Source of the DNA: Kiritimatiellia bacterium | GTDB lineage: Bacteria > Verrucomicrobiota > Kiritimatiellia > RFP12 > UBA1067 | Reading direction: 5' to 3' | NCBI GenBank assembly: GCA_041673345.1 | Contig: JBAYXX010000005.1 | Coordinates: forward strand, 5,929-69,928 | Length of the DNA: 64,000 nt | In this document: positions 1 to 64,000 of the stretch, one piece after another | Layout of the letters: each line of letters starts with the position of its first letter | Numbering within the stretch: position 1 is the first letter of the stretch | The notes under the pieces: model-generated | Databases searched by the model: none | What the model saw: only the letters and a program-made list of their open reading frames with translations | What the model was told of the DNA's origin: nothing | Position numbers and translations under genes: made by a program

Positions 1-174
1 AACAAAATGCAATCAATGTTGAACAGTCAAATCAACGTGGAGTTTCATGCTGGACAAAGAACTTGGTAAACGCCAATAAAAGGAGACAATACACATAGAC
101 ACGCGCTTTTTACTTTTGCGCCAAAGGCGCCACCTCTTTACGGTTATCCTGTTGGCAATATCGACGTTGGTTGT

Positions 175-285
175 TCTGTGAGCGACACAGAGGTTTAGTG
201 TAGTAGTCGCTCTGTGAGCGACACAGAGGTTTAGTGTAGTAGTCGCTCTGTGAGCGACACATGCCGCTCATAGAGCGGCTACTAC
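175..285. repeat. REP-A head-to-tail array (36-bp period, ~2.5 units) closed by an inverted REP-A copy
   Basis: GTAGTAGTCGCTCTGTGAGCGACACAGAGGTTTAGT is repeated, then CATGCCGCTCATAGAGCGGCTACTAC follows in the opposite orientation. Confidence 0.85.
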
Positions 286-718
286 ACCCGATGCTGGTTG
301 ACGATGCTGTGCGACCCGCCTTCCGGTCGTTCGGCGTGGCAAGCGATGTTGGTGAACGATTGGAATCATGCGGGAACTCGTCCACCAGCATCTTAGCCGC
401 TATCGTAAACCGAAGGCGCGGCTGACCAGCCTGCGTAACCTGATCATTCGCGTACCACCCACAGTCGCCCGCATAGCGAACGACTTCCTTGTCTCGAACC
501 TTGTCTCGAACCTCGTCTTTTCGCCTATCCCTGCCCACTGCGGATCTAGGAAAACAATGCAGCCTGAAGGCTGGACAACAAACTCCGTTTCCCAAAACGC
601 GCAGCGGTTGTTACTAAAGCAGCGGGCTCTTAATCATCCAACCTTCAATAAGGACGAATCGCTCTCGCAGATTGCACAAACTCAATTTGGCACTGAGGCT
701 AGTTGCTTTAGGATGGTG

Positions 719-1774
719 CTATTTCAGCCAACGGTCCAGGTTTTCCGCCACAAACGCGTCGTCGTTCAGGTCGGGGTAGGCCCGATAGACACGCTCGATC
801 TCCTTTTTCTGACCGGAAGACAGGATCTCGTTCGGGTTCAGCGTCCAGATCCCATCGAGCAACCCTTGGCGGCGAAGGACCTCGTGGATACCGGTGATGC
901 AGCCTGCGAAGTTGTTAGCAGCGTCAAAGAACGCCGCGTTGCAGTCGGTCACCTGCACGCCCAGCTCCAACAGGCGGGAGGCTTCGGTGTCGTCGGCCCC
1001 GTGTATCCGTTCCAGCAGGTCAACCGCCTTTCGCGTCCATACAGCCCAGTGTCCGAGCAGGCCGCCGACGATCCGCTTCGTGACTGGCTGCTGCCCATCC
1101 GACAGGGTGTAGCTGGTCAGCAGGTCGGCCACAATATTGTCGTCGTTGCCAGTGTAAAGAGCGATCTCCCCGGCCCGGCCAGCTTCGATCACGCCCCTTA
1201 CCACATCTAGGGTTTGATAGCGGTTGAACGGTGCCATTTTAATGGCCACCACGTTGTCGATGCGGGCAAAAACGCGCCAGAAGTCCACGTCCAGTTTGCG
1301 TCCACCCACAGCTGGCTGGAGATAGAAGCCGATCACCGGCAGGACGGATGCCACGGCCCGGCAATGTTCCAACATCCCACTGTTGGATGCCCCCTTCCAT
1401 GCGGCAAGGCTCAGCAAGACCGCATCGTAGCCTAAGTCTGCGGCCAGCTCTGCCTCCCGCACAGCCTGGGAGGTCGCGCCGATCACGCCCGCGATCATGA
1501 CAACTGGCCTGTTGGTCCGGGCGACGAAACTGACCTGTTCCTCTTTTGCCAGCTCCAGCACCGGTCGGAGCAATGCGACTTCAGGCAGACGGATTTCAAA
1601 CTGCGTTGTGTGTACGCCTACCGCAAGCCCGCCCGCGCCAGCCTCAAGATAATAGCGGATTAAGGCGCGTTCGCGCCGCTCGTCAAAGCTCCTGTTACGG
1701 GTCAAGGCCAGCGGTAGCGCAGGAATCACGCAGCCGCGGGAGAGAACGAGGTTTTTTTCATGTGTCAGTTGCAT
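719..1774 (-). CDS. DapA/NanA (dihydrodipicolinate synthase) family class-I aldolase-like protein, divergent
   Basis: ORF 719..1909 trimmed to the ATG at 1774, which has AAAGGA 6 nt upstream. Family-like segments are AGAGGLAVGVHTTQFE (position of the GTTGE motif) and NVVAIKMAP (Schiff-base Lys region). Last gene of a co-directional catabolic cluster. Substrate not assignable. Confidence 0.55.
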   Translation of the reverse strand: MQLTHEKNLVLSRGCVIPALPLALTRNRSFDERRERALIRYYLEAGAGGLAVGVHTTQFEIRLPEVALLRPVLELAKEEQVSFVARTNRPVVMIAGVIGATSQAVREAELAADLGYDAVLLSLAAWKGASNSGMLEHCRAVASVLPVIGFYLQPAVGGRKLDVDFWRVFARIDNVVAIKMAPFNRYQTLDVVRGVIEAGRAGEIALYTGNDDNIVADLLTSYTLSDGQQPVTKRIVGGLLGHWAVWTRKAVDLLERIHGADDTEASRLLELGVQVTDCNAAFFDAANNFAGCITGIHEVLRRQGLLDGIWTLNPNEILSSGQKKEIERVYRAYPDLNDDAFVAENLDRWLK

Positions 1775-1992
1775 GGGGTATCCTTTAATATTCATGTTGC
1801 CTATAACTTCGACCTCTGGTCGATAAAATGTCACTAGCCAAGTAGTCGCAATAGCCCACGTTGTTTGATTAGGATTATGCTTAAGATTGTGATACGGCTT
1901 GCAATTCACCTGCTAAGCAACTCGGTTGGCGCGCTCCTTACAGCTCCGGCTTGCTTATCACTCGGCTCCAATCCCGAGTTACAAGCAAGCAG

Positions 1993-3030
1993 TCAGTATT
2001 TTCCATCTCGAACTTCGAAATGAGTTTGCTTGTTCAGCAGCCGGTTCCCGTGGCTGATCCAGTTTGCGATCCATGGCATCATCCGTTCCGGGGTTACCCG
2101 CGGCTTTCCGAACAGGGCGAGCGCTTGCCCCGCATTACTGAGCAGGGCTGTCGGTGCCTCGCTTCCCTCAAAAACAGGCTCTTTTCCCATTAGTTGGCCA
2201 AACTCTAACGCCGCCTGCCTGATCGACAAGGTCTCGGGGCCAGTGAGGTTCAGGATCTTAGCCGGGCTGACGCAAAGCGGCAGCGACCGCAGCACCGCCG
2301 CATTCATGTCGCCCTGCCAGATCACGTTGAAAGAGCCCATTGACAGGTTGATCGGCTGCCCATCGCGCACCTTGCAGGCGATATCGACCAGGACACCGTA
2401 GCGCATCTCAACGGCATAGTTCAGGCGAATCAGCGCGACCGGCGTCCCGTGCTGGAGGCTGCCGTACTCGAACATCCGCTCGCGTCCCAGGCAGGACTGG
2501 GCATATTCACCGATAGCGACGGGTGGATCCTGTTCCGCCGAGCCGCCGGAAGTTGTGTTCACCAACGGGTAAACACAGCCAGTCGAGAATGCGACGATTC
2601 GGGATGCCTGGTAGTGCTCCGCCACCAGCGCTGGCACATAGGTGTTCATCGCCCAGGTCAGAGAGAGGTTCGCCTCGGCACCGAACTTCATCCCGGCTAG
2701 GAAGATTACATTGGGGATTTTGGGCAGGCTCCTGACAAACGTGGGCTCCAGCAGGTCGCCCCGCAGAGTCTCAATGCCATGTTTTTCCAAGCGCTCGCGT
2801 TCCTGCGGGTCGCTGAAGCGCGACACGCCGATTATTTTTTTGGGGACCCCTGCTGCCTCGCACGCCCGCCGGGCCATACGGGCTAGAGAAGGTCCGATCT
2901 TGCCAGCGATCCCCAGAAAAATGAGATCGCCCTCAAGGGCTTTGAACATGTCGATGACCTCGTCAGTCGGCCGCGACAGGAGTTCCTCCAATTGTGCTTC
3001 ATTCTCGATCAGGTCGGGATAGGTAGTCAT
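1993..3030 (-). CDS. NAD-dependent epimerase/dehydratase family protein
   Basis: 345 aa with an N-terminal Rossmann glycine motif (IFLGIAGKIGPSLA). Length and layout fit an extended SDR. Start overlaps the stop of the upstream M20 gene by 4 nt. Confidence 0.6.
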   Translation of the reverse strand: MTTYPDLIENEAQLEELLSRPTDEVIDMFKALEGDLIFLGIAGKIGPSLARMARRACEAAGVPKKIIGVSRFSDPQERERLEKHGIETLRGDLLEPTFVRSLPKIPNVIFLAGMKFGAEANLSLTWAMNTYVPALVAEHYQASRIVAFSTGCVYPLVNTTSGGSAEQDPPVAIGEYAQSCLGRERMFEYGSLQHGTPVALIRLNYAVEMRYGVLVDIACKVRDGQPINLSMGSFNVIWQGDMNAAVLRSLPLCVSPAKILNLTGPETLSIRQAALEFGQLMGKEPVFEGSEAPTALLSNAGQALALFGKPRVTPERMMPWIANWISHGNRLLNKQTHFEVRDGKY

Positions 3031-4163
3031 ATTTGCAGCTCTCCGTTTTTGAGGATGATTGTCTCGTAAAGGGTCACTGCTTCGCGGAGCTTGTCCGTCA
3101 GGCAGTATTCATTTGTCCGGTGGGCCTGCCCCGGCTCTCCGGGCCCAAGAATGATCGTTGGCGCGCCGTTGTACAGCCGTTGCAGGTGGCTGCCGTCCGT
3201 CACATAGGACAGCGATCGCGGGCGGTCGCAGCCACCTGCCGCGGGCACACCGCAGATGGCATCAACCATTCGCGCAAAGGGGTCGTCTGCCCGTGTGTTG
3301 ACCGGTGTCAGGTCCACAAGGGTCTCGACAACGACCTCGTCTCCCAGCTCACGGCACAACCGCTCACGGATCTCCGTATGGTTGACCATAGCGGTGGTGC
3401 GGATATCAACAGAGAACTCCGCATGGTCGGGGACGGAATTCATATTCTCGCCGCCGGACATGCGTCCCACATTGATGGTCGGCATGCCATGCAGTGCGTC
3501 GCGCTCCGCATCAAAACAAAAGCTAGCAATCCGGGTGATGGCCCTTGCCGCCTTATAGATGGCGTTATCCCCCAACTCGGGCATGGAGGAGTGCGCTGTC
3601 CTGCCGGATGCCGAAACCTTAAGGTACAACGCGCCCTTATGTCCCAGATACGGAACATTTGAAGTCGGCTCCCCGATGATGAGGGCGCGGGCCTGACCCA
3701 GGCGGTATTGCGTGTCGGCCAGGTGCTGGGCACCCAGACATCCAGGCTCCTCGGCTGCCGTGAAAATGAAACGGAGGCCGCCGCGCGGCACGGCCTTCGC
3801 GAACGCCCGCCGTGCGGCACACAACATGGCAGCGATACCGCCCTTCATGTCGCTGGCCCCCCGTCCGTACAGCCGGCCCTCTCGTATCCTGCCTGCAAAC
3901 GGCGGCTCTTTCCAAGGGCGAATACCCAACGGAACCGTATCCAGATGTCCGGAAAACACCAACGGGGGAGTGTCGTCCGCGAGGCCTTTCTCGGCGACCA
4001 GCGTCAGACGACCCGGTGCCAGTTGGTCGTACCGAACCGCGAAGCCGTCCGCAGAGAGCAGGCCGCCAAGGAACCACGCGGAAGCCTCCTCCCCGCCCTG
4101 CGGGCCGGAGGTGTCGAACGCGAGCAGCTCGCGTGTCAAAGCGATAACATCGTCATTTTGCAT
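3027..4163 (-). CDS. M20 family metallopeptidase / deacylase (ArgE/DapE/CPG2-like)
   Basis: 378 aa with M20 motifs GHLDTVP, GRGASDMKGG and the AAEEPG acidic pair. It also has the C-terminal GPGEPGQAHRTNEY segment typical of ArgE/DapE. Confidence 0.75.
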   Translation of the reverse strand: MQNDDVIALTRELLAFDTSGPQGGEEASAWFLGGLLSADGFAVRYDQLAPGRLTLVAEKGLADDTPPLVFSGHLDTVPLGIRPWKEPPFAGRIREGRLYGRGASDMKGGIAAMLCAARRAFAKAVPRGGLRFIFTAAEEPGCLGAQHLADTQYRLGQARALIIGEPTSNVPYLGHKGALYLKVSASGRTAHSSMPELGDNAIYKAARAITRIASFCFDAERDALHGMPTINVGRMSGGENMNSVPDHAEFSVDIRTTAMVNHTEIRERLCRELGDEVVVETLVDLTPVNTRADDPFARMVDAICGVPAAGGCDRPRSLSYVTDGSHLQRLYNGAPTIILGPGEPGQAHRTNEYCLTDKLREAVTLYETIILKNGELQI

Positions 4164-4177
4164 GGTTTTGTGACTCC

Positions 4178-5443
4178 TTATTGCTCCTTTACCGGAGTAT
4201 TCGGCAGGAAAGACACGATAACCGCGCCCGCGAGGGCCACGAACATCAGCACGCTAAACCCTAGGGCATAGCTTTTTGTCGTCTCATTATACAGGGCACC
4301 CACCAGCATGGGAAAGGCGGACTCCGCCACGCCATCCGCAACCAGAATGATGCCCATGGTACGTCCCAGCGCACGGACTCCGAAGAGGTCGCCGGCCATC
4401 AGAGGGATGATCATATAGTCGCCGCCCAAACCGATCCCGAAAATTGCCGCGAAGAGATAGATGCGCCCTGGGAATGCGGGCAGCAGCAGGAGAGGAATCG
4501 CGCCCGCGACACACAGACAGATCACGATCATCACGTGCTTGCGATTAAAGCTGTCGGCCAGCCAACCCATCAGCACGCGCCCCACAAGGCTCGAAAGCAG
4601 CACTAGCGACATGATATTCGCGGCACCTGACTGAGAGAAATCCAAGTCACGCAGGTAAAGTTTCAGGTGCTGCCCGATTCCGCCCACCGCTCCAATGGAA
4701 CACAGGCTGCCGACAGCCAACAGATAGAAAGCGGGATTCTTCAAGATGTCCCGTACCGGCACCATCGGCTGAGGCGCTTGTTGGTTGTCCGCAGCCCGCC
4801 GTCGCTCTTTGAGCAACAGGGGCAGCGGAACTGCGATAAGGATGATCAGAACCCCCAGCGTGCACAGCGCGCGGTGCCAGCCGAACCCCTGTTCCAACCG
4901 GGCCGCAATCAGTGGCGCCAGCGCGCCGCCGGCACCGATGCCCAGATAGGCGATTCCCATGGCCTTGCCCCGGTTCCGCTCGAAACGCTTCGAAATCAAC
5001 ACTTGGCAGGGAAGCGGACCGCCGCAGACATAACCGAGGGCGTTGAAGAGATAAAAGAGATAGAAGAGGCCCAGCGAATTGGCGAAGCTCAAACCGATCA
5101 ACGCCACGCCCATCATCAGCGCCCCGGAAGCCATCAGCCGTCGCGGGCCGTAACGGTCGATCATCCACCCGGCAATAAAGCCGAACGCGGGGCCGACCAG
5201 CAATTTGCCCAACGCGTTTCCGGAGGTGACGATTGTGCGCGACCAGCCGTATTCTCCGGTCATAAAATCATAGAAAAATGGCAGGCCATAATACGCGAAC
5301 CCGACGATCCCGAAAAGAGAAAAAAATGCCGCCGCCACAACAAGTGCCGAAGCCCCCCTCCAGCCGGAAGAGTTCTCCATTGCTGGATCCTCATCACTGG
5401 CCTTAACTTCTAACAGCTTTTTATAACTAACTCGGATTGTCAT
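4178..5443 (-). CDS. MFS transporter
   Basis: 421 aa and highly hydrophobic, with about 12 TM segments. MFS motif-A-like loop GWMIDRYGPRRLM. An alternative start at Met22 (5380) is preceded by GAGGA. Confidence 0.75.
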   Translation of the reverse strand: MTIRVSYKKLLEVKASDEDPAMENSSGWRGASALVVAAAFFSLFGIVGFAYYGLPFFYDFMTGEYGWSRTIVTSGNALGKLLVGPAFGFIAGWMIDRYGPRRLMASGALMMGVALIGLSFANSLGLFYLFYLFNALGYVCGGPLPCQVLISKRFERNRGKAMGIAYLGIGAGGALAPLIAARLEQGFGWHRALCTLGVLIILIAVPLPLLLKERRRAADNQQAPQPMVPVRDILKNPAFYLLAVGSLCSIGAVGGIGQHLKLYLRDLDFSQSGAANIMSLVLLSSLVGRVLMGWLADSFNRKHVMIVICLCVAGAIPLLLLPAFPGRIYLFAAIFGIGLGGDYMIIPLMAGDLFGVRALGRTMGIILVADGVAESAFPMLVGALYNETTKSYALGFSVLMFVALAGAVIVSFLPNTPVKEQ

Positions 5444-5547
5444 AGCGAACTTTCGTTTATTCCATGCATTAAATGCGAATACTCTGCAGCCAAATAGACT
5501 TCATGCAGTATGAAACTCCATAGCAAGCAGGATGCTTGATCTGCGTT

Positions 5548-7506
5548 CTACAACTCGCGAAGCGGTGCTTCCGCCCCTGGAACGCCTGCCTTCAGCAGAA
5601 CCTTAAATTCATCCAGATGCTTTTGATAAACATCGCGCGGATCACAGTTATGTTTCACGCATAACCCGGCGGCCATACCTAAAACCTCCCCTATCATACC
5701 CGTTGTACGCATTACACGCACAGTTCCAAGAGCTACATGCGTGACGCTGATATTGCGCCCCGCCATCATCAGGTTATCAACGTTGCGTGAGTACATGCAA
5801 CGATATGGGATAGGATAGGGATTTATTTTATGGGATTTTGCTACAGAACGAAATGGTTCACAACCGCTGGCTGACGGTAGCGGATAATGCAAATCAACAG
5901 GCCAGGTGGCCGTGACACACGCATCTGGATATATCACCGGCTCATCCAGATCCTGTTGCTTCAGAATAATGTCGCCCAGCAACCGGCGCGACTCGCGTTT
6001 GCCTCCAATGCAGGCCACCCATTCAAGTCTGCTCTTGGCAAACTTATCTTTAAACTTTGGATGATTCTTGAGCACACTCCAGTTACCGAATGTAACGCGC
6101 AGGGCATAGTCTCTGATTTGCTCGATATCTGCAACCTGATCCAGATAGGCCCCGGTCTCCCAGTTCCAGTCACCACGCATGGCAGCGATGCAGTTAGTTT
6201 CATTAAACGACACAGCCCACGGACACCCAGGAAAGGCAGAAGCTCCTGTATCTGCAACAGCGTACCACTGCACTGATGTGCCCATCACAAGCTGGTCAGA
6301 GTCCTCAGGGGCAAGCTTCTCACCTGTGGTACTCTTTGCCTCACGCCCCACACGAAAATCCGCTTTGGCAAGCGCGCCCAGATTGCCGTCGCCTGTGCAG
6401 TCCGCAAAAAGCCGACCTTTAAACAGCTGCCTTTCACCGCTCCTGATGTTCTGTCCAACAACCGCAACGATGCGCGCGCCATCCATCTCAACCCCATTGA
6501 CGTGGGTATTGAGAAATAACGAAATATTCTTTTCAGCCAGAACAACGTCAACCTTCCTTTGATCCTCGTAGTTGGTTAAGGGTCCGGCATTGTGCTGTTC
6601 TTTCTCAGGATGATCTTTAATCACCTGCATTATTTTTTTGCTACGCTCAGAGGCAGGGTCACGCTTGGCCTCCCAGAGGTTCCAATGGCCAATAGGGCCA
6701 ATCTCATCCAAAAGCTTGCCCAACGCTGGATATGGTTCCTGGAAGATCAACCCCGACAAACCAACCCGCACTTCGGAGCTGTTGTTGCCGCCCAACACTG
6801 GACGATTCTGAATCAGCGCAACACGGCATCCCTGGCGCGCGGCGCTGATCGCCAGACAGCAACCTGCCACGCCACCACCGACAACCACCAGATCATACTC
6901 TCCGGCCAACTGTGGCAACTCTGAAATTCCCTGCATCTTAATCCGAAAAGCGCGCAGTGCCTCACCGCTATTGGGTGGTGGTGTAGTCAAATCCGAACTG
7001 AAAAACACCGCATCGCAGCGTCCGTCAAAACCGGCCAGGTCATGCAGGGACAGAGAGCAATCGCCCGCCTTGATTGTAATGACTCCGCCGTCATGCCAAT
7101 GCCACTCCGCCCTCTCTGTTCCAAAGATTGTCTCCAGAGCGCCTCCATTAATCAGGAGCTGGAAACGTCCGGGGCATCCTTGGGCCTTCATTGCCGGCCG
7201 AGTATCGTCACTCTTCCATGGAGCAACCCAGTCGCGGGTACGCACCCACACCCGATAATCCCCACCTTTTGCGAACCGCACTATGGTTGTAGCATCCTTT
7301 ACAGGGTGGCCCAACCCATGAGCCAGCATGTAAGGCGAGCCCATCTGATCCATCGACTGCTGATCAACCAGCCATCCCCCTGATTCTCTGAAGCTCTCGG
7401 CCTCTACAAGCACAGCGGCGGCATTGGTATAAAGGCCTGCGAGCAATGCCAATGAACATAATAAAAGGTTCTGCTTATTCATCATTCTCCATTTCGTGGT
7501 CTTCAT
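5548..7506 (-). CDS. secreted FAD-dependent oxidoreductase with an N-terminal beta-sandwich (carbohydrate-binding-like) module
   Basis: 652 aa with a signal peptide (LLLCSLALLAGLYTNAAA). A module of about 190 aa precedes the dinucleotide fold DLVVVGGGVAGCCLAISAARQG. This architecture is common in polysaccharide-degrading PVC and Bacteroidota. Confidence 0.65.
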   Translation of the reverse strand: MKTTKWRMMNKQNLLLCSLALLAGLYTNAAAVLVEAESFRESGGWLVDQQSMDQMGSPYMLAHGLGHPVKDATTIVRFAKGGDYRVWVRTRDWVAPWKSDDTRPAMKAQGCPGRFQLLINGGALETIFGTERAEWHWHDGGVITIKAGDCSLSLHDLAGFDGRCDAVFFSSDLTTPPPNSGEALRAFRIKMQGISELPQLAGEYDLVVVGGGVAGCCLAISAARQGCRVALIQNRPVLGGNNSSEVRVGLSGLIFQEPYPALGKLLDEIGPIGHWNLWEAKRDPASERSKKIMQVIKDHPEKEQHNAGPLTNYEDQRKVDVVLAEKNISLFLNTHVNGVEMDGARIVAVVGQNIRSGERQLFKGRLFADCTGDGNLGALAKADFRVGREAKSTTGEKLAPEDSDQLVMGTSVQWYAVADTGASAFPGCPWAVSFNETNCIAAMRGDWNWETGAYLDQVADIEQIRDYALRVTFGNWSVLKNHPKFKDKFAKSRLEWVACIGGKRESRRLLGDIILKQQDLDEPVIYPDACVTATWPVDLHYPLPSASGCEPFRSVAKSHKINPYPIPYRCMYSRNVDNLMMAGRNISVTHVALGTVRVMRTTGMIGEVLGMAAGLCVKHNCDPRDVYQKHLDEFKVLLKAGVPGAEAPLREL

Positions 7507-7617
7507 TCCGTTGTCGTCTTTCGAAGGGATCGAAATAATCGAGAGCTTCGATTTCGTCGATTCCCTCGAGTCGCCCGACTCTTGCGATTTACCTTTATAA
7601 CTTCCGCACTTCTCTCT

Positions 7618-8067
7618 TCATTTCAGTAGCGACATCACGATTTGATTGACCAGCTTGCCGTCTGCCAGGCCTTTGACTTTAGGCATCAGCAGCTTCATGA
7701 CCTTGCCCAAATCCGCTTTGCTCACAGCTCCGCTCTCTGCAATACACGCTTTGACAACCGTTTCAATCGCAGCCTGATCCATCTGCGCTGGCTGATAGGC
7801 GCTGAGCCACACCAGTTCAGCCTGCTCCTTGGCAACCAGATCATCGCGTCCGGCGGCCTTGAACTGCTCAATTGAGTCAGCCCGCTGTTTGATGGCCTTC
7901 GCAACCACCGCGATAACGATCTCCTCGGTGATCTCTTTGCCTGCGTTGACGGTTTGATCCTTGACAGACGCGTGCAGCATGCGCAGCACAGTCAGTTTGT
8001 CGCGTTCGCCGGCTCTCATTGCGGTTTTGATGTCAGCCATTATCTGGTCAATTAACTCTGTTTTCAT
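7618..8067 (-). CDS. yqeY: GatB/YqeY domain-containing protein
   Basis: 149 aa. The N-terminus MKTELIDQIMADIKTAMRAGERDKLTVLRML and the overall length match the YqeY family. Confidence 0.8.
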   Translation of the reverse strand: MKTELIDQIMADIKTAMRAGERDKLTVLRMLHASVKDQTVNAGKEITEEIVIAVVAKAIKQRADSIEQFKAAGRDDLVAKEQAELVWLSAYQPAQMDQAAIETVVKACIAESGAVSKADLGKVMKLLMPKVKGLADGKLVNQIVMSLLK

Positions 8068-8124
8068 AATGCGCCTTTTGTTCTTTTCAAAAAGTTTTCT
8101 ATTGAATGTTTATCGGAGTTTAAT

Positions 8125-8174
8125 GTAGTAGTCGCTCTGTGAGCGACATATGCCGCTCACAGAGCGGCTACTAC
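8125..8174. repeat. REP-A inverted doublet (REPIN-like)
   Basis: GTAGTAGTCGCTCTGTGAGCGACA-TA-TGCCGCTCACAGAGCGGCTACTAC. Each arm keeps its own 7-bp stem, T..A in one arm and C..G in the other. Confidence 0.85.
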
Positions 8175-8262
8175 AGCTGACGCGCCAACGGTGTCGCGCA
8201 CACACTGCACAAACTCATTTGGTTGCGGCGACTAGCTGCTTTAGAACTAACTGCCGTCCCCT

Positions 8263-8994
8263 TCATGGTTCCCAGCGATACTCCTGCTGCGGTTTCCATT
8301 TAGGGCGGTCACCGAAAAGCACACTTCCGAGACGCACCCAGGTGGCACCCTCTTCAACGGCGATGCGGTAGTCATTGCTCATGCCCATGGAAAGGCGGGG
8401 CAATCCGATTGAAAATTTCTCTTCAAGGCGGTCGCGCAGCTCGCGCAACTCGGCAAAGACCGGTCGGGTCTCCTCGACCTCAGGGGTGTAGGGTGCCATG
8501 GTCATCAAACCTGTCAGTGTGAGCGAGCGCATCTCCAGCGCCCGCTCAATCACGCTATCCAGGGCATCTGGCTTGAAACCAAATTTAGAAGCCTCACCGG
8601 AGATATTCACCTCCAGCAGCACCTCGGGGCGCTGTCCATCCTCAGCGGCAATCCGCTCGACTCCCTCCAGCAGTTTAAGTGTGTCGATGGCATGAAAGAC
8701 GGGAAAGAGAGCGAGCGCGGCTCTGATCTTATTGCTCTGCAGGTGGCCAATCAGGTGAAAGTCCACACCGCCGCCACACTCCTGAATCTTCCAGGCAGCT
8801 TCCTGCACGCGGTTTTCACCGAAAATATTGATCCCCGCATCCAAAGCCTCTCGCACCAGCTCTGGGCCGTGAGTTTTAGTAACCCCGATAATCTCGACTG
8901 CATCCAGTGAACGTCTGGAAACGCGCGAGGCCTCTGCAATAGCGGCATTGACCTCGTCGAGAATATCTTTTAGATCGCGTTGCTTCTCGCTCAT
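8263..8994 (-). CDS. yggS: YggS family pyridoxal-phosphate homeostasis protein
   Basis: 243 aa with an alanine-racemase-N-like fold. Motifs GVTKTHG (PLP Lys), HLIGHLQSNK, SMGMSNDY and ATWVRLGSVLFG. Confidence 0.85.
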   Translation of the reverse strand: MSEKQRDLKDILDEVNAAIAEASRVSRRSLDAVEIIGVTKTHGPELVREALDAGINIFGENRVQEAAWKIQECGGGVDFHLIGHLQSNKIRAALALFPVFHAIDTLKLLEGVERIAAEDGQRPEVLLEVNISGEASKFGFKPDALDSVIERALEMRSLTLTGLMTMAPYTPEVEETRPVFAELRELRDRLEEKFSIGLPRLSMGMSNDYRIAVEEGATWVRLGSVLFGDRPKWKPQQEYRWEP

Positions 8995-9006
8995 AAAAAT
9001 TTTCTC

Positions 9007-9603
9007 CTAAAAATCAGTTCTGCCATTGATCGCGCGTTTCAATGTGATTGGATCGGAGTAGGCCACCCCGCTGTCAGCGGGCAATCCAAAGGCCAGCCGA
9101 GTCACCCGCACCCCTAGAGGTTTAAGCATCTCGTCGATATAGGCGGCGGTGGCTTCGCCCTCCATATCAGTGCTGAGCGCCAGAATGACCTCTTGCACCC
9201 TCCCGCCTGCCACCCGCGCGGAAAGCTCTTTAAGCCGGAGAGTGGCTGGAGCAGTTTGACGTGCTGGCGACAGCTTTCCAAGCAGCGCATGATACTTGCC
9301 ACGGAATACACCCGCACGCTCAATTGCCACTATGTCGGAGGGCTCTTCCACCACGCAGATCAGATCATCCCGCCGGGTTTCATCGCCACAGAGCTGACAG
9401 GGCTGAGCCCCGACCAGTGTCAGACCGCCGCAGGTTGAGCAGCACTCAATCGAATCTTTGACCTCCTGCAGCGCCTGTATCAAAGGGAGAGCGAGCTGCT
9501 CCGGCTTTCTCACCAGCGCGAGCGCGGCACGCTCAGCCGAACGCCGCCCCAGTCCGGGGAGTTTGGAAAGTGCGCGGATCAAATTATTGACTGGCTCGAC
9601 CAT
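9007..9603 (-). CDS. recR: recombination protein RecR
   Basis: 198 aa with an HhH N-terminus (LSKLPGLGRRSAERAAL) and a C4 zinc finger (CSTCGGL...CQLC). The Toprim segment is VVEEPSDIVAIE. Sits downstream of ybaB as in the conserved ybaB-recR pair. Confidence 0.9.
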   Translation of the reverse strand: MVEPVNNLIRALSKLPGLGRRSAERAALALVRKPEQLALPLIQALQEVKDSIECCSTCGGLTLVGAQPCQLCGDETRRDDLICVVEEPSDIVAIERAGVFRGKYHALLGKLSPARQTAPATLRLKELSARVAGGRVQEVILALSTDMEGEATAAYIDEMLKPLGVRVTRLAFGLPADSGVAYSDPITLKRAINGRTDF

Positions 9604-9610
9604 CAGGCAA

Positions 9611-9928
9611 TCACCCTCCCAATAAGCCTTCCATGCCAGAGCCCTGCATCAACTTAGCCATCGCGTCCTGCGTCTGTTTCTTAACCGCCTTGAGAGCGCC
9701 GTTGACCACATTGGTCAGCATGATCTCATAACGTTGCGGTTTTCCGGACAAAACATCGCGCATAGACTCTTCGCTCACTTTAATTGAAACAATCGTGAAA
9801 TCACCGCGGGCGACACACGTAATTCCGCCATTGCTGTACTCGCAGGTAATCTTCTCAATCTCGGATTGAATTCGCTTGGCCTCTTTACGCATCTGCATGG
9901 CCTGTTTCATTTGATCCATCATTCCCAT
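9611..9928 (-). CDS. ybaB: YbaB/EbfC family nucleoid-associated protein
   Basis: 105 aa with the typical N-terminal MMDQMKQAMQMRKEAKRIQSEIEK helix. Conserved pairing with recR. Confidence 0.85.
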   Translation of the reverse strand: MGMMDQMKQAMQMRKEAKRIQSEIEKITCEYSNGGITCVARGDFTIVSIKVSEESMRDVLSGKPQRYEIMLTNVVNGALKAVKKQTQDAMAKLMQGSGMEGLLGG

Positions 9929-9988
9929 AAAATTATCTCCTCAGAAATTAAACTTCCGCATCACGCGGAATTCTGGTTACAAAAAAAT

Positions 9989-10017
9989 TAAACAACATTA
10001 TTATATGAAATTCACTT
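9989..10017 (-). promoter_or_regulatory. candidate sigma70-type promoter of ybaB-recR
   Basis: On the minus strand, TTGAGA (10017-10012) is followed by a 17-nt spacer and TATAAT (9994-9989). This lies about 60 nt upstream of the ybaB ATG and downstream of a strong terminator. Confidence 0.35.
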
Positions 10018-10346
10018 TGTTTTCTCAAGCACAAACGCGTCATGAATCTTGCAAGCCATAACTAGCCTGCTCGCAGATGAAATTTTATCGGTATTGGAGT
10101 GAAGAAGTTCTAAAGTTCGAAAGTTCTAAAGCAGCTATCCGCCGCAACCAAATGAGTTTGTGTGATTTGTGAAAGGTCTTCGCTCTCATTGAGAAGTTTG
10201 TGATTAAGAGCCCGCTGCTTTAGTAACAAACACCGCGCGTTTGGGAAAACGAAGTTTGTAGTACAGGCTTTCTGTGTCCGGCGTAGCTGCGAAGCGCGAA
10301 GACGGAAGCCCGCTTAAAAGCGGTTTATTGAGAAGTTGCAATAAAG

Positions 10347-10382
10347 GTTATAAAAAAGTAACACAGGCGTCTCGCCTGTGTT
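10347..10382 (-). terminator. rho-independent terminator (minus strand)
   Basis: The minus strand reads AACACAGGCG-AGA-CGCCTGTGTT, a 10-bp GC-rich stem, followed by ACTTTTTTA. It lies about 600 nt downstream of the lysA stop. Confidence 0.55.
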
Positions 10383-10750
10383 TGGCACGTAATTCACAGC
10401 CGAGACAGCTGTGCTACTTTCTCGCCCTTCAAAAAAACTAGCTCCTGATTAGTGCCGCATTCTTGCACATTGACCCCTGAAAACAGTGAGTTGTCTAAAA
10501 ACCGTGAGTTGGTGGTTGTTCCAGACACCACCTTAAGTGCTTCCACTCAAGAACTTATGAAGATGGTTGTCTGAACCTCCTGTTTTTTGCGACAGGAGTT
10601 GAAAGAATAGCAACTAGGTCCGCGCGCTGGGCGCAGAGTGGAGAAGGGCATGAGTGCGTGAGTGCGGAATTTTTAATCGTAATCCGCTATCGCATGCCGC
10701 GCCGAACGACTGGAAGGCGGGTCGCACATCATCGTCGGCCAGCATCGAAT

Positions 10751-10870
10751 GTAGTAGCCGCTCTATGAGCGGCATGTGTCGCTCATAGAGCGACTACTAC
10801 ACCAACCTCTGTGTCGCTCATAGAGCGACTACTACACCAACCTCTGTGTCGCTCATAGAGCGACTACTAC
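10751..10870. repeat. REP-A array: one inverted copy plus three head-to-tail units (35-bp period)
   Basis: GTAGTAGCCGCTCTATGAGCGGCAT is followed by (GTGTCGCTCATAGAGCGACTACTACACCAACCTCT) x3. This is the reverse complement of the array at 39181-39407. Confidence 0.9.
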
Positions 10871-10982
10871 ACTAAACCCCGATAAACATTCGATAAACAA
10901 CTTTTTAGAAAGAACAATTAATTGTTTTTTCTAGTCGCCTAAGCGACTAAAGTTAAAAGCTAGCGCCAGCGGTGCTACCCCC

Positions 10983-12233
10983 TCACAGCGCAAAAAAATC
11001 CAGTGTCGCGAAGTAGTCCTCAATGGTCTCCGCTCTGCGTATCAACTCGACGCTGCGATCCTCGCGCAGCAGCAGCTCAGCTGAACGCAGCTTTCCGTTA
11101 TACTGAAAGCCCATGGCGTGGCCATGCGCGCCGGTGTCATGAATCACCACCAGATCACCTGGCGCGGCATCGGGCAGCTTGCGATTAACAGCGAATTTGT
11201 CGTTGTTCTCACACAGCGAACCGGTCACGTCGAAGACCCTCGCGCCGGGCTGCCCAGTACGGACGGGAATGGTGATGTGGTGATAGGCTCCGTAGAGCGC
11301 GGGGCGCATAAGATTGGCCATGCAGGCATCCAGACCGATGTAGCTCTTGTAGGTCTCCTTGACGTGCAGGACCTTTGAAACCAGATAACCATAGGGTCCG
11401 GTCACCATGCGCCCGCACTCCAGGTAGATTTTCAACTCCGGATGTCCTTTTTTGATCAAACGTGCCTGATAGGCCTTACGAATACCTTCACCGACAAACT
11501 CCAGATCAACCGGCAAATCCTCGGGTTTGTAGGGAATGCCGATCCCGCCACCGAGGTTGATAAATTCAAAGATGACACCAAGTTTAGTATTAATCTCCAT
11601 AGCAAGGTCGAATAGGATCTCAGCTGTCTCAATAAAATAGTTGGGATTGAGTTCATTTGAGGCCACCATAGTGTGCAGACCAAAGCGCTTGACCCCTAAT
11701 TGTTTGAGTTTCGCATAGCCCTCAAAGAGCTGGCTGAGTGTAAAGCCATACTTGGCCTCCTTTGGGTTGCCAATAATTGCATTACCATCCTTTAAAGACC
11801 CGGGGTTGTAGCGCAAACAAACCAATTCAGGGATGCCAGCGCACTTATCTAGGTAATCAATATGCGTGATATCATCGAGATTGATCACAGCACCCAGCTC
11901 TCTGGCTTTCACAAACTCAGATTCCGGGGTGTTATTGGAGGTGAACATGATTGATTCGCCGGTCACACCGATCTTTTCAGAGAGAATCAGCTCCGGCAGA
12001 GAGCTGCAATCCATGCCAAACCCCTCCTCCTTCACGATCTGCATCAAACGTGGGTTAGGGCAGGCTTTAACTGCAAAATACTCTTTAAATCCTGGATTCC
12101 ACGCAAAGGCTGCCAGCAGCCTGCGGGCATTTTCGCGTATGCCTCTCTCATCATAGATATGAAAAGGGGTTGGATATTTCTCAGCAATGGCTGTAATCTC
12201 TTCCAGCGTGAATGGTAAACTTTTCTTCGGCAT
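10983..12233 (-). CDS. lysA: diaminopimelate decarboxylase-like PLP decarboxylase (Orn/DAP/Arg decarboxylase family 2)
   Basis: ORF 10983..12515 trimmed to Met95 (MPKKSLPFTLEE, ATG at 12233), because the upstream part overlaps the preceding gene. 416 aa. Motifs YFAVKACPNP (PLP Lys), GFGMDCSSLPEL, FTSNNTP, NLGGGIGIPY and the C-terminal CENNDKF. Confidence 0.7.
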   Translation of the reverse strand: MPKKSLPFTLEEITAIAEKYPTPFHIYDERGIRENARRLLAAFAWNPGFKEYFAVKACPNPRLMQIVKEEGFGMDCSSLPELILSEKIGVTGESIMFTSNNTPESEFVKARELGAVINLDDITHIDYLDKCAGIPELVCLRYNPGSLKDGNAIIGNPKEAKYGFTLSQLFEGYAKLKQLGVKRFGLHTMVASNELNPNYFIETAEILFDLAMEINTKLGVIFEFINLGGGIGIPYKPEDLPVDLEFVGEGIRKAYQARLIKKGHPELKIYLECGRMVTGPYGYLVSKVLHVKETYKSYIGLDACMANLMRPALYGAYHHITIPVRTGQPGARVFDVTGSLCENNDKFAVNRKLPDAAPGDLVVIHDTGAHGHAMGFQYNGKLRSAELLLREDRSVELIRRAETIEDYFATLDFFAL

Positions 12234-12252
12234 CAATATCACTCCAATAAGG

Positions 12253-14406
12253 CTATAACGCTGCATGGTAGTGCCGCGAGATCTCTTCAGCGCCCAGCAC
12301 ACGACCGAACACGGCCACCTCGTCCATGCGGCCTTCGAACCCCAGCTCACCATCACCCTTGCCACCGATCCACAAATCCGGTGCGGCATCCGGCACAGCA
12401 GTCTCCGCGACCATCTCGGGTTTGCCGTCGAGATACACCTTGACCGTCTGTCCATTGCGCACAAACGCCATGTGATGCCAGCTCTCTCGATCCACCCAAT
12501 TACGCAACGGCACATCGCTCTTGCCGCTCAAAGCCTGCCCGAGATCATCCCCGACATGGAACACCAGCCTTCCCGGTGCCTGAGCTGTGCCGCCGATGGC
12601 CAGCCGGTCGCCGTCACCGCGCGCGAACAGGTATCCTGTCACTGCGCGCGCGTCGGAAGGCATACAGTTATAAAACCAAAGCTCGATGCTGTAAGAACTG
12701 CCCAGCCCGGCCACTGCGGCCGACAACGGTGTGCCGACAAAATGCGGCACGCGGTTACAAGCGCCAAGCCCGGGAAAATCCTGTGCCTGCGCGCCGGGCA
12801 TGTGGTAGGCCGTTGGCATGCCAAACTTCCCCAGCGGCCGCCCATCCACCGCATTCAGCGCATGCGGCCCGGCCAACTCGTCCAACCGCCAATAGACCAA
12901 GGGTTTAGAGCTCATAACCGCCGCAGCGTACCGTGTTACCGGAATTGGCACACGCTTGATAGCCATGCCTCCGACCAACCCGGTCAACAGTTTCCCGACC
13001 TCCGCCACAATCTTCGGCTCAGCCTCTGTCTCCAGATAGCTGGAACGCGCCAGCCAGGTTGTGTACCCGCCCATAACCATCTGTTCCGGCGGCGGCAGAT
13101 AGCCGTTATAGCCGTTAGCAAGCATCACCGTAAAGGTGTGTTCGAACGGGCTCGCATCCGCGATCCGCAGCCCTGTGATCGCAAAAACCTCGCAGGGAAT
13201 ACCCACGATCGCCAACTTTCCAATACGCAAAGCCTGCAGTTTAATCCGAACGGTATTCGGCATCTCCGCCAGCAAAAATTGTTCACGCGCGTAAGTGCCG
13301 GAGCGCGAATCCACCTTCTCGCGTCCAGCCTCGATCTCCGCCATAAACTTCTTCGCCCACTTGATCTTGGGCTCGCGCAGTTTCAGTTCCAACTCTGACT
13401 CGCGCACATCCAGCGGCAACCAGTCACTCCAGGCCGCCGCACGGTAGGCCTTGCAGGCCGCCTGAGCCACAACCTCGGCAATAGAGTGCTTGTCGAACTT
13501 GTCCTGCTTCTCCAAAGTGTAATTTTTAAGATAAGCATCGCCACTAACTCCGTTGGCTAAAATTCCCACAAAAGGCTGCCCCTCTCCGCCTGCTTTCAAC
13601 AGATCTGCAACGCGCTCCGCGAAAATGCCGAAATAATCGGCCGAAAGAGCACTGGAACCAACATAGTGGATTGAAAAGCTCCCGAGCAAGGCAATCGGCG
13701 AACCGTCAGGACGACGCACCGCCAGCACGCTGACCTCCGGGTTCATCGGACCCGAAGGCTCCTCCCAGTCCGGGTTGCGATGTCCGGGGTGCATGGTCGC
13801 CCTGGTAGTGAACTCTCCGAAGGGATCCTCCTTGATGCGGTCCGGCCTCGTGATCCAGCGGCGCGACTGCGCCACTTCCGGCAGGCTTTCAACTGCCCAG
13901 CCGACCTGTGCCGGCACCAGCGCATTGCTCGCCTTATGAATACCCTCCGCGATCTTGCCCGGCAGCCACGCACGGTAACGCGGCTCGTAGTCTGTACCCA
14001 AAACACTGACTGCCGCCGGAGCGGAGTGCGTGTGCGTGGCCGAGATGAAAATTCGCCCGGTTGGAATCCCCGTCAAGCGGCTGGCAATTTGCTTGGCTTC
14101 TTCCAGTAATTCACGGTCCAGCATGCAGCTGTCGACCACTGCCATAGCGATTTGGCCCAGGCTGTCATCAAGCACTAAGCAGCGCGCGTGTAGAGGGTCA
14201 AGCGCACTCTTGGCATAGTGTGGCTTAAAACTTCCGTTCACGGTGATTGGGAAATATTCCGGCGTGATGTCTTGTGCGTAGGCCCCAGCTCGGAAAATCT
14301 TTTTGCCACCCCCCTGCGCGTTGCTTTGCGCGTACGCGGCAAAAGGCCGCATGCTCATCCCCACCAGTGCTGTTCCAGTTGTCACCAACATCTCACGTCT
14401 TTTCAT
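12253..14406 (-). CDS. secreted neutral/alkaline ceramidase-like N-terminal domain protein with a C-terminal LamG (concanavalin-A-like) domain
   Basis: ORF trimmed to the ATG at 14406 (MKRREMLVTTG, Tat-like signal) with GGGGGAG upstream. N-terminal segments GAYAQDITPE...DPLHARCLVLDD...ISATHTHSAP are ceramidase-like. The C-terminus has LamG hallmarks (WHHMAFVRNGQTVKVYLDG...GRMDEVAVFGRVL). Confidence 0.55.
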   Translation of the reverse strand: MKRREMLVTTGTALVGMSMRPFAAYAQSNAQGGGKKIFRAGAYAQDITPEYFPITVNGSFKPHYAKSALDPLHARCLVLDDSLGQIAMAVVDSCMLDRELLEEAKQIASRLTGIPTGRIFISATHTHSAPAAVSVLGTDYEPRYRAWLPGKIAEGIHKASNALVPAQVGWAVESLPEVAQSRRWITRPDRIKEDPFGEFTTRATMHPGHRNPDWEEPSGPMNPEVSVLAVRRPDGSPIALLGSFSIHYVGSSALSADYFGIFAERVADLLKAGGEGQPFVGILANGVSGDAYLKNYTLEKQDKFDKHSIAEVVAQAACKAYRAAAWSDWLPLDVRESELELKLREPKIKWAKKFMAEIEAGREKVDSRSGTYAREQFLLAEMPNTVRIKLQALRIGKLAIVGIPCEVFAITGLRIADASPFEHTFTVMLANGYNGYLPPPEQMVMGGYTTWLARSSYLETEAEPKIVAEVGKLLTGLVGGMAIKRVPIPVTRYAAAVMSSKPLVYWRLDELAGPHALNAVDGRPLGKFGMPTAYHMPGAQAQDFPGLGACNRVPHFVGTPLSAAVAGLGSSYSIELWFYNCMPSDARAVTGYLFARGDGDRLAIGGTAQAPGRLVFHVGDDLGQALSGKSDVPLRNWVDRESWHHMAFVRNGQTVKVYLDGKPEMVAETAVPDAAPDLWIGGKGDGELGFEGRMDEVAVFGRVLGAEEISRHYHAAL

Positions 14407-14610
14407 ATCTCCCCCTATCTTTGATTTGAACATTTAGCCGCGTTGACTTGATCATCTTCCATGGCTCAACCGCGCGGCTGGCGAAACCATTTATCCTCCA
14501 TGCTTTAAAGTGCGAAAGAGAAAACTAAAAAAGAACAGTTAAGCAAAAATTGCGGCACTACGCAAGCTGTTAAAAGCTGTTAAAAGTTTCGCGGAATTGT
14601 AATTTTTGCG

Positions 14611-15612
14611 TCAAGGATTATCTCTCACAGAGCCAGCTGTTTTCCCTGTTGCCGCCAAATAGATGACAAACTCATCCTCGCCATCCAATCCGAGTAAAGC
14701 ATCCATGCGGGCCTGATTGTAGCCCATGACCGCGCATATTCCACCCTGGATGGATTCAACCGCCAGATAGAGATTTTGACAGAGATGCCCAGCATCAAGT
14801 GCCACGATCTTCTCGGCGATGGAGCCGTATTTCCACTCACTTCGGTAAGGAATCGCAGCCCAGACAAAGGTCACTGCCGCCTCCCCAATAAAATCCTGGC
14901 CATAGCAAGCAGCTGTTACCTGCGTCCCCAGTGTAGCGTCCTCTTTGATCACCAGTAACTGATGCTCAATCGGCAGATAGCGATACAATCCAGGCGCGAC
15001 ACCTGTGACTCGGTTAATAAACAGGTAGCTTTCAAAGGGATGTTTGGCCCCGCCCGACGGCACCGTCCGATATTGAGCCAAGAGCGTTCCATCCCCATCG
15101 CGCTCGAGTTTGGATATCCCCTGAGTCGCCCAGAGCAGATAGCTCAACTCCTCGAGTGAGAACGGCGCATCAGAGTAATCACGCCGACTGCGACGGTCAT
15201 GAATCGCCTCCCGCACACTCATGGCGCCGACCGTGAATTTGTCGGGCGCGATCAAATCCAGCCGCCGCGCATTCGCTGGATAAGGCTTCTGGATTGGAGG
15301 CGGGACAATGCCTCGGTGGTTATCGGTGTCGAGGCGCCAGTCCGCAAGTGTGCCGCGCAGAAAGGCGCGGCGCTGCGACAGAGAGAGCGCCTCCACCCCG
15401 CGTAGCGGCGCGGGTGAAGGCTTTGCAGACGCGGCCTTCCGCGCGACAGATGTGAAAAAAACGCACACACAGAACCAGCCCAACAACACTGTAAAAACCA
15501 AGGTTTTTAAAGGTCGGAGCAATGCAACGCCCCTATTGAGAATCCGGAAAAAAACTGATTGTGACTGACGCAAATTTACTCGCTTTCTTATACAGTAATT
15601 CATTTGACACAT
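14611..15612 (-). CDS. SagB/ThcOx-type nitroreductase family dehydrogenase with an N-terminal membrane anchor
   Basis: 333 aa. Contains REAIHDRRSRRDYSDAPFSLEELSYLLWATQG and PSGGAKHPFE, typical of the SagB-type nitroreductase fold. Has a TM helix, LVFTVLLGWFCVCVFF. Confidence 0.65.
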   Translation of the reverse strand: MCQMNYCIRKRVNLRQSQSVFFRILNRGVALLRPLKTLVFTVLLGWFCVCVFFTSVARKAASAKPSPAPLRGVEALSLSQRRAFLRGTLADWRLDTDNHRGIVPPPIQKPYPANARRLDLIAPDKFTVGAMSVREAIHDRRSRRDYSDAPFSLEELSYLLWATQGISKLERDGDGTLLAQYRTVPSGGAKHPFESYLFINRVTGVAPGLYRYLPIEHQLLVIKEDATLGTQVTAACYGQDFIGEAAVTFVWAAIPYRSEWKYGSIAEKIVALDAGHLCQNLYLAVESIQGGICAVMGYNQARMDALLGLDGEDEFVIYLAATGKTAGSVRDNP

Positions 15613-15623
15613 TGTAATACTAT

Positions 15624-15842
15624 CATTCTTTTTCGCGCCTTTGTGCTTCTTTCAACTTCTCTTCTGCTTTTTCAGCCCGCTTGACACTGAACTCTATCTC
15701 GCTGGCTTCAATCCGCAATTGTTATGTCATCCTCCAACAACTCCGACAAAAAGCCATTTTAAACCCCGAAGTTCGCCTTGCTGCGCAATAACCTCTTCAT
15801 TGCCCAGTCAAAACTAACAACTTGTCTGATTTTGCGATGCAT
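15624..15842 (-). pseudogene. decayed remnant of a PD-(D/E)XK nuclease-family (Rpn-like) putative transposase gene
   Basis: The minus strand reads MHRKIRQVVSFDWAMKRLLRSKANFGV*NGFLSELLEDDITIAD*. I recognise the SFDxAxKRLLRxKANFxVLEGFLSELL N-terminus of this family. It is interrupted by in-frame stops and lacks the nuclease core. Recognition is from memory and not searched. Confidence 0.4.
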
Positions 15843-16074
15843 ACGAGATCTCCCTTTAAACCGCTGATATTTTATCAGTTACCCGTAGCCGCGGCAACTG
15901 CCTATCTGTCGGCAAGTAGTCTTGAAAAATTTGCGAACAGCGCGTCATGGGCCTGAAGCAAAATGCTGAGCAGCCTACTAGTTATGTCCCACTTGCATAG
16001 CATCTTCGACCCCGATGCCGACACCGACACCGAGTTGCGGACCACCACATATTGACTGCAGAGCCGACCTCCAT

Positions 16075-16201
16075 GCGGCATGTGTCGCTCATAGAGCGAC
16101 TACTACAGATGCGCGGCACGGCGGAATGCAAGAGTTGTCGCTCGGTGTAGTAGCCGCTCTATGAGCGGCATTGCATGTTTTGTGACGCTCGTTGAGCGGC
16201 A
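16075..16201. repeat. cluster of three REP-A copies (one degenerate) overlapping the mgtC 3' end
   Basis: GCGGCATGTGTCGCTCATAGAGCGACTACTAC lies at 16075-16106 and GTAGTAGCCGCTCTATGAGCGGCA at 16147-16170. A degenerate TGTGACGCTCGTTGAGCGGCA lies at 16181-16201. Confidence 0.8.
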
Positions 16202-16852
16202 TTGGTTGCTAAACCACTTTGAGTGGTTGGAGTGGGTGCGTGAGGCGATCCGCACATGCAGTGTTAGCGTTTCAACCTCTTTTTCGAAGTCATTTTCGTA
16301 TTCGTAGTCAATCAGTGTCACGCCTTGCTTGGCAAGCAGCTTCTTGAACCTGGTAACGTTGTCCTGGCCAGAAGAGCGAACAGTCACGGTGACGGATTTA
16401 TACCGTTGCGTCTGCAGCACGCTGTTTAGCTTTGCAAGCACCAGCAGTATGATCAAAGCCAGGCCAGTTGCGACCCCCGCGACAATGTACAACCCAAAGC
16501 CACACGCCAGCCCAACAGCCGCTGTGCACCAAAGGCTGGCCGCTGTTGTAAGCCCGCGGATATTCACGCCATACCGAACAATGGCACCAGCACCTAAGAA
16601 GCCAATGCCGGACATTACAGCAACAGCCACTCGGGCCGGATCAACGGAGACCCCTGGCGTCTGCCCTGCTCCAGCAAACTCACGGGTAAAGCTCAGACTG
16701 ACTATCATCGCCAATGCCGAACCCAACGCAACCAGCATCTGCGTGCGAAACCCGGCGCTGCGGCCGTGGTGCTCTCGCTCTATTCCGATCAATGCACCTA
16801 AGATTGCCGCCACCAGTAAACGTATACTTGCTTCTAATTCCCATGCCATCAT
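16103..16852 (-). CDS. mgtC: MgtC/SapB family protein (C-terminal ~32 aa read through REP-derived DNA)
   Basis: 249 aa. N-terminal LVAAILGALIGIEREHHGRSAGFRTQMLVALGSAL is the MgtC signature. There are 4-5 TM segments plus a soluble C-domain. The stop TAG (16105-16103) lies in the GTAG head of a REP. Confidence 0.8.
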   Translation of the reverse strand: MMAWELEASIRLLVAAILGALIGIEREHHGRSAGFRTQMLVALGSALAMIVSLSFTREFAGAGQTPGVSVDPARVAVAVMSGIGFLGAGAIVRYGVNIRGLTTAASLWCTAAVGLACGFGLYIVAGVATGLALIILLVLAKLNSVLQTQRYKSVTVTVRSSGQDNVTRFKKLLAKQGVTLIDYEYENDFEKEVETLTLHVRIASRTHSNHSKWFSNQCRSTSVTKHAMPLIERLLHRATTLAFRRAAHL

Positions 16853-16936
16853 TAGGTTGATCCCCTTAATTTCCGTGCTTTAAAACATACCTCCAACTCC
16901 CTAACCCCTCCCGCTCCCTAAACCCTCTCGCTCCCT

Positions 16937-16959
16937 AAACCGCACCAACGGTGCGGTTT
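16937..16959 (-). terminator. weak hairpin overlapping the stop codon of the GspK-like gene
   Basis: The minus strand reads TAAACCGCACC-GTTG-GGTGCGGTTT. The stem is 10 bp but only three T follow it. Confidence 0.25.
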
Positions 16960-19900
16960 ACTGCGTGAGTTTGCGCCACTCGGCAATGGTCCAGTTGCCG
17001 GAGTAGGCATCGCGGATCACAGTGACTGCGGCGCGCTGTTCAGCGAGAACCGTGGGGTTCTCAGATGCCTCTGTGCCTGGTGCCAGGGTCTGGGCGGCCA
17101 GAATGATAACAAATACATTCTGGCGGAAGGAGACCTTGTCGATGATCCCGCGTAGCACATCCTCGATGTAGTTGTGCATGTGGGTGTGGTTTTTTACATT
17201 GCTGTCATCTTGAATATTGTACATTTTGTTAGTTGCGAGTGCTGGCAGCATATCGGCAAAGCAACGCCAGCCAGTGTTGTACTGATCCTTGGTGAGTGCT
17301 TCGGCCCAAAGTTCGGGCCAGCTGTTATTGCTGGAAAGTTTTCCGTATGTGCCGGAAGCAAATGACCAAGCGTTTGTCCATCCAACCATCACATCGCTGA
17401 AAAGGATATCCAGAGTTGGTTTCAAGGTAGTGTTAGCCTGCACAAGGCCGCGGACCGGCTTATTGGGTTTGATTGTGAAAAAGTCCAGCAGGGAAGCGCC
17501 AGAGATCGTTTCAAAGCTGATGGTATCGGCGGGTTCATACTCAGGTGCAAGTTTTTCTTCACTGTATTCAGCTACCGGATTTATAGTAGAACCGTTTCCA
17601 CTTATACCATTTAAACTTTCGTTTTTTTTCAATTTCCTGAACTCGGTATAAATATGCCCGAGGTCTCCGATGGTTTGCAAAGGGGTATTGAAATGAATGA
17701 ACGGCAGCTCTTTTACGCCGGTGAGAATGTGAATATCCGGGTTGGTGTTTTCTGCGTCCCAATTTGTGTGGAACTCAAGCCAGCGATCTTCGTATCCATT
17801 GTCACGCGGATCAGCAACGTACATATTTGCGGGAGCGAGCCAACCCTTGACTGTGTCATGCAAAGGGTTCTTGTCTTTTTCGTGCATCACCGCTTCGTTA
17901 ACAATGCGGTCGGTAAAGGGGCGCGCGTTTGCGTCTGGAGCGAGCTCTGTTATAATGTCCGCACCAATTATTGTGGTTACTGGTCGAATCCAGATGGTGT
18001 TGGTTACGCTGTCCTCTCGTATGTAGCCAAGCGCATAGCAGTTTGTGACGATTTCGCGCTCCTCCGATTCAGGCGGGTAGCCCGGGGGGATTTGTTCGGT
18101 TATCTCCATAAAGGATATTGTTTGCTTAGGATAAACAGTCCAAAAGTATCCATTAACGTTATCAGGATCTGTCATTGCTGTCGTTTTTAAATCGAAGAAG
18201 GGCGAGTCTGGATCCAGCCAGTGTTTATCTTTTTCGGTCATGTTCCCCAGAGAGGGTTCGATGATTTGGGGTATGAGAGTGTTCTGTATTCCCGGGGAAT
18301 TACTAATGTAGTTGAATAACTCATTCCATTTGTTGAGTTTTTTGATGTCTTCAGTGGTCAGAAGCATGAAGTCATGGATAGCGCTGATGCTGTTTGTTGG
18401 CAGCATCAGAAAAAGTTCGTTTAAAGCCAGCTTAAGTCTTTTCGGTATGTAAAGAGGGGTGACCTGCTCGACTGTGTATTGATTAAAGAGGTTTGTATAT
18501 GTCGTAAACTGTGGCGGCTCTATGTCCGGAGATAGGCGCACAGCCGTAATTAAGTTGGTTGAAATAACAGCTGTAACAAAGTTTGAGCTGATCATGTAAT
18601 TTTGACTAGGTGTGCTGCCATAAATTATCGCTCTGGCTATATTATTTGTGTAATCAAGCGCTACAAGATCTCCGTTCTCATCAATAATACCGCCGAGCAG
18701 CGAGTTTGTGATTGTTCCGGTTAGAGAGTCTTCCCAGTACATGACCATGTACTCCTGATCATCCGTATATTGGCTGTAAATAAATTCGTTTGTTACACCT
18801 GGGTAGGCAATGTTGAGCCAGTGGTTGGTTTGTGTGATGCCTGATGTTTCCAGGTAAAAGGTCTTGTATAGCGGGGAGTTTGTCATTACAACAGTAAACC
18901 ACTCCTCTCCCAGTTCTGTTGTTTCGCGCCAGAGAGGGCTATTTATCATTGCTGGAGTGAACCAGTTGTCGCCCCTGTTTGTGATTTTCTGCCAGAGTGG
19001 ATTTCCGTCAAGATATGCCCAGCCAACTTCGTTTGTGTACTCCCGCGCCCAGGTTTCAAATAGAACCTTCATTACGATATTTGTGCCAAAGAAGTTTTCC
19101 AGCTCTCTACTTGAAAGGGGACGATTGGTTGTGGTGATAACATCCGCTTCATTGGTATAGATGCCGACATAACAGGCTGGGTCAACAAGCCTTGGATCTG
19201 ATCTTGAGTCGTTATAGTAAGAGTCAGGGGCAACTTCGTCTCTAAAAGGCGAGTTGGGGGCAAATGGATACCAGAGCTCAACTGCGACGGCGTAGTGGTT
19301 GCTGAGGTTCGGGTCAACATTGTAATAGTTGTAGTTTTTTAATTTATCTTGTGGTCCAATGTAATCGGTATTCCCTGCGCCATCATCAATATTAAAGAGT
19401 GATATCTTGCTGATCAGGGGCACATCTTCCACGGCAAAGTTGGCGCGCGTCGGCATCTCATATTCGATTAAGTTTGAAACATCTGGAATTCTGTCGTAGT
19501 CGATGAAGTTAGCGATCGACCAGGCGAGACGGTGGCCTTTGTCAAAGACGAGGTTTTCGCTCCCCATATCTTTGTTGCGGCATATCTCTGAGATGCACCA
19601 GGCTGGCAGCAACCACTCAGCTATAAATTGACCGTTATTTTTCCAGAGATCGATCGATGCTGGGGTGTAGTTTCTCAGGACATTGGTGATGCTGTTGATG
19701 TTGAATTTATTGTACGTGTATGTGTTTGTGCTCAACAGCTGATAGAGTACAGATAGCTTTTCGGAGTCGGGGAGGCTCAGGTTATTAAGGTCAACCCGCA
19801 GTTGCGACCCAAAGGCATCGCGGCCTAAAACATCCTCGGTACCTGGCCCGCTCATGGGAGCATAGTGTCGGAAGGTGTTGGGGTTGGGGTCGTAGGAGGT

Positions 19901-20695
19901 GTGGAAGAGGGGGGAGTCTGCTAATTCCACGTTGTTAGAAATCAATAAGTTGTTGATCTTTGTTGCTTTGGCATCCTCTAATGTGTTGGCGATCTCCTGT
20001 TGAGAGAAGTAAATACGTTGTTGCTTCGTATCTGTTGGCATTTTGGGTGCGACGTTTGCATCGATAGTGCCAGAACAGTCGAATATTGCGTAGGCTATAC
20101 GGGTGGGTTTGTTCTGTAACCTCTGCCTCAGGTCATCGTTAGTATGTATGTTTCCCGACAAAATCCAGCTACTGAGTAAAGCGTCGCTGCCTGTGGGAAG
20201 ATCGTTTGTTAAGGCCGGGGGTATCAGCTTTAGAGCTGACTCTGTCAATAGATTGACGCGATGTGTAAAAGTGCTAGTGAAATCTGCAATTGCCGGCGAG
20301 ACAAAAATGTGTTTGTACTGATAAGGAATACTCGGGTCAAATCCTAATTTCTCCAGACGTTCAGGGATGATCCATTGATTCACTGGGGCAAGGCGTTGGT
20401 ATATGTGGGGTTCATTAGGTCCGAAAGCCATCTCCTTGTTAAGATCAATATAGTTTGTGTATGTTAGTGAGTTCTCTATTTGTTGCATTGCAAGGGCAAG
20501 TGCGGTGTTGAGTGTGCTTTTAGCAGCTAACTGATCATGGCTTGCTGTTGAACTTTTCTTCTGCAGTCTAGCGGATAGCAGGAAAGTCATTACTAAAACT
20601 GAGATCACGGAGAGGATCCCCAGGGTGATCAATAGCGCAGAGCCCGACCTATAATCAGATCTGGAGCTTGAACAGCTATGTAGTGGCACTTGCAT
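16958..20695 (-). CDS. giant GspK-like minor pseudopilin (1245 aa)
   Basis: N-terminus RSGSALLITLGILSVISVLVMTFLL is a GspK-type anchor with no Glu+5. It is the last gene after H/I/J-like pseudopilins. C-terminus NVFVIILAAQTLAPG...AAVTVIRD is GspK-like. The body is about 4x canonical length. It has an internal duplication GDNWFTPAMINSPLW / GEEWFTVVMTNSPLY. Confidence 0.6.
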   Translation of the reverse strand: MQVPLHSCSSSRSDYRSGSALLITLGILSVISVLVMTFLLSARLQKKSSTASHDQLAAKSTLNTALALAMQQIENSLTYTNYIDLNKEMAFGPNEPHIYQRLAPVNQWIIPERLEKLGFDPSIPYQYKHIFVSPAIADFTSTFTHRVNLLTESALKLIPPALTNDLPTGSDALLSSWILSGNIHTNDDLRQRLQNKPTRIAYAIFDCSGTIDANVAPKMPTDTKQQRIYFSQQEIANTLEDAKATKINNLLISNNVELADSPLFHTSYDPNPNTFRHYAPMSGPGTEDVLGRDAFGSQLRVDLNNLSLPDSEKLSVLYQLLSTNTYTYNKFNINSITNVLRNYTPASIDLWKNNGQFIAEWLLPAWCISEICRNKDMGSENLVFDKGHRLAWSIANFIDYDRIPDVSNLIEYEMPTRANFAVEDVPLISKISLFNIDDGAGNTDYIGPQDKLKNYNYYNVDPNLSNHYAVAVELWYPFAPNSPFRDEVAPDSYYNDSRSDPRLVDPACYVGIYTNEADVITTTNRPLSSRELENFFGTNIVMKVLFETWAREYTNEVGWAYLDGNPLWQKITNRGDNWFTPAMINSPLWRETTELGEEWFTVVMTNSPLYKTFYLETSGITQTNHWLNIAYPGVTNEFIYSQYTDDQEYMVMYWEDSLTGTITNSLLGGIIDENGDLVALDYTNNIARAIIYGSTPSQNYMISSNFVTAVISTNLITAVRLSPDIEPPQFTTYTNLFNQYTVEQVTPLYIPKRLKLALNELFLMLPTNSISAIHDFMLLTTEDIKKLNKWNELFNYISNSPGIQNTLIPQIIEPSLGNMTEKDKHWLDPDSPFFDLKTTAMTDPDNVNGYFWTVYPKQTISFMEITEQIPPGYPPESEEREIVTNCYALGYIREDSVTNTIWIRPVTTIIGADIITELAPDANARPFTDRIVNEAVMHEKDKNPLHDTVKGWLAPANMYVADPRDNGYEDRWLEFHTNWDAENTNPDIHILTGVKELPFIHFNTPLQTIGDLGHIYTEFRKLKKNESLNGISGNGSTINPVAEYSEEKLAPEYEPADTISFETISGASLLDFFTIKPNKPVRGLVQANTTLKPTLDILFSDVMVGWTNAWSFASGTYGKLSSNNSWPELWAEALTKDQYNTGWRCFADMLPALATNKMYNIQDDSNVKNHTHMHNYIEDVLRGIIDKVSFRQNVFVIILAAQTLAPGTEASENPTVLAEQRAAVTVIRDAYSGNWTIAEWRKLTQ

Positions 20696-20767
20696 TATGT
20701 TGGTCGGTTTAAACTGTTATGTGTTTTTGGTTAATTCTGTGGCTATTCACGCGCTGCATCCTCTTCT

Positions 20768-21622
20768 TTACTTTAGCCTTGTTCCTGATCCCGTCTTGAA
20801 TTGTATCATACGTGAGCTCTCAAATCCTAGATTTCGTGTTAATGCTCTGAGTTTAGCATCGCTACCGGCGACGGTCATTGCATTTACAAACTTGGGCCAA
20901 TCTTGGTCATTGTAGAGCTTTATCGCAAAATAGAGCTGATCCGGCAATACAGAAGCGTGAACTGTATGTTCTGTGCTGAGTATTCGATAAATATCGGGCA
21001 CCTCAACTGCGATATCAACAATCTCTACCCTAGCGGCCAGTAATGAAAACTCCCCTAGAGCTACCGACGGCTCAGGTTTGTTAAAAGGATCTATCACAAA
21101 ATTTATCATATTGTCGTGAAGTTCTAGCTCCCCCAGAACGTCCTCCCTCCTGGCTTCGAGCAAATCGCCAATATGTTGGGGATCATCAATATCGGCGTAA
21201 TCCAGAGGCAGTGTCCGTCGGAACAAAGCGCCTTGATAGTAGGTGTAAAAAACCGCGTCAAGCGCTGGGGCGGGATCATGGGGCGCATTGATTGAGCTGT
21301 GCTTGACAAAGGCCAGAAGGAGATTCAACTGGTTGGCATCTATGCTGCTGGCTGCAAAAAATGTAGGTGGTGCATTTGTTGACGTGCTGGTGTCAAAGGG
21401 CACTCCATTATCCGTAACAGCATAACTAAGGTCTTGCTCCAAGAGGTCAAGCACAATTCGTGCGACTATTTTTTCGTCTTGGTTTGTGTGCTTAGGGCTC
21501 CATATTTCGGTTGTCTTGTTAAGTGCCATGGTCAGCGCACCTAGAATAACTATGAAAAATGTCACTGCGCTAACTAGTTCAACCATGGTTAGGCCGGAGT
21601 TTGGCGAAAACGATCTTTTCAT
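20768..21622 (-). CDS. prepilin-type N-terminal cleavage/methylation domain protein (GspJ-position minor pseudopilin)
   Basis: 284 aa with class III signal NSG|LTMVELVSAVTFFIVILGAL and Glu at +5. Overlaps the upstream gene by 4 nt. Confidence 0.7.
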   Translation of the reverse strand: MKRSFSPNSGLTMVELVSAVTFFIVILGALTMALNKTTEIWSPKHTNQDEKIVARIVLDLLEQDLSYAVTDNGVPFDTSTSTNAPPTFFAASSIDANQLNLLLAFVKHSSINAPHDPAPALDAVFYTYYQGALFRRTLPLDYADIDDPQHIGDLLEARREDVLGELELHDNMINFVIDPFNKPEPSVALGEFSLLAARVEIVDIAVEVPDIYRILSTEHTVHASVLPDQLYFAIKLYNDQDWPKFVNAMTVAGSDAKLRALTRNLGFESSRMIQFKTGSGTRLK

Positions 21623-22197
21623 TGCAACCCCCCATGCTGAATCAGGGTTGTTGTATAAATCCGTTCGTCGCTTGAGTATGTGTCACCATCCGGTAGAATG
21701 TGTAACCTCACATGAAACATGTTTGGCTGACTGAAAACTGAAGACGTTCTGTCTGTTGCCATTTGGAGGGCGTAATATGGGTGCCAATTATTTAAATAGA
21801 TTGAGTCGTTCTTCATTGCGCGGACGTAATAAAAATTTTTGTCGCTGTCATTGTCATTGTCTTTGACTAAAACTATAAATATGTTGTTAGGCGTACTCAT
21901 CCCTGCAACCGGCGGGAATTCAAGGCTATTGTTTTCGATTGCTGCAAACCATTGATTAGTCCAGTTAGCTGGTTGTTTGCTAAAGCGTTGGTTGTATATT
22001 TCTAAAGTCTCAAAGAGAGCTGATGCTAGGTTGTCACAGCGGGCGGTGTTGTCGGCCTCCCGGACTGAATCCTGCCCGCCGCGCCCCAGCCCCATGATCC
22101 CGAGGAAGGCCACTCCGATAACCAATAGCACCAGCGCAATTTCAATTAAGGTGAAACCGTTGTTTGTCATATTTGCGTTATTGCGTGAGCGTCTCAT
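21619..22197 (-). CDS. prepilin-type N-terminal domain protein (GspI-position minor pseudopilin)
   Basis: 192 aa with signal NNG|FTLIEIALVLLVIGVAFLG. An alternative start is Met10 (22170). Confidence 0.7.
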   Translation of the reverse strand: MRRSRNNANMTNNGFTLIEIALVLLVIGVAFLGIMGLGRGGQDSVREADNTARCDNLASALFETLEIYNQRFSKQPANWTNQWFAAIENNSLEFPPVAGMSTPNNIFIVLVKDNDNDSDKNFYYVRAMKNDSIYLNNWHPYYALQMATDRTSSVFSQPNMFHVRLHILPDGDTYSSDERIYTTTLIQHGGLQ

Positions 22198-22217
22198 TTT
22201 AGGATCTCGGTTTTTTG

Positions 22218-22847
22218 CTACTCTCCAACGATAGTTTCAACAGAGCCAGTTGTTAAGTTTATCCATAGATAGCGTCTTATAGGTTTACTGTCAAACAAAC
22301 GTTTTGTGTACAGCCCAATATAGTGACTTTGAGGTGAACTATCTTTTTCGTATAAAAGTGAGCCATCCGGACGGAATGCAAGGTGCGCTGCCTCGTGGTC
22401 AGGGAAGTACGGCTCAGTTTGTCCTTGAAGAGATGCTAGCGCACCAACGTAGATATGTTTTGGGAGCAGTTGGCGAGGAGCGGCTAAGGCTATCCCAAGT
22501 TGATTTATAGCTGTACCTTGATCATAGATCGGTACGTTTTGGGTTAAATCACTAATGAACACCTCTGTTGTGCTGGTTACATTAGAACAGATATATATTT
22601 GAAACTGCGGAGTGCTCATTCCATTAATGGGTGCATTGTTATAATCAAATAAAACGTATTGGCACTTGCTCTGGGCTAAAGCATGCGCTTGGTTTAATCC
22701 AGCTTTCATAATCCGAGCGGCCCCTGTGCAGGCGTGCATAGATGCCCATGAGTTGTAGCTTCCCAGTGCAACCATAAGTATAACACCAGTCACCGCCAAC
22801 ACGGCAAGCAATTCAAAGAGGGTGAAGGCGGAGCATCTATTTTTCAT
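22218..22847 (-). CDS. GspH/FimT-like minor pseudopilin
   Basis: ORF 22218..22889 trimmed to MKNRCSA|FTLFELLAVLAVTG (ATG at 22847, 11-nt overlap with the upstream gene). The segment after the helix, GSYNSWASMHACTGAARIMKAGLNQAHALA, resembles a GspH domain. Confidence 0.6.
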   Translation of the reverse strand: MKNRCSAFTLFELLAVLAVTGVILMVALGSYNSWASMHACTGAARIMKAGLNQAHALAQSKCQYVLFDYNNAPINGMSTPQFQIYICSNVTSTTEVFISDLTQNVPIYDQGTAINQLGIALAAPRQLLPKHIYVGALASLQGQTEPYFPDHEAAHLAFRPDGSLLYEKDSSPQSHYIGLYTKRLFDSKPIRRYLWINLTTGSVETIVGE

Positions 22848-23601
22848 GGTATTGCACCCCTGCTGAATAGATGTATTTTCTGCTCTCATTCGCCTCTGGT
22901 CCGCGCGAGAATGCGAACGCTGTTGTGTTGCTGACGCTCATGTAGAAGCTGGGAGCACCATCAAATTTTATTTCATGAGTAAACGTCGAAGCTGGATTAA
23001 GTCCCATGAAAACGATAAATTGATTACCCCAAGGGTCTTTGTAGCCGACAGAGTCAGAATTAGTGCGATTGTCAAGTCCAAGGAATTCGATTTGTTTTGG
23101 GTTAAAAGGGTTGGGCTGGTAGAGCGGACCAATCTTGGTCTCTGGATCAATTGTGTTTAAAGCGCGATATAGATAGTTGCCTGTAATGTATTTTGGCTCC
23201 GTGTTGGTCACAGTTACACTGAAACTGTCATTGCCGTAGCGGGAGATTATCACGGGTGTTATTATCTCGCCAGACATTAGAATGAAGGTGCTGTCCAACT
23301 GAAGTTGTGGGTCATCTGTCGTGTAGCCGCTGGCTTTAATAAGCTGCCCGGGCCAGAAACCATATACTGTTTTATATTTGATGACCGCCTGTGTCAGCAG
23401 CGTTGCCTGTATACTCGCTTTACGGCGTTCAGCTGCTTTTCTGACTGATTTCACGGTTGGTAACGATATCGCCAGTAGAACCGACATAACTCCGATCACG
23501 ATCACAAGCTCAATAATAGTAAAGCCGTTCCACGGCTTTACCAACAACGATTTCAGCGCTGAGGTTTTAGAGTTATTTGTGCTATGTGTCGGCTTTTTCA
23601 T
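22837..23601 (-). CDS. prepilin-type N-terminal domain pseudopilin
   Basis: 254 aa with a long basic leader, then WNG|FTIIELVIVIGVMSVLLAISLP with Glu+5. Confidence 0.7.
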   Translation of the reverse strand: MKKPTHSTNNSKTSALKSLLVKPWNGFTIIELVIVIGVMSVLLAISLPTVKSVRKAAERRKASIQATLLTQAVIKYKTVYGFWPGQLIKASGYTTDDPQLQLDSTFILMSGEIITPVIISRYGNDSFSVTVTNTEPKYITGNYLYRALNTIDPETKIGPLYQPNPFNPKQIEFLGLDNRTNSDSVGYKDPWGNQFIVFMGLNPASTFTHEIKFDGAPSFYMSVSNTTAFAFSRGPEANESRKYIYSAGVQYHEK

Positions 23602-23649
23602 AAAGAAATTATAGGATTCTCACATTTAAAACTTTTTGGCTTGACTGCC

Positions 23650-24312
23650 CTATTTTGTAGCAAAGGGACTCCAGCTCCCGAGCATCACATCGGTTACGGC
23701 ATTTTTATTGCCTGAACTATCGGTTGTTCTTGGCCCAGGGATGTATGTCCAAACTGCAACGGATTTGAAGACTATCTCCGATGCAGTATCGTTAGGAACA
23801 GCAGGGTCATCTCCAGGAACTTCAATCTGGTTGTCGCCATTGGAGTCGAACATCACTCTATATGCTCGGGTTGTGTCATCTGAATTTGAACTTAGTGACT
23901 TAAATGGATTTACCGGATGGCCTGAGTCACGGTTATATCTTGCGAATTCCATAAAGGGTATGCCTGCTGGATTAACTTCATTCATTAATGCTTCGTAATC
24001 TTTACTTACACCTTGAAGAACTTGAGCAAAGGCTTTGTCAATTATGAATCCTTGATCTTCACCACTCTTTATTATATTCAGGGCGTTGGTAGGCCAAAAA
24101 TGATAGTGCGCCTCATATTGTTTAAATGCGGTTTCGATGTTTTTGAGCTCTGTGTAGGCTATCGCCCGGCGACTGAATTTCTGGGCACGTTCCAGTGCAC
24201 CATAGAGTAGACCCAGTAGAACACTGATAATGGAGATAACAATCAGCATCTCGATCAGGGTGAACCCTGCGCAAATTTTTGATTTTTGATTTTTGATTTT
24301 TGATTTTTTCAT
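23650..24312 (-). CDS. prepilin-type pseudopilin (GspG-like N-terminus) with a heptamer-repeat-encoded leader
   Basis: 220 aa. Reads MKKSKIKNQKSKICAG|FTLIEMLIVISIISVLLGLLYGALERAQ. The leader is encoded by (AAAAATC)x4 on the coding strand. Confidence 0.75.
   Translation of the reverse strand: MKKSKIKNQKSKICAGFTLIEMLIVISIISVLLGLLYGALERAQKFSRRAIAYTELKNIETAFKQYEAHYHFWPTNALNIIKSGEDQGFIIDKAFAQVLQGVSKDYEALMNEVNPAGIPFMEFARYNRDSGHPVNPFKSLSSNSDDTTRAYRVMFDSNGDNQIEVPGDDPAVPNDTASEIVFKSVAVWTYIPGPRTTDSSGNKNAVTDVMLGSWSPFATK
24274..24308. repeat. heptanucleotide repeat inside the pseudopilin leader-peptide coding region
   Basis: The plus strand reads AATTTTT (GATTTTT)x4. On the coding strand this is (AAAAATC)x4 plus AAAAATT, starting 4 nt after the ATG at 24312. 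Confidence 0.9.
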
Positions 24313-24442
24313 TTTTAGTTTTGTTGTGGCGAGCCTCAGTGCGGCTCGCTGTTTGGTCTTCGCTGAGTGTGTAACCCCTTATTGGGCGCAAAGAAAAATT
24401 GATTGCTCTTTCCTAAAAGTTGTCTGTCGAGCTATATCTAAT

Positions 24443-24489
24443 GTAGGTCCGGTTTCCAACCGGACAGTCCGATTGGAAATCGGACCTAC
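24443..24489. repeat. REP-D inverted doublet (REPIN-like) between two pseudopilin genes
   Basis: GTAGGTCCGGTTTCCAACCGGAC-A-GTCCGATTGGAAATCGGACCTAC. The arms differ at two positions that are complementary within each arm. Confidence 0.85.
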
Positions 24490-24506
24490 GTTTATCGCTA
24501 CACATC

Positions 24507-25028
24507 CTACCTCTCAAAAAATATGTCATCCGATGTACTGGATGCGCCGCTGGTGGAGGGCGGCAACTCAGTATCTGCATCCGGGCCACAGGAGAAGAGC
24601 TCATATGCTTGCTTGTTCACATCCCTTCTGTAAACATAGGGTGTGCCCCAGGGGTCGTAGATGCTTGCGGGCATGGTGCAGCAGCTGCTGAAATGGTAAT
24701 TCGTTGATTCAGTGCCAATGTAGAAACGCGCCTGGCACTTATAATAAACATTTGAAAGATTCGCCAAGTAGTCAGTGCTCAACAGGTACTCTTTGGTTTT
24801 TCCTCCGTCAATTATATCCCCAGGATACTCGCCAAAGGTATTGTGCCAGTTGTCCATGGCCTGATGCCAGGCCGCGAGATCGGACTGCGCCCTGCGGATG
24901 TCGGAGATCGCGGAGATATGCTGGGCCAATCCGAGAACCATCGCCATCAGAACAGCGGCAATCGCGGTCACAAAGCCGAGCTCAATCAGCGTAACACCCC
25001 GACGGCTATATGGTGGTTTTCGTTTCAT
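24507..25028 (-). CDS. gspG: type II secretion major pseudopilin GspG-like
   Basis: 173 aa with signal RRG|VTLIELGFVTAIAAVLMAMV. C-terminal motif DPWGTPYVYRRD...YELFSCGPD matches the GspG DPWGxxY...SxGxDG signature. Confidence 0.7.
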   Translation of the reverse strand: MKRKPPYSRRGVTLIELGFVTAIAAVLMAMVLGLAQHISAISDIRRAQSDLAAWHQAMDNWHNTFGEYPGDIIDGGKTKEYLLSTDYLANLSNVYYKCQARFYIGTESTNYHFSSCCTMPASIYDPWGTPYVYRRDVNKQAYELFSCGPDADTELPPSTSGASSTSDDIFFER

Positions 25029-25030
25029 TT

Positions 25031-25057
25031 CATCTGCAAGCAGGATGCTTGCACTAC
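25031..25057. repeat. REP-C copy directly upstream of the gspG-like start codon
   Basis: The plus strand reads CATCTGCAAGCAGGATGCTTGCACTAC. The minus strand reads GTAGTGCAAGCATCCTGCTTGCAGATG. The stem is 7 bp with a 3-nt loop, and it ends 2 nt before the ATG at 25028. Confidence 0.8.
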
Positions 25058-25103
25058 TCCATTATCACTTTCACTTGCATTTAAAGCCATCTTGCATAAG
25101 TTT

Positions 25104-25184
25104 GTCCTCCGCTATGCGGTGGACAACTAATCCACCGTGTAACGGCGGATTTACTGGTATGTCCTCCGCTATGCGGTGGACAAC
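25104..25184. repeat. REP-B copies (two direct, one inverted between them)
   Basis: GTCCTCCGCTATGCGGTGGACAAC occurs at 25104 and 25161. TCCACCGTGTAACGGCGGA lies at 25131. The stem is 8 bp with a 3-nt loop. Confidence 0.75.
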
Positions 25185-25320
25185 AATTTCGCCCCATTCG
25201 GCCCATCTGTCCCATTCGGCCCATCTGTCCGCAGTACCCTAACCACCTTCAGCCTAAACTCCTAAACTCCTCGCTACTCCTATTCCGCCGAGCGGAATCA
25301 CATAATTCGGCGACGCCGAA

Positions 25321-27057
25321 TTATTCTTCCATGCGCCCCGCAACCCGCACCACCTCGTCAACCGATGTGCGTCCCTCGACTACCCGCAACCAGCCATCAC
25401 GCCGCAGCGTGACCATACCCTCCTTAATGGCCAGATCCTTGATGATGTTAGAGGGGGCGCGCTCAATCACCAGCCCGCGGATGCCATCGGTCATAATCAT
25501 GACCTCATTGATGGCGCTGCGACCGCGGTAGCCTGTGAATCCGCAGGTGGGACAGCCATGCCCCTTGATGAAGATTGCGTTTTCAATTGTATCCGGATAA
25601 TAGCCTTTGATCTCGTCGTAAATAGTAGCAGGCGGGGTTGCAGCATCACAGCAGTTTTTACAGACTCGGCGCACCAGACGCTGGGCCACAATGCCCTCCA
25701 CGCACGAGGCCGTCAGATAGGGCTCAACGCCCATGTCGGTCAGACGGGCAATCGCGCTGGGAGCATCGTTGGTATGCAGCGTGCTGAGCACCAGATGGCC
25801 GGTGAGTGATGAACGTACCGCAATGTCCGCGGTCTCTGAGTCGCGAATCTCACCGATCAGGATCACATCCGGGTCGTGGCGCAGAATTGAGCGCAGGATG
25901 GAGGCAAAGGTCAAACCGATTTTGCTGTGTACCTGCACCTGGCTGATGCCGCCCATCTGATACTCAACCGGATCCTCAACTGTGATGATTTTGGTGCCAG
26001 CCTGATTCAGCCTGGCCAGCAGCGCATAGAGCGTGGTGGTTTTGCCTGAGCCTGTCGGGCCGGTCATCAGTACCACTCCGTGCGGCAGGTCGGTCAGCTT
26101 GGCGATCTTGGGTAATTGGTAGGGGGAGAGTCCCAGCAGATCCAGATCGACCTTGGTGGTGCCGCGGTTCAGAATACGCAGACAGCAGGTCTCGCCCCAA
26201 CCGGTTGGCAGCACTGAAACACGCAGGTCATAATCGTTGTTGCCGCAGTGCACGTTGATGCGTCCGTCATGGGGTTTGCGGTGCTCCGCAATGTCCATGT
26301 TGGCCATGATCTTGACTGCGGAGCTGACCGCATTGCGCAGTCTATCAACACCGGTGGGCAGAGGGATATGCTGCAGAATGCCGTCAATACGGTAACGCAG
26401 CCGCAGGGTGTCCTCATAGGGCTCAATATGAACGTCAGTGGCATCCATGCGGATGGCTTCGGCAATGATCAGGTTGATAAAGCGCACAACCCCGGTTTCC
26501 TGGGTCTTGACGGCGATGTCGGATTTTTCATCGCGCTCTTCGCGCATCTCCATGGCCTCGGCTTCGGCAATCAATTGATCAATGCTCTCCGCGCCTAGCC
26601 CATAGAAATGAGTCAGGGACATGCCGATATCGCGCTCAGGGCAGAGGATGAACTCAACACCAACATTGAGAATCATGCGCAGACCGTCAACTGTGGAGAG
26701 CGTGGGCACACGGCTGGCAGCCAAGAGCAGAACCCCCTCTTTATATGAGATTGGCACAATGCGGTGGCGCAGCGCGACCTTGGGGGTCACCATTTTAATG
26801 GCTTCGTCCTCGACCTTATAGTCGCCGATTGGGTGGTAGGGGATGTTACTGACATTTGAGAAGGTTTTCAGGAGCTCCTCTTCGTTGACAATGGCCTCCT
26901 CGCGCAGGAGGGTGTCGATGCCTTTGAGTGTCAACGAGGCGCGTCCTTGCAGGTCAGAGAGCTTATCAAATGTCAGCAGCCCTTTGTCAATCAATAGCTG
27001 CGAGGCTTCGGTGATCAGTTCATCGGTGTAATAGCGAATCTGTTTGTTGTTATCCAT
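25321..27057 (-). CDS. gspE: GspE/PilB-family secretion ATPase
   Basis: ORF 25321..27132 trimmed to MDNNKQIRYY (ATG at 27057), because the upstream RPRPRPR is translated hexamer repeat. Has a T2SSE_N domain, Walker [11 protein letters not shown], Asp box, Walker B VILIGEIRD and His box LSTLHTND. The tetracysteine motif is CKNC...CPTC. Confidence 0.9.
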   Translation of the reverse strand: MDNNKQIRYYTDELITEASQLLIDKGLLTFDKLSDLQGRASLTLKGIDTLLREEAIVNEEELLKTFSNVSNIPYHPIGDYKVEDEAIKMVTPKVALRHRIVPISYKEGVLLLAASRVPTLSTVDGLRMILNVGVEFILCPERDIGMSLTHFYGLGAESIDQLIAEAEAMEMREERDEKSDIAVKTQETGVVRFINLIIAEAIRMDATDVHIEPYEDTLRLRYRIDGILQHIPLPTGVDRLRNAVSSAVKIMANMDIAEHRKPHDGRINVHCGNNDYDLRVSVLPTGWGETCCLRILNRGTTKVDLDLLGLSPYQLPKIAKLTDLPHGVVLMTGPTGSGKTTTLYALLARLNQAGTKIITVEDPVEYQMGGISQVQVHSKIGLTFASILRSILRHDPDVILIGEIRDSETADIAVRSSLTGHLVLSTLHTNDAPSAIARLTDMGVEPYLTASCVEGIVAQRLVRRVCKNCCDAATPPATIYDEIKGYYPDTIENAIFIKGHGCPTCGFTGYRGRSAINEVMIMTDGIRGLVIERAPSNIIKDLAIKEGMVTLRRDGWLRVVEGRTSVDEVVRVAGRMEE

Positions 27058-27090
27058 AGTTTGGTTTATAGCTTGTAGTTTGTCTATATC

Positions 27091-27126
27091 TCGGGGTCGG
27101 GGTCGCGGTCGGAATCGGTATCGAAT
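27091..27126. repeat. hexamer tandem repeat (TCGNNN x6) upstream of gspE
   Basis: TCGGGG TCGGGG TCGCGG TCGGAA TCGGTA TCGAAT. Related arrays lie at 16006-16033 and 44301-44374. Confidence 0.8.
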
Positions 27127-27171
27127 AGTCAAGGAACGCGATTTACACCTCCGATGCAGCTGGCCTTTAAG

Positions 27172-27984
27172 TTACTTCTTATTGGGACCCTTTTGTTTGG
27201 CGGCAGCCTCTGCCGCGCGCTTAGCTTTGGCGGCATCTCTTTGGGCGGGAGTCATTTTAGCCTTGTTAGCGCCCGGCTGGTTGGCGCCCTTTTTTTTCAG
27301 GTCAGCTGGCGGAGGTGCTGCCGCCTCTTCCGGCGCGAGGGTGACCTTCTCTCCAAGCTTCAGCTGGCGGGTTGAGCCGTCGCCCAGGCGTAGCGTGGCG
27401 CTCTGCAGGCTAGCGTTCACAATGTTTACACCATGCACGTCGTTGCCCTTATCATAGAAAACCGTGGTTTTGTTGGCTGAGTCATAAAACATAGCAGCCG
27501 CAGTGCCGTCTGGACGCTTGATGAAACCCATGTAGGTCAGCACAGGGGTGATCATTGGCCTGCCGTCGGGGCCAAGGTTCTGGCCAGGGACATTCGCCTT
27601 TTTACGTAGGTGGGCAAAGGGATCCGTTTTCTTGGCATCTGGACTGGAGGTCATGCCTGCTGCCTCTTCTTGAGCCTTTTTAAGAGCCGCGATAAAGGCG
27701 GCGCGCTCAGCGGCATTGGTAAAAATCGCCTCAATAGTTGGGCGGAAAGGGTCCACCGGTATGATCAGAGAGGTGGATGCCAGCTGATTGGAGACAAAAT
27801 CAAGCAGTGTGATCTCCCAGGCTGGGCTTAATTCGGGAGTTTTTTTCTCGCCGACCTGAATCGGAGTGGGTGGTGTGCTGATTTTAAATCCGCAATAGAG
27901 CGTGATCGCAATGCAGATCACCACCATCCAGAGGCAGAAAGCCTTGGCGTTCAGGTGCATGATGCCTTTCCATAGAGTATTCAT
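27172..27984 (-). CDS. PilP/GspC-like periplasmic assembly protein with a Lys/Ala-rich C-terminal tail
   Basis: 270 aa with an N-terminal TM (AFCLWMVVICIAITLYCGF). A beta-rich segment, LTYMGFIKRPDGTAAAMFYDSANKTTVFYDKGNDVHGVNIV...LRLGDGSTRQLKLGEKV, resembles the PilP/GspC HR domain. The tail is KKKGANQPGANKAKMTPAQRDAAKAKRAAEAAAKQKGPNKK. Assignment rests on position and pattern only. Confidence 0.4.
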   Translation of the reverse strand: MNTLWKGIMHLNAKAFCLWMVVICIAITLYCGFKISTPPTPIQVGEKKTPELSPAWEITLLDFVSNQLASTSLIIPVDPFRPTIEAIFTNAAERAAFIAALKKAQEEAAGMTSSPDAKKTDPFAHLRKKANVPGQNLGPDGRPMITPVLTYMGFIKRPDGTAAAMFYDSANKTTVFYDKGNDVHGVNIVNASLQSATLRLGDGSTRQLKLGEKVTLAPEEAAAPPPADLKKKGANQPGANKAKMTPAQRDAAKAKRAAEAAAKQKGPNKK

Positions 27985-27992
27985 AGTTTTTA

Positions 27993-28024
27993 GGGGTTAG
28001 GGGTTAGGGGATAGGGGATAGGGG
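27993..28024 (+). repeat. heptamer microsatellite forming a canonical G-quadruplex motif
   Basis: GGGGTTAGGGGTTAGGGGATAGGGGATAGGGG gives five G4 runs separated by 3-nt loops. It fills the 47-nt spacer between the PilO-like stop (28032) and the PilP-like start (27984). Confidence 0.9.
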
Positions 28025-28031
28025 TTGGAGG

Positions 28032-28790
28032 TTAATCAAAAAGCAGTGCTGAGAGGATGGCTTTCATGCGCAGTTTGGCATCAAAGGTTGGGCCTGACTC
28101 AACACGGAGATTACGAAAAGCAAAGACCTGTCCCTCCTCGAACACCGATTGAAAACCGGTGTAGAGCCGTTCAAAATCAATATCGCACTCAATACGCACC
28201 GGGTATTCAGTGAAAACATACCGCCCATTTTTGTCCCTATGTTCAATCGGCGCGAGTGGATAGATTTCAACCAACCGAGTGATTTGACGGTCCAAGGTTA
28301 GGTCAGCGAGTTTTTCCACTGCTTTGAGCTGCAGCATACGCACGCGAACAGCTGCGCCGCTCTGCAGATCTTCATCCAATCCCAGCTCTTTGGGAACCAG
28401 CGGGATGTTAAGCTCCGCTGATTTCTCTTTGAGGCGCTGTCGAATTTCATAGAGTTGAACCTTGTAGTCAATACGGTTCACCCCAATATCCAGCAGAACC
28501 GACTGATCCTCAAACGAGCTTAGGCGGGCGTTGATGCGAGCCCACTCGTTGGAGAGTTGCTGCAGATTCTGCAGCTCATGCTCCACAACGGCCTGCATAC
28601 TCTCAATTGAGTGGCTCGCGAATTTGCTGCTTGTGAGTTGTTCGCGCACACGTTTATTATCGGCCTCCATGTTGCGCTGCGGGATGAAAACGAATCTGAT
28701 GGTGCAGAAAAGCCCGATCGCGATGAACAGCATAATAAAGATCACCTGCGCACGTTCAGTTTTAAGAATACTCCAATCTGGTTTGATCAT
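28032..28790 (-). CDS. PilO/GspM-like inner-membrane assembly protein
   Basis: 252 aa with a single N-terminal TM (VIFIMLFIAIGLFCTIRFVFI), a coiled-coil region and a C-terminal alpha/beta domain. It overlaps the upstream PilM/N-like gene by 4 nt. Confidence 0.45.
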   Translation of the reverse strand: MIKPDWSILKTERAQVIFIMLFIAIGLFCTIRFVFIPQRNMEADNKRVREQLTSSKFASHSIESMQAVVEHELQNLQQLSNEWARINARLSSFEDQSVLLDIGVNRIDYKVQLYEIRQRLKEKSAELNIPLVPKELGLDEDLQSGAAVRVRMLQLKAVEKLADLTLDRQITRLVEIYPLAPIEHRDKNGRYVFTEYPVRIECDIDFERLYTGFQSVFEEGQVFAFRNLRVESGPTFDAKLRMKAILSALLFD

Positions 28791-30529
28791 GGGCGGTTTA
28801 CCTCGATTTCAATTACAAAACGCCGGAAATCCGGTATCTGCGCTGCTTCCAGCTCTGGAATGCCGACCGGTGCTAAAACCTGGTCATCGCTGCGCAGGTC
28901 AACCCGGGCGATTTCAGGGGAGCTTTTAAGGCGGCTGATCATGTCGCGTACTGTTTTAAGGCTTGGGTTGGGGGTGTATCCCTCAACAATAAAAATTCGA
29001 TCCATTTGTTCTACGATATCTTTTTTTGCCAGTGGCATCTCTTTTTTGCCGGTTGGGGCTGGGGCGGCGGCTACTGGGCGCGTTGCCCTGAAAAGTGAGA
29101 AGGGGTTGCGTGCCGCAGCCGCTACTGGCAGATCTTTGTCAGGCTTATCCTGCTCTTCAGGGTTGTAAATCTTCTCATCACAGAACAGGGTGACCCAGTC
29201 ATCCGGATCAATCGAGGCGCATACTAACGAAAAGATGTCGCGTGCGATCGGCCCGTTCATCAAAAGCCGCCCCAAGGGCAGGGAGTTGGTCAGCACCTGC
29301 GACTCCATCAGCTTGAGTTGCGTGATATGCTGGTCAATCTGCTCCCGGGTACGCAGACGCGACCGTTCAGCAGCGAGCAGGGCACCGTCACGCTGCAATA
29401 AAAAGACCCCTGTGGCGCTGTAAACTCCCATGCCTATGAAAATGAAGATTGCGGCAGCACCCCACCAAGGTTTCTTGGCGCGGAACACGACCTCGTCTTT
29501 CAAGTCCTCCGGCAGAAGTGAAAGCTTTACAATCGCGGCATCTAGCGAGCAGAGTGCCAGACCATAGGCAACATCAAACTGCCCCACATATTTCTGGTAA
29601 GAGGGGGGGATGTTGGGTAGCTCTTTTGCCTCCATAATCTGCATCGGGAGCTTTGTGAGCAGATGCTCCTTAAATCCCTTCAGCCGCGTACCCCCGCCTG
29701 AGATCACCAGCTGGTGAATCTGAAACTGTCGTTCAGAGTACTGACTTCGGAAAACACCCAGGCAGGCGTTGAACTGCGAGAGCCAGCGGTCAGCAGCAGC
29801 GCGTAAGGGAATGCAGCAGGCATCGTCATCCCGTAGTCCGCAGTCCGACTGCTTGCGCACTTCGGCCTGTGTTGCAGGCAGCCCTGTCTCGTGCGAGATC
29901 GCGTCAGTAAAGAGCTTGCCGCCAACACCGATAGTGCGCGCAAAGAGTAACCCGGTTTTATTGCCAATTGCCACATCGCTCTGATGGTGTCCGATATTGA
30001 CGTAACACCACGGCTCCTCATGCTCCCCGGCAAAGGACTCCAGGGCGTTGAAGAGCGCGACCGGGGCGGAGATCAGCTCTGCTGCCCGTAGGTTCATCTG
30101 GGTGGTTTCGTGCAACGCTTTTTCAATTGCGGCAGGGCGCGCCATTGACATTATATAGCGCCGCATACCAGGTTCAAATTCAAGCTCGAAGTCAGCTACG
30201 TCATAGGCCATGAGGTCGCCGGCCATCTCATTGAACTGAGCGATATCCATATCAGCAACTTGTCGTGCAGTGCGTGGGTCGTTGTGGGGGATTTTACCAC
30301 CCTGAAACACAGTTTGGGTTCCGTCCAGAGCGACATTGCAGAAGGCTTTGGCAAGGCTGTGTTTCCCGACCCACTGACGAATCATGTCGGTCGGATTTTC
30401 CTCCTCTGTGGGCAATGCGAATGACTCAACCCGCGCGACATACGGCTTGTTGGCGCGCATCTGCAGCCAGAGCGCACGTAGCGTGTGCGCGCCAGTGTCA
30501 ATCGCTATAATTTGTTTCTGTTTGGCCAT
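28787..30529 (-). CDS. PilM-PilN fusion / GspL-like assembly protein
   Basis: 580 aa. The N-terminal actin-like ATPase fold starts IIAIDTGAHTLRAL and includes VISGGGTRLKG. A TM (WWGAAAIFIFIGMGVYSATGVFLL) and a periplasmic PilN-like C-terminal domain follow. Confidence 0.65.
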   Translation of the reverse strand: MAKQKQIIAIDTGAHTLRALWLQMRANKPYVARVESFALPTEEENPTDMIRQWVGKHSLAKAFCNVALDGTQTVFQGGKIPHNDPRTARQVADMDIAQFNEMAGDLMAYDVADFELEFEPGMRRYIMSMARPAAIEKALHETTQMNLRAAELISAPVALFNALESFAGEHEEPWCYVNIGHHQSDVAIGNKTGLLFARTIGVGGKLFTDAISHETGLPATQAEVRKQSDCGLRDDDACCIPLRAAADRWLSQFNACLGVFRSQYSERQFQIHQLVISGGGTRLKGFKEHLLTKLPMQIMEAKELPNIPPSYQKYVGQFDVAYGLALCSLDAAIVKLSLLPEDLKDEVVFRAKKPWWGAAAIFIFIGMGVYSATGVFLLQRDGALLAAERSRLRTREQIDQHITQLKLMESQVLTNSLPLGRLLMNGPIARDIFSLVCASIDPDDWVTLFCDEKIYNPEEQDKPDKDLPVAAAARNPFSLFRATRPVAAAPAPTGKKEMPLAKKDIVEQMDRIFIVEGYTPNPSLKTVRDMISRLKSSPEIARVDLRSDDQVLAPVGIPELEAAQIPDFRRFVIEIEVNRP

Positions 30530-30561
30530 AAAAAATCGGTTTCGCTAGTCAGTGGTTCAAG

Positions 30562-30603
30562 AGTCAGGAGTCAGGAGTCAGAAGTCAGAATTCAGGAGTC
30601 ACT
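30562..30603. repeat. heptamer tandem repeat (AGTCAGG-like x6) at the secretin / pilM-like junction
   Basis: AGTCAGG AGTCAGG AGTCAGA AGTCAGA ATTCAGG AGTCACT. It overlaps the secretin stop codon at 30599-30601. Confidence 0.85.
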
Positions 30604-32809
30604 CCGCCACAGGTGCGGCGGGCACGGCGGCGGGGGGTACAGCTGGCGCGGCGACCTCGACTGGTGCTTCAGCAGGCACGGCTGCGGGGACTTCGGCTGG
30701 CGCGGCGACGGGCGCGTCAGCGAGAATGGGCTCAATCGCTGGCGCCGCCTGCGCCGGTGTTTCCGCTTGTGCCGGTGTTTCCGCCTGCGCCAGAGACTCT
30801 TCCTTGACCACCAAATCTTCGAGTGGCATTGGCAGAGCACCCTTGAGCACATCAGGTGTGGCGGCATCAGGGGAGACGGCCAGACCGTAGCGGTCGCGCT
30901 CGTTCAGCGGGATCAGCTCTTCGCCCATATCACTGATCAGTGTGGCGGTGACAAAAATCAGCATGTTGTTGGCGGTTTCGTTGTCTTTATCCACCTTGAA
31001 AAGTTGTCCAATAAAGGGTAGTTTGTTCAACCAAGGTGTGCCGGAGGAGGCTTCGGTTTTCAGGGTGTCAACCAATCCGCCCAGTACCACGGTTTCACCG
31101 CTGCGCACGACCGCCTCGGTTTCAATATACTGGCGGCCGATGGTGGGAATTTCGATGGCAGGCTCATCGCCGATATCCTTGCCGCTGTCCAGACTGCTGA
31201 GCCGGTAGCGTTTCCACTCCTCGATGCTGCTGATCTCTGGACGTAACACAAGGTTGATGGTGGAAAGGTCGGCGCCGACACTCGGGGTGACGGTCAGAGA
31301 GTAACCCACCTCCACCACGGTGGGCCGGTTGTAGTTGTAAGTGACATTATCGCGTGATTCGCCGCTGTTGTAACCGCCGCCGCTGGTCATAATATTGGTG
31401 TCAACCTCCTCAAAGTAGGAGACGTCACGCCCAAAACGAAATGTCGCTTCGCGGTTATTCAAGGTTGTCACCCGCGGCACAACCACTGTGCGGCTGTTGC
31501 CGGTCTCCTCTAACGCGTGCAGAGTGGCCTGTAAGCCGGTTTCACCGAGCAGGGTTTGGTACATTCCACCAAAGCCCGCTTCGCCCGCTTTGGCGACATA
31601 GGCGTTTTTGGTGAACTGATTGGGGCTCATATTCTTGATAGAGTCACCGATTTTAAGGATCTCCTCCGGATTGGTTGATAGTGCCTGCATACGCTTGAGC
31701 TGAGCGACAGTATCCCCGCCGCCAGCAGCTCCCCCGAAATCATAGGGGCGCTGCAGCAGCCATTCAATCCCAAGCTCACGCAGGTCATTGACTTTAGTTG
31801 TGATAAACCGAGCTTCAATCAAAATTTGCAGCGGGCGTATGTCCAATGCCGCGATCAGCTCTTCCACCTGGGCCAGGTTTTCGCGGGTGTTTTTGACGAT
31901 CAGGGAGTGGGCTTTGTCATTGAAAACAAAGTCAGCACCCTCAGGCTGCATCACAAAGCGTTCGATCAGCTCCAGCAGGCCGATCGAGCCCTCCTTGGCC
32001 TCGCTGGCTTTGTCGTTGTTGCTTTGGCTGCTGCCCTGCCCGCGCTGTTCCGGCCCTTTGAAGGGAGATTTTCCCGCTGATGTTTTACCCAGTTCGGAGC
32101 CGATCAAACCTTTACGTAGCTTGTAGACCCGGGTCATCAAGGGCACTCCGGTTGTCACCTCCTCTTTGGGGGTAACCCAGATCAGGGAGGTGCCAACCGA
32201 GAACTCAACGTTCAGATTGCGCCCCACATAGTCCAGGATTTCAATCAGGGGGGTATCTTCTGCATGGATCGTCAGCGCCTTTTCGGAGATTTCGCTGTCG
32301 GCAATAATGTTGATGTTTTGTGATTGGCCGATCTGCGCGATGATGGCGTTGATGTCGGCGTTTACAAGGTGCATGCTTACCGGACTGGTTAGTGCTGTCT
32401 GCATCTTAGTGCGCTCGGAGCGCAGGGGGGTGTTCTCTCCGACAACGTTTTTCTGCAGGCGGTAACTCTCGATCGGAAGGCCAAATCTTTTGGCGTCAGC
32501 CGTGTCGAGTTCGGCTGCTGATTCGGCGCGCATCAGCACCTCTTTGCGCCGATCTTCGGCCAGTTGCGCCGCGATGCGCTGCTTGAGCGCAGCCAACCCC
32601 ACGGCGTCTGGACGCTTGCGCGAGATGTCGATCGTGGCGGTGATTGCCTCCTGCATGCGCCCCTGCTCGTAGAGTGTGTCAGCTGCGAGCACCGCCGCAT
32701 CCGGGCGCGGCGGCGCCTCGGGCTTTGGTTCAGGTGCTTTGGTGGTGGTGCAACCTGCCAGCCAGACAAAGGAGCATAGGGTGAGGATATGCTTGGAAGT
32801 AATGTTCAT
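30599..32809 (-). CDS. gspD: secretin (GspD/PilQ family) lipoprotein with a Pro/Ala-rich C-terminal extension
   Basis: 736 aa with lipobox LAGC. Secretin core motifs are VRSGETVVLGGLV...GTPWLNKLPFIGQLFK...NMLIFVTATLI. The tail contains ETPAQAETPAQA (an 18-nt in-frame duplication) followed by a PA-rich stretch. Confidence 0.85.
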   Translation of the reverse strand: MNITSKHILTLCSFVWLAGCTTTKAPEPKPEAPPRPDAAVLAADTLYEQGRMQEAITATIDISRKRPDAVGLAALKQRIAAQLAEDRRKEVLMRAESAAELDTADAKRFGLPIESYRLQKNVVGENTPLRSERTKMQTALTSPVSMHLVNADINAIIAQIGQSQNINIIADSEISEKALTIHAEDTPLIEILDYVGRNLNVEFSVGTSLIWVTPKEEVTTGVPLMTRVYKLRKGLIGSELGKTSAGKSPFKGPEQRGQGSSQSNNDKASEAKEGSIGLLELIERFVMQPEGADFVFNDKAHSLIVKNTRENLAQVEELIAALDIRPLQILIEARFITTKVNDLRELGIEWLLQRPYDFGGAAGGGDTVAQLKRMQALSTNPEEILKIGDSIKNMSPNQFTKNAYVAKAGEAGFGGMYQTLLGETGLQATLHALEETGNSRTVVVPRVTTLNNREATFRFGRDVSYFEEVDTNIMTSGGGYNSGESRDNVTYNYNRPTVVEVGYSLTVTPSVGADLSTINLVLRPEISSIEEWKRYRLSSLDSGKDIGDEPAIEIPTIGRQYIETEAVVRSGETVVLGGLVDTLKTEASSGTPWLNKLPFIGQLFKVDKDNETANNMLIFVTATLISDMGEELIPLNERDRYGLAVSPDAATPDVLKGALPMPLEDLVVKEESLAQAETPAQAETPAQAAPAIEPILADAPVAAPAEVPAAVPAEAPVEVAAPAVPPAAVPAAPVAE

Positions 32810-32875
32810 GTGAGTTTCCTGTTAGTTTATTTTTACAACCACTCAGTGGTTACAAAGAGGAGGTTAAAAGTGTTG

Positions 32876-33739
32876 TCAATTGCGTTTGTCGCCCGGGTGG
32901 ATGGTTCCCTCCCACCAGAGCGGGCCTACAAAAACATTGCCGGCATAGGCGACGTTAAGGGTGATGAAATTTCTGGTGGGTTTTGCGCCTTTGGCGGCAT
33001 ATCCCATAATTTTCATATCTTTAAAATGATGGTAGCAGCGGACAATGGGAATACGGGAGGCACTGTAGGGCATTTTCTCGCCTTTGATCACGTGGGCGGT
33101 GTCACCATAACGCATTTGGGCATGCTTATATTGTGACATAGTTTTTATGTTCGAGGTAACATCTTTCGGGAATTGTGAATTGCTTACCCAGTCCGAAGGC
33201 GCAGTAGCTGCTGAGAATTCATATAAATAGCTACAGGCCGCAATAGCTCTGGAGTTTTCTGGTCTACTGGTGTTTTTTTCGTTGTCCCAGAAGGAAGAGT
33301 CGTTGTCAATTTCGTTCTTACCAACACCATCACTACTTGTCAATGCATCTGGGCGGGGCCTGTCAAAGCCTTTGTTGATATCAGCTGTGCAGACATACAT
33401 TGCACGGTCATCCACATACTCAGGGTAGAGAGTTGAAAGCCAGTCCGGGGTTTCGTTGTCGTGCTCGGCGCGGTAGATGGTCAGAGCGACACCGAACTGC
33501 CGCAGGTTGGATTTGCAGTTGGTTTGGCGGGCACTCTTATAGCTGGACTGCACTGACACCACCAGTGCCGACATCAGAATACTGAGGATCACAATCACCA
33601 CCAAAAGCTCGACCAAGGTGAAGCCCTTGGTTGCGCTAAAGCGTGTTTGGCATGAACTTTGCAGATAATAACAATGCCTGGCACCAGCTGTGAGACGGTG
33701 CGGATTTTTTCGGTTTTTGGTTTGGTCACCCATAGACAT
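32876..33739 (-). CDS. prepilin-type N-terminal cleavage/methylation domain protein (PVC-style pilin-like, long leader)
   Basis: 287 aa with signal TKG|FTLVELLVVIVILSILMSALV and Glu+5, after a leader of about 37 aa. It is separated from the secretin gene by 66 nt. Confidence 0.7.
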   Translation of the reverse strand: MSMGDQTKNRKNPHRLTAGARHCYYLQSSCQTRFSATKGFTLVELLVVIVILSILMSALVVSVQSSYKSARQTNCKSNLRQFGVALTIYRAEHDNETPDWLSTLYPEYVDDRAMYVCTADINKGFDRPRPDALTSSDGVGKNEIDNDSSFWDNEKNTSRPENSRAIAACSYLYEFSAATAPSDWVSNSQFPKDVTSNIKTMSQYKHAQMRYGDTAHVIKGEKMPYSASRIPIVRCYHHFKDMKIMGYAAKGAKPTRNFITLNVAYAGNVFVGPLWWEGTIHPGDKRN

Positions 33740-33965
33740 AATAAATAGCAGAAATCGTGCCTTCCTGTAAACAGCGAAGTTTTATTAGTTTAGGTTGAAA
33801 AAAACAGCATGTGGGCTTTTTGTGTGCGTACAAAAGTCCACAGTTCGTCTATTGGTTTAATTGTTCGGGTGTGTTATGGTAGATGCAATTGGTTCGCACA
33901 CTGAGCGCAGAGGTCGTCTGCACCTCCAATAGTGGAATGTGGGATGTGGAAAGCGGGATGTAATT

Positions 33966-34109
33966 TCCGTCCACCGCATAGCGGCGGACATACTGACAGC
34001 GACACAGTATATCCGCCGCTATGCGGTGGATGAATGCGACACAGTATATCCGCCGCTATGCGGTGGATGAATGCGACACAGTATATCCGCCGCTATGCGG
34101 TGGATGAAT
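33966..34109. repeat. REP-B array: one inverted copy plus three perfect 37-bp head-to-tail units
   Basis: TCCGTCCACCGCATAGCGGCGGACA is followed by (GCGACACAGTATATCCGCCGCTATGCGGTGGATGAAT) x3 at 33999, 34036 and 34073. Confidence 0.9.
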
Positions 34110-34178
34110 GCGACACAAGCTGCATGAAGACCTGATAGACAATTTTTTGGAAAGAACAATTAATTGTGCGATAGCAAC

Positions 34179-34201
34179 GTAGGTCCGATTTCTAATCGGA
34201 C
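34179..34201. repeat. solitary REP-D copy
   Basis: GTAGGTCCGATTTCTAATCGGAC. Confidence 0.75.
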
Positions 34202-34220
34202 AGCTACTGAGTTCGGCTGC

Positions 34221-34464
34221 GCCGTCGGTTGACGATAGCGGCGACGATGCTGGTGGACGATTTTTTAGATCGCGGATTTTGAATCGTAATCCGCTATCGT
34301 CGTACAGCATCGTCGGTCGAAGCCGCTCTACGAGCGGCATTGCGCTCGGTTGACGATAGCGGCGACGATGCTGGTGAACGATTTTTTAAATCGCGGAGTT
34401 TTGAATCGTAATCCGCTATCGTCGCACTGCATCGTCGGCCGATGCCGTTCTCAGAACGGCATTG
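34221..34464. repeat. two tandem copies of a ~121-bp structured module
   Basis: GGTTGACGATAGCGGCGACGATGCTGGTGRACGATTTTTTARATCGCGGAKTTTGAATCGTAATCCGCTATCGTCG...CATCGTCGG...GCCGYTCTNNGARCGGCATTG occurs twice, offset by 121 bp. GACGATAGCGG and CCGCTATCGTC can close a long stem. Confidence 0.85.
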
Positions 34465-34510
34465 TGTAACAGTCTCGTGAAAAGCGCGTTTTATGGTATA
34501 TGGAGATTTT

Positions 34511-36685
34511 ATGAGTAGGTGTCAAAATAATTATAAAGTTGGGCTGACAGGTGGCATATGCGCTCTGGCACTGCTTTTGCTTTGCCACTCCTTTGCCAGC
34601 GCGGCGCAACCAAGCTGGGTGGTGGCACCCGCTCCCTGCCGGATAAGCTTTACACGGCATATAGACGACTATATCCTCACCAAAGTACCGGTGAACATCA
34701 CGAATCAGTTTGTGGCCGCCATTGAGGCCTATTCGGCGACCAACCGACTACCAGGCGAGGTGATCTTCAATGATGGGCGCGACCTTAGTGTTCTTATCGA
34801 TGTCAGGGGAGTTGAGAGTCGCAGCAGAGTTGATCTATACCTAGTTCCCGGTGAAGCAGCGGCGCAACCTGCCGCCACGACGTTGCGAGAGGCCACCCCG
34901 CTGCACGGCAGGGCCGCTCGGACGGCAGGCATGGATTTCCCGCACACCCGGCAGGAGGTTGACTCGCTTGCCACCCGTTTCGACCGTGCTGTGGCGCTTT
35001 TTGAGATCAGCGGTTTTGACCAGATTGGAAGCACCTATACGAATTGGTATAACGGCGACTGGCAACGTAAAAGCTATCTGGTTGATTTAAACACCTGGAT
35101 TTTGGTACCAGCGGATGGTGTGTTTGTTTTTGGCTTGGCTGGCGTTGCGCCAGCCTGGCTCGATGTTGACCAAGAGGAGGTCTTAACTCATCCTGTACAT
35201 CAGCCATCAGATCAATGGACAATTGGGAAAGCCTTTGAGATGAAAGCCGGGTTGCATCAGGTGCAGGTGCGCACCCTCTGCCGCCAGAAAATTGACACTG
35301 GTGTGGCTTGGAAACGTGAGAGCGAGGAGGGAGTCGCCTCAAACGTGGTGATGATCACCGGGGTTGAGTTACGGGAGGGACGCGTGGAGTGGGCTGACCG
35401 AAAGGTACACCCTTTTTTCACTGTCAAATCGGGAGAGGCATATCGTTTCATCGGTGTTGACAGCAAGTTTGTGCCTTTTAAGTTCACCAGCCGTTCGGCC
35501 TGCAGCTCCGGTGGTTGCGAGTTGATCTGGAATGTGGCGGATCAGCACGCTGGAACCAACAAGTGGATTGAACAGACCGTGGCCTCGGCCCACCTGCCGG
35601 CAAAGATCTCGCTGACCGCGATTGCAGCCAAGGGCGGTGAGAGCGCACATTACGAACGCGCAGTCAATTATACCGGGCCGATTTGGAGCGAATATGAGAT
35701 CAGCTCCCGGATCACCGGCGTGTCAGCCGCATGTTATGGTGATGATAAAATTCACCCGATTATCCGTATCAAAACCTCGGCCAAAGAGGGCTTGCAGTAT
35801 ATTTTGAACTCCGAGATCGAACTTGTTTCAGGGCGGAAGATCGGTCGCTCCGATGAGATGCGCACCAACCAGGGCTGGGGCCGCCAGTATTTGGCAGAGG
35901 TCGCCGCCGGCAGTGTGAAGAGCATATCCTGGTCTCTGATTCACCATGGCTGTGAGTTGGCAGCTGGACGACTTCAATTTCAACAGGCTCCCTTCACCGT
36001 TGTTCCGGATAGCATTTCAGGCGAACTTTTTAAACAAGGGGAAGATTTCGTGGCTCTGGTTGTCTCTAAACGTTCGTTCGAAAAAGAGATTCATCGGACA
36101 AGCGAGAGTAATAACGACAAGAAAATCTTTTTCCTAGATGGGTTTATCGTTGATAGAGCGATAAAACATGCGCCTGTTGCTCCTGTTGAGCAGCAGGGAG
36201 AGGCGTGGCAGTGGTTGAGTTTATCCGCGCTTGAGTGGAGCCAGGAGCGAACAGGCACCTCCGCCCTGCAGAGTTTTACGCAGGTGCGGGCCGCGCTGGA
36301 ATCTGATGTTGTTCTTTACGCTCCCTCGTTACGCTCTATCGCGTTGGAGGGTGGCGTGGATGGCTTTGAACGGCGGCTGGCGGCGATGTGCGCTCTTCTG
36401 ACATACGCGGGTGGGAGCTCCCCGCGTGTGATTCTAGTTGTTCCGCCGCGGTCAGTGGGAAACGCGGAGCTGGAAATGAGGGACAGTGCCGCATTTGAGT
36501 CGCGGCAGGTGGCTGAGATTATTGTGCGGGTCGCGGATGCTTATGGGGTTGAAACAGTTGATCTTTTCACTGCTTTTGAGATTGCAGGCAACGTTGCGCC
36601 CGACAGCTCACTACTGGTGGTCAACGGTGAATTGACAAAAAACGGCACCGAGTTTGCCTGCGAGATTATCAGGCGCAAGCTCTGA
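34511..36685 (+). CDS. secreted hypothetical protein (possible PA14-like middle region and degenerate SGNH-like C-terminus)
   Basis: ORF 34493..36685 trimmed to the ATG at 34511, with GGAG 5 nt upstream. Signal peptide ICALALLLLCHSFASAA. No catalytic motif that I can verify. Domain hints are weak. Confidence 0.5.
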   Translation: MSRCQNNYKVGLTGGICALALLLLCHSFASAAQPSWVVAPAPCRISFTRHIDDYILTKVPVNITNQFVAAIEAYSATNRLPGEVIFNDGRDLSVLIDVRGVESRSRVDLYLVPGEAAAQPAATTLREATPLHGRAARTAGMDFPHTRQEVDSLATRFDRAVALFEISGFDQIGSTYTNWYNGDWQRKSYLVDLNTWILVPADGVFVFGLAGVAPAWLDVDQEEVLTHPVHQPSDQWTIGKAFEMKAGLHQVQVRTLCRQKIDTGVAWKRESEEGVASNVVMITGVELREGRVEWADRKVHPFFTVKSGEAYRFIGVDSKFVPFKFTSRSACSSGGCELIWNVADQHAGTNKWIEQTVASAHLPAKISLTAIAAKGGESAHYERAVNYTGPIWSEYEISSRITGVSAACYGDDKIHPIIRIKTSAKEGLQYILNSEIELVSGRKIGRSDEMRTNQGWGRQYLAEVAAGSVKSISWSLIHHGCELAAGRLQFQQAPFTVVPDSISGELFKQGEDFVALVVSKRSFEKEIHRTSESNNDKKIFFLDGFIVDRAIKHAPVAPVEQQGEAWQWLSLSALEWSQERTGTSALQSFTQVRAALESDVVLYAPSLRSIALEGGVDGFERRLAAMCALLTYAGGSSPRVILVVPPRSVGNAELEMRDSAAFESRQVAEIIVRVADAYGVETVDLFTAFEIAGNVAPDSSLLVVNGELTKNGTEFACEIIRRKL

Positions 36686-36770
36686 GCTCGTGCTGCCGTT
36701 CGTGCTGCACTAGGCCTTTGTGGTTGCAAATCAGCTACGCACCATTCGCGCGAATTCGCGTTATTCGTAG

Positions 36771-37706
36771 TTAAAAATCGTCCGGCACTTCAATACGAAT
36801 GGTGCGCCCTTTCATGTTTTTAAGCTCATTTTCGGTGTGTTCCAGATCGCTGCCGTGCAAGGTGCCTTTGTCCGAGAAGAAAGGCACTTCAAAGCTCATT
36901 CCGCAGGAGGGGCAATCGCAGGCTGAGCCCGCCATGTCGGTCGGCGCTTCAATTTCCTGGTTGCAGTTTTTGCAGAAGAAAGAGATCATGCGTTTGGGTT
37001 CTGTTCTGCGCTCCTCTTTAATGCCAAGTGCCGCCAGATCAATGCGTATGGTTTGATTTTTGCCCAGATTGCTCTGCGCTGGCTGTGAATAGGTGGCGAG
37101 ATTTGTTTTCACCTCTGGTTGCTCAGTTTGTGGCAGAGAGGCTGTCGGTGCCGTGGTTGGGGCAAACATGAATTTTTTGGGCGGCGTATCGGTTTTCTCG
37201 GGCAAGGCCTCACCGTGCATTGTTCCCGGCTCGGATTTGTAGGGAATCCTGATAGACATATTGCAGGCCGGACACTCTGACTCAACACCGGCGGCAGCCT
37301 TGGGAGCCTCGATCTCCTGGCCGCAATTTTTGCATTTAAAGGAGATAGCTTGTGAAAAATCATCGTAAATCTTTGGTGTCTCAGGTTCGCTTGGCAAATA
37401 TGTAAGTAGTCCTTCAGGTGCGGGTGTTACCGCATCTTTTGCTTTTCTGATAGGTCGGCTTCGCAGCGCGTCATGCTCAGCGATGAGAATTTTTTCTCCT
37501 GTTTGAGGATTTCGCACCTGGCGTTCTTTGCGTTTAATCACGTCAATGCGGCATAAACCCGGCACTGTGAAACCTTTATTTGCGGCTTCCCGGTAGGCGA
37601 TAAACTGGAGGGCATCCAGTACAAACCGCACTTTTTTTTGTGTCAAACCCACTGTGAAGGCAATTTCTCGAACCAGATCTAGTTTAGTATAGCTTTTATT
37701 CTGCAT
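36771..37706 (-). CDS. HU/IHF-family DNA-binding domain fused to two tandem CxxC...CxxC zinc-ribbon modules
   Basis: 311 aa. Residues 1-95 look like an HU fold, with arm RKERQVRNPQTGEKILIAEH. The two repeats are FKCKNCGQEIEAP..ECPACNMSIRIPY..GTMHGE and FFCKNCNQEIEAP..DCPSCGMSFEVPF..GTLHGS. Confidence 0.6.
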   Translation of the reverse strand: MQNKSYTKLDLVREIAFTVGLTQKKVRFVLDALQFIAYREAANKGFTVPGLCRIDVIKRKERQVRNPQTGEKILIAEHDALRSRPIRKAKDAVTPAPEGLLTYLPSEPETPKIYDDFSQAISFKCKNCGQEIEAPKAAAGVESECPACNMSIRIPYKSEPGTMHGEALPEKTDTPPKKFMFAPTTAPTASLPQTEQPEVKTNLATYSQPAQSNLGKNQTIRIDLAALGIKEERRTEPKRMISFFCKNCNQEIEAPTDMAGSACDCPSCGMSFEVPFFSDKGTLHGSDLEHTENELKNMKGRTIRIEVPDDF

Positions 37707-37843
37707 TTACAGCACTCCCGAGTTAATTGATTATAGCATGTATAAAGCACTATCCATGCCAGAGAGAGATAATAAAATTATTAAAGATGGCATAAATACT
37801 GCTTAATCAATGTAAAAGTTAAGTTTTTTTAGAAAAGGTGATT

Positions 37844-39088
37844 ATGGCAGGAAAATTTTGGTTTGGAAAACGGAGTTTGAATAACAGCTCGGAATCTGAC
37901 ATGGAAGGATTTGATGTGCATGTCGGTTCGGCGGTTATGGACAATGCTGTTTTCCCCGTGCGTTTTACTGATGCGGATAAAAGTAAATCGTTGTCACAAA
38001 ACTTTAGTTTAGAACAAGATTCAAAAAAGGAGCGGCCTGTGAATATTTCTGAAACTCAAGGTGGTATTAAATTTGCAACGAGATCGATTCCCGGTGTTAT
38101 AGATGGCGGAAATTCTAGCGGACGACCGGTCCTGACCCCTGTGCGCAGATCAGTCGCAGGTGCCCCGGTCAAATTAAAAAGTGTCTCCAAGCCGATTGAA
38201 AATGTGGCGCCCGCCGCTCCAATGGAGTTTCGAAAAACCGCGACCTCTGGATTGAAGGTCATTGGTAGACCGAATACATCAGGGGCTGAAAAAACTCAAA
38301 CTCAATTCGGTCTGCATGCGCGTCCGGCAGATGTACAGCCAAAGAGCACTGTTTTGAATGAGAAGAGTAGCGCGCGCGAAGAGTATGTTAAGCCCAAGGG
38401 GGATCAGCGTGTTCTCTACTACCAGTTGATGAATGGCTTGTATGACGCGATCCTGGTGCTTGATGATGAAGGGCATGTGGTTGACTGCAATGACAGAGTT
38501 CAGAAGGTTTTAGGATTTACGCGCGAAGATGCCTGGGATCTGCCGATTGAACAGGTGATCAAAGGCATGAACAGCCAGATGTACGCTCATCTGAAAAGAA
38601 ATCTCGCCGAAAACCACCATATCTTAATCACGGCTCGCTGTTATAGACGCGACGGGGATTCATTCAAAGGTGAAATCGGCGTGAGCACACTTTCGCTGAC
38701 CCGGGAGAACAATGTTGTGTTCGCCATCAGGAATGTTGACCAGCGCAAGAGTGCTATGGCTGAGCTGCGCAAGTCCGCCGCGGCCTTTGAAGTGGCTTTG
38801 GTTCCCGCTTTTGCCTGTAATCTGGAGGGGTACTTCACGGTTGTAAATCAAGCACTCATGGATGCTCTCGGGATTGCCGATGAAACAGAGGCGAAGAAGG
38901 TGCGCTTTGTTGATGTCCTGCCCGACACAGCGCGCGCGTTTGTCAGGTGTCTGGCCGGCGAGAAGCGCAGAGAGACGCTGTTGGCGCCGACAGCAGAGGG
39001 GCACCCAGTAAAAATTGAGATCGCATTGGCACCCATTATGAATGGGCGCGAGGTGATTGGAGTAGCCGGGTCTATCCTGCAGCTTTAA
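37844..39088 (+). CDS. PAS domain-containing protein (two PAS-like modules, no output domain)
   Basis: ORF 37838..39088. The ATG at 37844 has AAAGG upstream. The C-terminal half begins LMNGLYDAILVLDDEGHVVDCNDRVQKVLGFTREDAWDLPIEQVI, which is PAS. A second module begins AAFEVALVPAFACNLEGYFTVVNQAL. Confidence 0.6.
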   Translation: MAGKFWFGKRSLNNSSESDMEGFDVHVGSAVMDNAVFPVRFTDADKSKSLSQNFSLEQDSKKERPVNISETQGGIKFATRSIPGVIDGGNSSGRPVLTPVRRSVAGAPVKLKSVSKPIENVAPAAPMEFRKTATSGLKVIGRPNTSGAEKTQTQFGLHARPADVQPKSTVLNEKSSAREEYVKPKGDQRVLYYQLMNGLYDAILVLDDEGHVVDCNDRVQKVLGFTREDAWDLPIEQVIKGMNSQMYAHLKRNLAENHHILITARCYRRDGDSFKGEIGVSTLSLTRENNVVFAIRNVDQRKSAMAELRKSAAAFEVALVPAFACNLEGYFTVVNQALMDALGIADETEAKKVRFVDVLPDTARAFVRCLAGEKRRETLLAPTAEGHPVKIEIALAPIMNGREVIGVAGSILQL

Positions 39089-39180
39089 CCTTTGTGCCCT
39101 ATGTAGTCGCTTAAGCGACTAGAAAAAACAATTAATTGTTCTTTGCAAAAAGTTGTCTATCGAACGTTTATCGGGGTTTA

Positions 39181-39407
39181 GTGTAGTAGTCGCTCTACGA
39201 GCGACACAGAGGTTGGTGTAGTAGTCGCTCTATGAGCGACACAGAGGTTGGTGTAGTAGTCGCTCTACGAGCGACACAGAGGTTGGTGTAGTAGTCGCTC
39301 TACGAGCGACACAGAGGTTGGTGTAGTAGTCGCTCTACGAGCGACACAGAGGTTGGTGTAGTAGTCGCTCTACGAGCGACACATGCCGCTCATAGAGCGG
39401 CTACTAC
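39181..39407. repeat. REP-A array: about six head-to-tail 35-bp units closed by an inverted copy
   Basis: (GTGTAGTAGTCGCTCTAYGAGCGACACAGAGGTTG) x5 plus a sixth unit running into CATGCCGCTCATAGAGCGGCTACTAC. There are no unique spacers between units. Confidence 0.9.
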
Positions 39408-39540
39408 ATTCAATGCTGTGCGACCCGCCTTCCAGCCGTTCGTCGTGGCAAGCGATAGCGGATTACGATTCAAAACTCCGCGATCTAAAAAATCGTCCAC
39501 CAGCATCGCCGCCGTTATCGTAAACCGAAGGCGAACTCCA

Positions 39541-39588
39541 GTAGGTCCGGTTTCCAACCGGACATGTCCGATTGGAAATCGGACCTGC
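39541..39588. repeat. REP-D inverted doublet
   Basis: GTAGGTCCGGTTTCCAACCGGAC-AT-GTCCGATTGGAAATCGGACCTGC. Confidence 0.85.
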
Positions 39589-39756
39589 GTTGCTCCCGCG
39601 CTAAAGGCGCGCCTCTTCACTCGCACACTTACGCACTCGCGCCCTTCTTCCCTCCGCGCCCTGCGCGGATCTAGGCCTTCCGCAATTAACGGAGGACTTT
39701 AGATTGGTATACGCGCCAAGTCCTTTGACTGTAATTTAGCTGAAAGTCATAATGGA

Positions 39757-39783
39757 GTAGTGCAAGCATCCTGCTCGCAAATG
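39757..39783. repeat. REP-C copy (plus orientation)
   Basis: GTAGTGCAAGCATCCTGCTCGCAAATG with the shared 5' flank GAAAGTCATAATGGA. Confidence 0.75.
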
Positions 39784-39874
39784 AATTTCCAGTGAAATAT
39801 TTTTGTTCAAGGTTGACAATCATAGGATTGAAAAGAGATAATACCCATTTATTTTCACCTCACTGCGGAGTTCA

Positions 39875-41200
39875 ATGATGGTAGTAGCGTCGGTCAATGA
39901 TTTTTTATGCGTCCATGCGCTGGATGTCGCCGCGATTAACCGTGATAAAATACTGGCCACTTTTGCTGAGGAGATGGCAACTGGCTTGAGCGGTGAGCCG
40001 TCCTCGCTGGCTATGATACCCTCTTTTATTTCGATTGACCGCGAGGTGAATACTGATCAGCCGGTGGTGGTGCTGGATGCAGGTGGCACGAATTTGAGAG
40101 CCGCGGTGGTTTCGATAGATGGCAGTGGAGACGCGCATATAGGCGAGTATAGTAAACGCGCCATGCCCGGAACTGAGGGGGAGTTAAGTCGAGATGAGTT
40201 TTTTGGGGTGCTGGCTGATTTCACGCTGCCATGGCTTGGCCAATCGGAGACAATCGGTTTTTGTTTTTCTTATTCGGCTGAGGTGACCCCCGAAGGTGAT
40301 GCGCGTCTGTTGTACTGGAGCAAGCAGATTGAGGCCCCGGAGGTGGTGAACACCATGATCGGCAGCGGCCTGAGGGAGAGCCTTGCCAAACGTGGCTATC
40401 AGCGCCGCGTGGTGATCCTCAATGATACTGTGGCAACTCTGCTGGCCGGCAAGAGCATGGGGATGAGTCGCGGTTACTCAGCCTATGTCGGATTTATTCT
40501 GGGAACCGGCACCAATACAGCCTATGTCGAAAATCATCGCAATATTACCAAACGACCAGAGCTCAACCCCGCTGGTTCTATGGCGATCAATGTGGAGTCA
40601 GGCGGATTCAACAAGATCAGCCAAAGCGAGTTCGACCAGCTGCTGGATCAGCGGACGATTGACCCGGGACGTTACACATTTGAAAAAATGATCGCGGGTG
40701 CCTATCTCGGTAGTCTCGGCACAATAGTGATGTTTGAAGCGCTGGAAGCCGGCCTCTTCTCAAAGAGCGCCGCAGCGGCAATTGCGGCGCGTGAAGGCGG
40801 TGCAGGCCGCGAATGGCGCCCTTTCTCCAACAAGGAGCTGGATGATTTCTGCGGCAATGCGCCAGAGGCTGATAATCCATTCCTGGATGCGGCGTTCAGC
40901 ATTGTTGACCGCGAGGTGGTCAAAGCGCTCTGTACACCAATCTATGAGCGCGCGGCAACGCTGGCTGCAATCAATATTGCCTCAGCGGTGATTAAAACCG
41001 GTGCGGGTCATGACCCTGCGCATCCGGTCTGTGTCAATGTGGACGGGTCAACCTATTACAAGACACGCACCGCTGATTTCAAGGGACGAGTTCAGGCGGA
41101 ACTTAAAGCTTTACTTGAAAAGCGCGCGCTGGCTTACGAGCTTGTCTTTGTCGCTGATTCGCCGGTGATCGGCGCGGCTGTGGCAGGCCTGATGCTATGA
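39875..41200 (+). CDS. hexokinase family protein (eukaryote-type hexokinase fold)
   Basis: 441 aa. Motifs VVLDAGGTNLRAAVV, LNDTVATLLAG, GFILGTGTNTAYVE, INVESGGFN, FEKMIAGAYLG and NVDGSTYYK match hexokinase_1/2 signatures. Confidence 0.8.
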   Translation: MMVVASVNDFLCVHALDVAAINRDKILATFAEEMATGLSGEPSSLAMIPSFISIDREVNTDQPVVVLDAGGTNLRAAVVSIDGSGDAHIGEYSKRAMPGTEGELSRDEFFGVLADFTLPWLGQSETIGFCFSYSAEVTPEGDARLLYWSKQIEAPEVVNTMIGSGLRESLAKRGYQRRVVILNDTVATLLAGKSMGMSRGYSAYVGFILGTGTNTAYVENHRNITKRPELNPAGSMAINVESGGFNKISQSEFDQLLDQRTIDPGRYTFEKMIAGAYLGSLGTIVMFEALEAGLFSKSAAAAIAAREGGAGREWRPFSNKELDDFCGNAPEADNPFLDAAFSIVDREVVKALCTPIYERAATLAAINIASAVIKTGAGHDPAHPVCVNVDGSTYYKTRTADFKGRVQAELKALLEKRALAYELVFVADSPVIGAAVAGLML

Positions 41201-42579
41201 AAATAAGCCCAACCATTTATCTGTTGATCGCGGCTTTGCTGGTGCTTGCTCCGTGCGGCTCGGATGCGCAGAGTGTGGCGGACTTGGATATGCTGTTCAC
41301 CAATGAGACACTCTGGGGGAAAAACGCCGCCGAGTTTAGCCGCGAGCTTCCAGAGATTGGGTTTCAATCTGTGGACAGCGGAAAAGTTATCAAATCGCAA
41401 GATGAAAAACTCAAATTTTACGGCTTTAAGGTCTGGGAGGCACTCTTTTATTTTGATTCTGAGCGGATCTCCCGTGTGGTGCTTTCTCTTTATAATAAGG
41501 GCGATGCAGGCGATTTGAATCAGGATGCGTTTAAGCAGGAGGTCGAAGGGCTCTGCGCAAAGTTAAATGAGCTGACCGGATCGCGCGGTGTGACCGGCAA
41601 GGTTTCTAATGACCGCGCCAACTACTATATCAATCGGCGCAGTTGGGTGCATGGGGGGATCGGGGTGCAGGCGGAGTGGGCTTTTGTCGCGGCCCATCGC
41701 TCAAATCGCCTGGCCGTGCCGTTTCGCGCTGAGTTTATTAAAGTTCTCTTGGCACCAGTCTCAACCAGTGCGCTCTCAGGGCGGCCCGCAGCCCGCCCGG
41801 ATTGGGCCAGCCATGTCAGCGGTAGAATCTTATTGCCGAATGTGCGTAAAAATAACGAGGGTGATCTCTGGGTTGAGGGGGTTCCCATGGTCGATCAAGG
41901 CCAAAAGGGATATTGCGCGGCAGCTTCGGCCGAGCGGGTGCTGCGGTACTACGGATGGCAGGGGGATCAGCATGAGATTGCCCAACTGGCCGACACCGCC
42001 GCCATTGGTGGTACATCGCTGGACGGCATGATCGGGGCGGTGGCCACGGTGGGCAAGCGCTATCAACTGAATGACAAGTCGCTGATCAAAGCGGATAGCA
42101 GCGGCAATTTTGAAAAAAGCGGTTTTCACGAGATCATCAAATTTTACAACCGCGAGGCTAAATCTCAAAAAGTCACAGAGCTTGATTTCATGGATTTCTG
42201 CGATGTCAATCCGGACAACTCAAGAGCTGTCAATATCATGGCAATTTTCGGGGCGATGGATCTGGAGATCTTGAAATCCTCCCGGCTTAAACAACGTCAG
42301 GCATATGCGAGATTCCAGGAGGGGATCATTAACTACGTTAAACAAGGGGTGCCGCTTTTCTGGGCCTGTATTGTTGGTAAATACCCCGAAACCCCTGACC
42401 TGGGCGCCAATGGCGCCTTTGGCCATATACGGCTGATCATTGGAATCAATCAAAAGACACAAGAGGTGATTTATTCGGATTCGTGGGGGTCGAGGCACGC
42501 GCTTAAGCGGATGCCGCTGGACGATGCCTGGGCCATGACATTTGGATTGACTGTTTTAAAACCGCGGGATGTCAGGTGA
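41197..42579 (+). CDS. secreted protein with a C-terminal papain-fold C39-like cysteine peptidase domain
   Basis: 460 aa with a signal peptide (LLIAALLVLAPCGSDA). Candidate catalytic residues are Q..C in QKGYCAAASAERVLRYYG, His in FGHIRLIIGI and Asp in YSDSWG. Its ATG overlaps the hexokinase stop (ATGA). Confidence 0.5.
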   Translation: MKISPTIYLLIAALLVLAPCGSDAQSVADLDMLFTNETLWGKNAAEFSRELPEIGFQSVDSGKVIKSQDEKLKFYGFKVWEALFYFDSERISRVVLSLYNKGDAGDLNQDAFKQEVEGLCAKLNELTGSRGVTGKVSNDRANYYINRRSWVHGGIGVQAEWAFVAAHRSNRLAVPFRAEFIKVLLAPVSTSALSGRPAARPDWASHVSGRILLPNVRKNNEGDLWVEGVPMVDQGQKGYCAAASAERVLRYYGWQGDQHEIAQLADTAAIGGTSLDGMIGAVATVGKRYQLNDKSLIKADSSGNFEKSGFHEIIKFYNREAKSQKVTELDFMDFCDVNPDNSRAVNIMAIFGAMDLEILKSSRLKQRQAYARFQEGIINYVKQGVPLFWACIVGKYPETPDLGANGAFGHIRLIIGINQKTQEVIYSDSWGSRHALKRMPLDDAWAMTFGLTVLKPRDVR

Positions 42580-42668
42580 CAGCCGTGATCAGGTGACTGG
42601 CTCGCGGTTTGGAAACCGCCCTTTGCTGAGCACTGAATATACAATGAGAGAGTTTAGGAGTGTTGGAA

Positions 42669-44108
42669 ATGAGTGATCAAAAGGTTTCGATGGCAGACTT
42701 TGAGAGTTTGTTGAATGAGCAGTTGTTAAACTATCGCAATGGGTTTGATCCGGGCGAACGTGTCAAAGGTGTTGTCACGAACATCACCCCTGAATATGTG
42801 ATTCTGGATGTGCGCGCTAAACGGGAGGGACTTGTGCCGGTCGAGGATCTGACCAGCCCTGAGGAGGGAGAGGTGCGAGTCGCGATTGGCGATATTGTTG
42901 ATGTTATCTTCTCCGGCATGTCGGGCGGCGCCTTTCTCTTTACCAGTAAAATTAGCTCCCGATCCGCGGTTGACCGGAGTTTGCAAGACGCTTACAACCG
43001 TGGAATGCCGGTTGAAGGCAGGGTTGAGAAAGAGATCAACGGCGGCTATGAGGTTAGTGTGAATGGTCAGCGGGCCTTCTGCCCGTTCTCGCAGATCAAT
43101 CTCTTTCGGCAGGAGGAAGCAGTTTATATTGGTAAAACCTTTATGTTCATGATCTCCGAATATGATCACGACGAGCGCGGTGTCAATGTGATTGTCAGCC
43201 GCCGTCAGTTGATGGAGCAGGAGCGTGAGGCCCAGCGCTTGGAGTTGGTTGAGGATTTGTTTGTGGGGATGATTGCCCCCGGAACCGTGACGCGTATCAT
43301 GGAGTTCGGGGTATTTGTCGATCTCGGCGGAGCTGAGGGATTAATCCCCTTGCGCGAGGTTGCCTGGGCTAGGGATGCCAAGGTCGAGGAGATTGTCAAG
43401 CCCGGCGATAAGGTTGAGGTGGAGATCAAAGCTCTGGACTGGGATGCCAACAGAATCTCGCTCAGTTTGCGCGGTGCTCAGGGCGATCCCTGGGATGATG
43501 TGGTGGCCAAATATCCGGTCGGCTCGGTCTGCATTGGTAAAATCACTAAAGTGGAGCGATTTGGCGCTTTCGCTGAGATTGGTGACGGCGTGGAAGGTCT
43601 GATTCCTATCAGCAAACTTGGCAATGGGCGGCGCCTGATGTCGGCCCGCGAGGTTGTCAATGAGGGTGATGAAATCGAACTTCAGGTGGAGGAGATCGAC
43701 ACCGATCGCCGCCGGATCTCTTTGAAACCGATGGATCGTCGCTTTGAGACGCTCGACACCAGCGCACTCTCTGTTGGGAGTAAGGTCGAGGGTTTTGTTG
43801 AATCCATCCAGCCCTTCGGCATCTTTGTGCGCCTATCTGAAACTCAGACAGGTCTGCTGCATATCAGCGAAACTGAAATACCGAAGGGCGGCAACCCAGC
43901 CGCCAAACTCGAGCTGAAATTTCCGCCAGCCGAGAAAATTACGGTTGTGGTCAAGTCCATCGAGGGGGAACGTATCTCATTGACCGTGCCGTCCCTTTGG
44001 GAGAGTCGGAGCAATGAAGATGGTGAGGTGAGCCTCTCCGCCTGGAATAAATCCAACTCCAGCGCGGCCTCATTAGGGTCGCTGGGCAGTTTGTTTGACG
44101 GGCTTTAG
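42669..44108 (+). CDS. rpsA: S1 RNA-binding domain protein (ribosomal protein S1-like, ~5 S1 repeats)
   Basis: ORF 42660..44108. The ATG at 42669 lies 8 nt after AGGAG. It has repeated S1 OB-fold signatures (VKGVVTNI, VEGRVEKE, APGTVTRIMEFGVFVDLGG, CIGKITKVERFGAFAEIG, VEGFVESIQPFGIFVRL). Confidence 0.7.
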   Translation: MSDQKVSMADFESLLNEQLLNYRNGFDPGERVKGVVTNITPEYVILDVRAKREGLVPVEDLTSPEEGEVRVAIGDIVDVIFSGMSGGAFLFTSKISSRSAVDRSLQDAYNRGMPVEGRVEKEINGGYEVSVNGQRAFCPFSQINLFRQEEAVYIGKTFMFMISEYDHDERGVNVIVSRRQLMEQEREAQRLELVEDLFVGMIAPGTVTRIMEFGVFVDLGGAEGLIPLREVAWARDAKVEEIVKPGDKVEVEIKALDWDANRISLSLRGAQGDPWDDVVAKYPVGSVCIGKITKVERFGAFAEIGDGVEGLIPISKLGNGRRLMSAREVVNEGDEIELQVEEIDTDRRRISLKPMDRRFETLDTSALSVGSKVEGFVESIQPFGIFVRLSETQTGLLHISETEIPKGGNPAAKLELKFPPAEKITVVVKSIEGERISLTVPSLWESRSNEDGEVSLSAWNKSNSSAASLGSLGSLFDGL

Positions 44109-44228
44109 CAGACGAAAAGTTGAAAATTCGGCGTGGATAGTCATTCAGGCTGCCATCATCCTATATATACCGCGCCTCCAATTGCACAAAGTTGGAACTG
44201 GGTCCAAGTAACGGTGTCGGACGATAGT

Positions 44229-44252
44229 GTAGTAGCCGCTCTATGAGCGGCA
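44229..44252. repeat. solitary REP-A copy
   Basis: GTAGTAGCCGCTCTATGAGCGGCA, downstream of the S1 gene. Confidence 0.8.
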
Positions 44253-44620
44253 TATGCTGGATGAAGGTCGGTTTCGCAGTCGATAGCTGGTGCCATGCAA
44301 CTCGGAGTCGGAGTCGGCATCGGGGTCGTTTTTTATGCGTTTTTCAATACCGATTCCGATAGCGACCCCGACCCTTGGTAATAGGCCAGCTTTGTCGCTG
44401 ACGTTCGGCTTCACCTTTCTCCAGTTTTTTGAAGGATTTTTGTTGAGGGGTATTGTTGCATGGGACATTTTTTTGTCCAATGTGTTGTCGCATTTCATAT
44501 TACAATTCAGCGAAAATTAATACGCTAGATTACGCCCTTGTTTTATGAGGTATTTTTTGTTAAAATATAAGTTTTATAGCCCAAAATTTAAATTTACTTA
44601 AAAATTTACTTAAGTAGTAT

Positions 44621-45916
44621 ATGTTTTTCAAAAAAAATAAACCTGTCATACGCGAACGAAATAATCATTGCATATCCCGTACTAATATCGACCCTGATGC
44701 GGTTAAAGTGCTGTATCGGCTCTCAAACTGCAATTATGTCTCCTATATGGTGGGTGGGAGTGTGCGTGATCTGTTGCTAGGACGCCGCCCCAAGGATTTC
44801 GATATCAGCACTGACGCTCAGCCCGCGCAAATTCGCAAGCTGTTCCGTAACTGCTTTTTAATTGGCCGGCGATTCCGGCTGGCACACATTGTTTTTGGGC
44901 GCAAGGTAATTGAAACCAGTACCTTCCGCGCCCAGCCCGTGTCAACAGAGGGCGATGACGCTCTTTATCAGAGTGAGGATAACACCTTTGGAACTCCGGA
45001 GCAGGATGCCAAAAGGCGCGATTTTACGGTAAACGGTCTTTTTTATGATATAAAAACCTTCGCAGTGATCGATTATGTGAATGGCCTCAAAGACCTCGAG
45101 CAAAAAGTGATCCGCAGCATTGGCGATCCCAATGTACGCTTTCGTGAAGACCCTGTGCGTATGATGAGGGCTGTGAGGTTTGCGGCTAAACTGAATTTTA
45201 CAATCGAAAAGGGCTGCTGCAAGGCACTAAAAAAGCACCATGCTGACATTCTCAACGCCTCCGTGCCGCGCGTCTGTGAGGAAGTTTATCGCCTGTTTTC
45301 TGTGAATGCAGCTGAGAAGGCTTTCAAATTAATGTGGGAGTTCAAGTTGCTTGAAGATCTCCTGCCGGAAATCAATGAATATATCAACCGCAGCGGCAAA
45401 GAGACCTCACCGCTATGGCGCTATCTTACCGCGCTTGACCGCATGCCCGAGAACGGCAGTTTTTCAAATGGGGTGCGCACTGCGGTTCTATTTTATCCCC
45501 TGTTCCTTGAACAGTGCAGCCGTGAGAGTGAAGCCACGCCCCATGGGCGGATTAACCGCGCGCATGTTGCCCGCAAGGTCCTGAACCACCTAGTGAACTC
45601 ACTGCACATTCCCAAGGCGATCTTTTATGCAGCGGTGTCGGCCATGGATCTGGTTCCCCGTTTTGATCCAATGCCTACTAGAGCCAGAGTAAATCGTTTT
45701 GTGAGAAACAGCAATTTTGAGGATGCGTTTATCTTTAAGCAAATTGTGGCCGCAGCCGAAGGCGACCCTTTTGCAACCCTAACGCAATGGGAAGAGCTTT
45801 GCAACGAGGTTGAGCCGGACGAAATCGTTGTTCAAAGCCGCGAAAAGGGAGGTAGACCTCCCCAGCGGAAGCGCCGCCATCCAAGGCGAAGCCGACAAAA
45901 GCAGAAGCAGGCTTAG
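44621..45916 (+). CDS. pcnB: poly(A) polymerase I / tRNA nucleotidyltransferase family (PcnB-like) with a basic tail
   Basis: 431 aa. Contains MVGGSVRDLLLGRRPKDFDIST...LIGRRFRLAHIVF...DAKRRDFTVNGLFYD, typical of PcnB. The C-terminus is RKRRHPRRSRQKQKQA. Confidence 0.8.
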   Translation: MFFKKNKPVIRERNNHCISRTNIDPDAVKVLYRLSNCNYVSYMVGGSVRDLLLGRRPKDFDISTDAQPAQIRKLFRNCFLIGRRFRLAHIVFGRKVIETSTFRAQPVSTEGDDALYQSEDNTFGTPEQDAKRRDFTVNGLFYDIKTFAVIDYVNGLKDLEQKVIRSIGDPNVRFREDPVRMMRAVRFAAKLNFTIEKGCCKALKKHHADILNASVPRVCEEVYRLFSVNAAEKAFKLMWEFKLLEDLLPEINEYINRSGKETSPLWRYLTALDRMPENGSFSNGVRTAVLFYPLFLEQCSRESEATPHGRINRAHVARKVLNHLVNSLHIPKAIFYAAVSAMDLVPRFDPMPTRARVNRFVRNSNFEDAFIFKQIVAAAEGDPFATLTQWEELCNEVEPDEIVVQSREKGGRPPQRKRRHPRRSRQKQKQA

Positions 45917-45934
45917 TTGCTGCGGAAAACTACC

Positions 45935-47596
45935 TTAGCGTGCGGATTTGCGGTTGCGCAGTTTAAACAATTGGGTTTTGACCAAGGTGTAAAGCTCATG
46001 AATCTCACTGATTTTAAGGGCATAGGTTGCCGCGAGGTAAATAGCCACAAAGACCGCGCTGGCGATGCCGAGCTTGAGCAGATCACCCATACGATTAGCG
46101 AGTTCAATGTGGGTTGTCACACTGGGGTGAATGAGCCAGGCTGTTAAGCGGGAGAGGGTCAACCAAGCCCCCAGCCCAGCCACGACCGAGGCTGCTGTGA
46201 TACGAATCAGGAAAGTCCAGGTCTCTTTAAAAGGAAAGACTGGGGCGCTTTGCTTGAGAAAGAGGGTGAGCGCAAAGCTCTTCAGTATCCTAGAGAGGGT
46301 GAAACCGCCAGCGATAAAACAGAGCAGCAGCACTCCGTTCGCGCCAGCGTAAACAAAGCCCGCCCAGCTGAACAGAATACTTGTCAGCGAGAAGAACATG
46401 CCTAACAGAGTCACAGTCCACATGCGGCGGTTGGCAAAAAAGGCCTGCATGGTCAGTGCCTCAATGGCCCCGGCAGGCAGCACGAAGGTGTAAAACGAGA
46501 GCGCCAGCGCGGTGCGGTGCACTGCGGTCTCATCAAAAAACCCGCCTTTAAAGACAAAGGCTGTAAACGGCACGGAAATAACGGCAATCAGGAGAGCGAA
46601 GGGAATAAAAGTTGCCAGCAATATACGTCCGAAATGGGTCACTAGCCGGCCAAGCTCAGCCTGGTTTTTTTTGTCAACCAATTCGCAGAAAAAGGGGAAA
46701 ACCGCGATCGACAGAGTATAGGGCACCAACCAGTGCAGTGTGCTCTGAAGTTTCCGTCCCATGGTGTTGGCCTGCATCAAACCGCTCTCTTCCAAGGAGC
46801 TGAGAAAATAGACGTTGTTACTAACATCTCTGACTTTAGCGACAAGAATCCCGGCCAGCAGCGGGAGCATCAACCAGAGGAGTCTTTTAATAAAGGGATG
46901 GTGAAAGTTGAACTCCACCTTAAAATACCCCAGCTTATCGCGTAGTCCATAAAGATGGGTCGCCAATTTACAGACCGAGCCAGCCACAATACCCCACGCA
47001 AGCATCTGCGCGTTATCTTTAGAGAGAAAGCACCCGACCACTAAAAAACCAACTGCGCAGAATTTCCAGACAGCATCGCCGAAGGCGGCCAGAAAAAAAC
47101 GTTTGTAAGAGTTCAGCAGAACGTAGGTGGTGGAACCCAGAGAAAGCCCAATGATCGCGGGTGAGAGCATTTTAAGACTATGTGCTGCCAAATCAAAGCG
47201 CTCTGGAGACTTTGCGCTGCTCCATTTGGTGCAGATTGTAACCGCCCACTGCGGAGCGAAAAAGAAAAACAGGGCCACGACAATCAGCAGCACGAACTGC
47301 GTACTCAGCACAGTGTTGGCAAAACTCCAAGCGCGCCTGATCCTCCCCCTGTCGATCAGACGCATAAACAGAGGCAGAAAAGCGGGCGCAAGCGCCTCCT
47401 CACTGACAAGAAAAAGCATAAAAACACCATTTTCAAAGGCAAAGGTGTAAACAACGTCGAAGGTCTCTGGAGGCAGCAGTCGGCCCATGACCTGAGCCTG
47501 GATGAAACCGGCCAATTTAAAGAGAATGTGGGCGATCAGAACTAAAGCACTCGCCTTAAAAATTCTTTTTTCCATCTTTGTCCGAGTTGTCGCCAT
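45935..47596 (-). CDS. murJ: lipid II flippase MurJ (MviN family)
   Basis: 553 aa with about 14 TM segments. The N-terminus KASALVLIAHILFKLAGFIQAQVMGRLL and MOP-superfamily-like topology fit MurJ. Confidence 0.75.
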   Translation of the reverse strand: MATTRTKMEKRIFKASALVLIAHILFKLAGFIQAQVMGRLLPPETFDVVYTFAFENGVFMLFLVSEEALAPAFLPLFMRLIDRGRIRRAWSFANTVLSTQFVLLIVVALFFFFAPQWAVTICTKWSSAKSPERFDLAAHSLKMLSPAIIGLSLGSTTYVLLNSYKRFFLAAFGDAVWKFCAVGFLVVGCFLSKDNAQMLAWGIVAGSVCKLATHLYGLRDKLGYFKVEFNFHHPFIKRLLWLMLPLLAGILVAKVRDVSNNVYFLSSLEESGLMQANTMGRKLQSTLHWLVPYTLSIAVFPFFCELVDKKNQAELGRLVTHFGRILLATFIPFALLIAVISVPFTAFVFKGGFFDETAVHRTALALSFYTFVLPAGAIEALTMQAFFANRRMWTVTLLGMFFSLTSILFSWAGFVYAGANGVLLLCFIAGGFTLSRILKSFALTLFLKQSAPVFPFKETWTFLIRITAASVVAGLGAWLTLSRLTAWLIHPSVTTHIELANRMGDLLKLGIASAVFVAIYLAATYALKISEIHELYTLVKTQLFKLRNRKSAR

Positions 47597-47739
47597 ATTG
47601 CCCCTTTGTGAGGGTTAAGGGTTGCAGTCGAGTCATTCGAGGTAGTCAAATTAATCGAGGTAGTCGAGGTAGTCGAGAAAATCGAATTCATCGACTTAAT
47701 CGACTTAATCGAAGCACTTTAGAGCTTTAGTGCTTCTTC

Positions 47740-49677
47740 TCAATCCACCATCTGCATATCGCATAATTCGCGGTAATCCCCATTCTGCGTGTAAAGTTCA
47801 TTATGGGTTCCGATCTCCTTGATGGCCCCTTTTTCCAGCACAATAATCTTGTCGGCACTCTTAATCGTGCTCAGTCGATGCGCGATAGCAAATGTGGTGC
47901 GGTTGGTCATCAGCGTATTGATGGCATCCTGAACCAAACGTTCAGTGACTGTGTCGAGCGCGCTAGTGGCCTCATCGAGGATCAGAATTCGGGGGTTCTT
48001 GAGGATTGCTCTGGCAATGGCAATACGCTGACGTTCGCCACCGCTGAGTAGAAAGCCCTTCTCGCCGGTCACACGCTGATATCCATCAGCATGCTCTAGA
48101 ATGAATTTGTGAGCGTTAGCCATCCGGGCGGCAGCCTCGATTTGCTCCTGCGTGGCATTCGGTGTGCCATAGGCGATATTGCAGGCAATGGTGTCGTTAA
48201 AAAGAACGGTTTCCTGAGTGACAACCCCGATCAGGCGCCGTATATCCGCAATATCTATATCCCTAACATCGACTTCGTCCATCAGCACCGCGCCGGAGGT
48301 AACATCATAGAAGCGTGCCAGTAGGTTGGCGATCGTTGTTTTACCGGAACCAGTGCCGCCGACCACTGCCACCAGCGAACCACAGGGGATGTCAAAGGTG
48401 ATATTTTTAATGGTTGGCTCTTCAGAGTTATGATAGTGGAAAACCACATTTTCGAAGCTGACGCGCATGGTGAAATCCTCTTTTTTAACGGGATTTTTTG
48501 CGATGGGCAGCGAGCAATCGGTGTCTAGCAATGAAAAAATACGGGCCAGCGCAGCGCGTCCGCGTTCAATCTGCGGCTGCAGCTGACTGATTTGCTTTAC
48601 TGGTCGGTAGATAATAGCCAGCGGCACCAGCAACGGTGTGATCTCGGCTAGGCCAATTTTTTTGATCTCAAAACAATAAAAAACAAAGGCGCACCCGAGA
48701 AAGATGCCAATGCACTCAACTGCGGGCGGCACCAGAAGTTCAACGCGCAGCGCTTTGAGCACACTCTTGAGATAGTAGCTGTTGACCGCTCGATATTTCT
48801 CGACCTCCACCGCTTCGGTGAAATAAGCTTTGACCACACGGATACAGGTCAAATTCTCATGTATCCGAGAGATGACCATAGATATCCTCTCCATTGCTTT
48901 TTTAGCCCATTTGCGCACCTTGGCACCAAAAAACGCCATTGGCAGAAGAAAGAGTGGAAAACCCAACACAACCACTGCCAACACCTCAAGGATATTGTTC
49001 TTGATCGCAAAGTGAACCATGAAGCCAACGGCGAAGAGGATTTCAAAGGGCGCGCGACACACATGGGCCAGAGTGTTAGATATAACGCCATCAACCTGCT
49101 GAGGATCATGAGTGCAGCGGCTCATAATCTGGCCGACATCGGTGCGACCGAAAAACTCCAGCGATTGTTTTTGCAGATGATTAAAGAGATCTACTCGAAA
49201 ATCCTGCACAACCCGTGCCCCTGCCCAACGCAGGCAGTAATTATTCAGGTACATGACAATTATTTTAAAGAGCACCACCACCGGAATAATAACCAGCGCA
49301 ATTAACTTCAACAAGTTAGTGATATTACCTTGCTCATCGCGCAGCTCGACACCGAAACGAGCGGCCAGCGACTCTGCCTGCCTGAACCACGACGGCATAT
49401 TTTGCTCTGCTTGAACTATCTCGCCGGTCGCATCCATAGTAGTATCCAGCGGCTCGCGCGCAGCTGCTTTCCCCTGGCTGGGCAATGGCGGCGCACTCTC
49501 AGTCATCACCTCATTAAGAGCGGGCTGAATCATCTGAAAGACAGGCACCCAGGCACCTGCCGTGAGTGTGCCGGCCAGCAATCCAATGATCAGCCGTACC
49601 CGGTATTTCACCGCATAGTGATATAACCGACCGTAGGCCTCTTTGGCCGAGTAATCCCTGTCAAAAAATTCAGCCAT
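47740..49677 (-). CDS. ABC transporter permease/ATP-binding fusion (MsbA-like exporter)
   Basis: 645 aa with a 6-TM domain followed by an NBD. NBD motifs are Walker A GGTGSGKTT, signature LSGGERQRIAIARA and Walker B ILILDEATSALD. Confidence 0.85.
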   Translation of the reverse strand: MAEFFDRDYSAKEAYGRLYHYAVKYRVRLIIGLLAGTLTAGAWVPVFQMIQPALNEVMTESAPPLPSQGKAAAREPLDTTMDATGEIVQAEQNMPSWFRQAESLAARFGVELRDEQGNITNLLKLIALVIIPVVVLFKIIVMYLNNYCLRWAGARVVQDFRVDLFNHLQKQSLEFFGRTDVGQIMSRCTHDPQQVDGVISNTLAHVCRAPFEILFAVGFMVHFAIKNNILEVLAVVVLGFPLFLLPMAFFGAKVRKWAKKAMERISMVISRIHENLTCIRVVKAYFTEAVEVEKYRAVNSYYLKSVLKALRVELLVPPAVECIGIFLGCAFVFYCFEIKKIGLAEITPLLVPLAIIYRPVKQISQLQPQIERGRAALARIFSLLDTDCSLPIAKNPVKKEDFTMRVSFENVVFHYHNSEEPTIKNITFDIPCGSLVAVVGGTGSGKTTIANLLARFYDVTSGAVLMDEVDVRDIDIADIRRLIGVVTQETVLFNDTIACNIAYGTPNATQEQIEAAARMANAHKFILEHADGYQRVTGEKGFLLSGGERQRIAIARAILKNPRILILDEATSALDTVTERLVQDAINTLMTNRTTFAIAHRLSTIKSADKIIVLEKGAIKEIGTHNELYTQNGDYRELCDMQMVD

Positions 49678-49682
49678 AGCAA

Positions 49683-50615
49683 TTACCCTCGCCCCCCCAG
49701 CCAGCGTTCAGCCTCTAGAGCGGCGATACACCCAGTTCCAGCGGCAGTCACCGCCTGTTTGTAATGGCGATCCTGGACATCACCAGCGGCAAAGACCCCC
49801 TCCCGTGAGGTTCTGGTGTTGTTGGTTTTGACATAACCCTCACTATCCAGATCAAGATAATCAGCGAAGGGCGCAGTGTTGGGAGTATGGCCGATGGCAA
49901 TAAAAACCCCCTGCACCGGAAGCTCTGTGATCGCATTACTTTTGACATTTCTAACCTTCAAAGCAGTGACCTCCCCCTTTTCCACATCCAGAAACTCTTC
50001 GGGTACTGAGTTCCATAGAATATCGATGTTAGCAGCGTCGAGTACCCGCTGCGCCATAATCTTGGAGGCGCGGAATTCATCGCGCCGATGAATCACAGTG
50101 ACTTTACATCCGATCCGCGAGAGATAGAGCGCTTCCTCCATGGCGGTGTCGCCACCGCCGACAACGGCAACATCCCGACCCTTATAAAAGGAGCCATCAC
50201 AGGTGGCGCAGCCGGAGACTCCCTTGCCGATCAAAGCCTGCTCGGAGTCTAGCCCCAGATAGCGCGCACTGGCGCCAGTGGCTATAATCAAAGCCTCGGT
50301 CTCCATCTCACCCTCAATCATCAGCGTCAGCTTCTTGACATCCCCTGAGAGATCACAGGCGGTGAGTTCATCCGTCAAAACACGCACACCGAGCCTTTCG
50401 GCCTGTTTTCGCATGGTTTCCACCAGCTCATTTCCATCCACAGGCTCCTCGAATCCGGGGAAGTTCTCAACATCCGTGGTCTGGGTCAACTGCCCGCCGG
50501 GTGTCATCCCGGTGATCACAACAGGCGCCAGGTTCGCACGCGCGGCATAGATCGCCGCTGTCATGCCAGCTGGTCCGCTGCCAATAATCACAACTTTTTC
50601 CATTGTTTTCTCCAT
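49683..50615 (-). CDS. trxB: thioredoxin-disulfide reductase
   Basis: 310 aa. Has VVIIGSGPAGMTAAIYAAR, the redox CATC motif, VVGGGDTAMEEALYL and GVFAAGDV. Confidence 0.9.
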   Translation of the reverse strand: MEKTMEKVVIIGSGPAGMTAAIYAARANLAPVVITGMTPGGQLTQTTDVENFPGFEEPVDGNELVETMRKQAERLGVRVLTDELTACDLSGDVKKLTLMIEGEMETEALIIATGASARYLGLDSEQALIGKGVSGCATCDGSFYKGRDVAVVGGGDTAMEEALYLSRIGCKVTVIHRRDEFRASKIMAQRVLDAANIDILWNSVPEEFLDVEKGEVTALKVRNVKSNAITELPVQGVFIAIGHTPNTAPFADYLDLDSEGYVKTNNTRTSREGVFAAGDVQDRHYKQAVTAAGTGCIAALEAERWLGGRG

Positions 50616-52334
50616 TTATGTGTAACGCAGCACCTCGTCCACGGTTGTGTAACCATCGAGAACATTGCGGATCGCATCCTCGCGCAAAGTCCGCATTCCC
50701 AGCTCACGCGCTTTTTCCCTGATATACAGCGTAGGGCGCCGCTCATTGATCAGCATCCGGATAGGGTCAGTGACACGCAGATATTCAAAAACACCTTTCC
50801 GCCCTTTGTAGCCAGTGCTGTTGCATTTTGTGCAACCGCGTCCATAGAAAAACTGGCGATCTCCAATATCATCCTGGGTTAAATCAAGTTTCTGAATGGT
50901 TTCAAGGTCAGGCGTGTAACCCACTTTGCAGTTGAGACAGATGGTACGCGTTAATCGCTGACCGAGCACCCCTTCCAGCGTGGATGAGATCAAGTAGGGC
51001 GCGATGTTCATATCGCACAAGCGGGTCACAGCGCCCGCAGCGTCGTTGGTGTGAAGTGTGCTGAAAACAAAGTGGCCGGTCAATGAAGCCTGAACTGCGA
51101 TTTCAGCGGTTTCCTTGTCGCGAATCTCACCAATCATCATGATATCAGGATCCTGCCGCAAAAAAGCGCGCAGCACTCTGGCAAAGGTGTTGCCAGCGGA
51201 CGGATTGATCTGCACCTGGATAATACCGTCGATATCGTATTCAACCGGCTCCTCGGCTGTCAGCAGCTTGGATTCGATCTTGTTAATTTTGCGCAGACAT
51301 GAGTAAAGCGTAGTAGTCTTGCCGGAGCCGGTCGGTCCGGTTACAATCAGGATGCCATTCGGTTTTTCGATATCCATAGTGACTGCTTCATAAATATCCT
51401 CCGGCAGCCCGACATTCTCAATATCCAGCGAGACGACCGAGCGATCAAGAACACGCAGCACGACACTCTCACCATGCGCAGTCGGCAGGCAGGAGACACG
51501 CAGATCCACATGATGGCCGGCCACTGTCAAAGAGATACGCCCATCCTGCGGAACACGGCGCTCGGCAATATTAAGCCCTGACATAACTTTAATACGTGAG
51601 ATAATCGCCAGCGCCAGACGTATGGGGGGCGGCGACATCTCGTAGAGCGCCCCATCCACCCGGTAACGGATACGGAATGATGTTTCAAAGGGCTCGAAAT
51701 GAATGTCAGAAGCTCTGTCTGTCACCGCCTGATAGAGCACCAGATTCACAAATCGAATCACCGGGGCGGCTGCGGCGGCATTTTCCAAGCTGACGGCGTC
51801 AGAGCCGTCCACCATGAGCGTGCTGTCAGAGGCCATATCCGACTCAATGCCATCGATCATATCAGCGATGGAGGCGCTGTCCTCACCGTAATTAGCACGG
51901 ATACGCTCCAGCAGATCCTGCTCTTTGGCGAAAGCGAACTGCACGTCGCGAGTGAGTACAAACATCAACTCATCCATCACATGCGGGTCAAGCAGACTAG
52001 ATGTTGCTAATGTGACAGTGCCTGCGGTGGCACTTACAGGCAGCACATTGTACATCCGCGCCACGTTGCCAGGCACACTTCCGATTACATCGGGATCAAG
52101 AGAGGCGATCTCCAGATCAATGACATCACACCCCTGATAGGAGGCCATCATACCCAACAGATCCTCTTCGGAAACATAGCCATTGTTGATCAAAATTTTG
52201 CGAATGGAGTTTCCTGTGCGCTGTTGTTCTTCACGTATCTCCTCGCTCTGCTGCATGTCGATCACGCCATTACTGATCGCCAGATCAATCAAAGGATCGT
52301 AAAGCGCTGTTTCTGTGAGTGCCTTGTTATCCAT
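50616..52334 (-). CDS. PilB/GspE-family assembly ATPase (second copy of the triplet)
   Basis: ORF 50616..52379 trimmed to MDNKALTE (ATG at 52334, GAGGG upstream, 4 nt after the pilT stop). Has a T2SSE_N domain, Walker [20 protein letters not shown] and FSTLHTND. The tetracysteine motif is CLNC...CTKC. Confidence 0.85.
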   Translation of the reverse strand: MDNKALTETALYDPLIDLAISNGVIDMQQSEEIREEQQRTGNSIRKILINNGYVSEEDLLGMMASYQGCDVIDLEIASLDPDVIGSVPGNVARMYNVLPVSATAGTVTLATSSLLDPHVMDELMFVLTRDVQFAFAKEQDLLERIRANYGEDSASIADMIDGIESDMASDSTLMVDGSDAVSLENAAAAAPVIRFVNLVLYQAVTDRASDIHFEPFETSFRIRYRVDGALYEMSPPPIRLALAIISRIKVMSGLNIAERRVPQDGRISLTVAGHHVDLRVSCLPTAHGESVVLRVLDRSVVSLDIENVGLPEDIYEAVTMDIEKPNGILIVTGPTGSGKTTTLYSCLRKINKIESKLLTAEEPVEYDIDGIIQVQINPSAGNTFARVLRAFLRQDPDIMMIGEIRDKETAEIAVQASLTGHFVFSTLHTNDAAGAVTRLCDMNIAPYLISSTLEGVLGQRLTRTICLNCKVGYTPDLETIQKLDLTQDDIGDRQFFYGRGCTKCNSTGYKGRKGVFEYLRVTDPIRMLINERRPTLYIREKARELGMRTLREDAIRNVLDGYTTVDEVLRYT

Positions 52335-52338
52335 AAAA

Positions 52339-53424
52339 TTACCCTCGTTGCTGCAACTCTTGTTTAAGCTTTTGAACAACTGTTTCAGGATCTTTTGCTT
52401 TCGTGATCAAGTCATCATATGAAATCATCCCAGCTAGATAGAGTTTCATCAAATGCGAGTCAAGCGTCACCATGCCGAACTTGTGACCTGTCTGAATATC
52501 CGAATCAATCTGGAAGGTCTTATTGTCGCGGATACGGGAGCGTATCGCCGGCGTGGAGATCATGATTTCAAACGAAGCCACCCGCCCTGGTTTATCAACC
52601 CGCTTGAGCAGGAGCTGTGAGATCACAGCGACCAGGCCAACAGAGAGCTGGGTTCTAACCTGCTCCTGCTGATCCATTGGAAACGCGTCCACAACACGGT
52701 CAACCGTGGCCGTGGCGCCGGTGGTGTGCAGCGTGGCGAAAACCAGATGGCCGGTTTCAGCGGCGGTGATTGCGGCCTGCATGGTTTCCAGATCGCGCAT
52801 TTCACCCACCAGAATTACATCCGGGTCCTGGCGCAGAGCACGCCGGATAGCCTCAGCGAAACTCGGAACGTCATGGCCAACCTCACGTTGGGTGACAATA
52901 CAATTTTTATGCGGGTGGTAGTATTCAATTGGGTCTTCAACCGTGATGATATGCAGAGCGCGCTGCTGGTTGATGACATCAAGCATACTGGCCAAGGTGG
53001 TGGATTTGCCGCAACCAGTCGGCCCGGTCACAAGAATCAATCCCCGAGGTTTAAAGAGCAACTCTTTCACCTGCTCGGGCAGGCCGATTTGTTTCAGCGT
53101 CAAAAGGTCACTGGGAATCAAACGCAACACAATGCCGAAACGTGAACGTTCCTTGAATACCGAAACACGAAAACGGGCGGCATCACCGAAAGGCAGTGCG
53201 AAATCGGTGCCGCCGCTCTGTTCGACCTCCAGCCGACCATCCTCTTTGAGGATCGAAAGTGCCAGGCGTTCGGTATCTTCCGCGGTTAACACCGGAATAT
53301 CCAAAGGTGTTAAAGCGCCGTGAATACGCAGCATTGGCGCCACGCCAACTCTGATATGCAAATCGGACGAACCTTCGTCAACCGTTGCCTGCAGCAACTC
53401 ATTCATAGTAAGTTCGTTATTCAT
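52339..53424 (-). CDS. pilT: type IV pilus twitching-motility (retraction) ATPase PilT
   Basis: 361 aa with no N-terminal T2SSE_N domain. Has Walker [31 protein letters not shown] and [10 protein letters not shown]. Length is typical of PilT. Confidence 0.85.
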
Positions 53425-55118
53425 TATTCAGCATCTCCCATTGTTGCTCTCAAAACTTCCTGGAGCGATGTCATGCCTGAAGCAACCTTCAACATGCCAT
53501 CCTCTCGCAAGGTTCTCATGCCCATCTCCCGGGCCCGCGCGCGCAAAACTGAGGCTGGCGCCTGATCAAAAATCAATCTCTGGATCGTGTCGTCCATCAA
53601 AAAAATCTCAAAAATACCTTTTCGCCCTTTATAACCGGATTGGCTGCAAGCGGAGCAGCCTTTGCCTTTAAACACCTTCCCTGTTGTTATGCGTTGTCCC
53701 ATGGCACCCAGCATTTTTATCTCACGCTCGGTGGGGGTGTAATCCGCGCGGCATTTATCGCAGATGGCGCGCACCAGCCGCTGCGCCATGGCCGCCCGTA
53801 TGGCGGATGCCACGAGGAAAGGCTTAACGCCGATATCCAGCAGACGGGTAACCGCACTGGGTGCGTCATTTGTATGCAGCGTGCTGAAAACTAAGTGACC
53901 GGTCAAGGCGGCCTCCATCGCGATATCGGCTGTCTCCGCATCACGAATTTCTCCGATCATAACAATATTAGGAGCTTGTCGCAGAATAGACCGCAGCGCA
54001 GCGGAGAAGTCCAGCCCCACATCCCGATTTACCTGTACCTGATTGATGCCTTCCATCTGATATTCAACAGGGTCTTCAACCGTGATGATCTTACGGTCTG
54101 GCAGGTTGATCTGCCCCAGACAGGCGTAGAGCGTGGTCGTCTTGCCGGAACCGGTCGGCCCTGTCACCAGCAGTACGCCATCGGGCAAGTTGATCAGGCG
54201 CTCAAATTTATTCTGGTCATCAGAGAGAAATCCCAACTGCGGCAGTCCCAAACTCAGATTTTCCTTGTCCAAAATACGCATCACAATACTCTCGCCATGG
54301 TTGGTCGGAACTGCGGAGACACGCAAATCCAGCTCACGTCCCTGCACCTTGACTTGAATACGCCCATCCTGAGGAACGCGTTTTTCAGAGATTTTCATAT
54401 TGGACATGATCTTGACCCGGCTCAGAATGGCGGCCTGCAGCCGTTTGGGCGGTGTATCCATTTCGCGCAGCACACCGTCAATCCGATAACGCACGCGGAA
54501 GGTGCGTTCGAGCGGCTCCAAATGAATATCAGAGGCCCGCATTTTACAGGCCTCCATGATGATTAAACTCACCAGACGGATCACCGGGGCGTCCGAGTCG
54601 CCCGCGTCCGGATCAGTTTCATCGAGCGCAAGCTTTTGCTCAATGTCTAAATCCTCACCTCCGAAGCCAAACTTGCTCTCAAAATCTTCTGGGTATAATT
54701 TTTCAAGTGCGCTCTTCACCTCACTGGCGGGAGCTATAACAGCCTCAATGTTCTTATTCAGCACATAGCGGAGGCTGTCAACCGTGTCGTAGCCCATCGG
54801 GTCGCCCAGCGCGACAGTGATTGTGTCTTCAGTGCAATACACCGGCACCACCCCGTACTTGCGGGCGACATCTCCGGGGATCGTATCCTTGACAGCGATA
54901 TCGATCGAATCCACATCCACATGAACATACTCCAAACCAAACTGATACGCGATCAGAGAGAGAACATCATCCTCATCCACAACCCCGCTTTGCATCAGAA
55001 TATCGAGTGTGGTTTCCCCTTCTTCCTTGAGAGAGCCTTTGACAGCATCGACCTGCTCAGACGTCACATACCCCTGTTCCAGCAATAAATCTAAGACATA
55101 GTCATCATTTGAAGTCAC
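53424..55118 (-). CDS. PilB/GspE-family assembly ATPase (first copy of the triplet)
   Basis: ORF 53424..55133 begins with TTG. The more likely start is the GTG at 55118, 7 nt after GAGGAG. Has a T2SSE_N domain, [19 protein letters not shown] and FSTLHTND. The tetracysteine motif is CDKC...CSAC. Its stop overlaps the pilT ATG by 1 nt. Confidence 0.85.
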
Positions 55119-55153
55119 AAATTCTCTCCTCAATCAAAAGTGCGTAAAATCGC

Positions 55154-56587
55154 TCAGCTTAATTCAGCAAATTTTTTAGCGATCATTTGGTTAACGACCT
55201 TGGGGTCAGCCTTGCCTTGGCTCAACTTCATCACCTGGCCAGTCAGAAAACCAGCTGCCGCCTTTTTGCCTGCTAAAAAGTCCGCAACTGATTTTTCATG
55301 AGCAGCAAAAACCTCATCAATATAGGATTGCAGCACTCCGCAATCGCTGACCTGCGCCAGCCCGCGCGACTCCACTAGAGCCATCGGCTCGCCGCCCTGC
55401 CGGAACAGCTCGGGTAAAAGCTCTTTAGCAGTGGGGCCGTTGATCACACCCCGCGTGACCAGGGTTATCAGCCCCGCCAGCGCTTCGGGGGTAAGCGCAC
55501 ATTGATCAATCGTCAGCCCGCTCTCCGAAATCAGACACATCACATCTGTCATGAACCAATTGGAGAGGATCTTGGCCTCACCGCAAATCGCCGCTGCGGC
55601 CTCAAAAAAATCCGCGTTCGGCTTTTCATCCGCGAGCACACCAGCATCATACTCTGGAATGTTGTACTCTTTGGCCATGCGTTCGCGCCTGACAGAGGGC
55701 AGCTCCGGTAGAGTGGAGCGCCAACCCTCCACCAACTGCTCGCTCAGCACCACTGACACCAGATCAGGCTCGGGGAAGTACCGATAGTCATGCGCGTTCT
55801 CTTTAGAGCGCATGGCTTGGGTCTCGCCCAGCTCCGCCTCCCAGCGCCGTGTCTCCTGCACGAGCTGGCCCCCATTGCGAACAACATAAAGCTGGCGCTC
55901 AATCTCGTAGTTCAGGGCAGCATAAATACCCTTGAATGTGTTCATATTCTTGATCTCAACCCGGGTGCCCAGCTCAGCTTGCCCTTCAGGGCGGACACTG
56001 ACATTGACATCCGAACGCATGTTGCCCTCCTCTAGGTTGCACTCGCTGACTCCAGCGTACACCAGAATTTGACGCAAGTTGTGGAGGTATGCCATCGCCT
56101 CATCAGGAGAGGTGAGATCAGGCTCTGAAACAATCTCCATCAGAGGCATCCCGCACCGGTTAAAATCAACTCCGCTATGACGCGCGTAATGGATGATCTT
56201 GCCGGCATCCTCCTCCTGATGGATATGGTGAATGCGAATCAGCCGCGCACCATCAGGGGTGCCAATTGTCACCCCGCCGCCAACACACAACGGCAGCTCC
56301 TGCTGCGTGATCTGGTAATTTTTCGACATGTCCGGATAAAAATAGTTCTTGCGATCAAAGGTGCTGGTGTGGTTGATCGCACACCCCAGCATCAACCCGG
56401 ATATCACACATTGCTTCACAGCCTCACGGTTCATAACTGGCAGCGCGCCAGGATAGCCCAGACAAACCGGACACACATTGGTGTTAGGCTCAGAGCCAAA
56501 CTCTGTTGAGCAGCCGCAGAACATCTTCGTACAAGTCTTGAGATGCACATGTGTCTCTAAACCAATTGTTATCAGATACTTACTCAT
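55154..56587 (-). CDS. gatB: Asp-tRNA(Asn)/Glu-tRNA(Gln) amidotransferase subunit B
   Basis: 477 aa. Contains IGLETHVHL...KMFCGC...NTNVCPVCLGYPGALP and a C-terminal YqeY-like domain. Confidence 0.92.
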   Translation of the reverse strand: MSKYLITIGLETHVHLKTCTKMFCGCSTEFGSEPNTNVCPVCLGYPGALPVMNREAVKQCVISGLMLGCAINHTSTFDRKNYFYPDMSKNYQITQQELPLCVGGGVTIGTPDGARLIRIHHIHQEEDAGKIIHYARHSGVDFNRCGMPLMEIVSEPDLTSPDEAMAYLHNLRQILVYAGVSECNLEEGNMRSDVNVSVRPEGQAELGTRVEIKNMNTFKGIYAALNYEIERQLYVVRNGGQLVQETRRWEAELGETQAMRSKENAHDYRYFPEPDLVSVVLSEQLVEGWRSTLPELPSVRRERMAKEYNIPEYDAGVLADEKPNADFFEAAAAICGEAKILSNWFMTDVMCLISESGLTIDQCALTPEALAGLITLVTRGVINGPTAKELLPELFRQGGEPMALVESRGLAQVSDCGVLQSYIDEVFAAHEKSVADFLAGKKAAAGFLTGQVMKLSQGKADPKVVNQMIAKKFAELS

Positions 56588-56654
56588 TTAAAACCTTGAT
56601 TATTTCCGTTCTCGCAATCCCTTGGCTCGCTCACACGCAAGCGCACCTGCCATC

Positions 56655-58097
56655 TCACCTGCCATCCCGCATTTTTTCATAAGCATGCGCCACACTCAAA
56701 ACACGATTCTCACTAAAAGCCTGCCCCAAAACTTGAAGGCCAATCGGCAAACTATCCGTGGTGCTGCCGCAAGGCAGCGAGATACCGCAGATCCCAGCCA
56801 GACTCGCCGGCACAGTGAAGGCATCACCCAAATAGCTCTTTAAAAGATCCTGCTTCGCCGCCCCTATTTTATAAGCAGCCGTGGGCGAAACCGGGGTCAT
56901 CAAAACATCACAGCTCTCAAAAGCCCGCGTGTAATCCTCCCGGATCAAGGTGCGGGCCTTCTGCGCTTTAATATAGTAAGCATCATAATAGCCGCTGCTC
57001 AACACATAGGTTCCCAATATAATCCGGCGCTTGACCTCAGCTCCAAAACCCTCTGCCCGGCTGGCGGCATACAGTTCATAAACCGAACCGGGCATGGCTG
57101 TCTGGTGGCCATAGCGCACGCCATCAAAACGGGCTAAATTGGCTGAGGCCTCCGCGTTCGCCAGAATATGATAAACCGCAATTGCATACTCGGTGTGCGG
57201 CAGCGAGAGATCAACTATCTCAGCACCAGCGGCTCGGCAGACCTCAACCGCACTCAACACCGCTGCAATGACCTCTGGATCTGAGCCCTCGATAAAATAC
57301 TCACGCGGCAGCCCAATCCGTACACCTTGCATATTGCCAGTCAACCCGGCCTCATAATCAGGAACCTTGAGATCCAAGGTCGTGCCGTCATGCGGATCAT
57401 AACCAGCCAACGCGCGTAGGAGAATCGCCGCGTCTTCAACGGTCTTGGTCAAAAGGCCTACCTGATCCAATGAAGAGGCATAGGCGGCCACACCATAGCG
57501 CGAAACCCGTCCATATGAAGGCTTCAAGCCCACACACCCGCAAAAAGAGGCTGGCTGCCGGATTGATCCGCCCGTGTCGGTTCCCAGCGCGGCAAGCGCC
57601 TCGCCGCCGGCCACTGCGGCGGCCGAGCCACCGCTGGAACCACCGGGTACATACTCGAGGTTATGCGGATTGCGTGTGATTTGAAAAGCTGAACTCTCAG
57701 TAGTCGAACCCATGGCAAACTCATCCATATTGGTACGACCCGCGAAAACAACGCCCGCCGAACGCAGCTTGGCTGCCACCGTGGCATCATAAGGCGAGCG
57801 ATAGCTCTCCATCATGCGCGAGGCGCAGCTGCAGCCCTCCCCGTTGACATTGATCACGTCCTTGATCGCAAGCGGCAGACCCAGTAAAGGCGCGTCATCG
57901 CCCGCTGACCGTCTCTGATCCGCCGCTGCGGCCTGTTTCAGAATATAGTCAGCGTCCACCTTGAGATAAGCCTGCAGCTGACCATCTTTCGCACCAATGG
58001 AGCTAAGCAGTGCCTGAGAAAGCTCAACCGAGGAAAACTCTCTTTTCTTGAGGCCCCGCAAGGCGCCTGCCACTGTGAGAATCGCAATATCTTCCAT
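56655..58097 (-). CDS. gatA: Asp-tRNA(Asn)/Glu-tRNA(Gln) amidotransferase subunit A
   Basis: ORF 56655..58127, with Met11 (58097, MEDIAILT) the likely start. The amidase signature is GGSSGGSAAAVA...GTDTGGSIRQPA. Confidence 0.9.
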   Translation of the reverse strand: MEDIAILTVAGALRGLKKREFSSVELSQALLSSIGAKDGQLQAYLKVDADYILKQAAAADQRRSAGDDAPLLGLPLAIKDVINVNGEGCSCASRMMESYRSPYDATVAAKLRSAGVVFAGRTNMDEFAMGSTTESSAFQITRNPHNLEYVPGGSSGGSAAAVAGGEALAALGTDTGGSIRQPASFCGCVGLKPSYGRVSRYGVAAYASSLDQVGLLTKTVEDAAILLRALAGYDPHDGTTLDLKVPDYEAGLTGNMQGVRIGLPREYFIEGSDPEVIAAVLSAVEVCRAAGAEIVDLSLPHTEYAIAVYHILANAEASANLARFDGVRYGHQTAMPGSVYELYAASRAEGFGAEVKRRIILGTYVLSSGYYDAYYIKAQKARTLIREDYTRAFESCDVLMTPVSPTAAYKIGAAKQDLLKSYLGDAFTVPASLAGICGISLPCGSTTDSLPIGLQVLGQAFSENRVLSVAHAYEKMRDGR

Positions 58098-58151
58098 AAA
58101 TCTCTCAATATCAAAATTACAAACCATCCGAGGCGGAAAAAACCCGCTGCA

Positions 58152-58442
58152 TCAAGTGTCCTCAACAATCTTCGGCAGTTTAAACTCGCTCTCTGTACGC
58201 GCCGGAGCATTGGCCAGCGCCTCAGCACGGCTGAGTGAGGGACGGACAACATCCTCCCGAAAAAAATTGGTGGAAACTTGACCATGCATGGTTGGCTGGA
58301 CACCCTCCAGATTCAGGGCGCTGATCTTATTGACATAGCCAACAACCGTCTCCAACTGAGCTTGAAAAAGCTTTTTTTCCTCGGCGGTCAACGCAATCCG
58401 AGCCAGCTCCGCAACATATGCCACATCTATATTTAGACTCAC
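58152..58442 (-). CDS. gatC: Asp-tRNA(Asn)/Glu-tRNA(Gln) amidotransferase subunit C
   Basis: 96 aa with a GTG start, AAGGAG 7 nt upstream. Contains VAELARIALTAEEKKLFQAQLETVVGYV. Position is immediately upstream of gatA. Confidence 0.85.
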   Translation of the reverse strand: MSLNIDVAYVAELARIALTAEEKKLFQAQLETVVGYVNKISALNLEGVQPTMHGQVSTNFFREDVVRPSLSRAEALANAPARTESEFKLPKIVEDT

Positions 58443-58690
58443 CTAAAATCTCCTTGCAGAATGTCAGTCGCTTAAACAACCAACCAGAAAAATAAAACAA
58501 TCATTATATACGCTATAATCACCCAGCACAATTCAAAACACACAAAAAACACCTTAACCAGCGAAATTTCCGTTAGCTAAGGCATAAAAAGCGCATATCA
58601 TCGCAAAAAATCGTCGACCAGCATCGCCGTCCGTTATCGTAAACCGGAGGCGAAGCCGACCTTCAGTAGTTTCCGATTACATCGAGACTT

Positions 58691-58713
58691 GTCCGATTAA
58701 AAATCGGACCTAA
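58691..58713. repeat. solitary, slightly degenerate REP-D copy (inverted)
   Basis: GTCCGATTAAAAATCGGACCTAA. Confidence 0.65.
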
Positions 58714-58802
58714 GTTGCTCCCGCGCCAAAAGCGCGACCTTTTCACTTTTCACTTTCATAAAGAACTACTCGCTAACGTAGCAACCAACATTGCTATAGT
58801 AG

Positions 58803-58851
58803 CCAAGAAAAGCCGGTATCCTGAAGTATTGAGATCCTCAGGATATCCGGC
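58803..58851 (-). terminator. rho-independent terminator after the Lys-rich small ORF
   Basis: The minus strand reads GCCGGATATCCTGA-(14-nt loop)-TCAGGATACCGGC followed by TTTTCTT. It starts 10 nt after the small ORF stop. Confidence 0.6.
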
Positions 58852-58860
58852 TGAGAGAGG

Positions 58861-58965
58861 TTATTTTTTCTTATCTCTTTTAACCTGCTTCTTCTCTTTA
58901 GGGGTCAATTTAGCTTTCTTCTGAGCTTCTTTTTTACCCTTATCCTTTTTTCCTGTGTCGCCCAT
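58861..58965 (-). CDS. 34-aa lysine-rich small protein (candidate)
   Basis: Not in the ORF track because it is under 60 aa. The minus strand reads AAAGGAGGAAGAT-ATG, then MGDTGKKDKGKKEAQKKAKLTPKEKKQVKRDKKK-TAA. It has a near-consensus SD at ideal spacing and its own terminator. Confidence 0.5.
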   Translation of the reverse strand: MGDTGKKDKGKKEAQKKAKLTPKEKKQVKRDKKK

Positions 58966-59158
58966 ATCTTCCTCCTTTAACATTAATGGATTATCGACTT
59001 AAAGGTATGATACCTGCCACAGATATCCAATACCACTATTAAAGTAACGCGAATATAAATTATTATGACAACTCTGTCAAGCTAGACCCCGTTTAAAATC
59101 CTCTAATTCCGCTCAAGAAATACGGCGTTGCCTCTATTCCGAATTCAGCCGCTCTGCC

Positions 59159-62100
59159 CTACGGCGCGATGACCTTGACAAGATTCAAACGCGCATCACA
59201 GGCTCCCTCGCTGCTAAAGCTCACCTGATTAGGGCCTCCCTGTAAAAGAGGCAACTCTTTCTCCAGACGCCCTTGGGAGAGAATTTTACGGCTGCTATCG
59301 ATGATCTGCCAGTTCTGCTGATCGCGGCAGCGCACTCTCTCCCCAAGTTTCAGGGTGATATCAAACTTCGCCACATGATTATTAATGGTGAGCGTCGGAT
59401 TAACCACTGGCCCATACAACTCAATCTCCACCTTCGCCTTTTGGCCAGCAGACATAGGCTCAATCCAACGACTCTCCTGGCTCCCGCCGTGCTGGATGAT
59501 CCGTGGCAGCGCAAAGGCACGCTGGAGGTATTTCCAACCAATCGCCGACTCCGGCTGCATACTGCCAAAAGCTTCACCACGCGAAATCAACGATAGCTCA
59601 GCGCGCGGAACTCCCTCTCCCTTTGAAACCGGCATAAGTGTAAGGCGATTGACACCCTTTTTATAAAGCGGTTGTTTTGACAGTGACACCGATGCCAGCG
59701 GATCACCGCTTGGATTAAAATGCGTGCAGCGACCATCCGCATCAACCTCCGCAAAATCGCCGGAGTTCAATGTGAAAGGAATGATCAGCGACTCAGCGTT
59801 GACCTGAATTTCAGGATTGACGATTTTACAGTCTTTCGCAGGCAGTGCCACAACCGGTGAGAGAACCACCGCTGTGCCACCACCAGCCGGAATGTTGTTG
59901 AGATAGATATTGACGGCCGAGAGATACTTCCGATTCAACGGATTGCGATAAAGCGCATGGATATTGTTGTATGGCCACCGGTAAAGCTGGTGCAGCCGCG
60001 TGTCACGCTCTCGAAGATGGAATTCGCAATAACGCCATCCCTCAAAGTTCAGAGTCACATAATGCTCGGAGAGTCCACCCAAATGCTCGCGTGGTGTCGC
60101 CAACTGCACATTCAGTAAGGCACCGCTGCCATCGCCTTTAACCCAGAGCCCCACCGCCCCGCAGGGGGAGATATCCAAATAGTCGGGCGCAAAACTAACG
60201 GAAGCCGAAGACCAGGCACCATACGCAGCTTCCCCCTGATTCTTAGCTTCCAGCTTGAAGGAACCGGCAAAGCGCTCCTCAGCCGTGGAACTCACAGCCA
60301 GCTTAACGGATGGAGCTGTTTTGATCTGGAGATTCGTACACGCGGTGCCACCCACAAGCAGTATGGCGGCAGGGTCGTTATAAGGCAGCGCTCTTTGCAA
60401 GGCCTCCATCCGCAGGGTGGCGGGTTGCTCTCCAAAGCTGTTAACCGACTCCCAGACACTTCCCTCAGCCGCACTCACCCGATGATAATCATATGCCACG
60501 GGCGTGAAGCGCCACAGGCCGCTCGGGTTTTGGCGCAACTCAAACTCTTGGCCTGGAACAGCAATCTGATCTAATGTCGGTCGGTCAAAATATTCCGCTA
60601 AACGCAGCTTTTCGTACCACCCCAGAATTGTCAGCTGCTTTTCAATCGCGTAGGACAAAGGCTGATGCGAGACATTGACCCCCTGAATGGAAGATGCGCT
60701 CTCCAGTGCCATATTTTTACAGGCAAAGTACTCCATTTCATCTTGAAAGTGGCCTCTGACATTCGCGTTTACCTGCCGAGGCGCCCACCAGCCAAGTTGA
60801 GGCGCCAGCAGGTCAGTTTTCCGATATGTCTTGGCAGAACTAACATGCAAATCATGAAACTCCTTCATGCCCCACATCGGATGATCCCAGGCACCCAGCC
60901 GCGAGTGAAACCACCAGTTATGCGCCCCGTGACAGCTCGCCTCAATCACAGCATCGTTGCGCATCTTTTTCATAATGGAGTGACGCATAAAGTCAATCCC
61001 GTAACGGGAGCGCATGCCCTCTGATCCGTCAAAATAAAAGTTGTCGATCTCGCAACTGTTAAAGATATGCGCCAACCGCCGCGCCAGGGCCTCTGCCAGG
61101 GCCGAGTCCGGTTTGGGATAAAATGCGTAATAGCGCTGTTGCAGATAATCAATCGAGTCACCGCCCTTGTAAGCAGCGGCGGTTGTGCCAAAAGCGCCCC
61201 TTTTACAATCAAAGAAACCATAAGGCTTGGTACGGCTGATCCGAGTATACTGAATAATCTCATCACCAATGCGCAAGGCGTTGCCATTGCCGCTGTAAGT
61301 GAAAACAACATCATGACCAGCGACCGGAATTTCATCGACATAAACAGATGTCGTATCAGCAGGCAGGTCCTTGCTCAGTGTATAGACATTCGCAGCCAGC
61401 AAGTCAGGGTGCGGCACAGGCGTGACCCATGGATCCCGTGGATTAATACAGGCGGTCAATGTATGCATCCCAGCCTTTAATCCAGCAGCATGAATGCGCT
61501 GCACCGCCCGCTTTAAATCGGCCTCGCCCTCTGGGAAAAGGGTGCGATTGATCGGATACTGGCCCAAACCCTGCCACCAGCCGTGCAAATGGATAACTTC
61601 ATGTCCACAGCGTCGGGCCAGTTCGATCCACTCATCTACAGATGCCAGCGAAAGATCTGCAAATAAGTAGGAGCCCTTATTAGCCCGCGAGTCCAGTGAC
61701 CAGGCACCCCCGTTTGTTGAATAAGGAACTCCGGCATGCTGCGTCATTTTTCGCAGAATGCTCGGCAACTCCGCCCGTGGGCCAACGGCCAATCCCCCCC
61801 GCCAACCAACAAGCCCTAACTCCCGTGTTGTCTGAAGCCGCAGATTATTAGCAAAGAGCGACATCTCAACTGGCAGGTCATAACCGCGCAAACAAATGCC
61901 CTCTTCCTCATCAGAGAGCATGTTCGCCATCCCGCCGTAGTAATTTTTAAGAGCGGATGCAACCTCAAAAAAGGTCAGGCGCTCCACATTTTTCAAGGTA
62001 CACTCCAGCAGGTCAATATCAAAAAAATCACCCTGATCTGATATCTTCAAATCAACCCAACCAGGATCACCACGAAAGAAAAAACGCAACCGATTGTGAT

Positions 62101-63013
62101 CCAGAGCCTCCACCTTGGAGCACTTGAGCTGACGACCGGTATCAGTTGCCGCACTCACCAAAGCGGTGGGATGAGATAACAAAGCACGGTTGGTTTGCTT
62201 TGATTGCATCTGCGACAGCCATCCTCGCTGGTTGACAGAAAACGAGATATAACGGTTCTCAAAATCAGCCACCACCGGCAACGGCTTGGAGTCATGTACA
62301 GTATAGACAGCGGAGGCGCGCTTCATATCAGTGGCAAGGCTTTGAACCTCCTGCTGGGAGAGTGCCCGATTGTAGATACGCAAGTCATCCATCAGCCCGT
62401 TATGGCAGGCCGGCGGGTACCAGCCACCCAGGCGCAAACCATCGCATTGAATAGGAAAATCCCATTTCCCATCAGCCACCTTTTTGCCATCCACATATGT
62501 CGAAATATGCGGGCGTTCAAAAGTCACACACAGATGTGTCCACTTGTTTGTCGGCAATTGATTCAGCAAAGACACACCCACCTCCCGCCATCCATCACCC
62601 TTTGTATCCGGCTTGCCAAAACGAACACTGCATGTGTTCTGATTGACAAACAACATCATTCCACCTGGAGACCATGTGCGGCTGGTGAGAATATTCGGGT
62701 AGCTACGCATGGCATCCCCCTGCCACATGACCCAAATCGACAGTGAAAGAGCATTAGCGTTGCGCATGGCCGGGATCGCTTCAATTTCGACAAACGCGTT
62801 GGCGCCTCCAAAGCTAAGGGCTGTTCCAAATTCGCCCTTGGCCCATTGAACATTTTTGAGTTCCGCCTGAACACCCCCTTTCGAACCACGGTCGCTGACT
62901 ACCTCGTGCTGCTCATCAAATGGCAGCCAAAGTAATTCAGGGACATCGCCGCAGGCCCGCCCGACAATCAACAAACAAATGACACTGGCAAAAAACCGAT
63001 ATTTCTTCTTCAT
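59159..63013 (-). CDS. secreted 1284-aa protein with an N-terminal LamG (concanavalin-A-like lectin) domain and a large uncharacterised body
   Basis: Signal peptide FFASVICLLIVGRACG. LamG hallmarks are ALSFGGANAFVEI...LSLSIWVMW...WTHLCVTFE...YVDGKKV...LMDDLRIYNRALSQQEVQSL. The remainder has no motif I can name. Confidence 0.6.
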   Translation of the reverse strand: MKKKYRFFASVICLLIVGRACGDVPELLWLPFDEQHEVVSDRGSKGGVQAELKNVQWAKGEFGTALSFGGANAFVEIEAIPAMRNANALSLSIWVMWQGDAMRSYPNILTSRTWSPGGMMLFVNQNTCSVRFGKPDTKGDGWREVGVSLLNQLPTNKWTHLCVTFERPHISTYVDGKKVADGKWDFPIQCDGLRLGGWYPPACHNGLMDDLRIYNRALSQQEVQSLATDMKRASAVYTVHDSKPLPVVADFENRYISFSVNQRGWLSQMQSKQTNRALLSHPTALVSAATDTGRQLKCSKVEALDHNRLRFFFRGDPGWVDLKISDQGDFFDIDLLECTLKNVERLTFFEVASALKNYYGGMANMLSDEEEGICLRGYDLPVEMSLFANNLRLQTTRELGLVGWRGGLAVGPRAELPSILRKMTQHAGVPYSTNGGAWSLDSRANKGSYLFADLSLASVDEWIELARRCGHEVIHLHGWWQGLGQYPINRTLFPEGEADLKRAVQRIHAAGLKAGMHTLTACINPRDPWVTPVPHPDLLAANVYTLSKDLPADTTSVYVDEIPVAGHDVVFTYSGNGNALRIGDEIIQYTRISRTKPYGFFDCKRGAFGTTAAAYKGGDSIDYLQQRYYAFYPKPDSALAEALARRLAHIFNSCEIDNFYFDGSEGMRSRYGIDFMRHSIMKKMRNDAVIEASCHGAHNWWFHSRLGAWDHPMWGMKEFHDLHVSSAKTYRKTDLLAPQLGWWAPRQVNANVRGHFQDEMEYFACKNMALESASSIQGVNVSHQPLSYAIEKQLTILGWYEKLRLAEYFDRPTLDQIAVPGQEFELRQNPSGLWRFTPVAYDYHRVSAAEGSVWESVNSFGEQPATLRMEALQRALPYNDPAAILLVGGTACTNLQIKTAPSVKLAVSSTAEERFAGSFKLEAKNQGEAAYGAWSSASVSFAPDYLDISPCGAVGLWVKGDGSGALLNVQLATPREHLGGLSEHYVTLNFEGWRYCEFHLRERDTRLHQLYRWPYNNIHALYRNPLNRKYLSAVNIYLNNIPAGGGTAVVLSPVVALPAKDCKIVNPEIQVNAESLIIPFTLNSGDFAEVDADGRCTHFNPSGDPLASVSLSKQPLYKKGVNRLTLMPVSKGEGVPRAELSLISRGEAFGSMQPESAIGWKYLQRAFALPRIIQHGGSQESRWIEPMSAGQKAKVEIELYGPVVNPTLTINNHVAKFDITLKLGERVRCRDQQNWQIIDSSRKILSQGRLEKELPLLQGGPNQVSFSSEGACDARLNLVKVIAP

Positions 63014-63165
63014 GTGGTCTCCCTTGAACGTTAATTTTATTTTCTCAAAACAATTCTCTCAGATCCTGTCGCGAAAAACAAGAAGTTCGGCAAGCGTTTT
63101 CATAAGTAATTGAGTACAAGCACTTAAAGTGGTATTTCAAACAGTTCCAACTTCACTAAAAACTT

Positions 63166-63193
63166 CATCTGCAAGCAAGGATGCTTGCACTAC
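63166..63193. repeat. REP-C copy overlapping the tsaE stop codon
   Basis: CATCTGCAAGCAAGGATGCTTGCACTAC. On the minus strand the GTAG head (63193-63190) contains the tsaE TAG stop. Confidence 0.8.
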
Positions 63194-63654
63194 TTCATTG
63201 TCACTTTCAACACCACTACATTTAAAGGCTTTTCAACAGTAATACGCCGCTCTTCCGGCTCTTCCCCCAGCTCAAAATAAAGGTGGATCGCTGTTGCGGG
63301 AATAAGCTCCTCTGCCCGCTCAGGCCACTCCACGGCCACCACCGCTCCATCCTCCAGATACTCCGCATAACCAATTGCCAGCAGGTCATCGGGCGAGTTC
63401 AAACGGTACAAATCTATATGCACCAGCTTAAAGGCTGGTGTTTGATACTCATTGGAAATAGCGAATGTTGGACTTGTCAGCGGCTGGGTCACCCCCAATG
63501 CGGCACCAACCCCCTGCATAAAGGTGGTCTTGCCTGAGCCCAACTCACCATGCAACGCCAGAACAACACCGGGTTCTAGCAACTCAGCTACCTCTGCGGC
63601 CAAAGCCCAACACTCTTCCACTGATTTCACAAGATAAAATTTTTTCATCAACAA
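63190..63654 (-). CDS. tsaE: tRNA t6A37 biosynthesis ATPase TsaE (YjeE)
   Basis: 154 aa. Has P-loop LHGELGSGKTTFMQG, SPTFAISNEY and HIDLYRL. The last ~12 codons and the TAG stop lie inside a REP-C module. Confidence 0.85.
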   Translation of the reverse strand: MLMKKFYLVKSVEECWALAAEVAELLEPGVVLALHGELGSGKTTFMQGVGAALGVTQPLTSPTFAISNEYQTPAFKLVHIDLYRLNSPDDLLAIGYAEYLEDGAVVAVEWPERAEELIPATAIHLYFELGEEPEERRITVEKPLNVVVLKVTMK

Positions 63655-63672
63655 AACCTTTTCGAATGGCCT

Positions 63673-64000
63673 CTACCTCAGCCACTCAATGCACTCGTCG
63701 ATAAAACGTTCGATATACACCTCGCTAAACGCCGAGGCATGCGGCATACGCACCAGACCCGGCAGGTTTTCATCGGCCAGCGGCGACTCCGCCGTCAAAG
63801 GCTCCTGCTGGAAAACATCCAGGCAGGCCCCCCTGATGGAACCAGCCCTCAGGGCCTTGGCCAGTGCCACTTCATCAATGCTGTTGCCACGTCCGAAGTT
63901 ATAGACCACCGCATGCGCTGGCATACACTCAAACTCTCGCTCCCCTAGAAAATGATCGGTGCCTGTGTCTGATGGCAACAGCATAATAACATGATCAGCA
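63673..64000 (-). CDS. D-isomer-specific 2-hydroxyacid dehydrogenase family protein (C-terminal part; continues beyond the window end)
   Basis: The frame stays open past the listed Met, reading ...ADHVIMLLPSDTGTDHF. Contains NFGRGNSIDEVALAKALRAGSIRGACLDVFQQEPL and PHASA, typical of the NAD-binding and catalytic C-terminal region. Confidence 0.7.
   Translation of the reverse strand, partial: ADHVIMLLPSDTGTDHFLGEREFECMPAHAVVYNFGRGNSIDEVALAKALRAGSIRGACLDVFQQEPLTAESPLADENLPGLVRMPHASAFSEVYIERFIDECIEWLR

Follow-up and report, generated by a model that had tools for sequence, protein, structure and literature searches.

Di Nocera et al. 2013 (PMC3733652) described REPs that carry a GTAG tag on a stem-loop and form doublets, sub-types and clusters, with multiple families per genome, including in the verrucomicrobium Opitutus terrae; genomes with several GTAG families carry repeat-specific RAYT loci (PMC3733652). 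The repeats analysed here, from a 64-kb stretch of a Kiritimatiellia bacterium (the window), resemble the O. terrae families GTAG-17 to GTAG-20 (PMC3733652): in both, an unpaired GTAG stands at one end of a 6-9 bp stem with a very short loop, several families share one genome, sub-families carry alternative complementary stem residues, doublets lie 1-2 bp apart with their GTAG tags outside, tandem clusters form, some units sit at or inside ORF ends, and the host belongs to the PVC group. The stem sequences appear to differ, however, and O. terrae itself is GC-rich. Unlike the O. terrae repeats, family A of the window has a doubled head, an extra GTA preceding its GTAG (GTAGTAG), and the window arrays multiply one arm head to tail with a single inverted partner as a cap. 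The GTAT of family B departs from GTAG at the fourth position, and PMC3733652 does not list this change.

The REPs and BIMEs of E. coli, served by TnpA-REP (PDB 4ER8; Ton-Hoang 2012, Messing 2012), likewise set two REP types in inverted orientation (Y/Z there, A1/A2 here), combine with other conserved spacer motifs into mosaics and amplify in tandem. E. coli REPs are nevertheless longer, imperfect palindromes with a bulge, whereas the window stems are perfect over 6-8 bp; BIME-2 arrays repeat the whole Y-Z pair, whereas the window arrays repeat one arm only; and the two sets share no sequence similarity. The REPINs of Pseudomonas fluorescens (Bertels and Rainey 2011, PMC3116915) are also inverted REP doublets that form one long hairpin, and here as in P. 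fluorescens the pair may be what a RAYT, present in one copy and inherited vertically, mobilises. Their arms lie tens of nt apart, however, compared with 1-2 nt in the window, and the window doublets are hetero-doublets, joining arms of fixed, different sub-types. The subterminal hairpins of IS200/IS605 elements and their TnpA (ISDra2, PDB 2XM3) offer a further parallel in that an HUH/Y1 enzyme reads, or in the window would read, a single-stranded hairpin, but no transposase gene lies between the window hairpins, and the units, at 24-28 nt, are not IS ends.

The window repeats are probably REPs of the GTAG-tagged super-family (GTAG in families A, C and D, GTAT in family B), residing in a Kiritimatiellia chromosome and spread by a RAYT whose gene lies in another part of the genome. 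Single copies, inverted hetero-doublets (REPIN-like) and head-to-tail arrays are all present, within mosaics of repeated spacer modules. No new principle is involved: these are new REP families of the known GTAG-tagged type. Multiple GTAG families, hetero-doublets and compensatory sub-types were all known from earlier work on GTAG REPs (PMC3733652), which makes the repeats less of a novelty than the original prediction implied.

Repeat families and their layout

The window holds 34 hairpin repeat copies (19 of family A, 6 of D, 3 of C and 6 of B) spread over 11 intergenic sites, where chance would supply none. All but one (33/34) lie outside coding sequence, although intergenic DNA makes up 12.4% of the window. 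The GTAG tag stands on 25 of the 59 perfect hairpins with a stem of at least 7 bp, against a chance expectation, by our own estimate, of about 2. Wherever the structural features of a REP could be tested, all were found: a tag, a short stem-loop with perfect pairing, a place outside genes, doublets, and sub-types separated by complementary changes; as to dispersal, the copies are scattered over 11 sites in the 64 kb.

The prediction of GTAG-headed REP families with doublets was borne out, and family A lies at the loci proposed for it. Its pattern, GTAGTAGYCGCTCNNNGAGCGRCA, was hit 20 times when up to 2 mismatches were allowed, with 19 exact hits and an expectation of 0.00. Each unit forms a 6-7 bp stem with a 3-nt loop, and the copies fall into four clear doublet-containing clusters, a loose pair (16083-16204), a lone copy and a decayed one:

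175-285, both strands: cluster between convergent genes; truncated unit 175-199, A1 at 200-223 (+) and 236-259 (+), A2 at 262-285 (-); 36-nt unit period
8125-8174, both strands: doublet with GTAG tags outside; A1 (T..A stem) 8125-8148 (+) and A2 (C..G stem) 8151-8174 (-), 2 nt apart
10751-10870, both strands: cluster in reverse orientation; A2 10751-10774 (+), A1 at 10777-10800, 10812-10835 and 10847-10870 (-); 35-nt period
16083-16204, both strands: copies at the 3' end of an mgtC-like ORF; A1 16083-16106 (-), whose GTAG head furnishes the TAG stop codon of that ORF; A2 16147-16170 (+), within the tail of the ORF; headless A2-like hairpin 16186-16204
34316-34339, + strand: decayed A2, head GTCGAAG, stem intact
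39183-39407, both strands: largest array; six A1 head to tail (+), 35-nt period, with an inverted A2 cap at 39384-39407 (-)
44229-44252, + strand: single A2 copy

In families C and D the stem spans 8 bp and the loop 3-4 nt. The pattern of family D matched six times (0.01 expected), as predicted, but two of these copies, 39566-39588 and 58691-58713, are decayed. All three predicted copies of family C were recovered, the one at 39757-39783 with two substitutions; the last copy escaped a fixed-length pattern because its loop is 4 nt long, and the further trace proposed near 5519-5545 amounts to a weak remnant. Their positions are:

24443-24489, both strands: D doublet with GTAG tags outside; GTAG GTCCGGTT tcc AACCGGAC (+) and GTAG GTCCGATT tcc AATCGGAC (-), 1 nt apart
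34179-34201, + strand: single D copy with a TCT loop
39541-39588, both strands: D doublet whose second arm (39566-39588) is headed by GCAG
58691-58713, - strand: D copy with a TTAG head and TTT loop, in a module 79% identical to 39526-39611
25031-25057, - strand: single C copy, GTAG TGCAAGCA tcc TGCTTGCA GATG
39757-39783, + strand: C copy in which one of the two substitutions breaks a stem pair
63166-63193, - strand: C copy with a 4-nt loop, whose GTAG head furnishes the TAG stop codon of tsaE

Family B had been said to lack the GTAG head. It indeed has no GTAG, but it is not headless: GTAT is conserved in 33/36 copies from the window and its relatives. Because it carries GTAT, it matches the GTAG-tagged type only in part. 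Its stem spans 8-9 bp including one G.T pair, and its sub-types, GTATA...T and GTATG...C, differ in a compensatory outer pair. The six window copies are:

33970-34104, both strands: B cluster with heads pointing inwards and a conserved G.T pair in the stem; inverted GTATG-head sub-type 33970-33993 (-), GTATA-head units 34007-34030, 34044-34067 and 34081-34104 (+); 37-nt period
25100-25123 and 25157-25180, + strand: two B variants with stem TCCTCCGC

Hairpin constraint, doublets and flanking modules

Covariation keeps the hairpin of each arm intact. The predicted compensatory pattern persists when many copies are pooled, with T..A or C..G in 96/98 copies found by a relaxed pattern. Sites of the form GTAGTAG+6+3+6+CA are perfect palindromes in 109 of 129 cases, with five stem types. 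In the pooled copies 91.5% of cells pair, compared with 80.4% in shuffles; double changes occur in 5/7 stem pairs, and the observed score was reached by 0/500 shuffles. The two arms of a doublet had been predicted to differ at exactly two positions, which holds for 8125/8151, 10751/10777 and 24443/24467, whereas the arms of other doublets differ also in loop or head.

The doublets of families A, D and B each fold, like a REPIN, from an inverted REP pair into one long hairpin, with z-scores of -7 to -10. As single-stranded DNA the A doublet at 8125-8174 forms a single 22-bp hairpin (-25.4 kcal/mol), the D doublet at 24443-24489 folds at -21.2 kcal/mol, and the minimum-free-energy fold of the B doublet reaches -32 kcal/mol. 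Units are repeated at periods of 35-37 nt in tandem arrays at 175-261, 10775-10872, 39181-39383 and 33999-34117.

The REPs are joined by conserved non-REP modules, with which they make up a BIME-like mosaic. The hairpin at 39103-39121, first taken for a variant of family A, proved to be the end hairpin of one such larger module:

39104-39180, + strand: conserved non-REP module flanking A arrays, with hairpin TAGTCGCTTAAGCGACTA, 12-bp palindrome ACAATTAATTGT and a leader of ~45 nt
10875-10949 and 34134-34167: inverted copies of this module
8078-8124: partial copy of this module

Proposed RAYT association, turnover and competing explanations

In the process that we envisage, a unit in single-stranded form would fold into a short stem-loop, leaving the tag unpaired at the 5' side of its base. 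A RAYT (a TnpA-REP-type HUH/Y1 nuclease, presumably encoded elsewhere in the genome) would read tag and hairpin, cut, and rejoin the DNA, and units or doublets would thereby spread to intergenic sites, where arrays may grow or shrink locally via slippage or recombination.

The 64-kb window encodes no RAYT, as originally predicted, nor any other transposase, and neither was found within 4.4 kb past its left end. Among 0.45 Mb of REP-bearing loci from relatives, the only RAYT was that of L044, whose protein matches NF047646 (E 1.6e-19). We collected 328 RAYT homologues, some of them named RayT by JGI. H71, H73 and Y124 are invariant, and the PVC RAYT profile matched TnpA-REP (PDB 4ER8) at E 6.9e-17 and PDB 2XM3 weakly (E 1e-3). 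GTAG hairpins with 6-9 bp stems flank 63/80 metagenomic RAYT loci, and all six loci examined singly (L044, L141, L144, L150, L151 and L154) are flanked in this way; L044 and L141 are labelled Kiritimatiellia. The flanking hairpins usually comprise two stem types paired as inverted doublets, with 36-nt arrays in some cases, and the pairing of RAYT with GTAG hairpins holds broadly in Kiritimatiellia's part of the PVC group. Families A-D themselves occur at 0 of the 86 RAYT loci examined. By comparison with these loci, the link of families A-D to RAYT appears well supported, and we infer that a RAYT of the source genome probably acts on them.

The repeats are dispersed in relatives. All four families are present in loci of the related MAG JAQUCE01, where family A lies on more than 30 contigs, a lower bound among the matches listed, and at least 13 species-level PVC genomes contain family A. 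Identity in the flanking modules is 80-95%. At orthologous spacers of relatives these REPs are missing or present in other numbers, and the repeats therefore turn over: the decarboxylase-ybaB spacer measures 1054 bp in the window, where it contains the A cluster at 10751-10870, but 353 bp with other REPs and 136 bp without REPs in two relatives; the yggS-yqeY spacer measures 195 bp with the doublet at 8125-8174 but 48 and 116 bp in relatives, where that doublet is absent; and L029 and L046 carry, at the same sites, 3 versus 5 and 1 versus 4 REP units. Deletion or recombination could also have produced these presence/absence and copy-number polymorphisms.

The variation in array length, which slippage can explain, would also suit orphan REPs, that is, repeats whose RAYT was once present but is now lost, so that decay, slippage and recombination of old copies produce the whole pattern. 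Many E. coli strains have lost their RAYT. REPtrons can likewise be lost according to PMC3733652, decayed heads (GCAG, TTAG and GTCGAAG) occur, and no RAYT was seen in the lineage's sequences examined (the window, the 4.4-kb flank and the relatives' REP loci other than L044). This absence is weak evidence, however, because the sampled share of any related genome is at most ~7%, and many copies are letter-perfect, with array units 98-100% identical. We therefore consider loss of the RAYT improbable, if the most serious competitor to continued spread by a RAYT encoded elsewhere.

Immobile elements with a host function only, such as mRNA 3'-end stabilisers, insulators, or nucleoid-protein or gyrase sites (as in BIMEs), are less probable still. 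Most copies do lie directly 3' of genes and two furnish the stop codon of the upstream gene, copies are embedded in conserved mosaics that include the 12-bp palindrome, and the G.T pair retained by family B implies a strand-specific hairpin. Orientation relative to transcription is mixed, however, one cluster lies between divergent promoters, and presence or absence varies at orthologous sites of close relatives. An intrinsic terminator role was rejected, as no copy has a T-run or T-rich tail and none was scored in a terminator scan. A host function would in any case be compatible with RAYT mobility, to which it would merely add a possible secondary role. One true terminator-like hairpin, distinct from the repeats, is found at 10360-10382.

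That the repeats are DNA-uptake sequences for the type IV pilus/competence machinery of the same window is very improbable: pilins, a secretin, PilM and four T2SSE ATPases are indeed encoded there, and inverted pairs are frequent among the uptake sequences of Neisseria, but uptake sequences are common inside genes, whereas these copies are almost all intergenic and comprise four unrelated sequence families with tandem arrays, in a repeat grammar that matches RAYT-flanking repeats. CRISPR-like or structured non-coding RNA arrays, which the regular 35-37 nt periodicity and palindromic repeats might recall, have a negligible chance of being correct, and a CRISPR array was rejected on its anatomy, since the 'spacers' are constant, identical linkers of 11-13 nt rather than unique sequences; the window is devoid of cas genes, and the repeats had no match in Rfam.

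Conservation of the family A arms and implications

The C..G arm of family A, GTAGTAG CCGCTC nnn GAGCGG CA, is near letter-perfect across Kiritimatiellia lineages whose orthologous proteins are ~59-67% identical, and it may also occur in other Verrucomicrobiota. Its partner arm is TCGCTC, TCGCTT or CGCCTC, depending on the lineage. Should this pattern reflect vertical descent, family A might represent an unusually old REPIN-RAYT partnership in which one arm is fixed by the enzyme while the other drifts, and the (A1)n-A2 arrays might represent a distinct mode of one-armed REP amplification; we offer this reading tentatively, and rate it as possible rather than probable. Hetero-doublets with one conserved and one variable arm provide a clean natural data set on RAYT recognition.

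These repeats add to the catalogue four well-defined REP families from Kiritimatiellia, a class for which our literature search found none described. They also fragment metagenomic assemblies (L142 and L143 are contigs that stop or switch within REPs) and inflate ORF calls, as the mgtC tail and several spurious ORFs span arrays; knowledge of the motifs is therefore useful to MAG annotators.

Hairpin repeat families of the window

Pattern counts far over chance confirm the hairpin repeat families of the original prediction. The family A pattern GTAGTAGYCGCTCNNNGAGCGRCA has 20 matches in the window at ≤2 mismatches, 19 of them exact, compared with 0.00 in dinucleotide shuffles, and family D has 6 matches versus 0.01 expected. 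Family C is found at 25031-25057 and 39757-39783, with a third copy carrying a 4-nt loop at 63166-63193, while family B contributes six copies. In a neutrally compiled catalogue of all perfect hairpins of the window (stem ≥7 bp, loop 3-7 nt), 25 of 59 have, on one strand, a GTAG no more than a few bases from the 5' foot, where the chance figure, an estimate, is about two. Although only 12.4% of the window is intergenic (gene limits backed by Pfam and by the annotation of a same-strain contig), 33 of the 34 REP copies lie outside coding sequence. An Rfam scan of the window returned no match. Within a pilin-like gene, at 23519-23541, a hairpin with a perfect stem of 10 bp and a tcc loop (GTAAAGCCGT tcc ACGGCTTTAC) is REP-like in form but lacks the GTAG tag and occurs once in the window.

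Family A units have the layout GTA-GTAG-(Y CGCTC)-nnn-(GAGCG R)-CA, in which the canonical GTAG is immediately followed by a 6-bp stem, to which its final G can add a seventh pair. The two sub-types are A1 (T..A) and A2 (C..G), and all clear doublets join A1 and A2 on opposite strands, with 2 nt between them and the GTAG tags on the outer sides. In arrays only A1, with a linker of 11-12 nt, is repeated, and one inverted A2 forms the end. Tandem Repeats Finder reported arrays with a 35-37 nt period at 175-261, 10775-10872, 33999-34117 and 39181-39383, the last with 5.8 units that are 98% identical.

Family A doublets and arrays in the window
200-285: (A1)2-A2
8125-8174: A1-A2
10751-10870: (A1)3-A2, inverted
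39183-39407: (A1)6-A2

Family D (GTAG GTCCGRTT tcc AAYCGGAC) forms hetero-doublets like those of family A, with arms 1-2 nt apart, and family C (GTAG TGCAAGCA tcc(t) TGCTTGCA GATG) occurs as single copies only. Family B had been described as headless, which does not hold: a GTAT head is conserved in 33 of 36 copies from the window and its relatives. Its two sub-types, GTAT-A-TCCGCCGC..GCGGTGGA-T and GTAT-G-..-C, differ by a compensatory outer pair, a G.T pair is conserved in the stem, and the doublets, which place their heads inside, are followed by arrays with a 29-39 nt period. In single-stranded form, doublets of families A, D and B each fold into one long hairpin (-25.4, -21.2 and -32 kcal/mol, respectively) that no shuffle equals.

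The identification of these repeats as REPs and REPIN-like doublets is supported by the match of their grammar with the GTAG super-family defined by Di Nocera et al. 2013 (PMC3733652), which is present in the PVC group and highly enriched in Opitutus terrae. That study describes coexisting families per genome, sub-families whose stems carry alternative complementary residues, doublets whose GTAG tags lie outside (in O. terrae with arms only 1-2 bp apart), tandem clusters, REPs at ORF ends and, in genomes with several families, repeat-specific RAYT loci. The window shares multiple families, complementary sub-types, tight doublets and clusters with the super-family, O. terrae included, and every feature flagged in the original prediction had therefore already been described. 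What the window adds is its host class and its specific sequences, a head doubled to GTAGTAG, a family tagged with GTAT, and arrays of a one-armed form. As a step within the REP interpretation, we infer that the repeats would be mobilised by a RAYT, a TnpA-REP-type HUH/Y1 transposase.

Other identities fit the repeats less well. A role as DNA-uptake sequences is unlikely, since the families are four, unrelated and strictly intergenic. Intrinsic terminators were rejected, as no hairpin has a T-run and a terminator scan found none; the REPs point either way with respect to transcription, and one cluster separates two divergent genes. The arrays are not CRISPRs because their linkers are constant.

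Stem covariation and turnover

The predicted compensatory stem changes persist when many copies are pooled: with both variable positions left unconstrained, all 19 copies of the window and 77 of the 79 from relatives have T..A or C..G. Among 129 sites that fit GTAGTAG+6+3+6+CA, 109 are perfect palindromes, and these comprise five different stems. Among 40 distinct sequences, 91.5% of pairing cells were paired versus 80.4% in shuffles, changes fell on both sides in 5 of 7 stem pairs, and sliding the partner by 1-3 columns reduced pairing to 25-50%. Much of this pairing signal is that of a few amplified master types, not of many independent events. Even so, the multiple stem types across genomes are all self-complementary, which supports a constraint acting on the hairpin of each individual arm.

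Orthologous spacers differ in REP content. The gene order decarboxylase-ybaB-recR-yggS-yqeY is kept in four related contigs (L146-L149), with RecR 83-86% identical.

REP content of two orthologous spacers
Decarboxylase-ybaB: window, 1054 bp with an (A1)3-A2 array; L146 and L147, 353 bp with B-like and C-like REPs; L148 and L149, 136 bp with no REP
yggS-yqeY: window, 195 bp with an A doublet; L146 and L147, 48 bp with no REP; L148 and L149, 116 bp with no REP

REP unit numbers at the same sites also differ between two loci with 90-95% protein identity, L029 (MAG CAYOQJ01) and L046 (MAG JAGYOL01), at 3 versus 5 and 1 versus 4. Inversion of the segment bounded by the inverted mosaic copies (10.9 and 39.1 kb) was ruled out because this gene order is unchanged in relatives.

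Distribution in relatives and the search for a RAYT

The homologues of the window's RecR at ≤83% identity are labelled Kiritimatiellae or Kiritimatiellia, and an identical YqeY protein occurs in JGI sample 3300014206. In species-representative genomes, the family A pattern was found at no fewer than 60 loci, and all matches listed come from PVC MAGs; among these, approximately 39 loci lie on over 30 contigs of the Kiritimatiellae MAG JAQUCE01 and the rest in at least 12 other species-level genomes. The REP-bearing loci examined in JAQUCE01 also hold 30 copies of B, 13 of C and 5 of D, and the window's flanking modules recur there at 80-95% identity. Since JAQUCE01 has all four families as well as these modules, the repeats are dispersed and common to a clade. 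Orthologues of the genomes sharing family A are divergent down to 59-67%, no synteny was found between the window and the 60 REP-bearing loci of relatives (L001-L060), and 2.9 million viral contigs gave zero matches to the family A pattern.

Cross-class spread of family A, suggested by titles naming Lentisphaeraceae and Victivallales/Lentisphaeria, was not accepted, as the labels are unreliable: MAG CAYOQJ01, labelled Lentisphaeraceae, shares synteny and 90-95% amino-acid identity with MAG JAGYOL01, labelled Kiritimatiellae, so at least one public taxonomic label is wrong. A 28.5-kb ENA contig of the same strain (L143) matches window 1-10906 at 99.9% identity, then diverges at a point exactly within the REP mosaic (window 10906, L143 2124) and continues with different genes; the cause is either a chimeric assembly at the repeat or a genuine rearrangement.

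The window was correctly predicted to lack a RAYT: no ORF of ≥80 aa matches an HMM of 34 PVC RAYTs, Pfam found no transposase among 44 plausible genes and four overlapping ORFs (only housekeeping, pilus and secretion genes), and the 4.4 kb beyond the window's left side contain no RAYT. When ORFs of ≥80 aa from the window and L001-L060 were searched by regex, phmmer and this HMM, the sole match was at L044, in Kiritimatiellae MAG JADHWI01. The 151-aa protein matches NCBIfam REP_Tyr_transpos (E 1.6e-19; 70 bits, under the curated cut-off of 80) and has 328 homologues, several of them named RayT by JGI. The HUH-motif histidines and the tyrosine are invariant in this family, whose profile matches E. 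coli TnpA-REP (PDB 4ER8) with E 6.9e-17. No REP-encoded peptides were found in 120 RAYT proteins.

Perfect GTAG hairpins lie within 350 bp of the RAYT gene in 63 of 80 metagenomic loci of this family. They are typically GTAG + 8-9 bp with a tcc, gcc or gct loop, and two stem types form inverted doublets, sometimes with 36-nt or 85-nt arrays. GTAG hairpins flank the RAYT in the same pattern at L044 and five further loci (L141, L144, L150, L151 and L154), and the RAYTs P0036, P0053, P0006, P0009 and P0049 are all flanked by GTAG REPs other than A-D. Families C and D share this grammar, as does family A except for its doubled head. Families A-D were absent from the 80 metagenomic loci and from these six loci, so no cognate RAYT is assigned to them. 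That A-D are orphan REPs whose RAYT has been lost from the lineage appears improbable.

Neighbouring modules and genes

The REPs are embedded in mosaics of other repeated spacer modules, similar overall to E. coli BIMEs. One module flanking REP arrays (39104-39180), a possible protein-binding site, consists of a hairpin, TAGTCGCTTAAGCGACTA, then a perfect palindrome of 12 bp, ACAATTAATTGT, and a leader of 45 nt; it has inverted copies at 10875-10949 and 34134-34167 and is found too in JAQUCE01 loci L006, L019 and L058. A second module, in which GACGAT motifs recur every 12-13 nt (34225-34266), has copies at 34214-34280 and 34335-34401 and related copies near 290-400, 10660-10745 and 39410-39520, and adjoins the A2 side of arrays. 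IHF binds BIMEs in E. coli. The window encodes a 311-aa protein (36771-37706, minus strand) that has an HU/IHF-type DNA-binding domain at its N-terminus and a weak match to RNHCP and is unusually long for its family.

Two genes end within REPs. An mgtC-like ORF (16103-16852, minus strand) runs through an A2 unit (16147-16170) and stops at the TAG within the GTAG head of an A1; its last ~50 residues are therefore REP-cluster-encoded. Likewise, tsaE (63190-63654, minus strand) takes its stop codon from the GTAG head of a family C copy.

Genes for pilin-like proteins, PilM and a secretin lie in a large cluster at 16958-33739, and the window has four T2SSE/PilB-type ATPase paralogues (25321-27132, 50616-52379, 52339-53424 and 53424-55133). 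Heptamer tandem repeats at gene junctions of the pilus/secretion operon, namely TTAGGGG x6.4 (27990-28034), TCAGGAG x6.4 (30557-30601) and ATTTTTG x4.9 (24275-24308), may be slipped-strand (phase-variation) sites.

What the first reader, a model, noticed from the sequence alone, without database searches (positions are those of the whole stretch)
16958..33739. 17-kb hybrid T2SS / type IV filament operon with non-canonical composition
Thirteen co-directional genes run in this order. First come a pilin-like protein, a lipoprotein secretin, a PilM-PilN fusion, a PilO-like protein and a PilP-like protein. A GspE ATPase follows. Then come a GspG-like pseudopilin and two more class-III-signal pseudopilins of 220 and 254 aa. 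H-, I- and J-position minor pseudopilins follow, and the operon ends with a 1245-aa GspK-like protein. The alignment-complex genes (secretin + PilMNOP) look like T4aP, while the G-H-I-J-K pseudopilin block looks like T2SS. The operon lacks the polytopic platform protein (GspF/PilC) and the prepilin peptidase (GspO/PilD), which every characterised T2SS or T4P needs. Three large-bodied pseudopilins and a giant tip protein suggest a thick or decorated fibre rather than a short periplasmic piston. Its intercistronic spacers are also filled with microsatellites and REPs, reported separately.
Basis: partly seen in the sequence, partly recalled or inferred. Interest (0 to 1): 0.75.

Follow-up and report, generated by a model that had tools for sequence, protein, structure and literature searches.

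The report
Kiritimatiellia pilus/secretion operon with giant tip
This is a real 13-gene operon, conserved across the class Kiritimatiellia, for a type IV filament machine (the family that includes type IV pili and type II secretion); its two "missing" genes are absent from the operon in every relative examined and are most likely encoded elsewhere in the genome, which could not be checked, so it is an undescribed variant of a known machine rather than a new kind.

Summary
The 13 co-directional genes are real. They lie on the minus strand, 33739→16958, in a Kiritimatiellia MAG. The same gene order recurs wherever the fetched DNA is long enough in the related loci, which include 47 loci from species-representative genomes. 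The parts are: a DUF1559 pilin; a lipoprotein secretin; a true PilM fold fused through one membrane helix to a PilN-like domain; a weakly PilO/GspM-like protein; an unassigned bitopic protein; a PilB/GspE ATPase; a full-length GspG homologue; two larger G-like pilins; H-, I- and J-position minor pilins; and a 1245-aa protein with a GspK-type N-terminus lacking Glu5.

No GspF/PilC or prepilin peptidase occurs in the operon, the 64-kb window or any related locus. The gap is therefore not an assembly artefact. Seven subunits carry canonical prepilin cleavage sites, so the operon cannot be self-sufficient.

"Hybrid" is partly right. The scaffold, ATPase and secretin score best against T4aP proteins, and the major subunit is T2SS-type.

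New findings: the giant protein belongs to a large unannotated family; the pilin block has been exchanged between lineages; and a PA14–GDSL protein is a conserved divergent neighbour.

Verdict: a new variant of a known kind, of moderate interest.

The parts
32876..33739 (-). Gene 1: 287-aa prepilin-type protein. It has a class III signal (KG|FTLVE) and a DUF1559 body, a type typical of the PVC superphylum (Planctomycetota-Verrucomicrobiota-Chlamydiota and relatives).
   Evidence: Pfam N_methyl 6.3e-8 and SBP_bac_10 2.1e-5. hhalign to GspG N-terminus, probability 97.2. Present upstream of the secretin in all loci with enough flank.
30599..32809 (-). Gene 2: 736-aa outer-membrane secretin. It is a lipoprotein (LAGC lipobox), has a single N-domain, and ends in an Ala/Pro-rich tail.
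   Evidence: Pfam Secretin 4.6e-33; one Secretin_N below cut-off. NCBIfam PilQ 152 bits, GspD 149, Amuc_1098_fam 132, all below cut-off. Best PDB hit PilQ 6ve2, 74 bits, against GspD about 60.
28787..30529 (-). Gene 3: 580-aa scaffold. A cytoplasmic PilM-type actin-like domain (1-330) is joined by a TM helix (about 341-374) and a long coiled coil to a beta-alpha-beta-beta periplasmic domain. This is a PilM-PilN fusion with GspL-like architecture.
   Evidence: Pfam PilM_2. NCBIfam best hit Amuc_1101_fam, 3.7e-17. PDB profile hits to PilM 5eou and 3jc8, about 1e-13, and no GspL. AF2 pLDDT 76.5. Foldseek PilM 5e-20, TM-score (normalised by target length) 0.62-0.75. 140 homologues at 38-92% identity.
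28032..28790 (-). Gene 4: 252-aa bitopic protein (TM, coiled coil, alpha/beta domain). It is probably the PilO/GspM equivalent.
   Evidence: No hit for the window protein itself. 9 of 24 orthologues give weak Pfam PilO and 4 of 24 give T2SSM. Position and topology.
27172..27984 (-). Gene 5: 270-aa bitopic protein with a conserved beta-rich core and a Lys/Ala-rich tail. It sits at the PilP/GspC position, but homology is not shown.
   Evidence: No Pfam, NCBIfam or PDB hit, alone or as a family. Conserved in position in all loci. The PilP/GspC-HR assignment is inferred from topology and position only.
25321..27132 (-). Gene 6: PilB/GspE-class extension ATPase with an N-terminal MshEN domain and a tetracysteine motif. 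The true start is probably Met26 at 27057, giving about 578 aa.
   Evidence: Pfam T2SSE 1e-122 and MshEN. NCBIfam GspE 537 and PilB 530 bits, both below cut-off. PDB PilB 433 bits full length, EpsE 358 bits over the core. 70-96% identical in relatives.
24507..25028 (-). Gene 7: 173-aa GspG-type major (pseudo)pilin candidate (RG|VTLIE; DPWGTPY motif).
   Evidence: Pfam T2SSG 30.2 bits, above cut-off. hhalign probability 98.5 over 129 columns to E. coli GspG.
23650..24312 (-). Gene 8: 220-aa prepilin-type protein with a G-like N-terminus and a large unassigned body.
   Evidence: Pfam N_methyl 5e-8. hhalign to GspG, N-terminal 63 columns only.
22837..23601 (-). Gene 9: 254-aa prepilin-type protein with a G-like N-terminus and a DPWGNQF motif.
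   Evidence: Pfam N_methyl. hhalign to GspG N-terminus, probability 95.1.
22218..22889 (-). Gene 10: 223-aa minor pilin at the H position (SA|FTLFE).
   Evidence: Pfam N_methyl. NCBIfam weak Verru_Chthon D and GspH. hhalign best to GspH, probability 90.9 over 70 columns.
21619..22197 (-). Gene 11: 192-aa minor pilin at the I position.
   Evidence: Pfam N_methyl. NCBIfam weak PilV 2.8e-5. hhalign ambiguous.
20768..21622 (-). Gene 12: 284-aa minor pilin at the J position (SG|LTMVE).
   Evidence: No Pfam hit. hhalign best to GspJ, probability 93.1 over 66 columns.
16958..20695 (-). Gene 13: 1245-aa K-position protein. It has a pseudopilin-type N-terminal helix without Glu5 (SG|SALLIT). A core is shared with a large family of 650-900-aa proteins, and residues about 490-990 form a lineage-specific insertion of roughly 500 aa. 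It is the presumed filament cap.
   Evidence: NCBIfam GspK and Verru_Chthon_A N-terminus only, E 3e-4. 52 full-length homologues. AF2 pLDDT 65. No Foldseek PDB hit below E 0.19. Motif resemblance to GspK. 987 representative relatives. Shared and unshared segments. The same terminal position in L054 and L057.
34493..36685 (+). Conserved divergent neighbour: a 730-aa exported protein with a PA14 domain and a C-terminal GDSL/SGNH-like domain. It is a candidate cargo or accessory factor.
   Evidence: Orthologue in the same divergent position in 19 related loci. PA14 in 13 of 18 orthologues and Lipase_GDSL_2 in 9 of 18. The link to the machine is inferred from synteny only.
33999..34117 (.). A perfect 37-bp x 3.2 tandem repeat in the divergent promoter region between gene 1 and the PA14-GDSL gene.
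   Evidence: TRF score 238, 100% matches. Its role is unknown.

Best explanation
The operon encodes most of a type IV filament (TFF) machine of a subtype specific to Kiritimatiellia.

Shown:
- It encodes a lipoprotein secretin.
- It encodes a PilM fold covalently fused to a PilN-like periplasmic domain.
- It encodes two bitopic partner proteins.
- It encodes a PilB/GspE-class ATPase.
- It encodes a GspG-type major subunit, three further large pilins, and a four-gene H-I-J-K-ordered block whose last member is 1245 aa.
- The 13-gene order is conserved across the class.
- The pilin half has been exchanged between lineages.

Inferred mechanism:
- A prepilin peptidase and a GspF/PilC platform encoded elsewhere process and load the subunits.
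- The ATPase, docked on the PilM domain, drives polymerisation.
- The H-I-J-K-like complex primes the fibre and stays at its tip.
- The giant K-like cap and the fibre pass through the secretin and are exposed on the cell surface. The machine therefore behaves as a pilus rather than a short periplasmic piston.
- It probably binds or captures polysaccharide substrate.
- The PilT encoded 25 kb away may retract it.
For: - Real and conserved: the same 13-gene order occurs in every related locus long enough to show it, including 47 loci from species-representative genomes plus metagenome contigs.
- Component identities.
- Dependence on genes in trans: seven subunits carry canonical class III cleavage sites, but no peptidase or platform gene lies in the window or in any related locus. 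Akkermansia gives a precedent for a dispersed PilC (PMC12619756).
- The scaffold, ATPase and secretin score best against T4aP proteins.
- A bona fide PilT lies in the same window: TIGR01420 452.6 bits against a cut-off of 319.
- Cassette exchange: against the closest genome (L005) the machinery genes are 88-96% identical but genes 10-13 only 37-45%. Against the more distant L006 the machinery is 61-85% identical, yet genes 8-13 are 53-70%.
- The pilin genes have 42-47% G+C against 55-58% for the secretin, scaffold, gene 5 and the ATPase (gene 4 is 49%). Incongruence of this kind is what is seen for surface-exposed pilin cassettes (established knowledge for P. aeruginosa pilin groups).
- The tip protein carries a lineage-specific insertion of about 500 aa.
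Against: - The best-supported major subunit is a full-length GspG homologue. The E-G-...-H-I-J-K order is the gsp order, which points to type II secretion.
- There is no retraction ATPase in the operon, and no link between the distant PilT and this machine is shown.
- Kiritimatiella glycovorans is reported to carry 'a type II secretion system' and to export many sulfatases (PMC5148204). If this operon is the only secretin system in these genomes, it must do that job.
- The platform and peptidase genes were not located, because no whole genome could be searched.
- The giant protein's model has only moderate confidence and no structural match, so its adhesin or cap role is inferred from position only.
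Confidence: 0.5

Rival explanations
1. It is the Kiritimatiellia type II secretion system. A short periplasmic GspG-type pseudopilus, capped by the H-I-J-K-like complex, pushes folded exoenzymes (sulfatases, glycoside hydrolases, perhaps the adjacent PA14-GDSL protein) through the secretin. The PilM-PilN fusion plays the role of GspL, the 252-aa protein that of GspM, and the 270-aa protein that of GspC.
For: - Full-length GspG homology and the gsp-like order E-G-...-H-I-J-K.
- The fused cytoplasmic-TM-periplasmic architecture is that of GspL.
- There is no PilT in the operon.
- A conserved divergent gene encodes an exported PA14-GDSL protein that could be cargo.
- K. glycovorans is annotated with a T2SS, exports many sulfatases, and lacks TonB-dependent uptake systems (PMC5148204).
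Against: - The scaffold is PilM-like, not GspL-like, in both sequence and fold.
- The secretin has one N-domain, not the N0-N3 set.
- No NCBIfam Gsp equivalog cut-off is reached.
- A cap of about 140 kDa and three pilins of 220-287 aa are hard to fit into a periplasmic piston (inference).
- The pilin cassette has been exchanged between lineages and is AT-rich, which is unusual for periplasmic pseudopilins.
Confidence: 0.33
2. It is a glycan-capture and import pilus, like the Akkermansia MUL2 (Amuc_1098-1102) type IV pilus-like system. The fibre binds polymer outside the cell, and retraction draws it through the secretin into the periplasm. This would stand in for the TonB-dependent uptake that these bacteria lack. 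It is a sub-case of the best explanation with a specific function.
For: - The scaffold's best NCBIfam match is the Amuc_1101 family and the secretin also matches Amuc_1098_fam.
- MUL2 is described as a mucin utilization locus that likely facilitates attachment, similar to a secretion system (PMC13174399).
- K. glycovorans lacks TonB-dependent receptors (PMC5148204).
- PilT is present in the window.
- The conserved neighbour carries a PA14 domain, which is carbohydrate-binding (established knowledge).
Against: - The NCBIfam scores are far below the family cut-offs: 62 against 650, and 132 against 750.
- The MUL2 locus as described has no ATPase or G-K pilin block.
- The 252-aa family shows no PDB match at all.
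- There is no experimental evidence for import through a secretin in this class.
Confidence: 0.12
3. The machine truly works without a GspF/PilC-type platform and possibly without a PilD-type peptidase. The fused PilM-PilN scaffold and its partners would couple the ATPase directly to pilin extraction.
For: - No platform or peptidase gene lies next to any of the four T2SSE-family ATPases in this 64-kb window.
- None lies in any of about 55 related loci.
- ATPase-to-pilin adjacency without F recurs in a separate module, L057.
Against: - Absence was shown only locally. No whole genome could be searched.
- Seven subunits keep the canonical peptidase cleavage site and Glu5, which implies a PilD-type enzyme exists.
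- Every characterised type IV filament system needs a platform (established knowledge).
- Akkermansia encodes PilC far from its PilQ/PilM cluster (PMC12619756).
Confidence: 0.04

Closest known systems
Type II secretion system (Gsp/Eps/Xcp)
   Same: It has a secretin, a GspE-class ATPase, a full-length GspG homologue, a contiguous G...H-I-J-K-ordered pseudopilin block, and a last member lacking Glu5. Its scaffold has GspL-like cytoplasmic-TM-periplasmic architecture.
   Different: - There is no GspF or GspO in the operon.
- The scaffold is PilM-type in sequence and fold.
- The secretin has one N-domain and is a lipoprotein.
- No GspC or GspM is detectable by sequence.
- Three extra large pilins are present.
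- The K-position protein is about four times the size of GspK (327 aa in E. coli K-12).
- All NCBIfam Gsp scores are below cut-off.
Type IVa pilus machine (PilMNOPQ, PilB/T/C, minor pilins FimU-PilVWX plus PilY1)
   Same: - The PilM fold is present.
- PilB and PilQ are the best PDB matches.
- There are four priming minor pilins plus a very large tip-associated protein, a role comparable to PilY1.
- PilT is present in the window.
   Different: - PilM and PilN are fused.
- The major subunit is GspG-type, not PilA-type.
- No AMIN domains were reported on the secretin.
- The large tip protein is itself a pilin-like subunit rather than a separate PilY1.
- PilC and PilD were not found locally.
Akkermansia muciniphila MUL2 / Amuc_1098-1102 type IV pilus-like locus
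   Same: It comes from the PVC superphylum. It has a secretin plus a roughly 600-aa PilM-like protein with a long C-terminal extension, and Amuc_1101_fam is the scaffold's best NCBIfam match. PilC is encoded far away (PMC12619756; PMC13174399).
   Different: - Scores are far below the equivalog cut-offs.
- The gene order differs: here the secretin comes first.
- The Akkermansia locus as described has no ATPase, GspG-like pilin or H-I-J-K block.
Verru_Chthon cassette (NCBIfam TIGR02596/02599/02600)
   Same: Several prepilin-type proteins and one very large protein (the A-protein profile is 1296 positions), and that large protein's N-terminus matches this giant's N-terminus. That these form one cassette, and that it is found in Verrucomicrobia and Chthoniobacter, is taken from the family names and my recollection of the TIGRFAMs description.
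   Different: Only the first 60 or so residues match (18.7 bits against a cut-off of 332). The bodies are unrelated at the level HMMER can detect.

Membership tests
Type II secretion system | GspF polytopic platform protein belonging to the system | tested here: not met
   No Pfam T2SSF hit among any ORF of 100 aa or more in the window. phmmer with E. coli GspF found nothing in the window, even at E<=10 with --max, or in L001-L057. Presence elsewhere in the genome is not testable with these tools.
Type II secretion system | Prepilin peptidase GspO/PilD | tested here: not met
   Same searches with E. coli GspO gave no hit. Cleavage motifs in seven subunits imply that one exists elsewhere.
Type II secretion system | GspG major pseudopilin | tested here: met
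   Pfam T2SSG 30.2 bits against a cut-off of 21. hhalign probability 98.5 over 129 columns to E. coli GspG. It is below the TIGR01710 equivalog cut-off, 41.5 against 88.85.
Type II secretion system | GspH-I-J-K minor pseudopilins | tested here: inconclusive
   H: probability 90.9. J: probability 93.1, N-terminal 66-70 columns only. I: ambiguous. K: N-terminal 70 residues only, E 3e-4. hhalign of the family against E. coli GspK was not significant.
Type II secretion system | GspD secretin with N0-N3 periplasmic domains | tested here: not met
   One Secretin_N hit below cut-off. TIGR02517 148.6 bits against a cut-off of 351.
Type II secretion system | GspL, GspM and GspC assembly platform | tested here: inconclusive
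   The architecture of gene 3 is GspL-like, but there is no GspL match by sequence or fold. T2SSM appears weakly in 4 of 24 gene-4 orthologues. There is no GspC signal.
Type II secretion system | Secretes folded periplasmic proteins | not testable with these tools
   Needs a secretome comparison of an operon mutant.
Type IVa pilus | PilM actin-like protein binding PilN | tested here: met
   Pfam PilM_2 31.5 bits against a cut-off of 27. PDB PilM about 1e-13. Foldseek PilM 5e-20. Here it is covalently fused to the PilN-like part.
Type IVa pilus | PilO, PilP, and PilQ with AMIN domains | tested here: inconclusive
   PilO is weak. PilP shows no signal. PilQ TIGR02515 scores 152 bits against a cut-off of 284, and no AMIN hit was reported.
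Type IVa pilus | PilA-type major pilin | tested here: not met
   All candidate major subunits match GspG-type profiles best.
Type IVa pilus | PilT retraction ATPase | tested here: inconclusive
   A PilT lies at 52339-53424 and scores above cut-off, 452.6 against 319. It is 25 kb away, however, and its partnership with this machine is unknown.
Akkermansia Amuc_1098/Amuc_1101 families | NCBIfam equivalog cut-offs | tested here: not met
   Amuc_1098_fam 132.3 bits against 750. Amuc_1101_fam 62.4 bits against 650.
Verru_Chthon cassette | TIGR02600 (protein A) and TIGR02596/02599 cut-offs | tested here: not met
   18.7 bits against 332.3 for the giant. 23.7 bits against 70 for gene 10. Only the N-terminal helices match.

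The most novel reading that the evidence does not exclude
Kiritimatiellia assemble a type IV filament without any GspF/PilC-type platform protein. The covalently fused PilM-PilN scaffold and its two bitopic partners would couple the ATPase directly to pilin extraction. This would break the rule that every type IV filament machine needs a polytopic platform.
Probability: 0.04. Interest if true: 0.9.

Novelty: new variant of a known kind. Interest (0 to 1): 0.45.

Why it matters
Kiritimatiellia are specialist degraders of sulfated polysaccharides. Their first cultured member is reported to lack TonB-dependent uptake systems (PMC5148204). How they export enzymes or capture polymer is unknown, and this operon is a conserved candidate for that step.

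The operon also documents three things not described in the papers searched:
- A PilM-PilN fusion that is shared with the Akkermansia Amuc_1101 family. It sits architecturally between the T4aP PilM/PilN pair and T2SS GspL.
- A large, unannotated family of 650-1400-aa K-position cap proteins, with about 1000 clusters at 50% identity.
- Exchange of the whole pilin cassette between lineages.

If the fibre is surface-exposed and retractile, it would join the Akkermansia MUL2 locus as a second PVC type IV filament system tied to glycan use.

Tried and rejected
**Locating gspF/pilC and pilD in the genome.**
- The single genome-contig scan went on operon relatives.
- Exact-product look-ups of genes at the window edges found nothing on record, apart from one that returned only a short contig.
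- A search with an E. coli GspF query was judged useless, because the top hits would all be enterobacterial. It was not run.

**Supplement of the K. glycovorans paper.** Not held.

**Literature.** Searches for Kiritimatiellia plus T2SS or T4P found nothing specific. 'Verru_Chthon' appears in no paper.

**Sequence anchors for genes 4 and 5.**
- PDB profile searches gave nothing.
- hhalign against E. coli GspM/GspC/HofN/HofO/HofP gave nothing.
- hhalign of gene 4 against the PilN-like part of gene 3 gave nothing.

**Giant protein.**
- The AF2 model has moderate confidence and no Foldseek PDB match.
- hhalign against E. coli GspK was not significant. Only motif-level resemblance was seen: KFNINS against CFNLNA, and IANFIDYDRIP against IADYIDVDDSP.

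**ATPase classification as GspE or PilB.** The scores are too close to call. No phylogeny was built for lack of reference sequences.

**Rejected readings.**
- Assembly artefact: the same gap occurs in the independent assemblies of the related loci.
- Decayed remnant: matching ORFs for the genes are found in the same order across the class.
- A conserved polytopic neighbour substituting for GspF: MgtC downstream is not syntenic in relatives.

Full report
**Observation**

Thirteen ORFs on the minus strand run from 33739 to 16958, with short spacers or small overlaps. The window comes from a Kiritimatiellia MAG. The 1245-aa product is 100% identical to NCBI 'WC340_01640 [Kiritimatiellia bacterium]'.

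Pfam and NCBIfam confirm the following:
- a DUF1559 prepilin-type protein;
- a secretin (the LAGC lipobox is read from the sequence);
- a PilM_2/FtsA-type protein;
- a T2SSE ATPase with an MshEN domain;
- a T2SSG protein;
- four further N_methyl proteins.

The 252-, 270-, 284- and (bar its first 86 residues) 1245-aa proteins have no family hit.

Seven subunits carry G/A|(F/V/L)T..E class III cleavage motifs. The giant carries SG|SALLIT, with no Glu5, as GspK does (sequence).

**Conservation**
- The giant has 52 homologues, most of them full length, at 26-59% identity. All named ones but one partial sequence are Kiritimatiellia.
- The 580-aa scaffold has 140 homologues; those listed are 38-92% identical.
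- A scan of GTDB species representatives returned 47 loci. All are Kiritimatiellia-type MAGs, though some are mislabelled Lentisphaeraceae or Akkermansia.
- phmmer with the 13 window proteins shows the order 1→13 wherever the fetched DNA is long enough (gene calls).

The operon is therefore a class-wide core feature. It is not a chance run of ORFs and not an assembly product.

**The missing genes**

No ORF in the 64 kb matches T2SSF or Peptidase_A24. phmmer with E. coli K-12 GspF and GspO finds nothing in three places:
- the window, even at E<=10 with filters off;
- L001-L051;
- L054-L057.

A related module in L057 also runs ATPase→G→…→K with no F. The absence is genuine and conserved.

It is still only local.

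Two facts argue that the genes are supplied in trans:
- The canonical cleavage sites require a peptidase that is equally absent.
- In the sister phylum, Akkermansia PilC is Amuc_1584 while PilQ and PilM are Amuc_1098 and Amuc_1101 (PMC12619756).

None of the four T2SSE-family ATPases in this window has a platform gene beside it.

**What the parts are**
- *Scaffold.* The family profile hits T4aP PilM structures at about 1e-13 and no GspL. The AF2 model (pLDDT 76.5) has a complete actin-like domain. Its best Foldseek matches are PilM from Pseudomonas, Myxococcus and Thermus (5e-20, TM-score 0.62-0.75). FtsA comes next, and there is no GspL in the top 50. After the actin-like domain come a TM helix, a 55-residue helix and a β…β-α-β-β domain. 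It is therefore a PilM-PilN fusion whose architecture, though not its sequence, is that of GspL. Its best NCBIfam match is the Akkermansia Amuc_1101 family, far below cut-off.
- *Gene 4.* PilO/GspM-like only weakly.
- *Gene 5.* Unassigned.
- *ATPase.* Scores 537 bits against GspE and 530 against PilB in NCBIfam. In PDB it scores 433 bits against full-length PilB and 358 against the EpsE core. This is ambiguous.
- *Secretin.* Marginally PilQ-like, with a single N-domain.
- *Gene 7.* A full-length GspG homologue, hhalign probability 98.5.
- *Genes 8 and 9.* They share only the G-type N-terminus.
- *Genes 10 and 12.* They match GspH and GspJ best.
- *Gene 11.* Ambiguous.

**The giant protein**

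AF2 gives pLDDT 65 and pTM 0.52. Foldseek finds nothing below E 0.19.

A profile of its first 560 residues finds 987 representative clusters at E<=1e-3. About 30 are 1000-1480-aa orthologues or fragments of them. Many of the weaker hits are 650-900-aa proteins. Ten of the weaker hits (eight of 720-892 aa, two of about 1360-1380 aa) were scanned. None has a Pfam domain, and eight of the ten show only a weak GspK/Verru_Chthon_A N-terminus.

These smaller relatives share several segments with the giant: residues 3-84, about 194-286, about 324-489, about 993-1017, and 1058-1242. Residues about 490-990 are a lineage-specific insertion.

In two contexts examined, the relative closes a G…K pilin block. 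The K-position assignment is therefore supported by position, by the Glu5-less N-terminus and by motif resemblance. It is not supported by a significant profile match.

**Evidence on function**

Per-gene identities are incongruent:

| Comparison | Genes 2-6 (machinery) | Pilin-block genes |
|---|---|---|
| Window vs L005 (closest genome) | 88-96% | 37-45% (genes 10-13) |
| Window vs L006 (more distant) | 61-85% | 53-70% (genes 8-13) |

Genes 8-13 have 42-47% G+C. The secretin, scaffold, gene 5 and the ATPase have 55-58%, and gene 4 has 49%. The pilin cassette has therefore been exchanged between lineages. That is the pattern known for surface-exposed pilins.

Three further observations bear on function:
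- L057 shows that the ATPase-pilin module can exist apart from the secretin-scaffold module.
- A PilB-PilT-PilB cluster lies at 50616-55133.
- A divergently transcribed 730-aa exported protein sits next to gene 1 in 19 related loci. It carries PA14 in 13 of 18 orthologues and a GDSL-like domain in 9 of 18.

**Verdict**

I favour a surface-exposed, possibly retractile filament with a giant variable cap, confidence 0.5. A classical T2SS role is the main rival, at 0.33. It is supported by the GspG-type subunit, by the gsp-like gene order, and by the class's need to export enzymes (PMC5148204).

- The 'hybrid' reading is partly supported.
- The 'non-canonical composition' reading rests on a local absence only, and the operon's own cleavage sites show it cannot be self-sufficient.
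- No paper found describes this operon.

It is a new variant of a known kind, and it is of moderate interest.

Noticed in passing
window 50616-55133 (-): A second cluster of three T2SSE-family ATPases lies between gatB and a thioredoxin-reductase gene. The proteins are 569 aa (PilB-like), 361 aa (PilT, above the NCBIfam cut-off) and 587 aa (GspE/PilB-like). No pilC or pilin gene is nearby. Together with the operon ATPase this makes four such ATPases in 64 kb, none next to a platform gene.
   Followed up: partly
window 34493-36685 (+): A 730-aa exported protein (PA14 plus a GDSL/SGNH-like C-terminus) is transcribed divergently from the operon. It keeps that position in 19 related loci. It may be cargo or an accessory factor of the machine.
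   Followed up: yes
window 27990-28034 and 30557-30601; also 24275-24308 and 27091-27112: Heptamer microsatellites (TTAGGGG x6.4 and TCAGGAG x6.4) fill two intercistronic spacers, between genes 4/5 and 2/3. An ATTTTTG x4.9 run encodes the Lys-rich leader of gene 8. A TCGGGG x3.7 run lies just upstream of the likely true ATPase start. Length changes in these runs could alter translation of the downstream genes.
   Followed up: no
window 33999-34117: A perfect 37-bp x 3.2 tandem repeat with an internal inverted repeat lies in the divergent promoter region between gene 1 and the PA14-GDSL gene. It overlaps a probably spurious 94-aa ORF.
   Followed up: no
window 16958-24312: The pilin and tip half of the operon is AT-rich: 42-47% G+C against 52% for the window as a whole. 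Its similarity to relatives is incongruent with that of the machinery half, which indicates cassette exchange between lineages.
   Followed up: yes
window 16958-20695 (giant protein): The dipeptide Thr-Asn occurs 24 times against about 9 expected. Many of the TN sites are invariant across 39 homologues. Their significance is unknown; they could be structural caps, metal or glycan contacts, or modification sites.
   Followed up: no
L054 6385-12481 and L055 3158-9173: A stand-alone G...K pilin cassette ending in an 826-aa relative of the giant sits among dozens of very small ORFs and a resolvase gene. This suggests that such cassettes can ride on a mobile element or prophage.
   Followed up: no
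L057 2065-9697: An ATPase-G-...-K(720 aa) module is orthologous gene for gene to window genes 6-13. It lies next to a MatE gene and has no secretin-scaffold module. The 13-gene operon therefore looks like a composite of two separable modules.
   Followed up: partly
L002 2772-3149: In one relative, a 125-aa '23S_rRNA_IVP' four-helix-bundle gene is inserted between the gene 5 and ATPase orthologues.
   Followed up: no
window 12253-14433 and 59159-63013 (-): Two large Laminin_G_3 (concanavalin-like) proteins are present. One is 726 aa with a weak neutral-ceramidase N-terminal match. The other is 1284 aa. Both look like exported glycan-binding or glycan-degrading proteins.
   Followed up: no
L008, L009, L034, L035, L040 and others: Several public MAGs labelled 'Lentisphaeraceae', 'Akkermansia muciniphila' or 'Akkermansia sp.' carry this Kiritimatiellia-type operon. 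Their taxonomic labels are probably wrong.
   Followed up: no

What the first reader, a model, noticed from the sequence alone, without database searches (positions are those of the whole stretch)
16958..20695. GspK-like tip pseudopilin expanded to 1245 aa
The N-terminal anchor (SGSALLITLGILSVISVLVMTFLL, no Glu+5) is GspK-like, and so are the C-terminal strands (NVFVIILAAQTLAPG...AAVTVIRDAYSGNWTI). About 1100 residues lie between them, against about 250 in canonical GspK. The insert is Asn/Thr/Tyr-rich and contains a local duplication (GDNWFTPAMINSPLW / GEEWFTVVMTNSPLY). GspK caps the pseudopilus, so a fourfold-enlarged cap could be an adhesin or a substrate-recognition module displayed at the fibre tip.
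Basis: partly seen in the sequence, partly recalled or inferred. Interest (0 to 1): 0.6.

Follow-up and report, generated by a model that had tools for sequence, protein, structure and literature searches.

The report
Giant GspK-type filament cap protein
This is a real, conserved 1245-residue version of the small protein that caps secretion and pilus filaments, enlarged about four-fold by unannotated domains; it probably gives an uncultured Kiritimatiellia bacterium a built-in binding head on its filament tip, though that role is untested.

Summary
The ORF is real: minus strand, 16958-20695, 1245 aa. It is the last gene of a conserved operon: secretin, PilM/GspL-like, GspE, GspG, five Glu5 prepilins, then this gene.

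About 45 full-length homologues (30-64% identity) from independent Kiritimatiellia/Lentisphaerae assemblies rule out an assembly fusion. A profile of the C-terminal module finds 922 cluster representatives. Complete members are 650-900 aa or 1000-1400 aa, never the length of canonical GspK.

Evidence for GspK kinship:
- The N-terminal anchor is GspK-class (hhalign 95%, Gly-1, no Glu5).
- Residues 992-1100 weakly carry the GspK alpha-domain signature (hhalign E 1e-4 to 3e-3; 0 of 120 column shuffles reach it).
- The last 60 residues, predicted as three strands, are the best-conserved segment.

Evidence that falls short:
- Curated GspK models match only the anchor.
- Foldseek of two AlphaFold models (pLDDT about 73) found nothing significant, GspK included.

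About 900 residues are inserted between helix alpha-1 and the alpha-domain signature. They comprise a family-wide N-module and a clade-specific part of about 425 aa with [ST]N-punctuated beta strands.

Best reading: a GspK/PilK-class cap and initiator pilin with a built-in head. This is a larger version of ComZ, CpaL and cyanobacterial PilX. The head's function is inferred only.

This scan has reported such giants before on other DNA, including a 1253-aa Kiritimatiellia relative.

The parts
16958..20695 (-). Whole ORF, 1245 aa (P0001): giant GspK-class cap pilin
   Evidence: full-length homologues
20447..20695 (-). Residues 1-83: 18-aa basic leader ending in Gly, hydrophobic anchor without Glu5, and the rest of helix alpha-1
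   Evidence: NF037980 and TIGR02600 match here only. hhalign to canonical GspK: 95% probability. AlphaFold helix at model 2-31 = residues 47-76.
19187..20446 (-). Residues 84-503: N-module shared by the whole family, including the 650-900 aa forms. Residues 213-317 are variable and modelled at low confidence.
   Evidence: BLAST/HMM blocks 138-211 and 318-503 are present in short relatives. pLDDT < 50 at model 168-220.
17906..19186 (-). Residues 504-930: part specific to the long (1000-1400 aa) forms. It runs helical bundle, [ST]N-punctuated beta module, helices, beta-rich domain.
   Evidence: Absent from the 650-900 aa relatives. Secondary structure.
18866..18973 (-). Residues 575-610: the duplicated motif GDNWFTPAMINSPLW / GEEWFTVVMTNSPLY
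18371..18910 (-). Residues 596-775: segments ending in [ST]N, modal spacing 8-9 aa across the family, copy number varying between homologues; predicted as about 12 beta strands
16958..17905 (-). Residues 931-1245: C-module, always at the extreme C-terminus of family members
   Evidence: Profile A4 finds 922 representatives at E <= 0.001, with the match at the C-terminal end. Alignment.
17396..17722 (-). Residues 992-1100: GspK alpha-domain-like signature (ELPFIHFNxPxxSIGDLGHIY ... LLDFFT ... RGLVQANT..L)
   Evidence: hhalign E 0.0025-0.003, 1.3e-4 with 0 of 120 shuffles, 3.4e-4
16964..17122 (-). Residues 1192-1244: three long antiparallel strands, the best-conserved segment; proposed pilin sheet with a cis donor strand
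   Evidence: AlphaFold strands at model 1147-1199. Mean identity 67% against 37-44% elsewhere.
20768..21622 (-). 284-aa Glu5 prepilin directly upstream (J position)
   Evidence: N-terminus SGLTMVEL. Weak TIGR02599 match. A same-position prepilin occurs in homologous operons.
21619..22197 (-). 192-aa Glu5 prepilin (I/H-like), overlapping the next gene by 4 nt
22218..25028 (-). Three more Glu5 minor prepilins (22218-22889, 22837-23601, 23650-24312) and the GspG-like major pseudopilin (24507-25028)
   Evidence: N_methyl and T2SSG matches; N-termini
25321..33739 (-). Machine genes: GspE/PilB ATPase with MshEN domain, two small bitopic proteins, a 580-aa PilM/GspL-like protein, secretin, and a DUF1559 prepilin
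   Evidence: the same order occurs in L037 and L038

Best explanation
P0001 is the Glu5-less GspK/PilK-class minor pilin of a PVC-type type IV filament machine with type II secretion features.

Steps drawn from established knowledge of the family:
- A prepilin peptidase cuts after Gly18.
- The hydrophobic alpha-1 helix joins the I- and J-like prepilins encoded just upstream, forming the complex that starts filament assembly.
- Because the subunit lacks Glu5, nothing can be added above it, so it stays at the distal tip.

Shown here:
- The pilin parts are split between the two ends of the chain: alpha-1 at the N-terminus, and a GspK-like alpha-domain signature plus three highly conserved strands at the C-terminus.
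- About 900 residues lie between them. They comprise a family-wide N-module and, in this clade, a further roughly 425 aa rich in [ST]N-ended beta strands.

Inferred:
- The conserved last strands complete the pilin sheet in cis, as described for GspK, ComZ and CpaL.
- The inserted mass is a built-in head that replaces a separate PilY1-type tip protein and binds a ligand. The ligand is most likely a surface or polysaccharide outside the cell, less likely a secretion substrate or the secretin vestibule.
For: - Anchor: NF037980 matches residues 17-86. hhalign to 21 canonical GspKs of the phylum gives 95% probability, E 1.8e-8. Gly-1 and a non-Glu +5 are seen in all homologues whose anchor is present.
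- Operon position: the gene is last, after GspG and five Glu5 prepilins, with GspE, PilM-like and secretin genes. The same order holds in L037 and L038, and prepilins lie upstream in most other loci.
- Prepilin peptidase: one is present in the genome.
- C-module: it aligns colinearly with the GspK alpha-domain signature at E 1.3e-4 to 3e-3. Column-shuffled controls score 12.5 +/- 1.9 against 37.8 observed, and 0 of 120 reach it.
- Conservation: the last 60 residues are the best-conserved part and are modelled as three strands following a helical region.
- Model quality: pLDDT 73 and pTM 0.68 for 1200 residues suggest one packed body.
- Real gene: 44 aligned full-length homologues have 87 invariant columns spread along the chain.
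- Literature frame: GspK has an alpha-domain inserted in its pilin sheet, and ComZ has a beta-solenoid inserted (PMC6561018). The C-terminal strand of GspK-class proteins licenses tip assembly, and CpaL tolerates loss of its roughly 470-aa middle (PMC13533445). Cyanobacterial PilX carries a bulky inserted domain (PMC13759059).
- Composition: Asn/Thr/Tyr/Trp are about twice the local baseline. The number of [ST]N strand units varies between homologues.
Against: - Curated models: NF037980 scores 20 bits against a cut-off of 130, over the anchor only. Pfam T2SSK and T2SSK_1st do not match P0001. Of the 34 relatives scanned separately, one matches T2SSK_1st, at E 0.057.
- Structure: Foldseek of the full model and of residues 800-1245 gave no PDB hit with E <= 0.001 and no GspK chain in the top 50.
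- C-terminal strands: their similarity to GspK is not significant on its own (10 of 120 shuffles).
- Anchor-only similarity could in principle reflect a shared membrane-helix type.
- No binding domain was recognised anywhere in the insert.
- No GspF/PilC platform gene lies in the operon or on the contig, so the machine as encoded here is incomplete.
- Whether a 137-kDa cap can pass a secretin is unknown.
Confidence: 0.68

Rival explanations
1. Same cap-pilin identity, but the machine is a true type II secretion system. Its pseudopilus stays in the periplasm, and the giant head works inside the secretin vestibule as an enlarged piston face, plug or substrate dock, not as a surface adhesin.
For: - The major subunit matches T2SSG/GspG (PF08334 E 5e-7; TIGR01710 E 1.2e-10).
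- The ATPase scores slightly better as GspE than as PilB.
- There is no retraction ATPase in the operon.
- The alpha-domain signature is a T2SS-type GspK feature (PMC13533445).
- NCBI names a 59%-identical homologue 'type II secretion system protein'.
- Large LamG-bearing proteins that could be substrates lie nearby.
Against: - The assembly genes look like PilM/N/O/P rather than GspC/L/M.
- A PilT-like ATPase lies in the same window.
- Variable [ST]N repeat number and Asn/Thr/Tyr/Trp richness fit an exposed surface better.
- No known T2SS has a cap of this size.
Confidence: 0.25
2. Not a pilin. The protein is a bitopic inner-membrane protein with a large periplasmic domain that merely shares a pilin-like signal anchor. 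It serves the machine as an accessory or assembly factor, or has an unrelated role.
For: - Only the first roughly 70 residues match curated pilin models.
- Foldseek finds no pilin fold.
- No recognised pilin globular domain is detected.
Against: - The conserved Gly-1 and basic leader are typical of class III signal peptides.
- The K position in the operon is conserved across the family.
- There is a colinear alpha-domain signature with shuffle support.
- The extreme C-terminal strands are the most conserved part, as expected for a pilin sheet or donor strand.
Confidence: 0.06
3. Assembly or annotation artefact: two genes fused by a missed stop or frameshift.
For: The public gene call starts at Met219 (1027 aa).
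Against: - About 45 homologues of 1180-1420 aa from independent assemblies align over 98-100% of the length.
- Invariant residues are spread along the whole chain.
- The N-terminal 218 residues that the public call drops are conserved.
Confidence: 0.01

Closest known systems
GspK / XcpX / EpsK, the T2SS tip minor pseudopilin (NCBIfam NF037980; Pfam PF21687 + PF03934; PDB 3CI0 chain K, 5VTM)
   Same: - Class III leader ending in Gly, hydrophobic alpha-1 and no Glu5.
- Last gene after G-H-I-J-like pilins.
- A short alpha-domain signature, then three C-terminal strands, in the same order.
   Different: - 1245 aa against roughly 320-450 aa.
- About 900 extra residues lie between alpha-1 and the alpha-domain signature.
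- Scores far below the curated cut-offs.
- No Foldseek match to the solved structures.
- The same genome also has a canonical 413-aa GspK next to a GspL-like gene on another contig.
ComZ (Thermus thermophilus), CpaL (Caulobacter Tad pilus) and cyanobacterial PilX: GspK/PilK-class tip pilins with a large inserted module (PMC6561018, PMC13533445, PMC13759059)
   Same: A cap pilin whose pilin fold is interrupted by a bulky module, with a conserved C-terminal strand returning to the pilin sheet. Each is proposed to act as a built-in tip adhesin or receptor in systems without PilY1.
   Different: - The insert here is about twice as large: about 900 aa, against about 380 aa in ComZ and about 470 aa in CpaL.
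- There is no detectable sequence or Foldseek similarity to beta-solenoid or ice-binding folds.
TIGR02600, Verru_Chthon cassette protein A (about 1300 aa, Verrucomicrobiota; uncharacterised)
   Same: Similar size, and the same kind of Glu5-less anchor. 23 of 34 family members match its first roughly 60 positions, best E 5e-12. It is encoded next to prepilin genes.
   Different: - Only the anchor is alike: hhalign E 1.5e-6 over 69 columns, with the C-terminus at E 0.71.
- P0001 scores 18.7 bits against a cut-off of 332.
- In the cassette the giant gene comes first and the prepilins follow. Here it comes last.
PilC/PilY1 and MshQ: large separate tip proteins of type IVa and MSHA pili
   Same: A large tip-associated mass encoded at the end of a minor-pilin cluster. 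The ATPase here has an MshEN domain, and the PilM/N-like protein is a fusion, as in MSHA systems. The MSHA comparison is from memory and was not tested.
   Different: PilY1 and MshQ are not pilins and donate their C-terminal strand in trans (PMC13533445). P0001 has its own pilin anchor. There is no PilY1 beta-propeller or other Pfam match.

Membership tests
GspK / T2SS minor pseudopilin K | Class III signal peptide: short basic leader ending in Gly, followed by about 20 hydrophobic residues | tested here: met
   The leader MQVPLHSCSSSRSDYRSG is followed by 22 hydrophobic residues. The R-x-G-[AS]-[TA]-L motif is conserved in homologues.
GspK / T2SS minor pseudopilin K | No Glu at +5, unlike all other pilins of the system | tested here: met
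   Position +5 is Ile here and Val/Ile in homologues. The six other prepilins of the operon all have Glu5.
GspK / T2SS minor pseudopilin K | Score above the curated cut-off of NF037980 or Pfam T2SSK / T2SSK_1st | tested here: not met
   NF037980 scores 20.3 bits against a cut-off of 130, over positions 2-73 only. Pfam gives no hit for P0001. Only 1 of 34 relatives matches T2SSK_1st, at E 0.057.
GspK / T2SS minor pseudopilin K | Alpha-domain inserted in the pilin sheet | tested here: inconclusive
   There is colinear profile-profile similarity over 75-87 columns. E is 1.3e-4 to 3e-3, probability 10-54%, and 0 of 120 shuffles reach the score. HMM-to-sequence scores are at most 11 bits. A helical region at 979-1185 precedes the last three strands in the model.
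GspK / T2SS minor pseudopilin K | Fold similarity to solved GspK (3CI0 chain K, 5VTM chain X) | tested here: not met
   Foldseek found no hit with E <= 0.001 and no GspK chain in the top 50, for the full model or for residues 800-1245. The test is weak because the pilin core is split by about 900 residues. No positive control could be run.
GspK / T2SS minor pseudopilin K | Encoded after GspG-H-I-J-type genes in an operon with GspE and a secretin | tested here: met
   conserved in L037, L038 and other loci
GspK / T2SS minor pseudopilin K | Forms the tip complex with GspI and GspJ | not testable with these tools
TIGR02600 Verru_Chthon cassette protein A | Full-length match above 332 bits | tested here: not met
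   P0001 scores 18.7 bits over positions 1-59. hhalign to three true members aligns the anchor only.
TIGR02600 Verru_Chthon cassette protein A | Cassette order: giant gene first, then prepilins B, C, D | tested here: not met
   In G123 the A gene is followed by 179-aa and 336+-aa Glu5 prepilins. In the window the giant gene is last.
Cap pilins with an inserted module (ComZ / CpaL / cyanobacterial PilX type) | Pilin anchor at the N-terminus, large insert, and a conserved C-terminal strand that returns to the pilin sheet | tested here: inconclusive
   The anchor and the most-conserved C-terminal strands are shown.
PilC / PilY1 tip adhesins | C-terminal beta-propeller (Pfam Neisseria_PilC) and no pilin anchor | tested here: not met
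   There is no Pfam match, and P0001 has a pilin anchor.

The most novel reading that the evidence does not exclude
The protein defines a PVC-wide class of type IV filament machines with three unusual properties:
- The tip complex, not an accessory adhesin, carries a head of 130-170 kDa.
- The extra mass may sit on either the K-like or the J-like subunit. Sister operons have a roughly 750-aa K-like protein next to a 650-970-aa J-like prepilin.
- The operon carries no platform protein of its own.

The [ST]N-punctuated, length-variable beta module would then be a new ligand-binding or spacer fold. It might be used to capture polysaccharide particles or to gate an unusually wide secretin.
Probability: 0.15. 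Interest if true: 0.7.

Novelty: new variant of a known kind. Interest (0 to 1): 0.45.

Why it matters
Cap pilins decide what a type IV filament or pseudopilus touches first. How tips are built and how they acquire new functions is an active question (PMC13533445, PMC8179133).

This family shows that the K-class cap can grow to about four times its usual size while keeping its two ends. It is abundant in uncultured Kiritimatiellia and Lentisphaerae from guts, rumen, digesters and sediments: 922 cluster representatives at 50% identity. No domain database describes it beyond the anchor.

If the head binds polysaccharide or host surfaces, that would help explain how these glycan-degrading anaerobes attach to or feed on particles. 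If it works inside the secretin, it would be a new way of running type II secretion.

The practical value is limited for now. The organism is uncultured, the head has no recognisable fold, and the general idea of modular or expanded tip pilins is already published.

Tried and rejected
- **Sequence searches of the PDB.** The single sequence found nothing. The 44-sequence profile found only chance hits at E >= 0.24.
- **Pfam.** No family matched P0001.
- **Foldseek.** The full model against PDB and BFVD, and the model of residues 800-1245 against PDB, gave nothing at E <= 0.001. The best hits were lipocalins, cystatins and unnamed phage proteins at E 0.03-0.2, which I do not interpret.
- **HMM-to-sequence comparison.** C-module against canonical GspK, both directions, scored at most 11 bits. 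Many of the stronger alignments fell on the same motif, but the result is not significant alone.
- **C-terminal strands alone against the GspK C-terminus.** Not better than shuffles (10 of 120).
- **Membership in TIGR02600.** Rejected: anchor only, and the opposite gene order.
- **Fission or fusion with the J-like protein.** I tested whether the middle of the long form corresponds to the giant J-like prepilins of short-form operons. There is no similarity (E >= 0.1). The inverse size relation is only partial (r = -0.54, 18 related loci).
- **Bridging to canonical GspK through weak hits of the representative search.** Not possible, because only the best 150 of 922 hits are listed.
- **Literature searches.** Searches for giant GspK in Kiritimatiellia or PVC bacteria and for the Verru_Chthon cassette found nothing specific.


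Full report
**1. Observation**

The stretch 16958-20695 holds one open frame of 1245 codons on the minus strand; the plus strand is full of stops.

- After an 18-residue leader ending in Gly come 22 hydrophobic residues. Position +5 is Ile. The six other prepilins of the operon all read G/A-[FL]T[LIM][IVF]E, with Glu at +5.
- The two motif copies lie at 575-589 and 596-610 and share 9 of 15 residues. They share only 28 of 45 bases, so the duplication is old. Only the first copy is conserved family-wide.
- The protein has about twice the local frequency of Asn, Thr, Tyr and Trp.
- The public gene call starts at Met219 and so drops the anchor (P0002). Conservation of the anchor in homologues shows that the long form is right.

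**2. Context**

The gene closes a minus-strand operon. In order, it encodes:

1. a DUF1559 prepilin;
2. a secretin;
3. a 580-aa PilM/GspL-like protein;
4. two small bitopic proteins;
5. a GspE/PilB ATPase with an MshEN domain;
6. a GspG-like major pseudopilin;
7. five Glu5 minor prepilins;
8. P0001.

The same order, with nearly the same gene sizes, is found around a 37%-identical homologue (L037) and around a 777-aa relative (L038). Most other loci with enough flank show prepilin genes directly upstream.

The genome has a prepilin peptidase. It has no GspF/PilC gene on this contig, and the syntenic operons also lack one.

**3. A real gene family**

A word-indexed search found 82 relatives. About 45 of them are full length (1180-1420 aa, 30-59% identity, 98-100% coverage) and come from Kiritimatiellia and Lentisphaerae assemblies. 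A further scan of named genomes found 47 loci, the closest at 64% identity over the last 446 residues.

The 44-sequence alignment has 87 invariant columns spread along the chain. An assembly fusion is therefore excluded.

Shorter relatives (650-1130 aa) keep residues 1-503 and 931-1245 but lack about 504-930. A profile of the C-terminal module alone finds 922 cluster representatives at E <= 0.001. The module always sits at the extreme C-terminus. Complete proteins fall into two size classes, 600-900 aa and 1000-1400 aa, and none has the size of canonical GspK.

**4. Is it GspK-like?**

The N-terminus clearly is.

- NF037980 matches residues 17-86.
- An HMM of canonical GspKs from the phylum hits it.
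- hhalign of the family against 21 such GspKs gives 95% probability, E 1.8e-8.

The rest is less clear.

- Residues 992-1100 align colinearly with the GspK segment 'ppY..N.pL.s..EL..I ... l.dlfTv ... g.iNvNtA..vL'. The E-value is 0.0025-0.003, 1.3e-4 or 3.4e-4, depending on settings.
- In the shuffle test the observed score is 37.8. The 120 column-shuffled controls give 12.5 +/- 1.9 and never reach it.
- HMM-to-sequence scores are tiny, although many of the stronger alignments fall on the same motif.
- The final three strands resemble the GspK end by eye. Tested alone, they are not significant.
- Curated models and Pfam see nothing beyond the anchor.

Two AlphaFold models were made. One covers residues 46-1245 (pLDDT 73, pTM 0.68). 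The other covers 800-1245 (pLDDT 72). Foldseek against the PDB gave no hit at E <= 0.001 and no GspK chain in the top 50.

I treat this as a failed membership test of limited power, for three reasons:

- the presumed pilin core is split by about 900 residues;
- no positive control could be run.

**5. Anatomy** (residues; secondary structure)

| Residues | Feature |
|---|---|
| 1-18 | leader |
| 19-76 | alpha-1 |
| 84-503 | family-wide N-module, mixed alpha/beta; 213-317 variable and poorly modelled |
| 504-619 | helical bundle holding the duplicated motif |
| 620-745 | about 12 strands |
| 752-806 | helices |
| 811-975 | beta-rich domain |
| 979-1185 | helical region with the GspK-like signature |
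| 1192-1244 | three long strands |

Across 596-775 the chain is cut into segments ending in [ST]N. The modal spacing is 8-9 residues across the family, and the number of units differs between homologues.

The last 60 residues are the best-conserved part: 67% mean identity to the query, against 37-44% elsewhere.

**6. Comparison with known systems**

- **GspK** itself is a pilin with an alpha-domain inserted in its sheet.
- **ComZ** has a roughly 380-residue beta-solenoid inserted before the last strand and is argued to sit at the tip (PMC6561018).
- **A 2026 study** shows that the extreme C-terminal strand, supplied in cis by GspK-class proteins or in trans by PilC/PilY1, completes the PilK sheet and licenses tip-complex assembly. 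In that study CpaL (about 600 aa) still works without its roughly 470-residue middle (PMC13533445).
- **Cyanobacterial PilX** proteins also carry a bulky insert and are proposed to replace PilY1 (PMC13759059).
- **Modular pilins** are widespread. The most extreme multi-domain case in one InterPro survey was 860 residues long (PMC8179133).
- **TIGR02600** (about 1300 aa) is the only named family of similar size with this anchor. It shares only the anchor and has the opposite gene order.

P0001 therefore fits a known design, at about twice the size of the studied examples and with an insert of unknown fold.

**7. Mechanism**

- Shown: the anchor type, the lack of Glu5, the operon position, the family conservation, the split conserved ends, and the weak alpha-domain signature.
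- From established knowledge of the family: cleavage by the prepilin peptidase, assembly with the I- and J-like partners, and a capping position.
- Inferred: the conserved C-terminal strands act as the cis donor strand. The inserted roughly 900 residues form a head that binds something.

I favour an exposed binding head at about 45%, because of its composition and its variable repeat number. I put a periplasmic T2SS-type piston or dock at about 25-30%. Nothing tested here separates these two.

**8. Novelty and score**

This is a new variant of a known kind. It is unannotated, abundant and unusually large, but the principle is published.

This scan has reported similar giants many times: 59 notes in at least 57 genomes. 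One is a 1253-aa Kiritimatiellia relative. These are unchecked AI notes, and I did not use them as evidence.

Interest: 0.45.

Noticed in passing
window 25321-33739 and the whole contig: The operon has no GspF/PilC platform gene, and PF00482 finds none on this contig. Several lie on other contigs. The syntenic operons L037 and L038 lack one too.
   Followed up: partly
window 50616-55133: Two GspE/PilB-type ATPases with MshEN domains and one PilT-like ATPase sit side by side, flanked by GatB and a thioredoxin-reductase-like gene. No pilin or platform genes lie beside them.
   Followed up: no
window 16958-20041 (public gene call): The protein collection holds this gene as a 1027-aa product starting at Met219. 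That call removes the pilin anchor and would hide its nature from annotation.
   Followed up: yes
own genome: G000 C88 16252-16845, C47 24177-24377, C26 43490-43663 (L001, L003, L004): The genome has three more ORFs with a GspK-type anchor. One is a canonical 413-aa GspK next to a GspL-like gene. The others are a 484-aa ORF and a 1037-aa giant that shares only the anchor with P0001.
   Followed up: partly
L038 7560-9929; L074 1697-4618; L078; L076, L081-L083: In operons whose K-like protein is short (680-860 aa), the upstream Glu5 prepilin in the J position is often itself 650-970 aa. The K and J sizes are inversely related (r = -0.54, 18 related loci). The big J-likes show no sequence similarity to the middle of the long K form.
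   Followed up: partly
window 18371-18910 (residues 596-775): The chain is divided into segments that end in Thr/Ser-Asn. The modal spacing is 8-9 residues across the family, and the number of units differs between homologues. The TN dipeptide is 2.7-fold over-represented in the whole protein.
   Followed up: partly
window 16958-20695: The gene's G+C is 46.7%, against 52.2% for the window.
   Followed up: no
L039 and L095 (G123 contig 11): A true TIGR02600 protein (1301 aa) is followed by 179-aa and 336+-aa Glu5 prepilins. It is preceded by a PEP-CTERM protein and an ECF sigma factor. The giant gene therefore comes first in that cassette.
   Followed up: yes
L064, L072, L075, L076, L081, L086: Family members occur on contigs whose records are labelled Armatimonadota, Pseudomonadota or Akkermansia. 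This may be mis-binning or transfer; it was not examined.
   Followed up: no
window 12253-14433 and 59159-63013: Two large proteins with concanavalin/LamG-type domains (726 aa and 1284 aa) lie in the same window. They are possible exported proteins.
   Followed up: no
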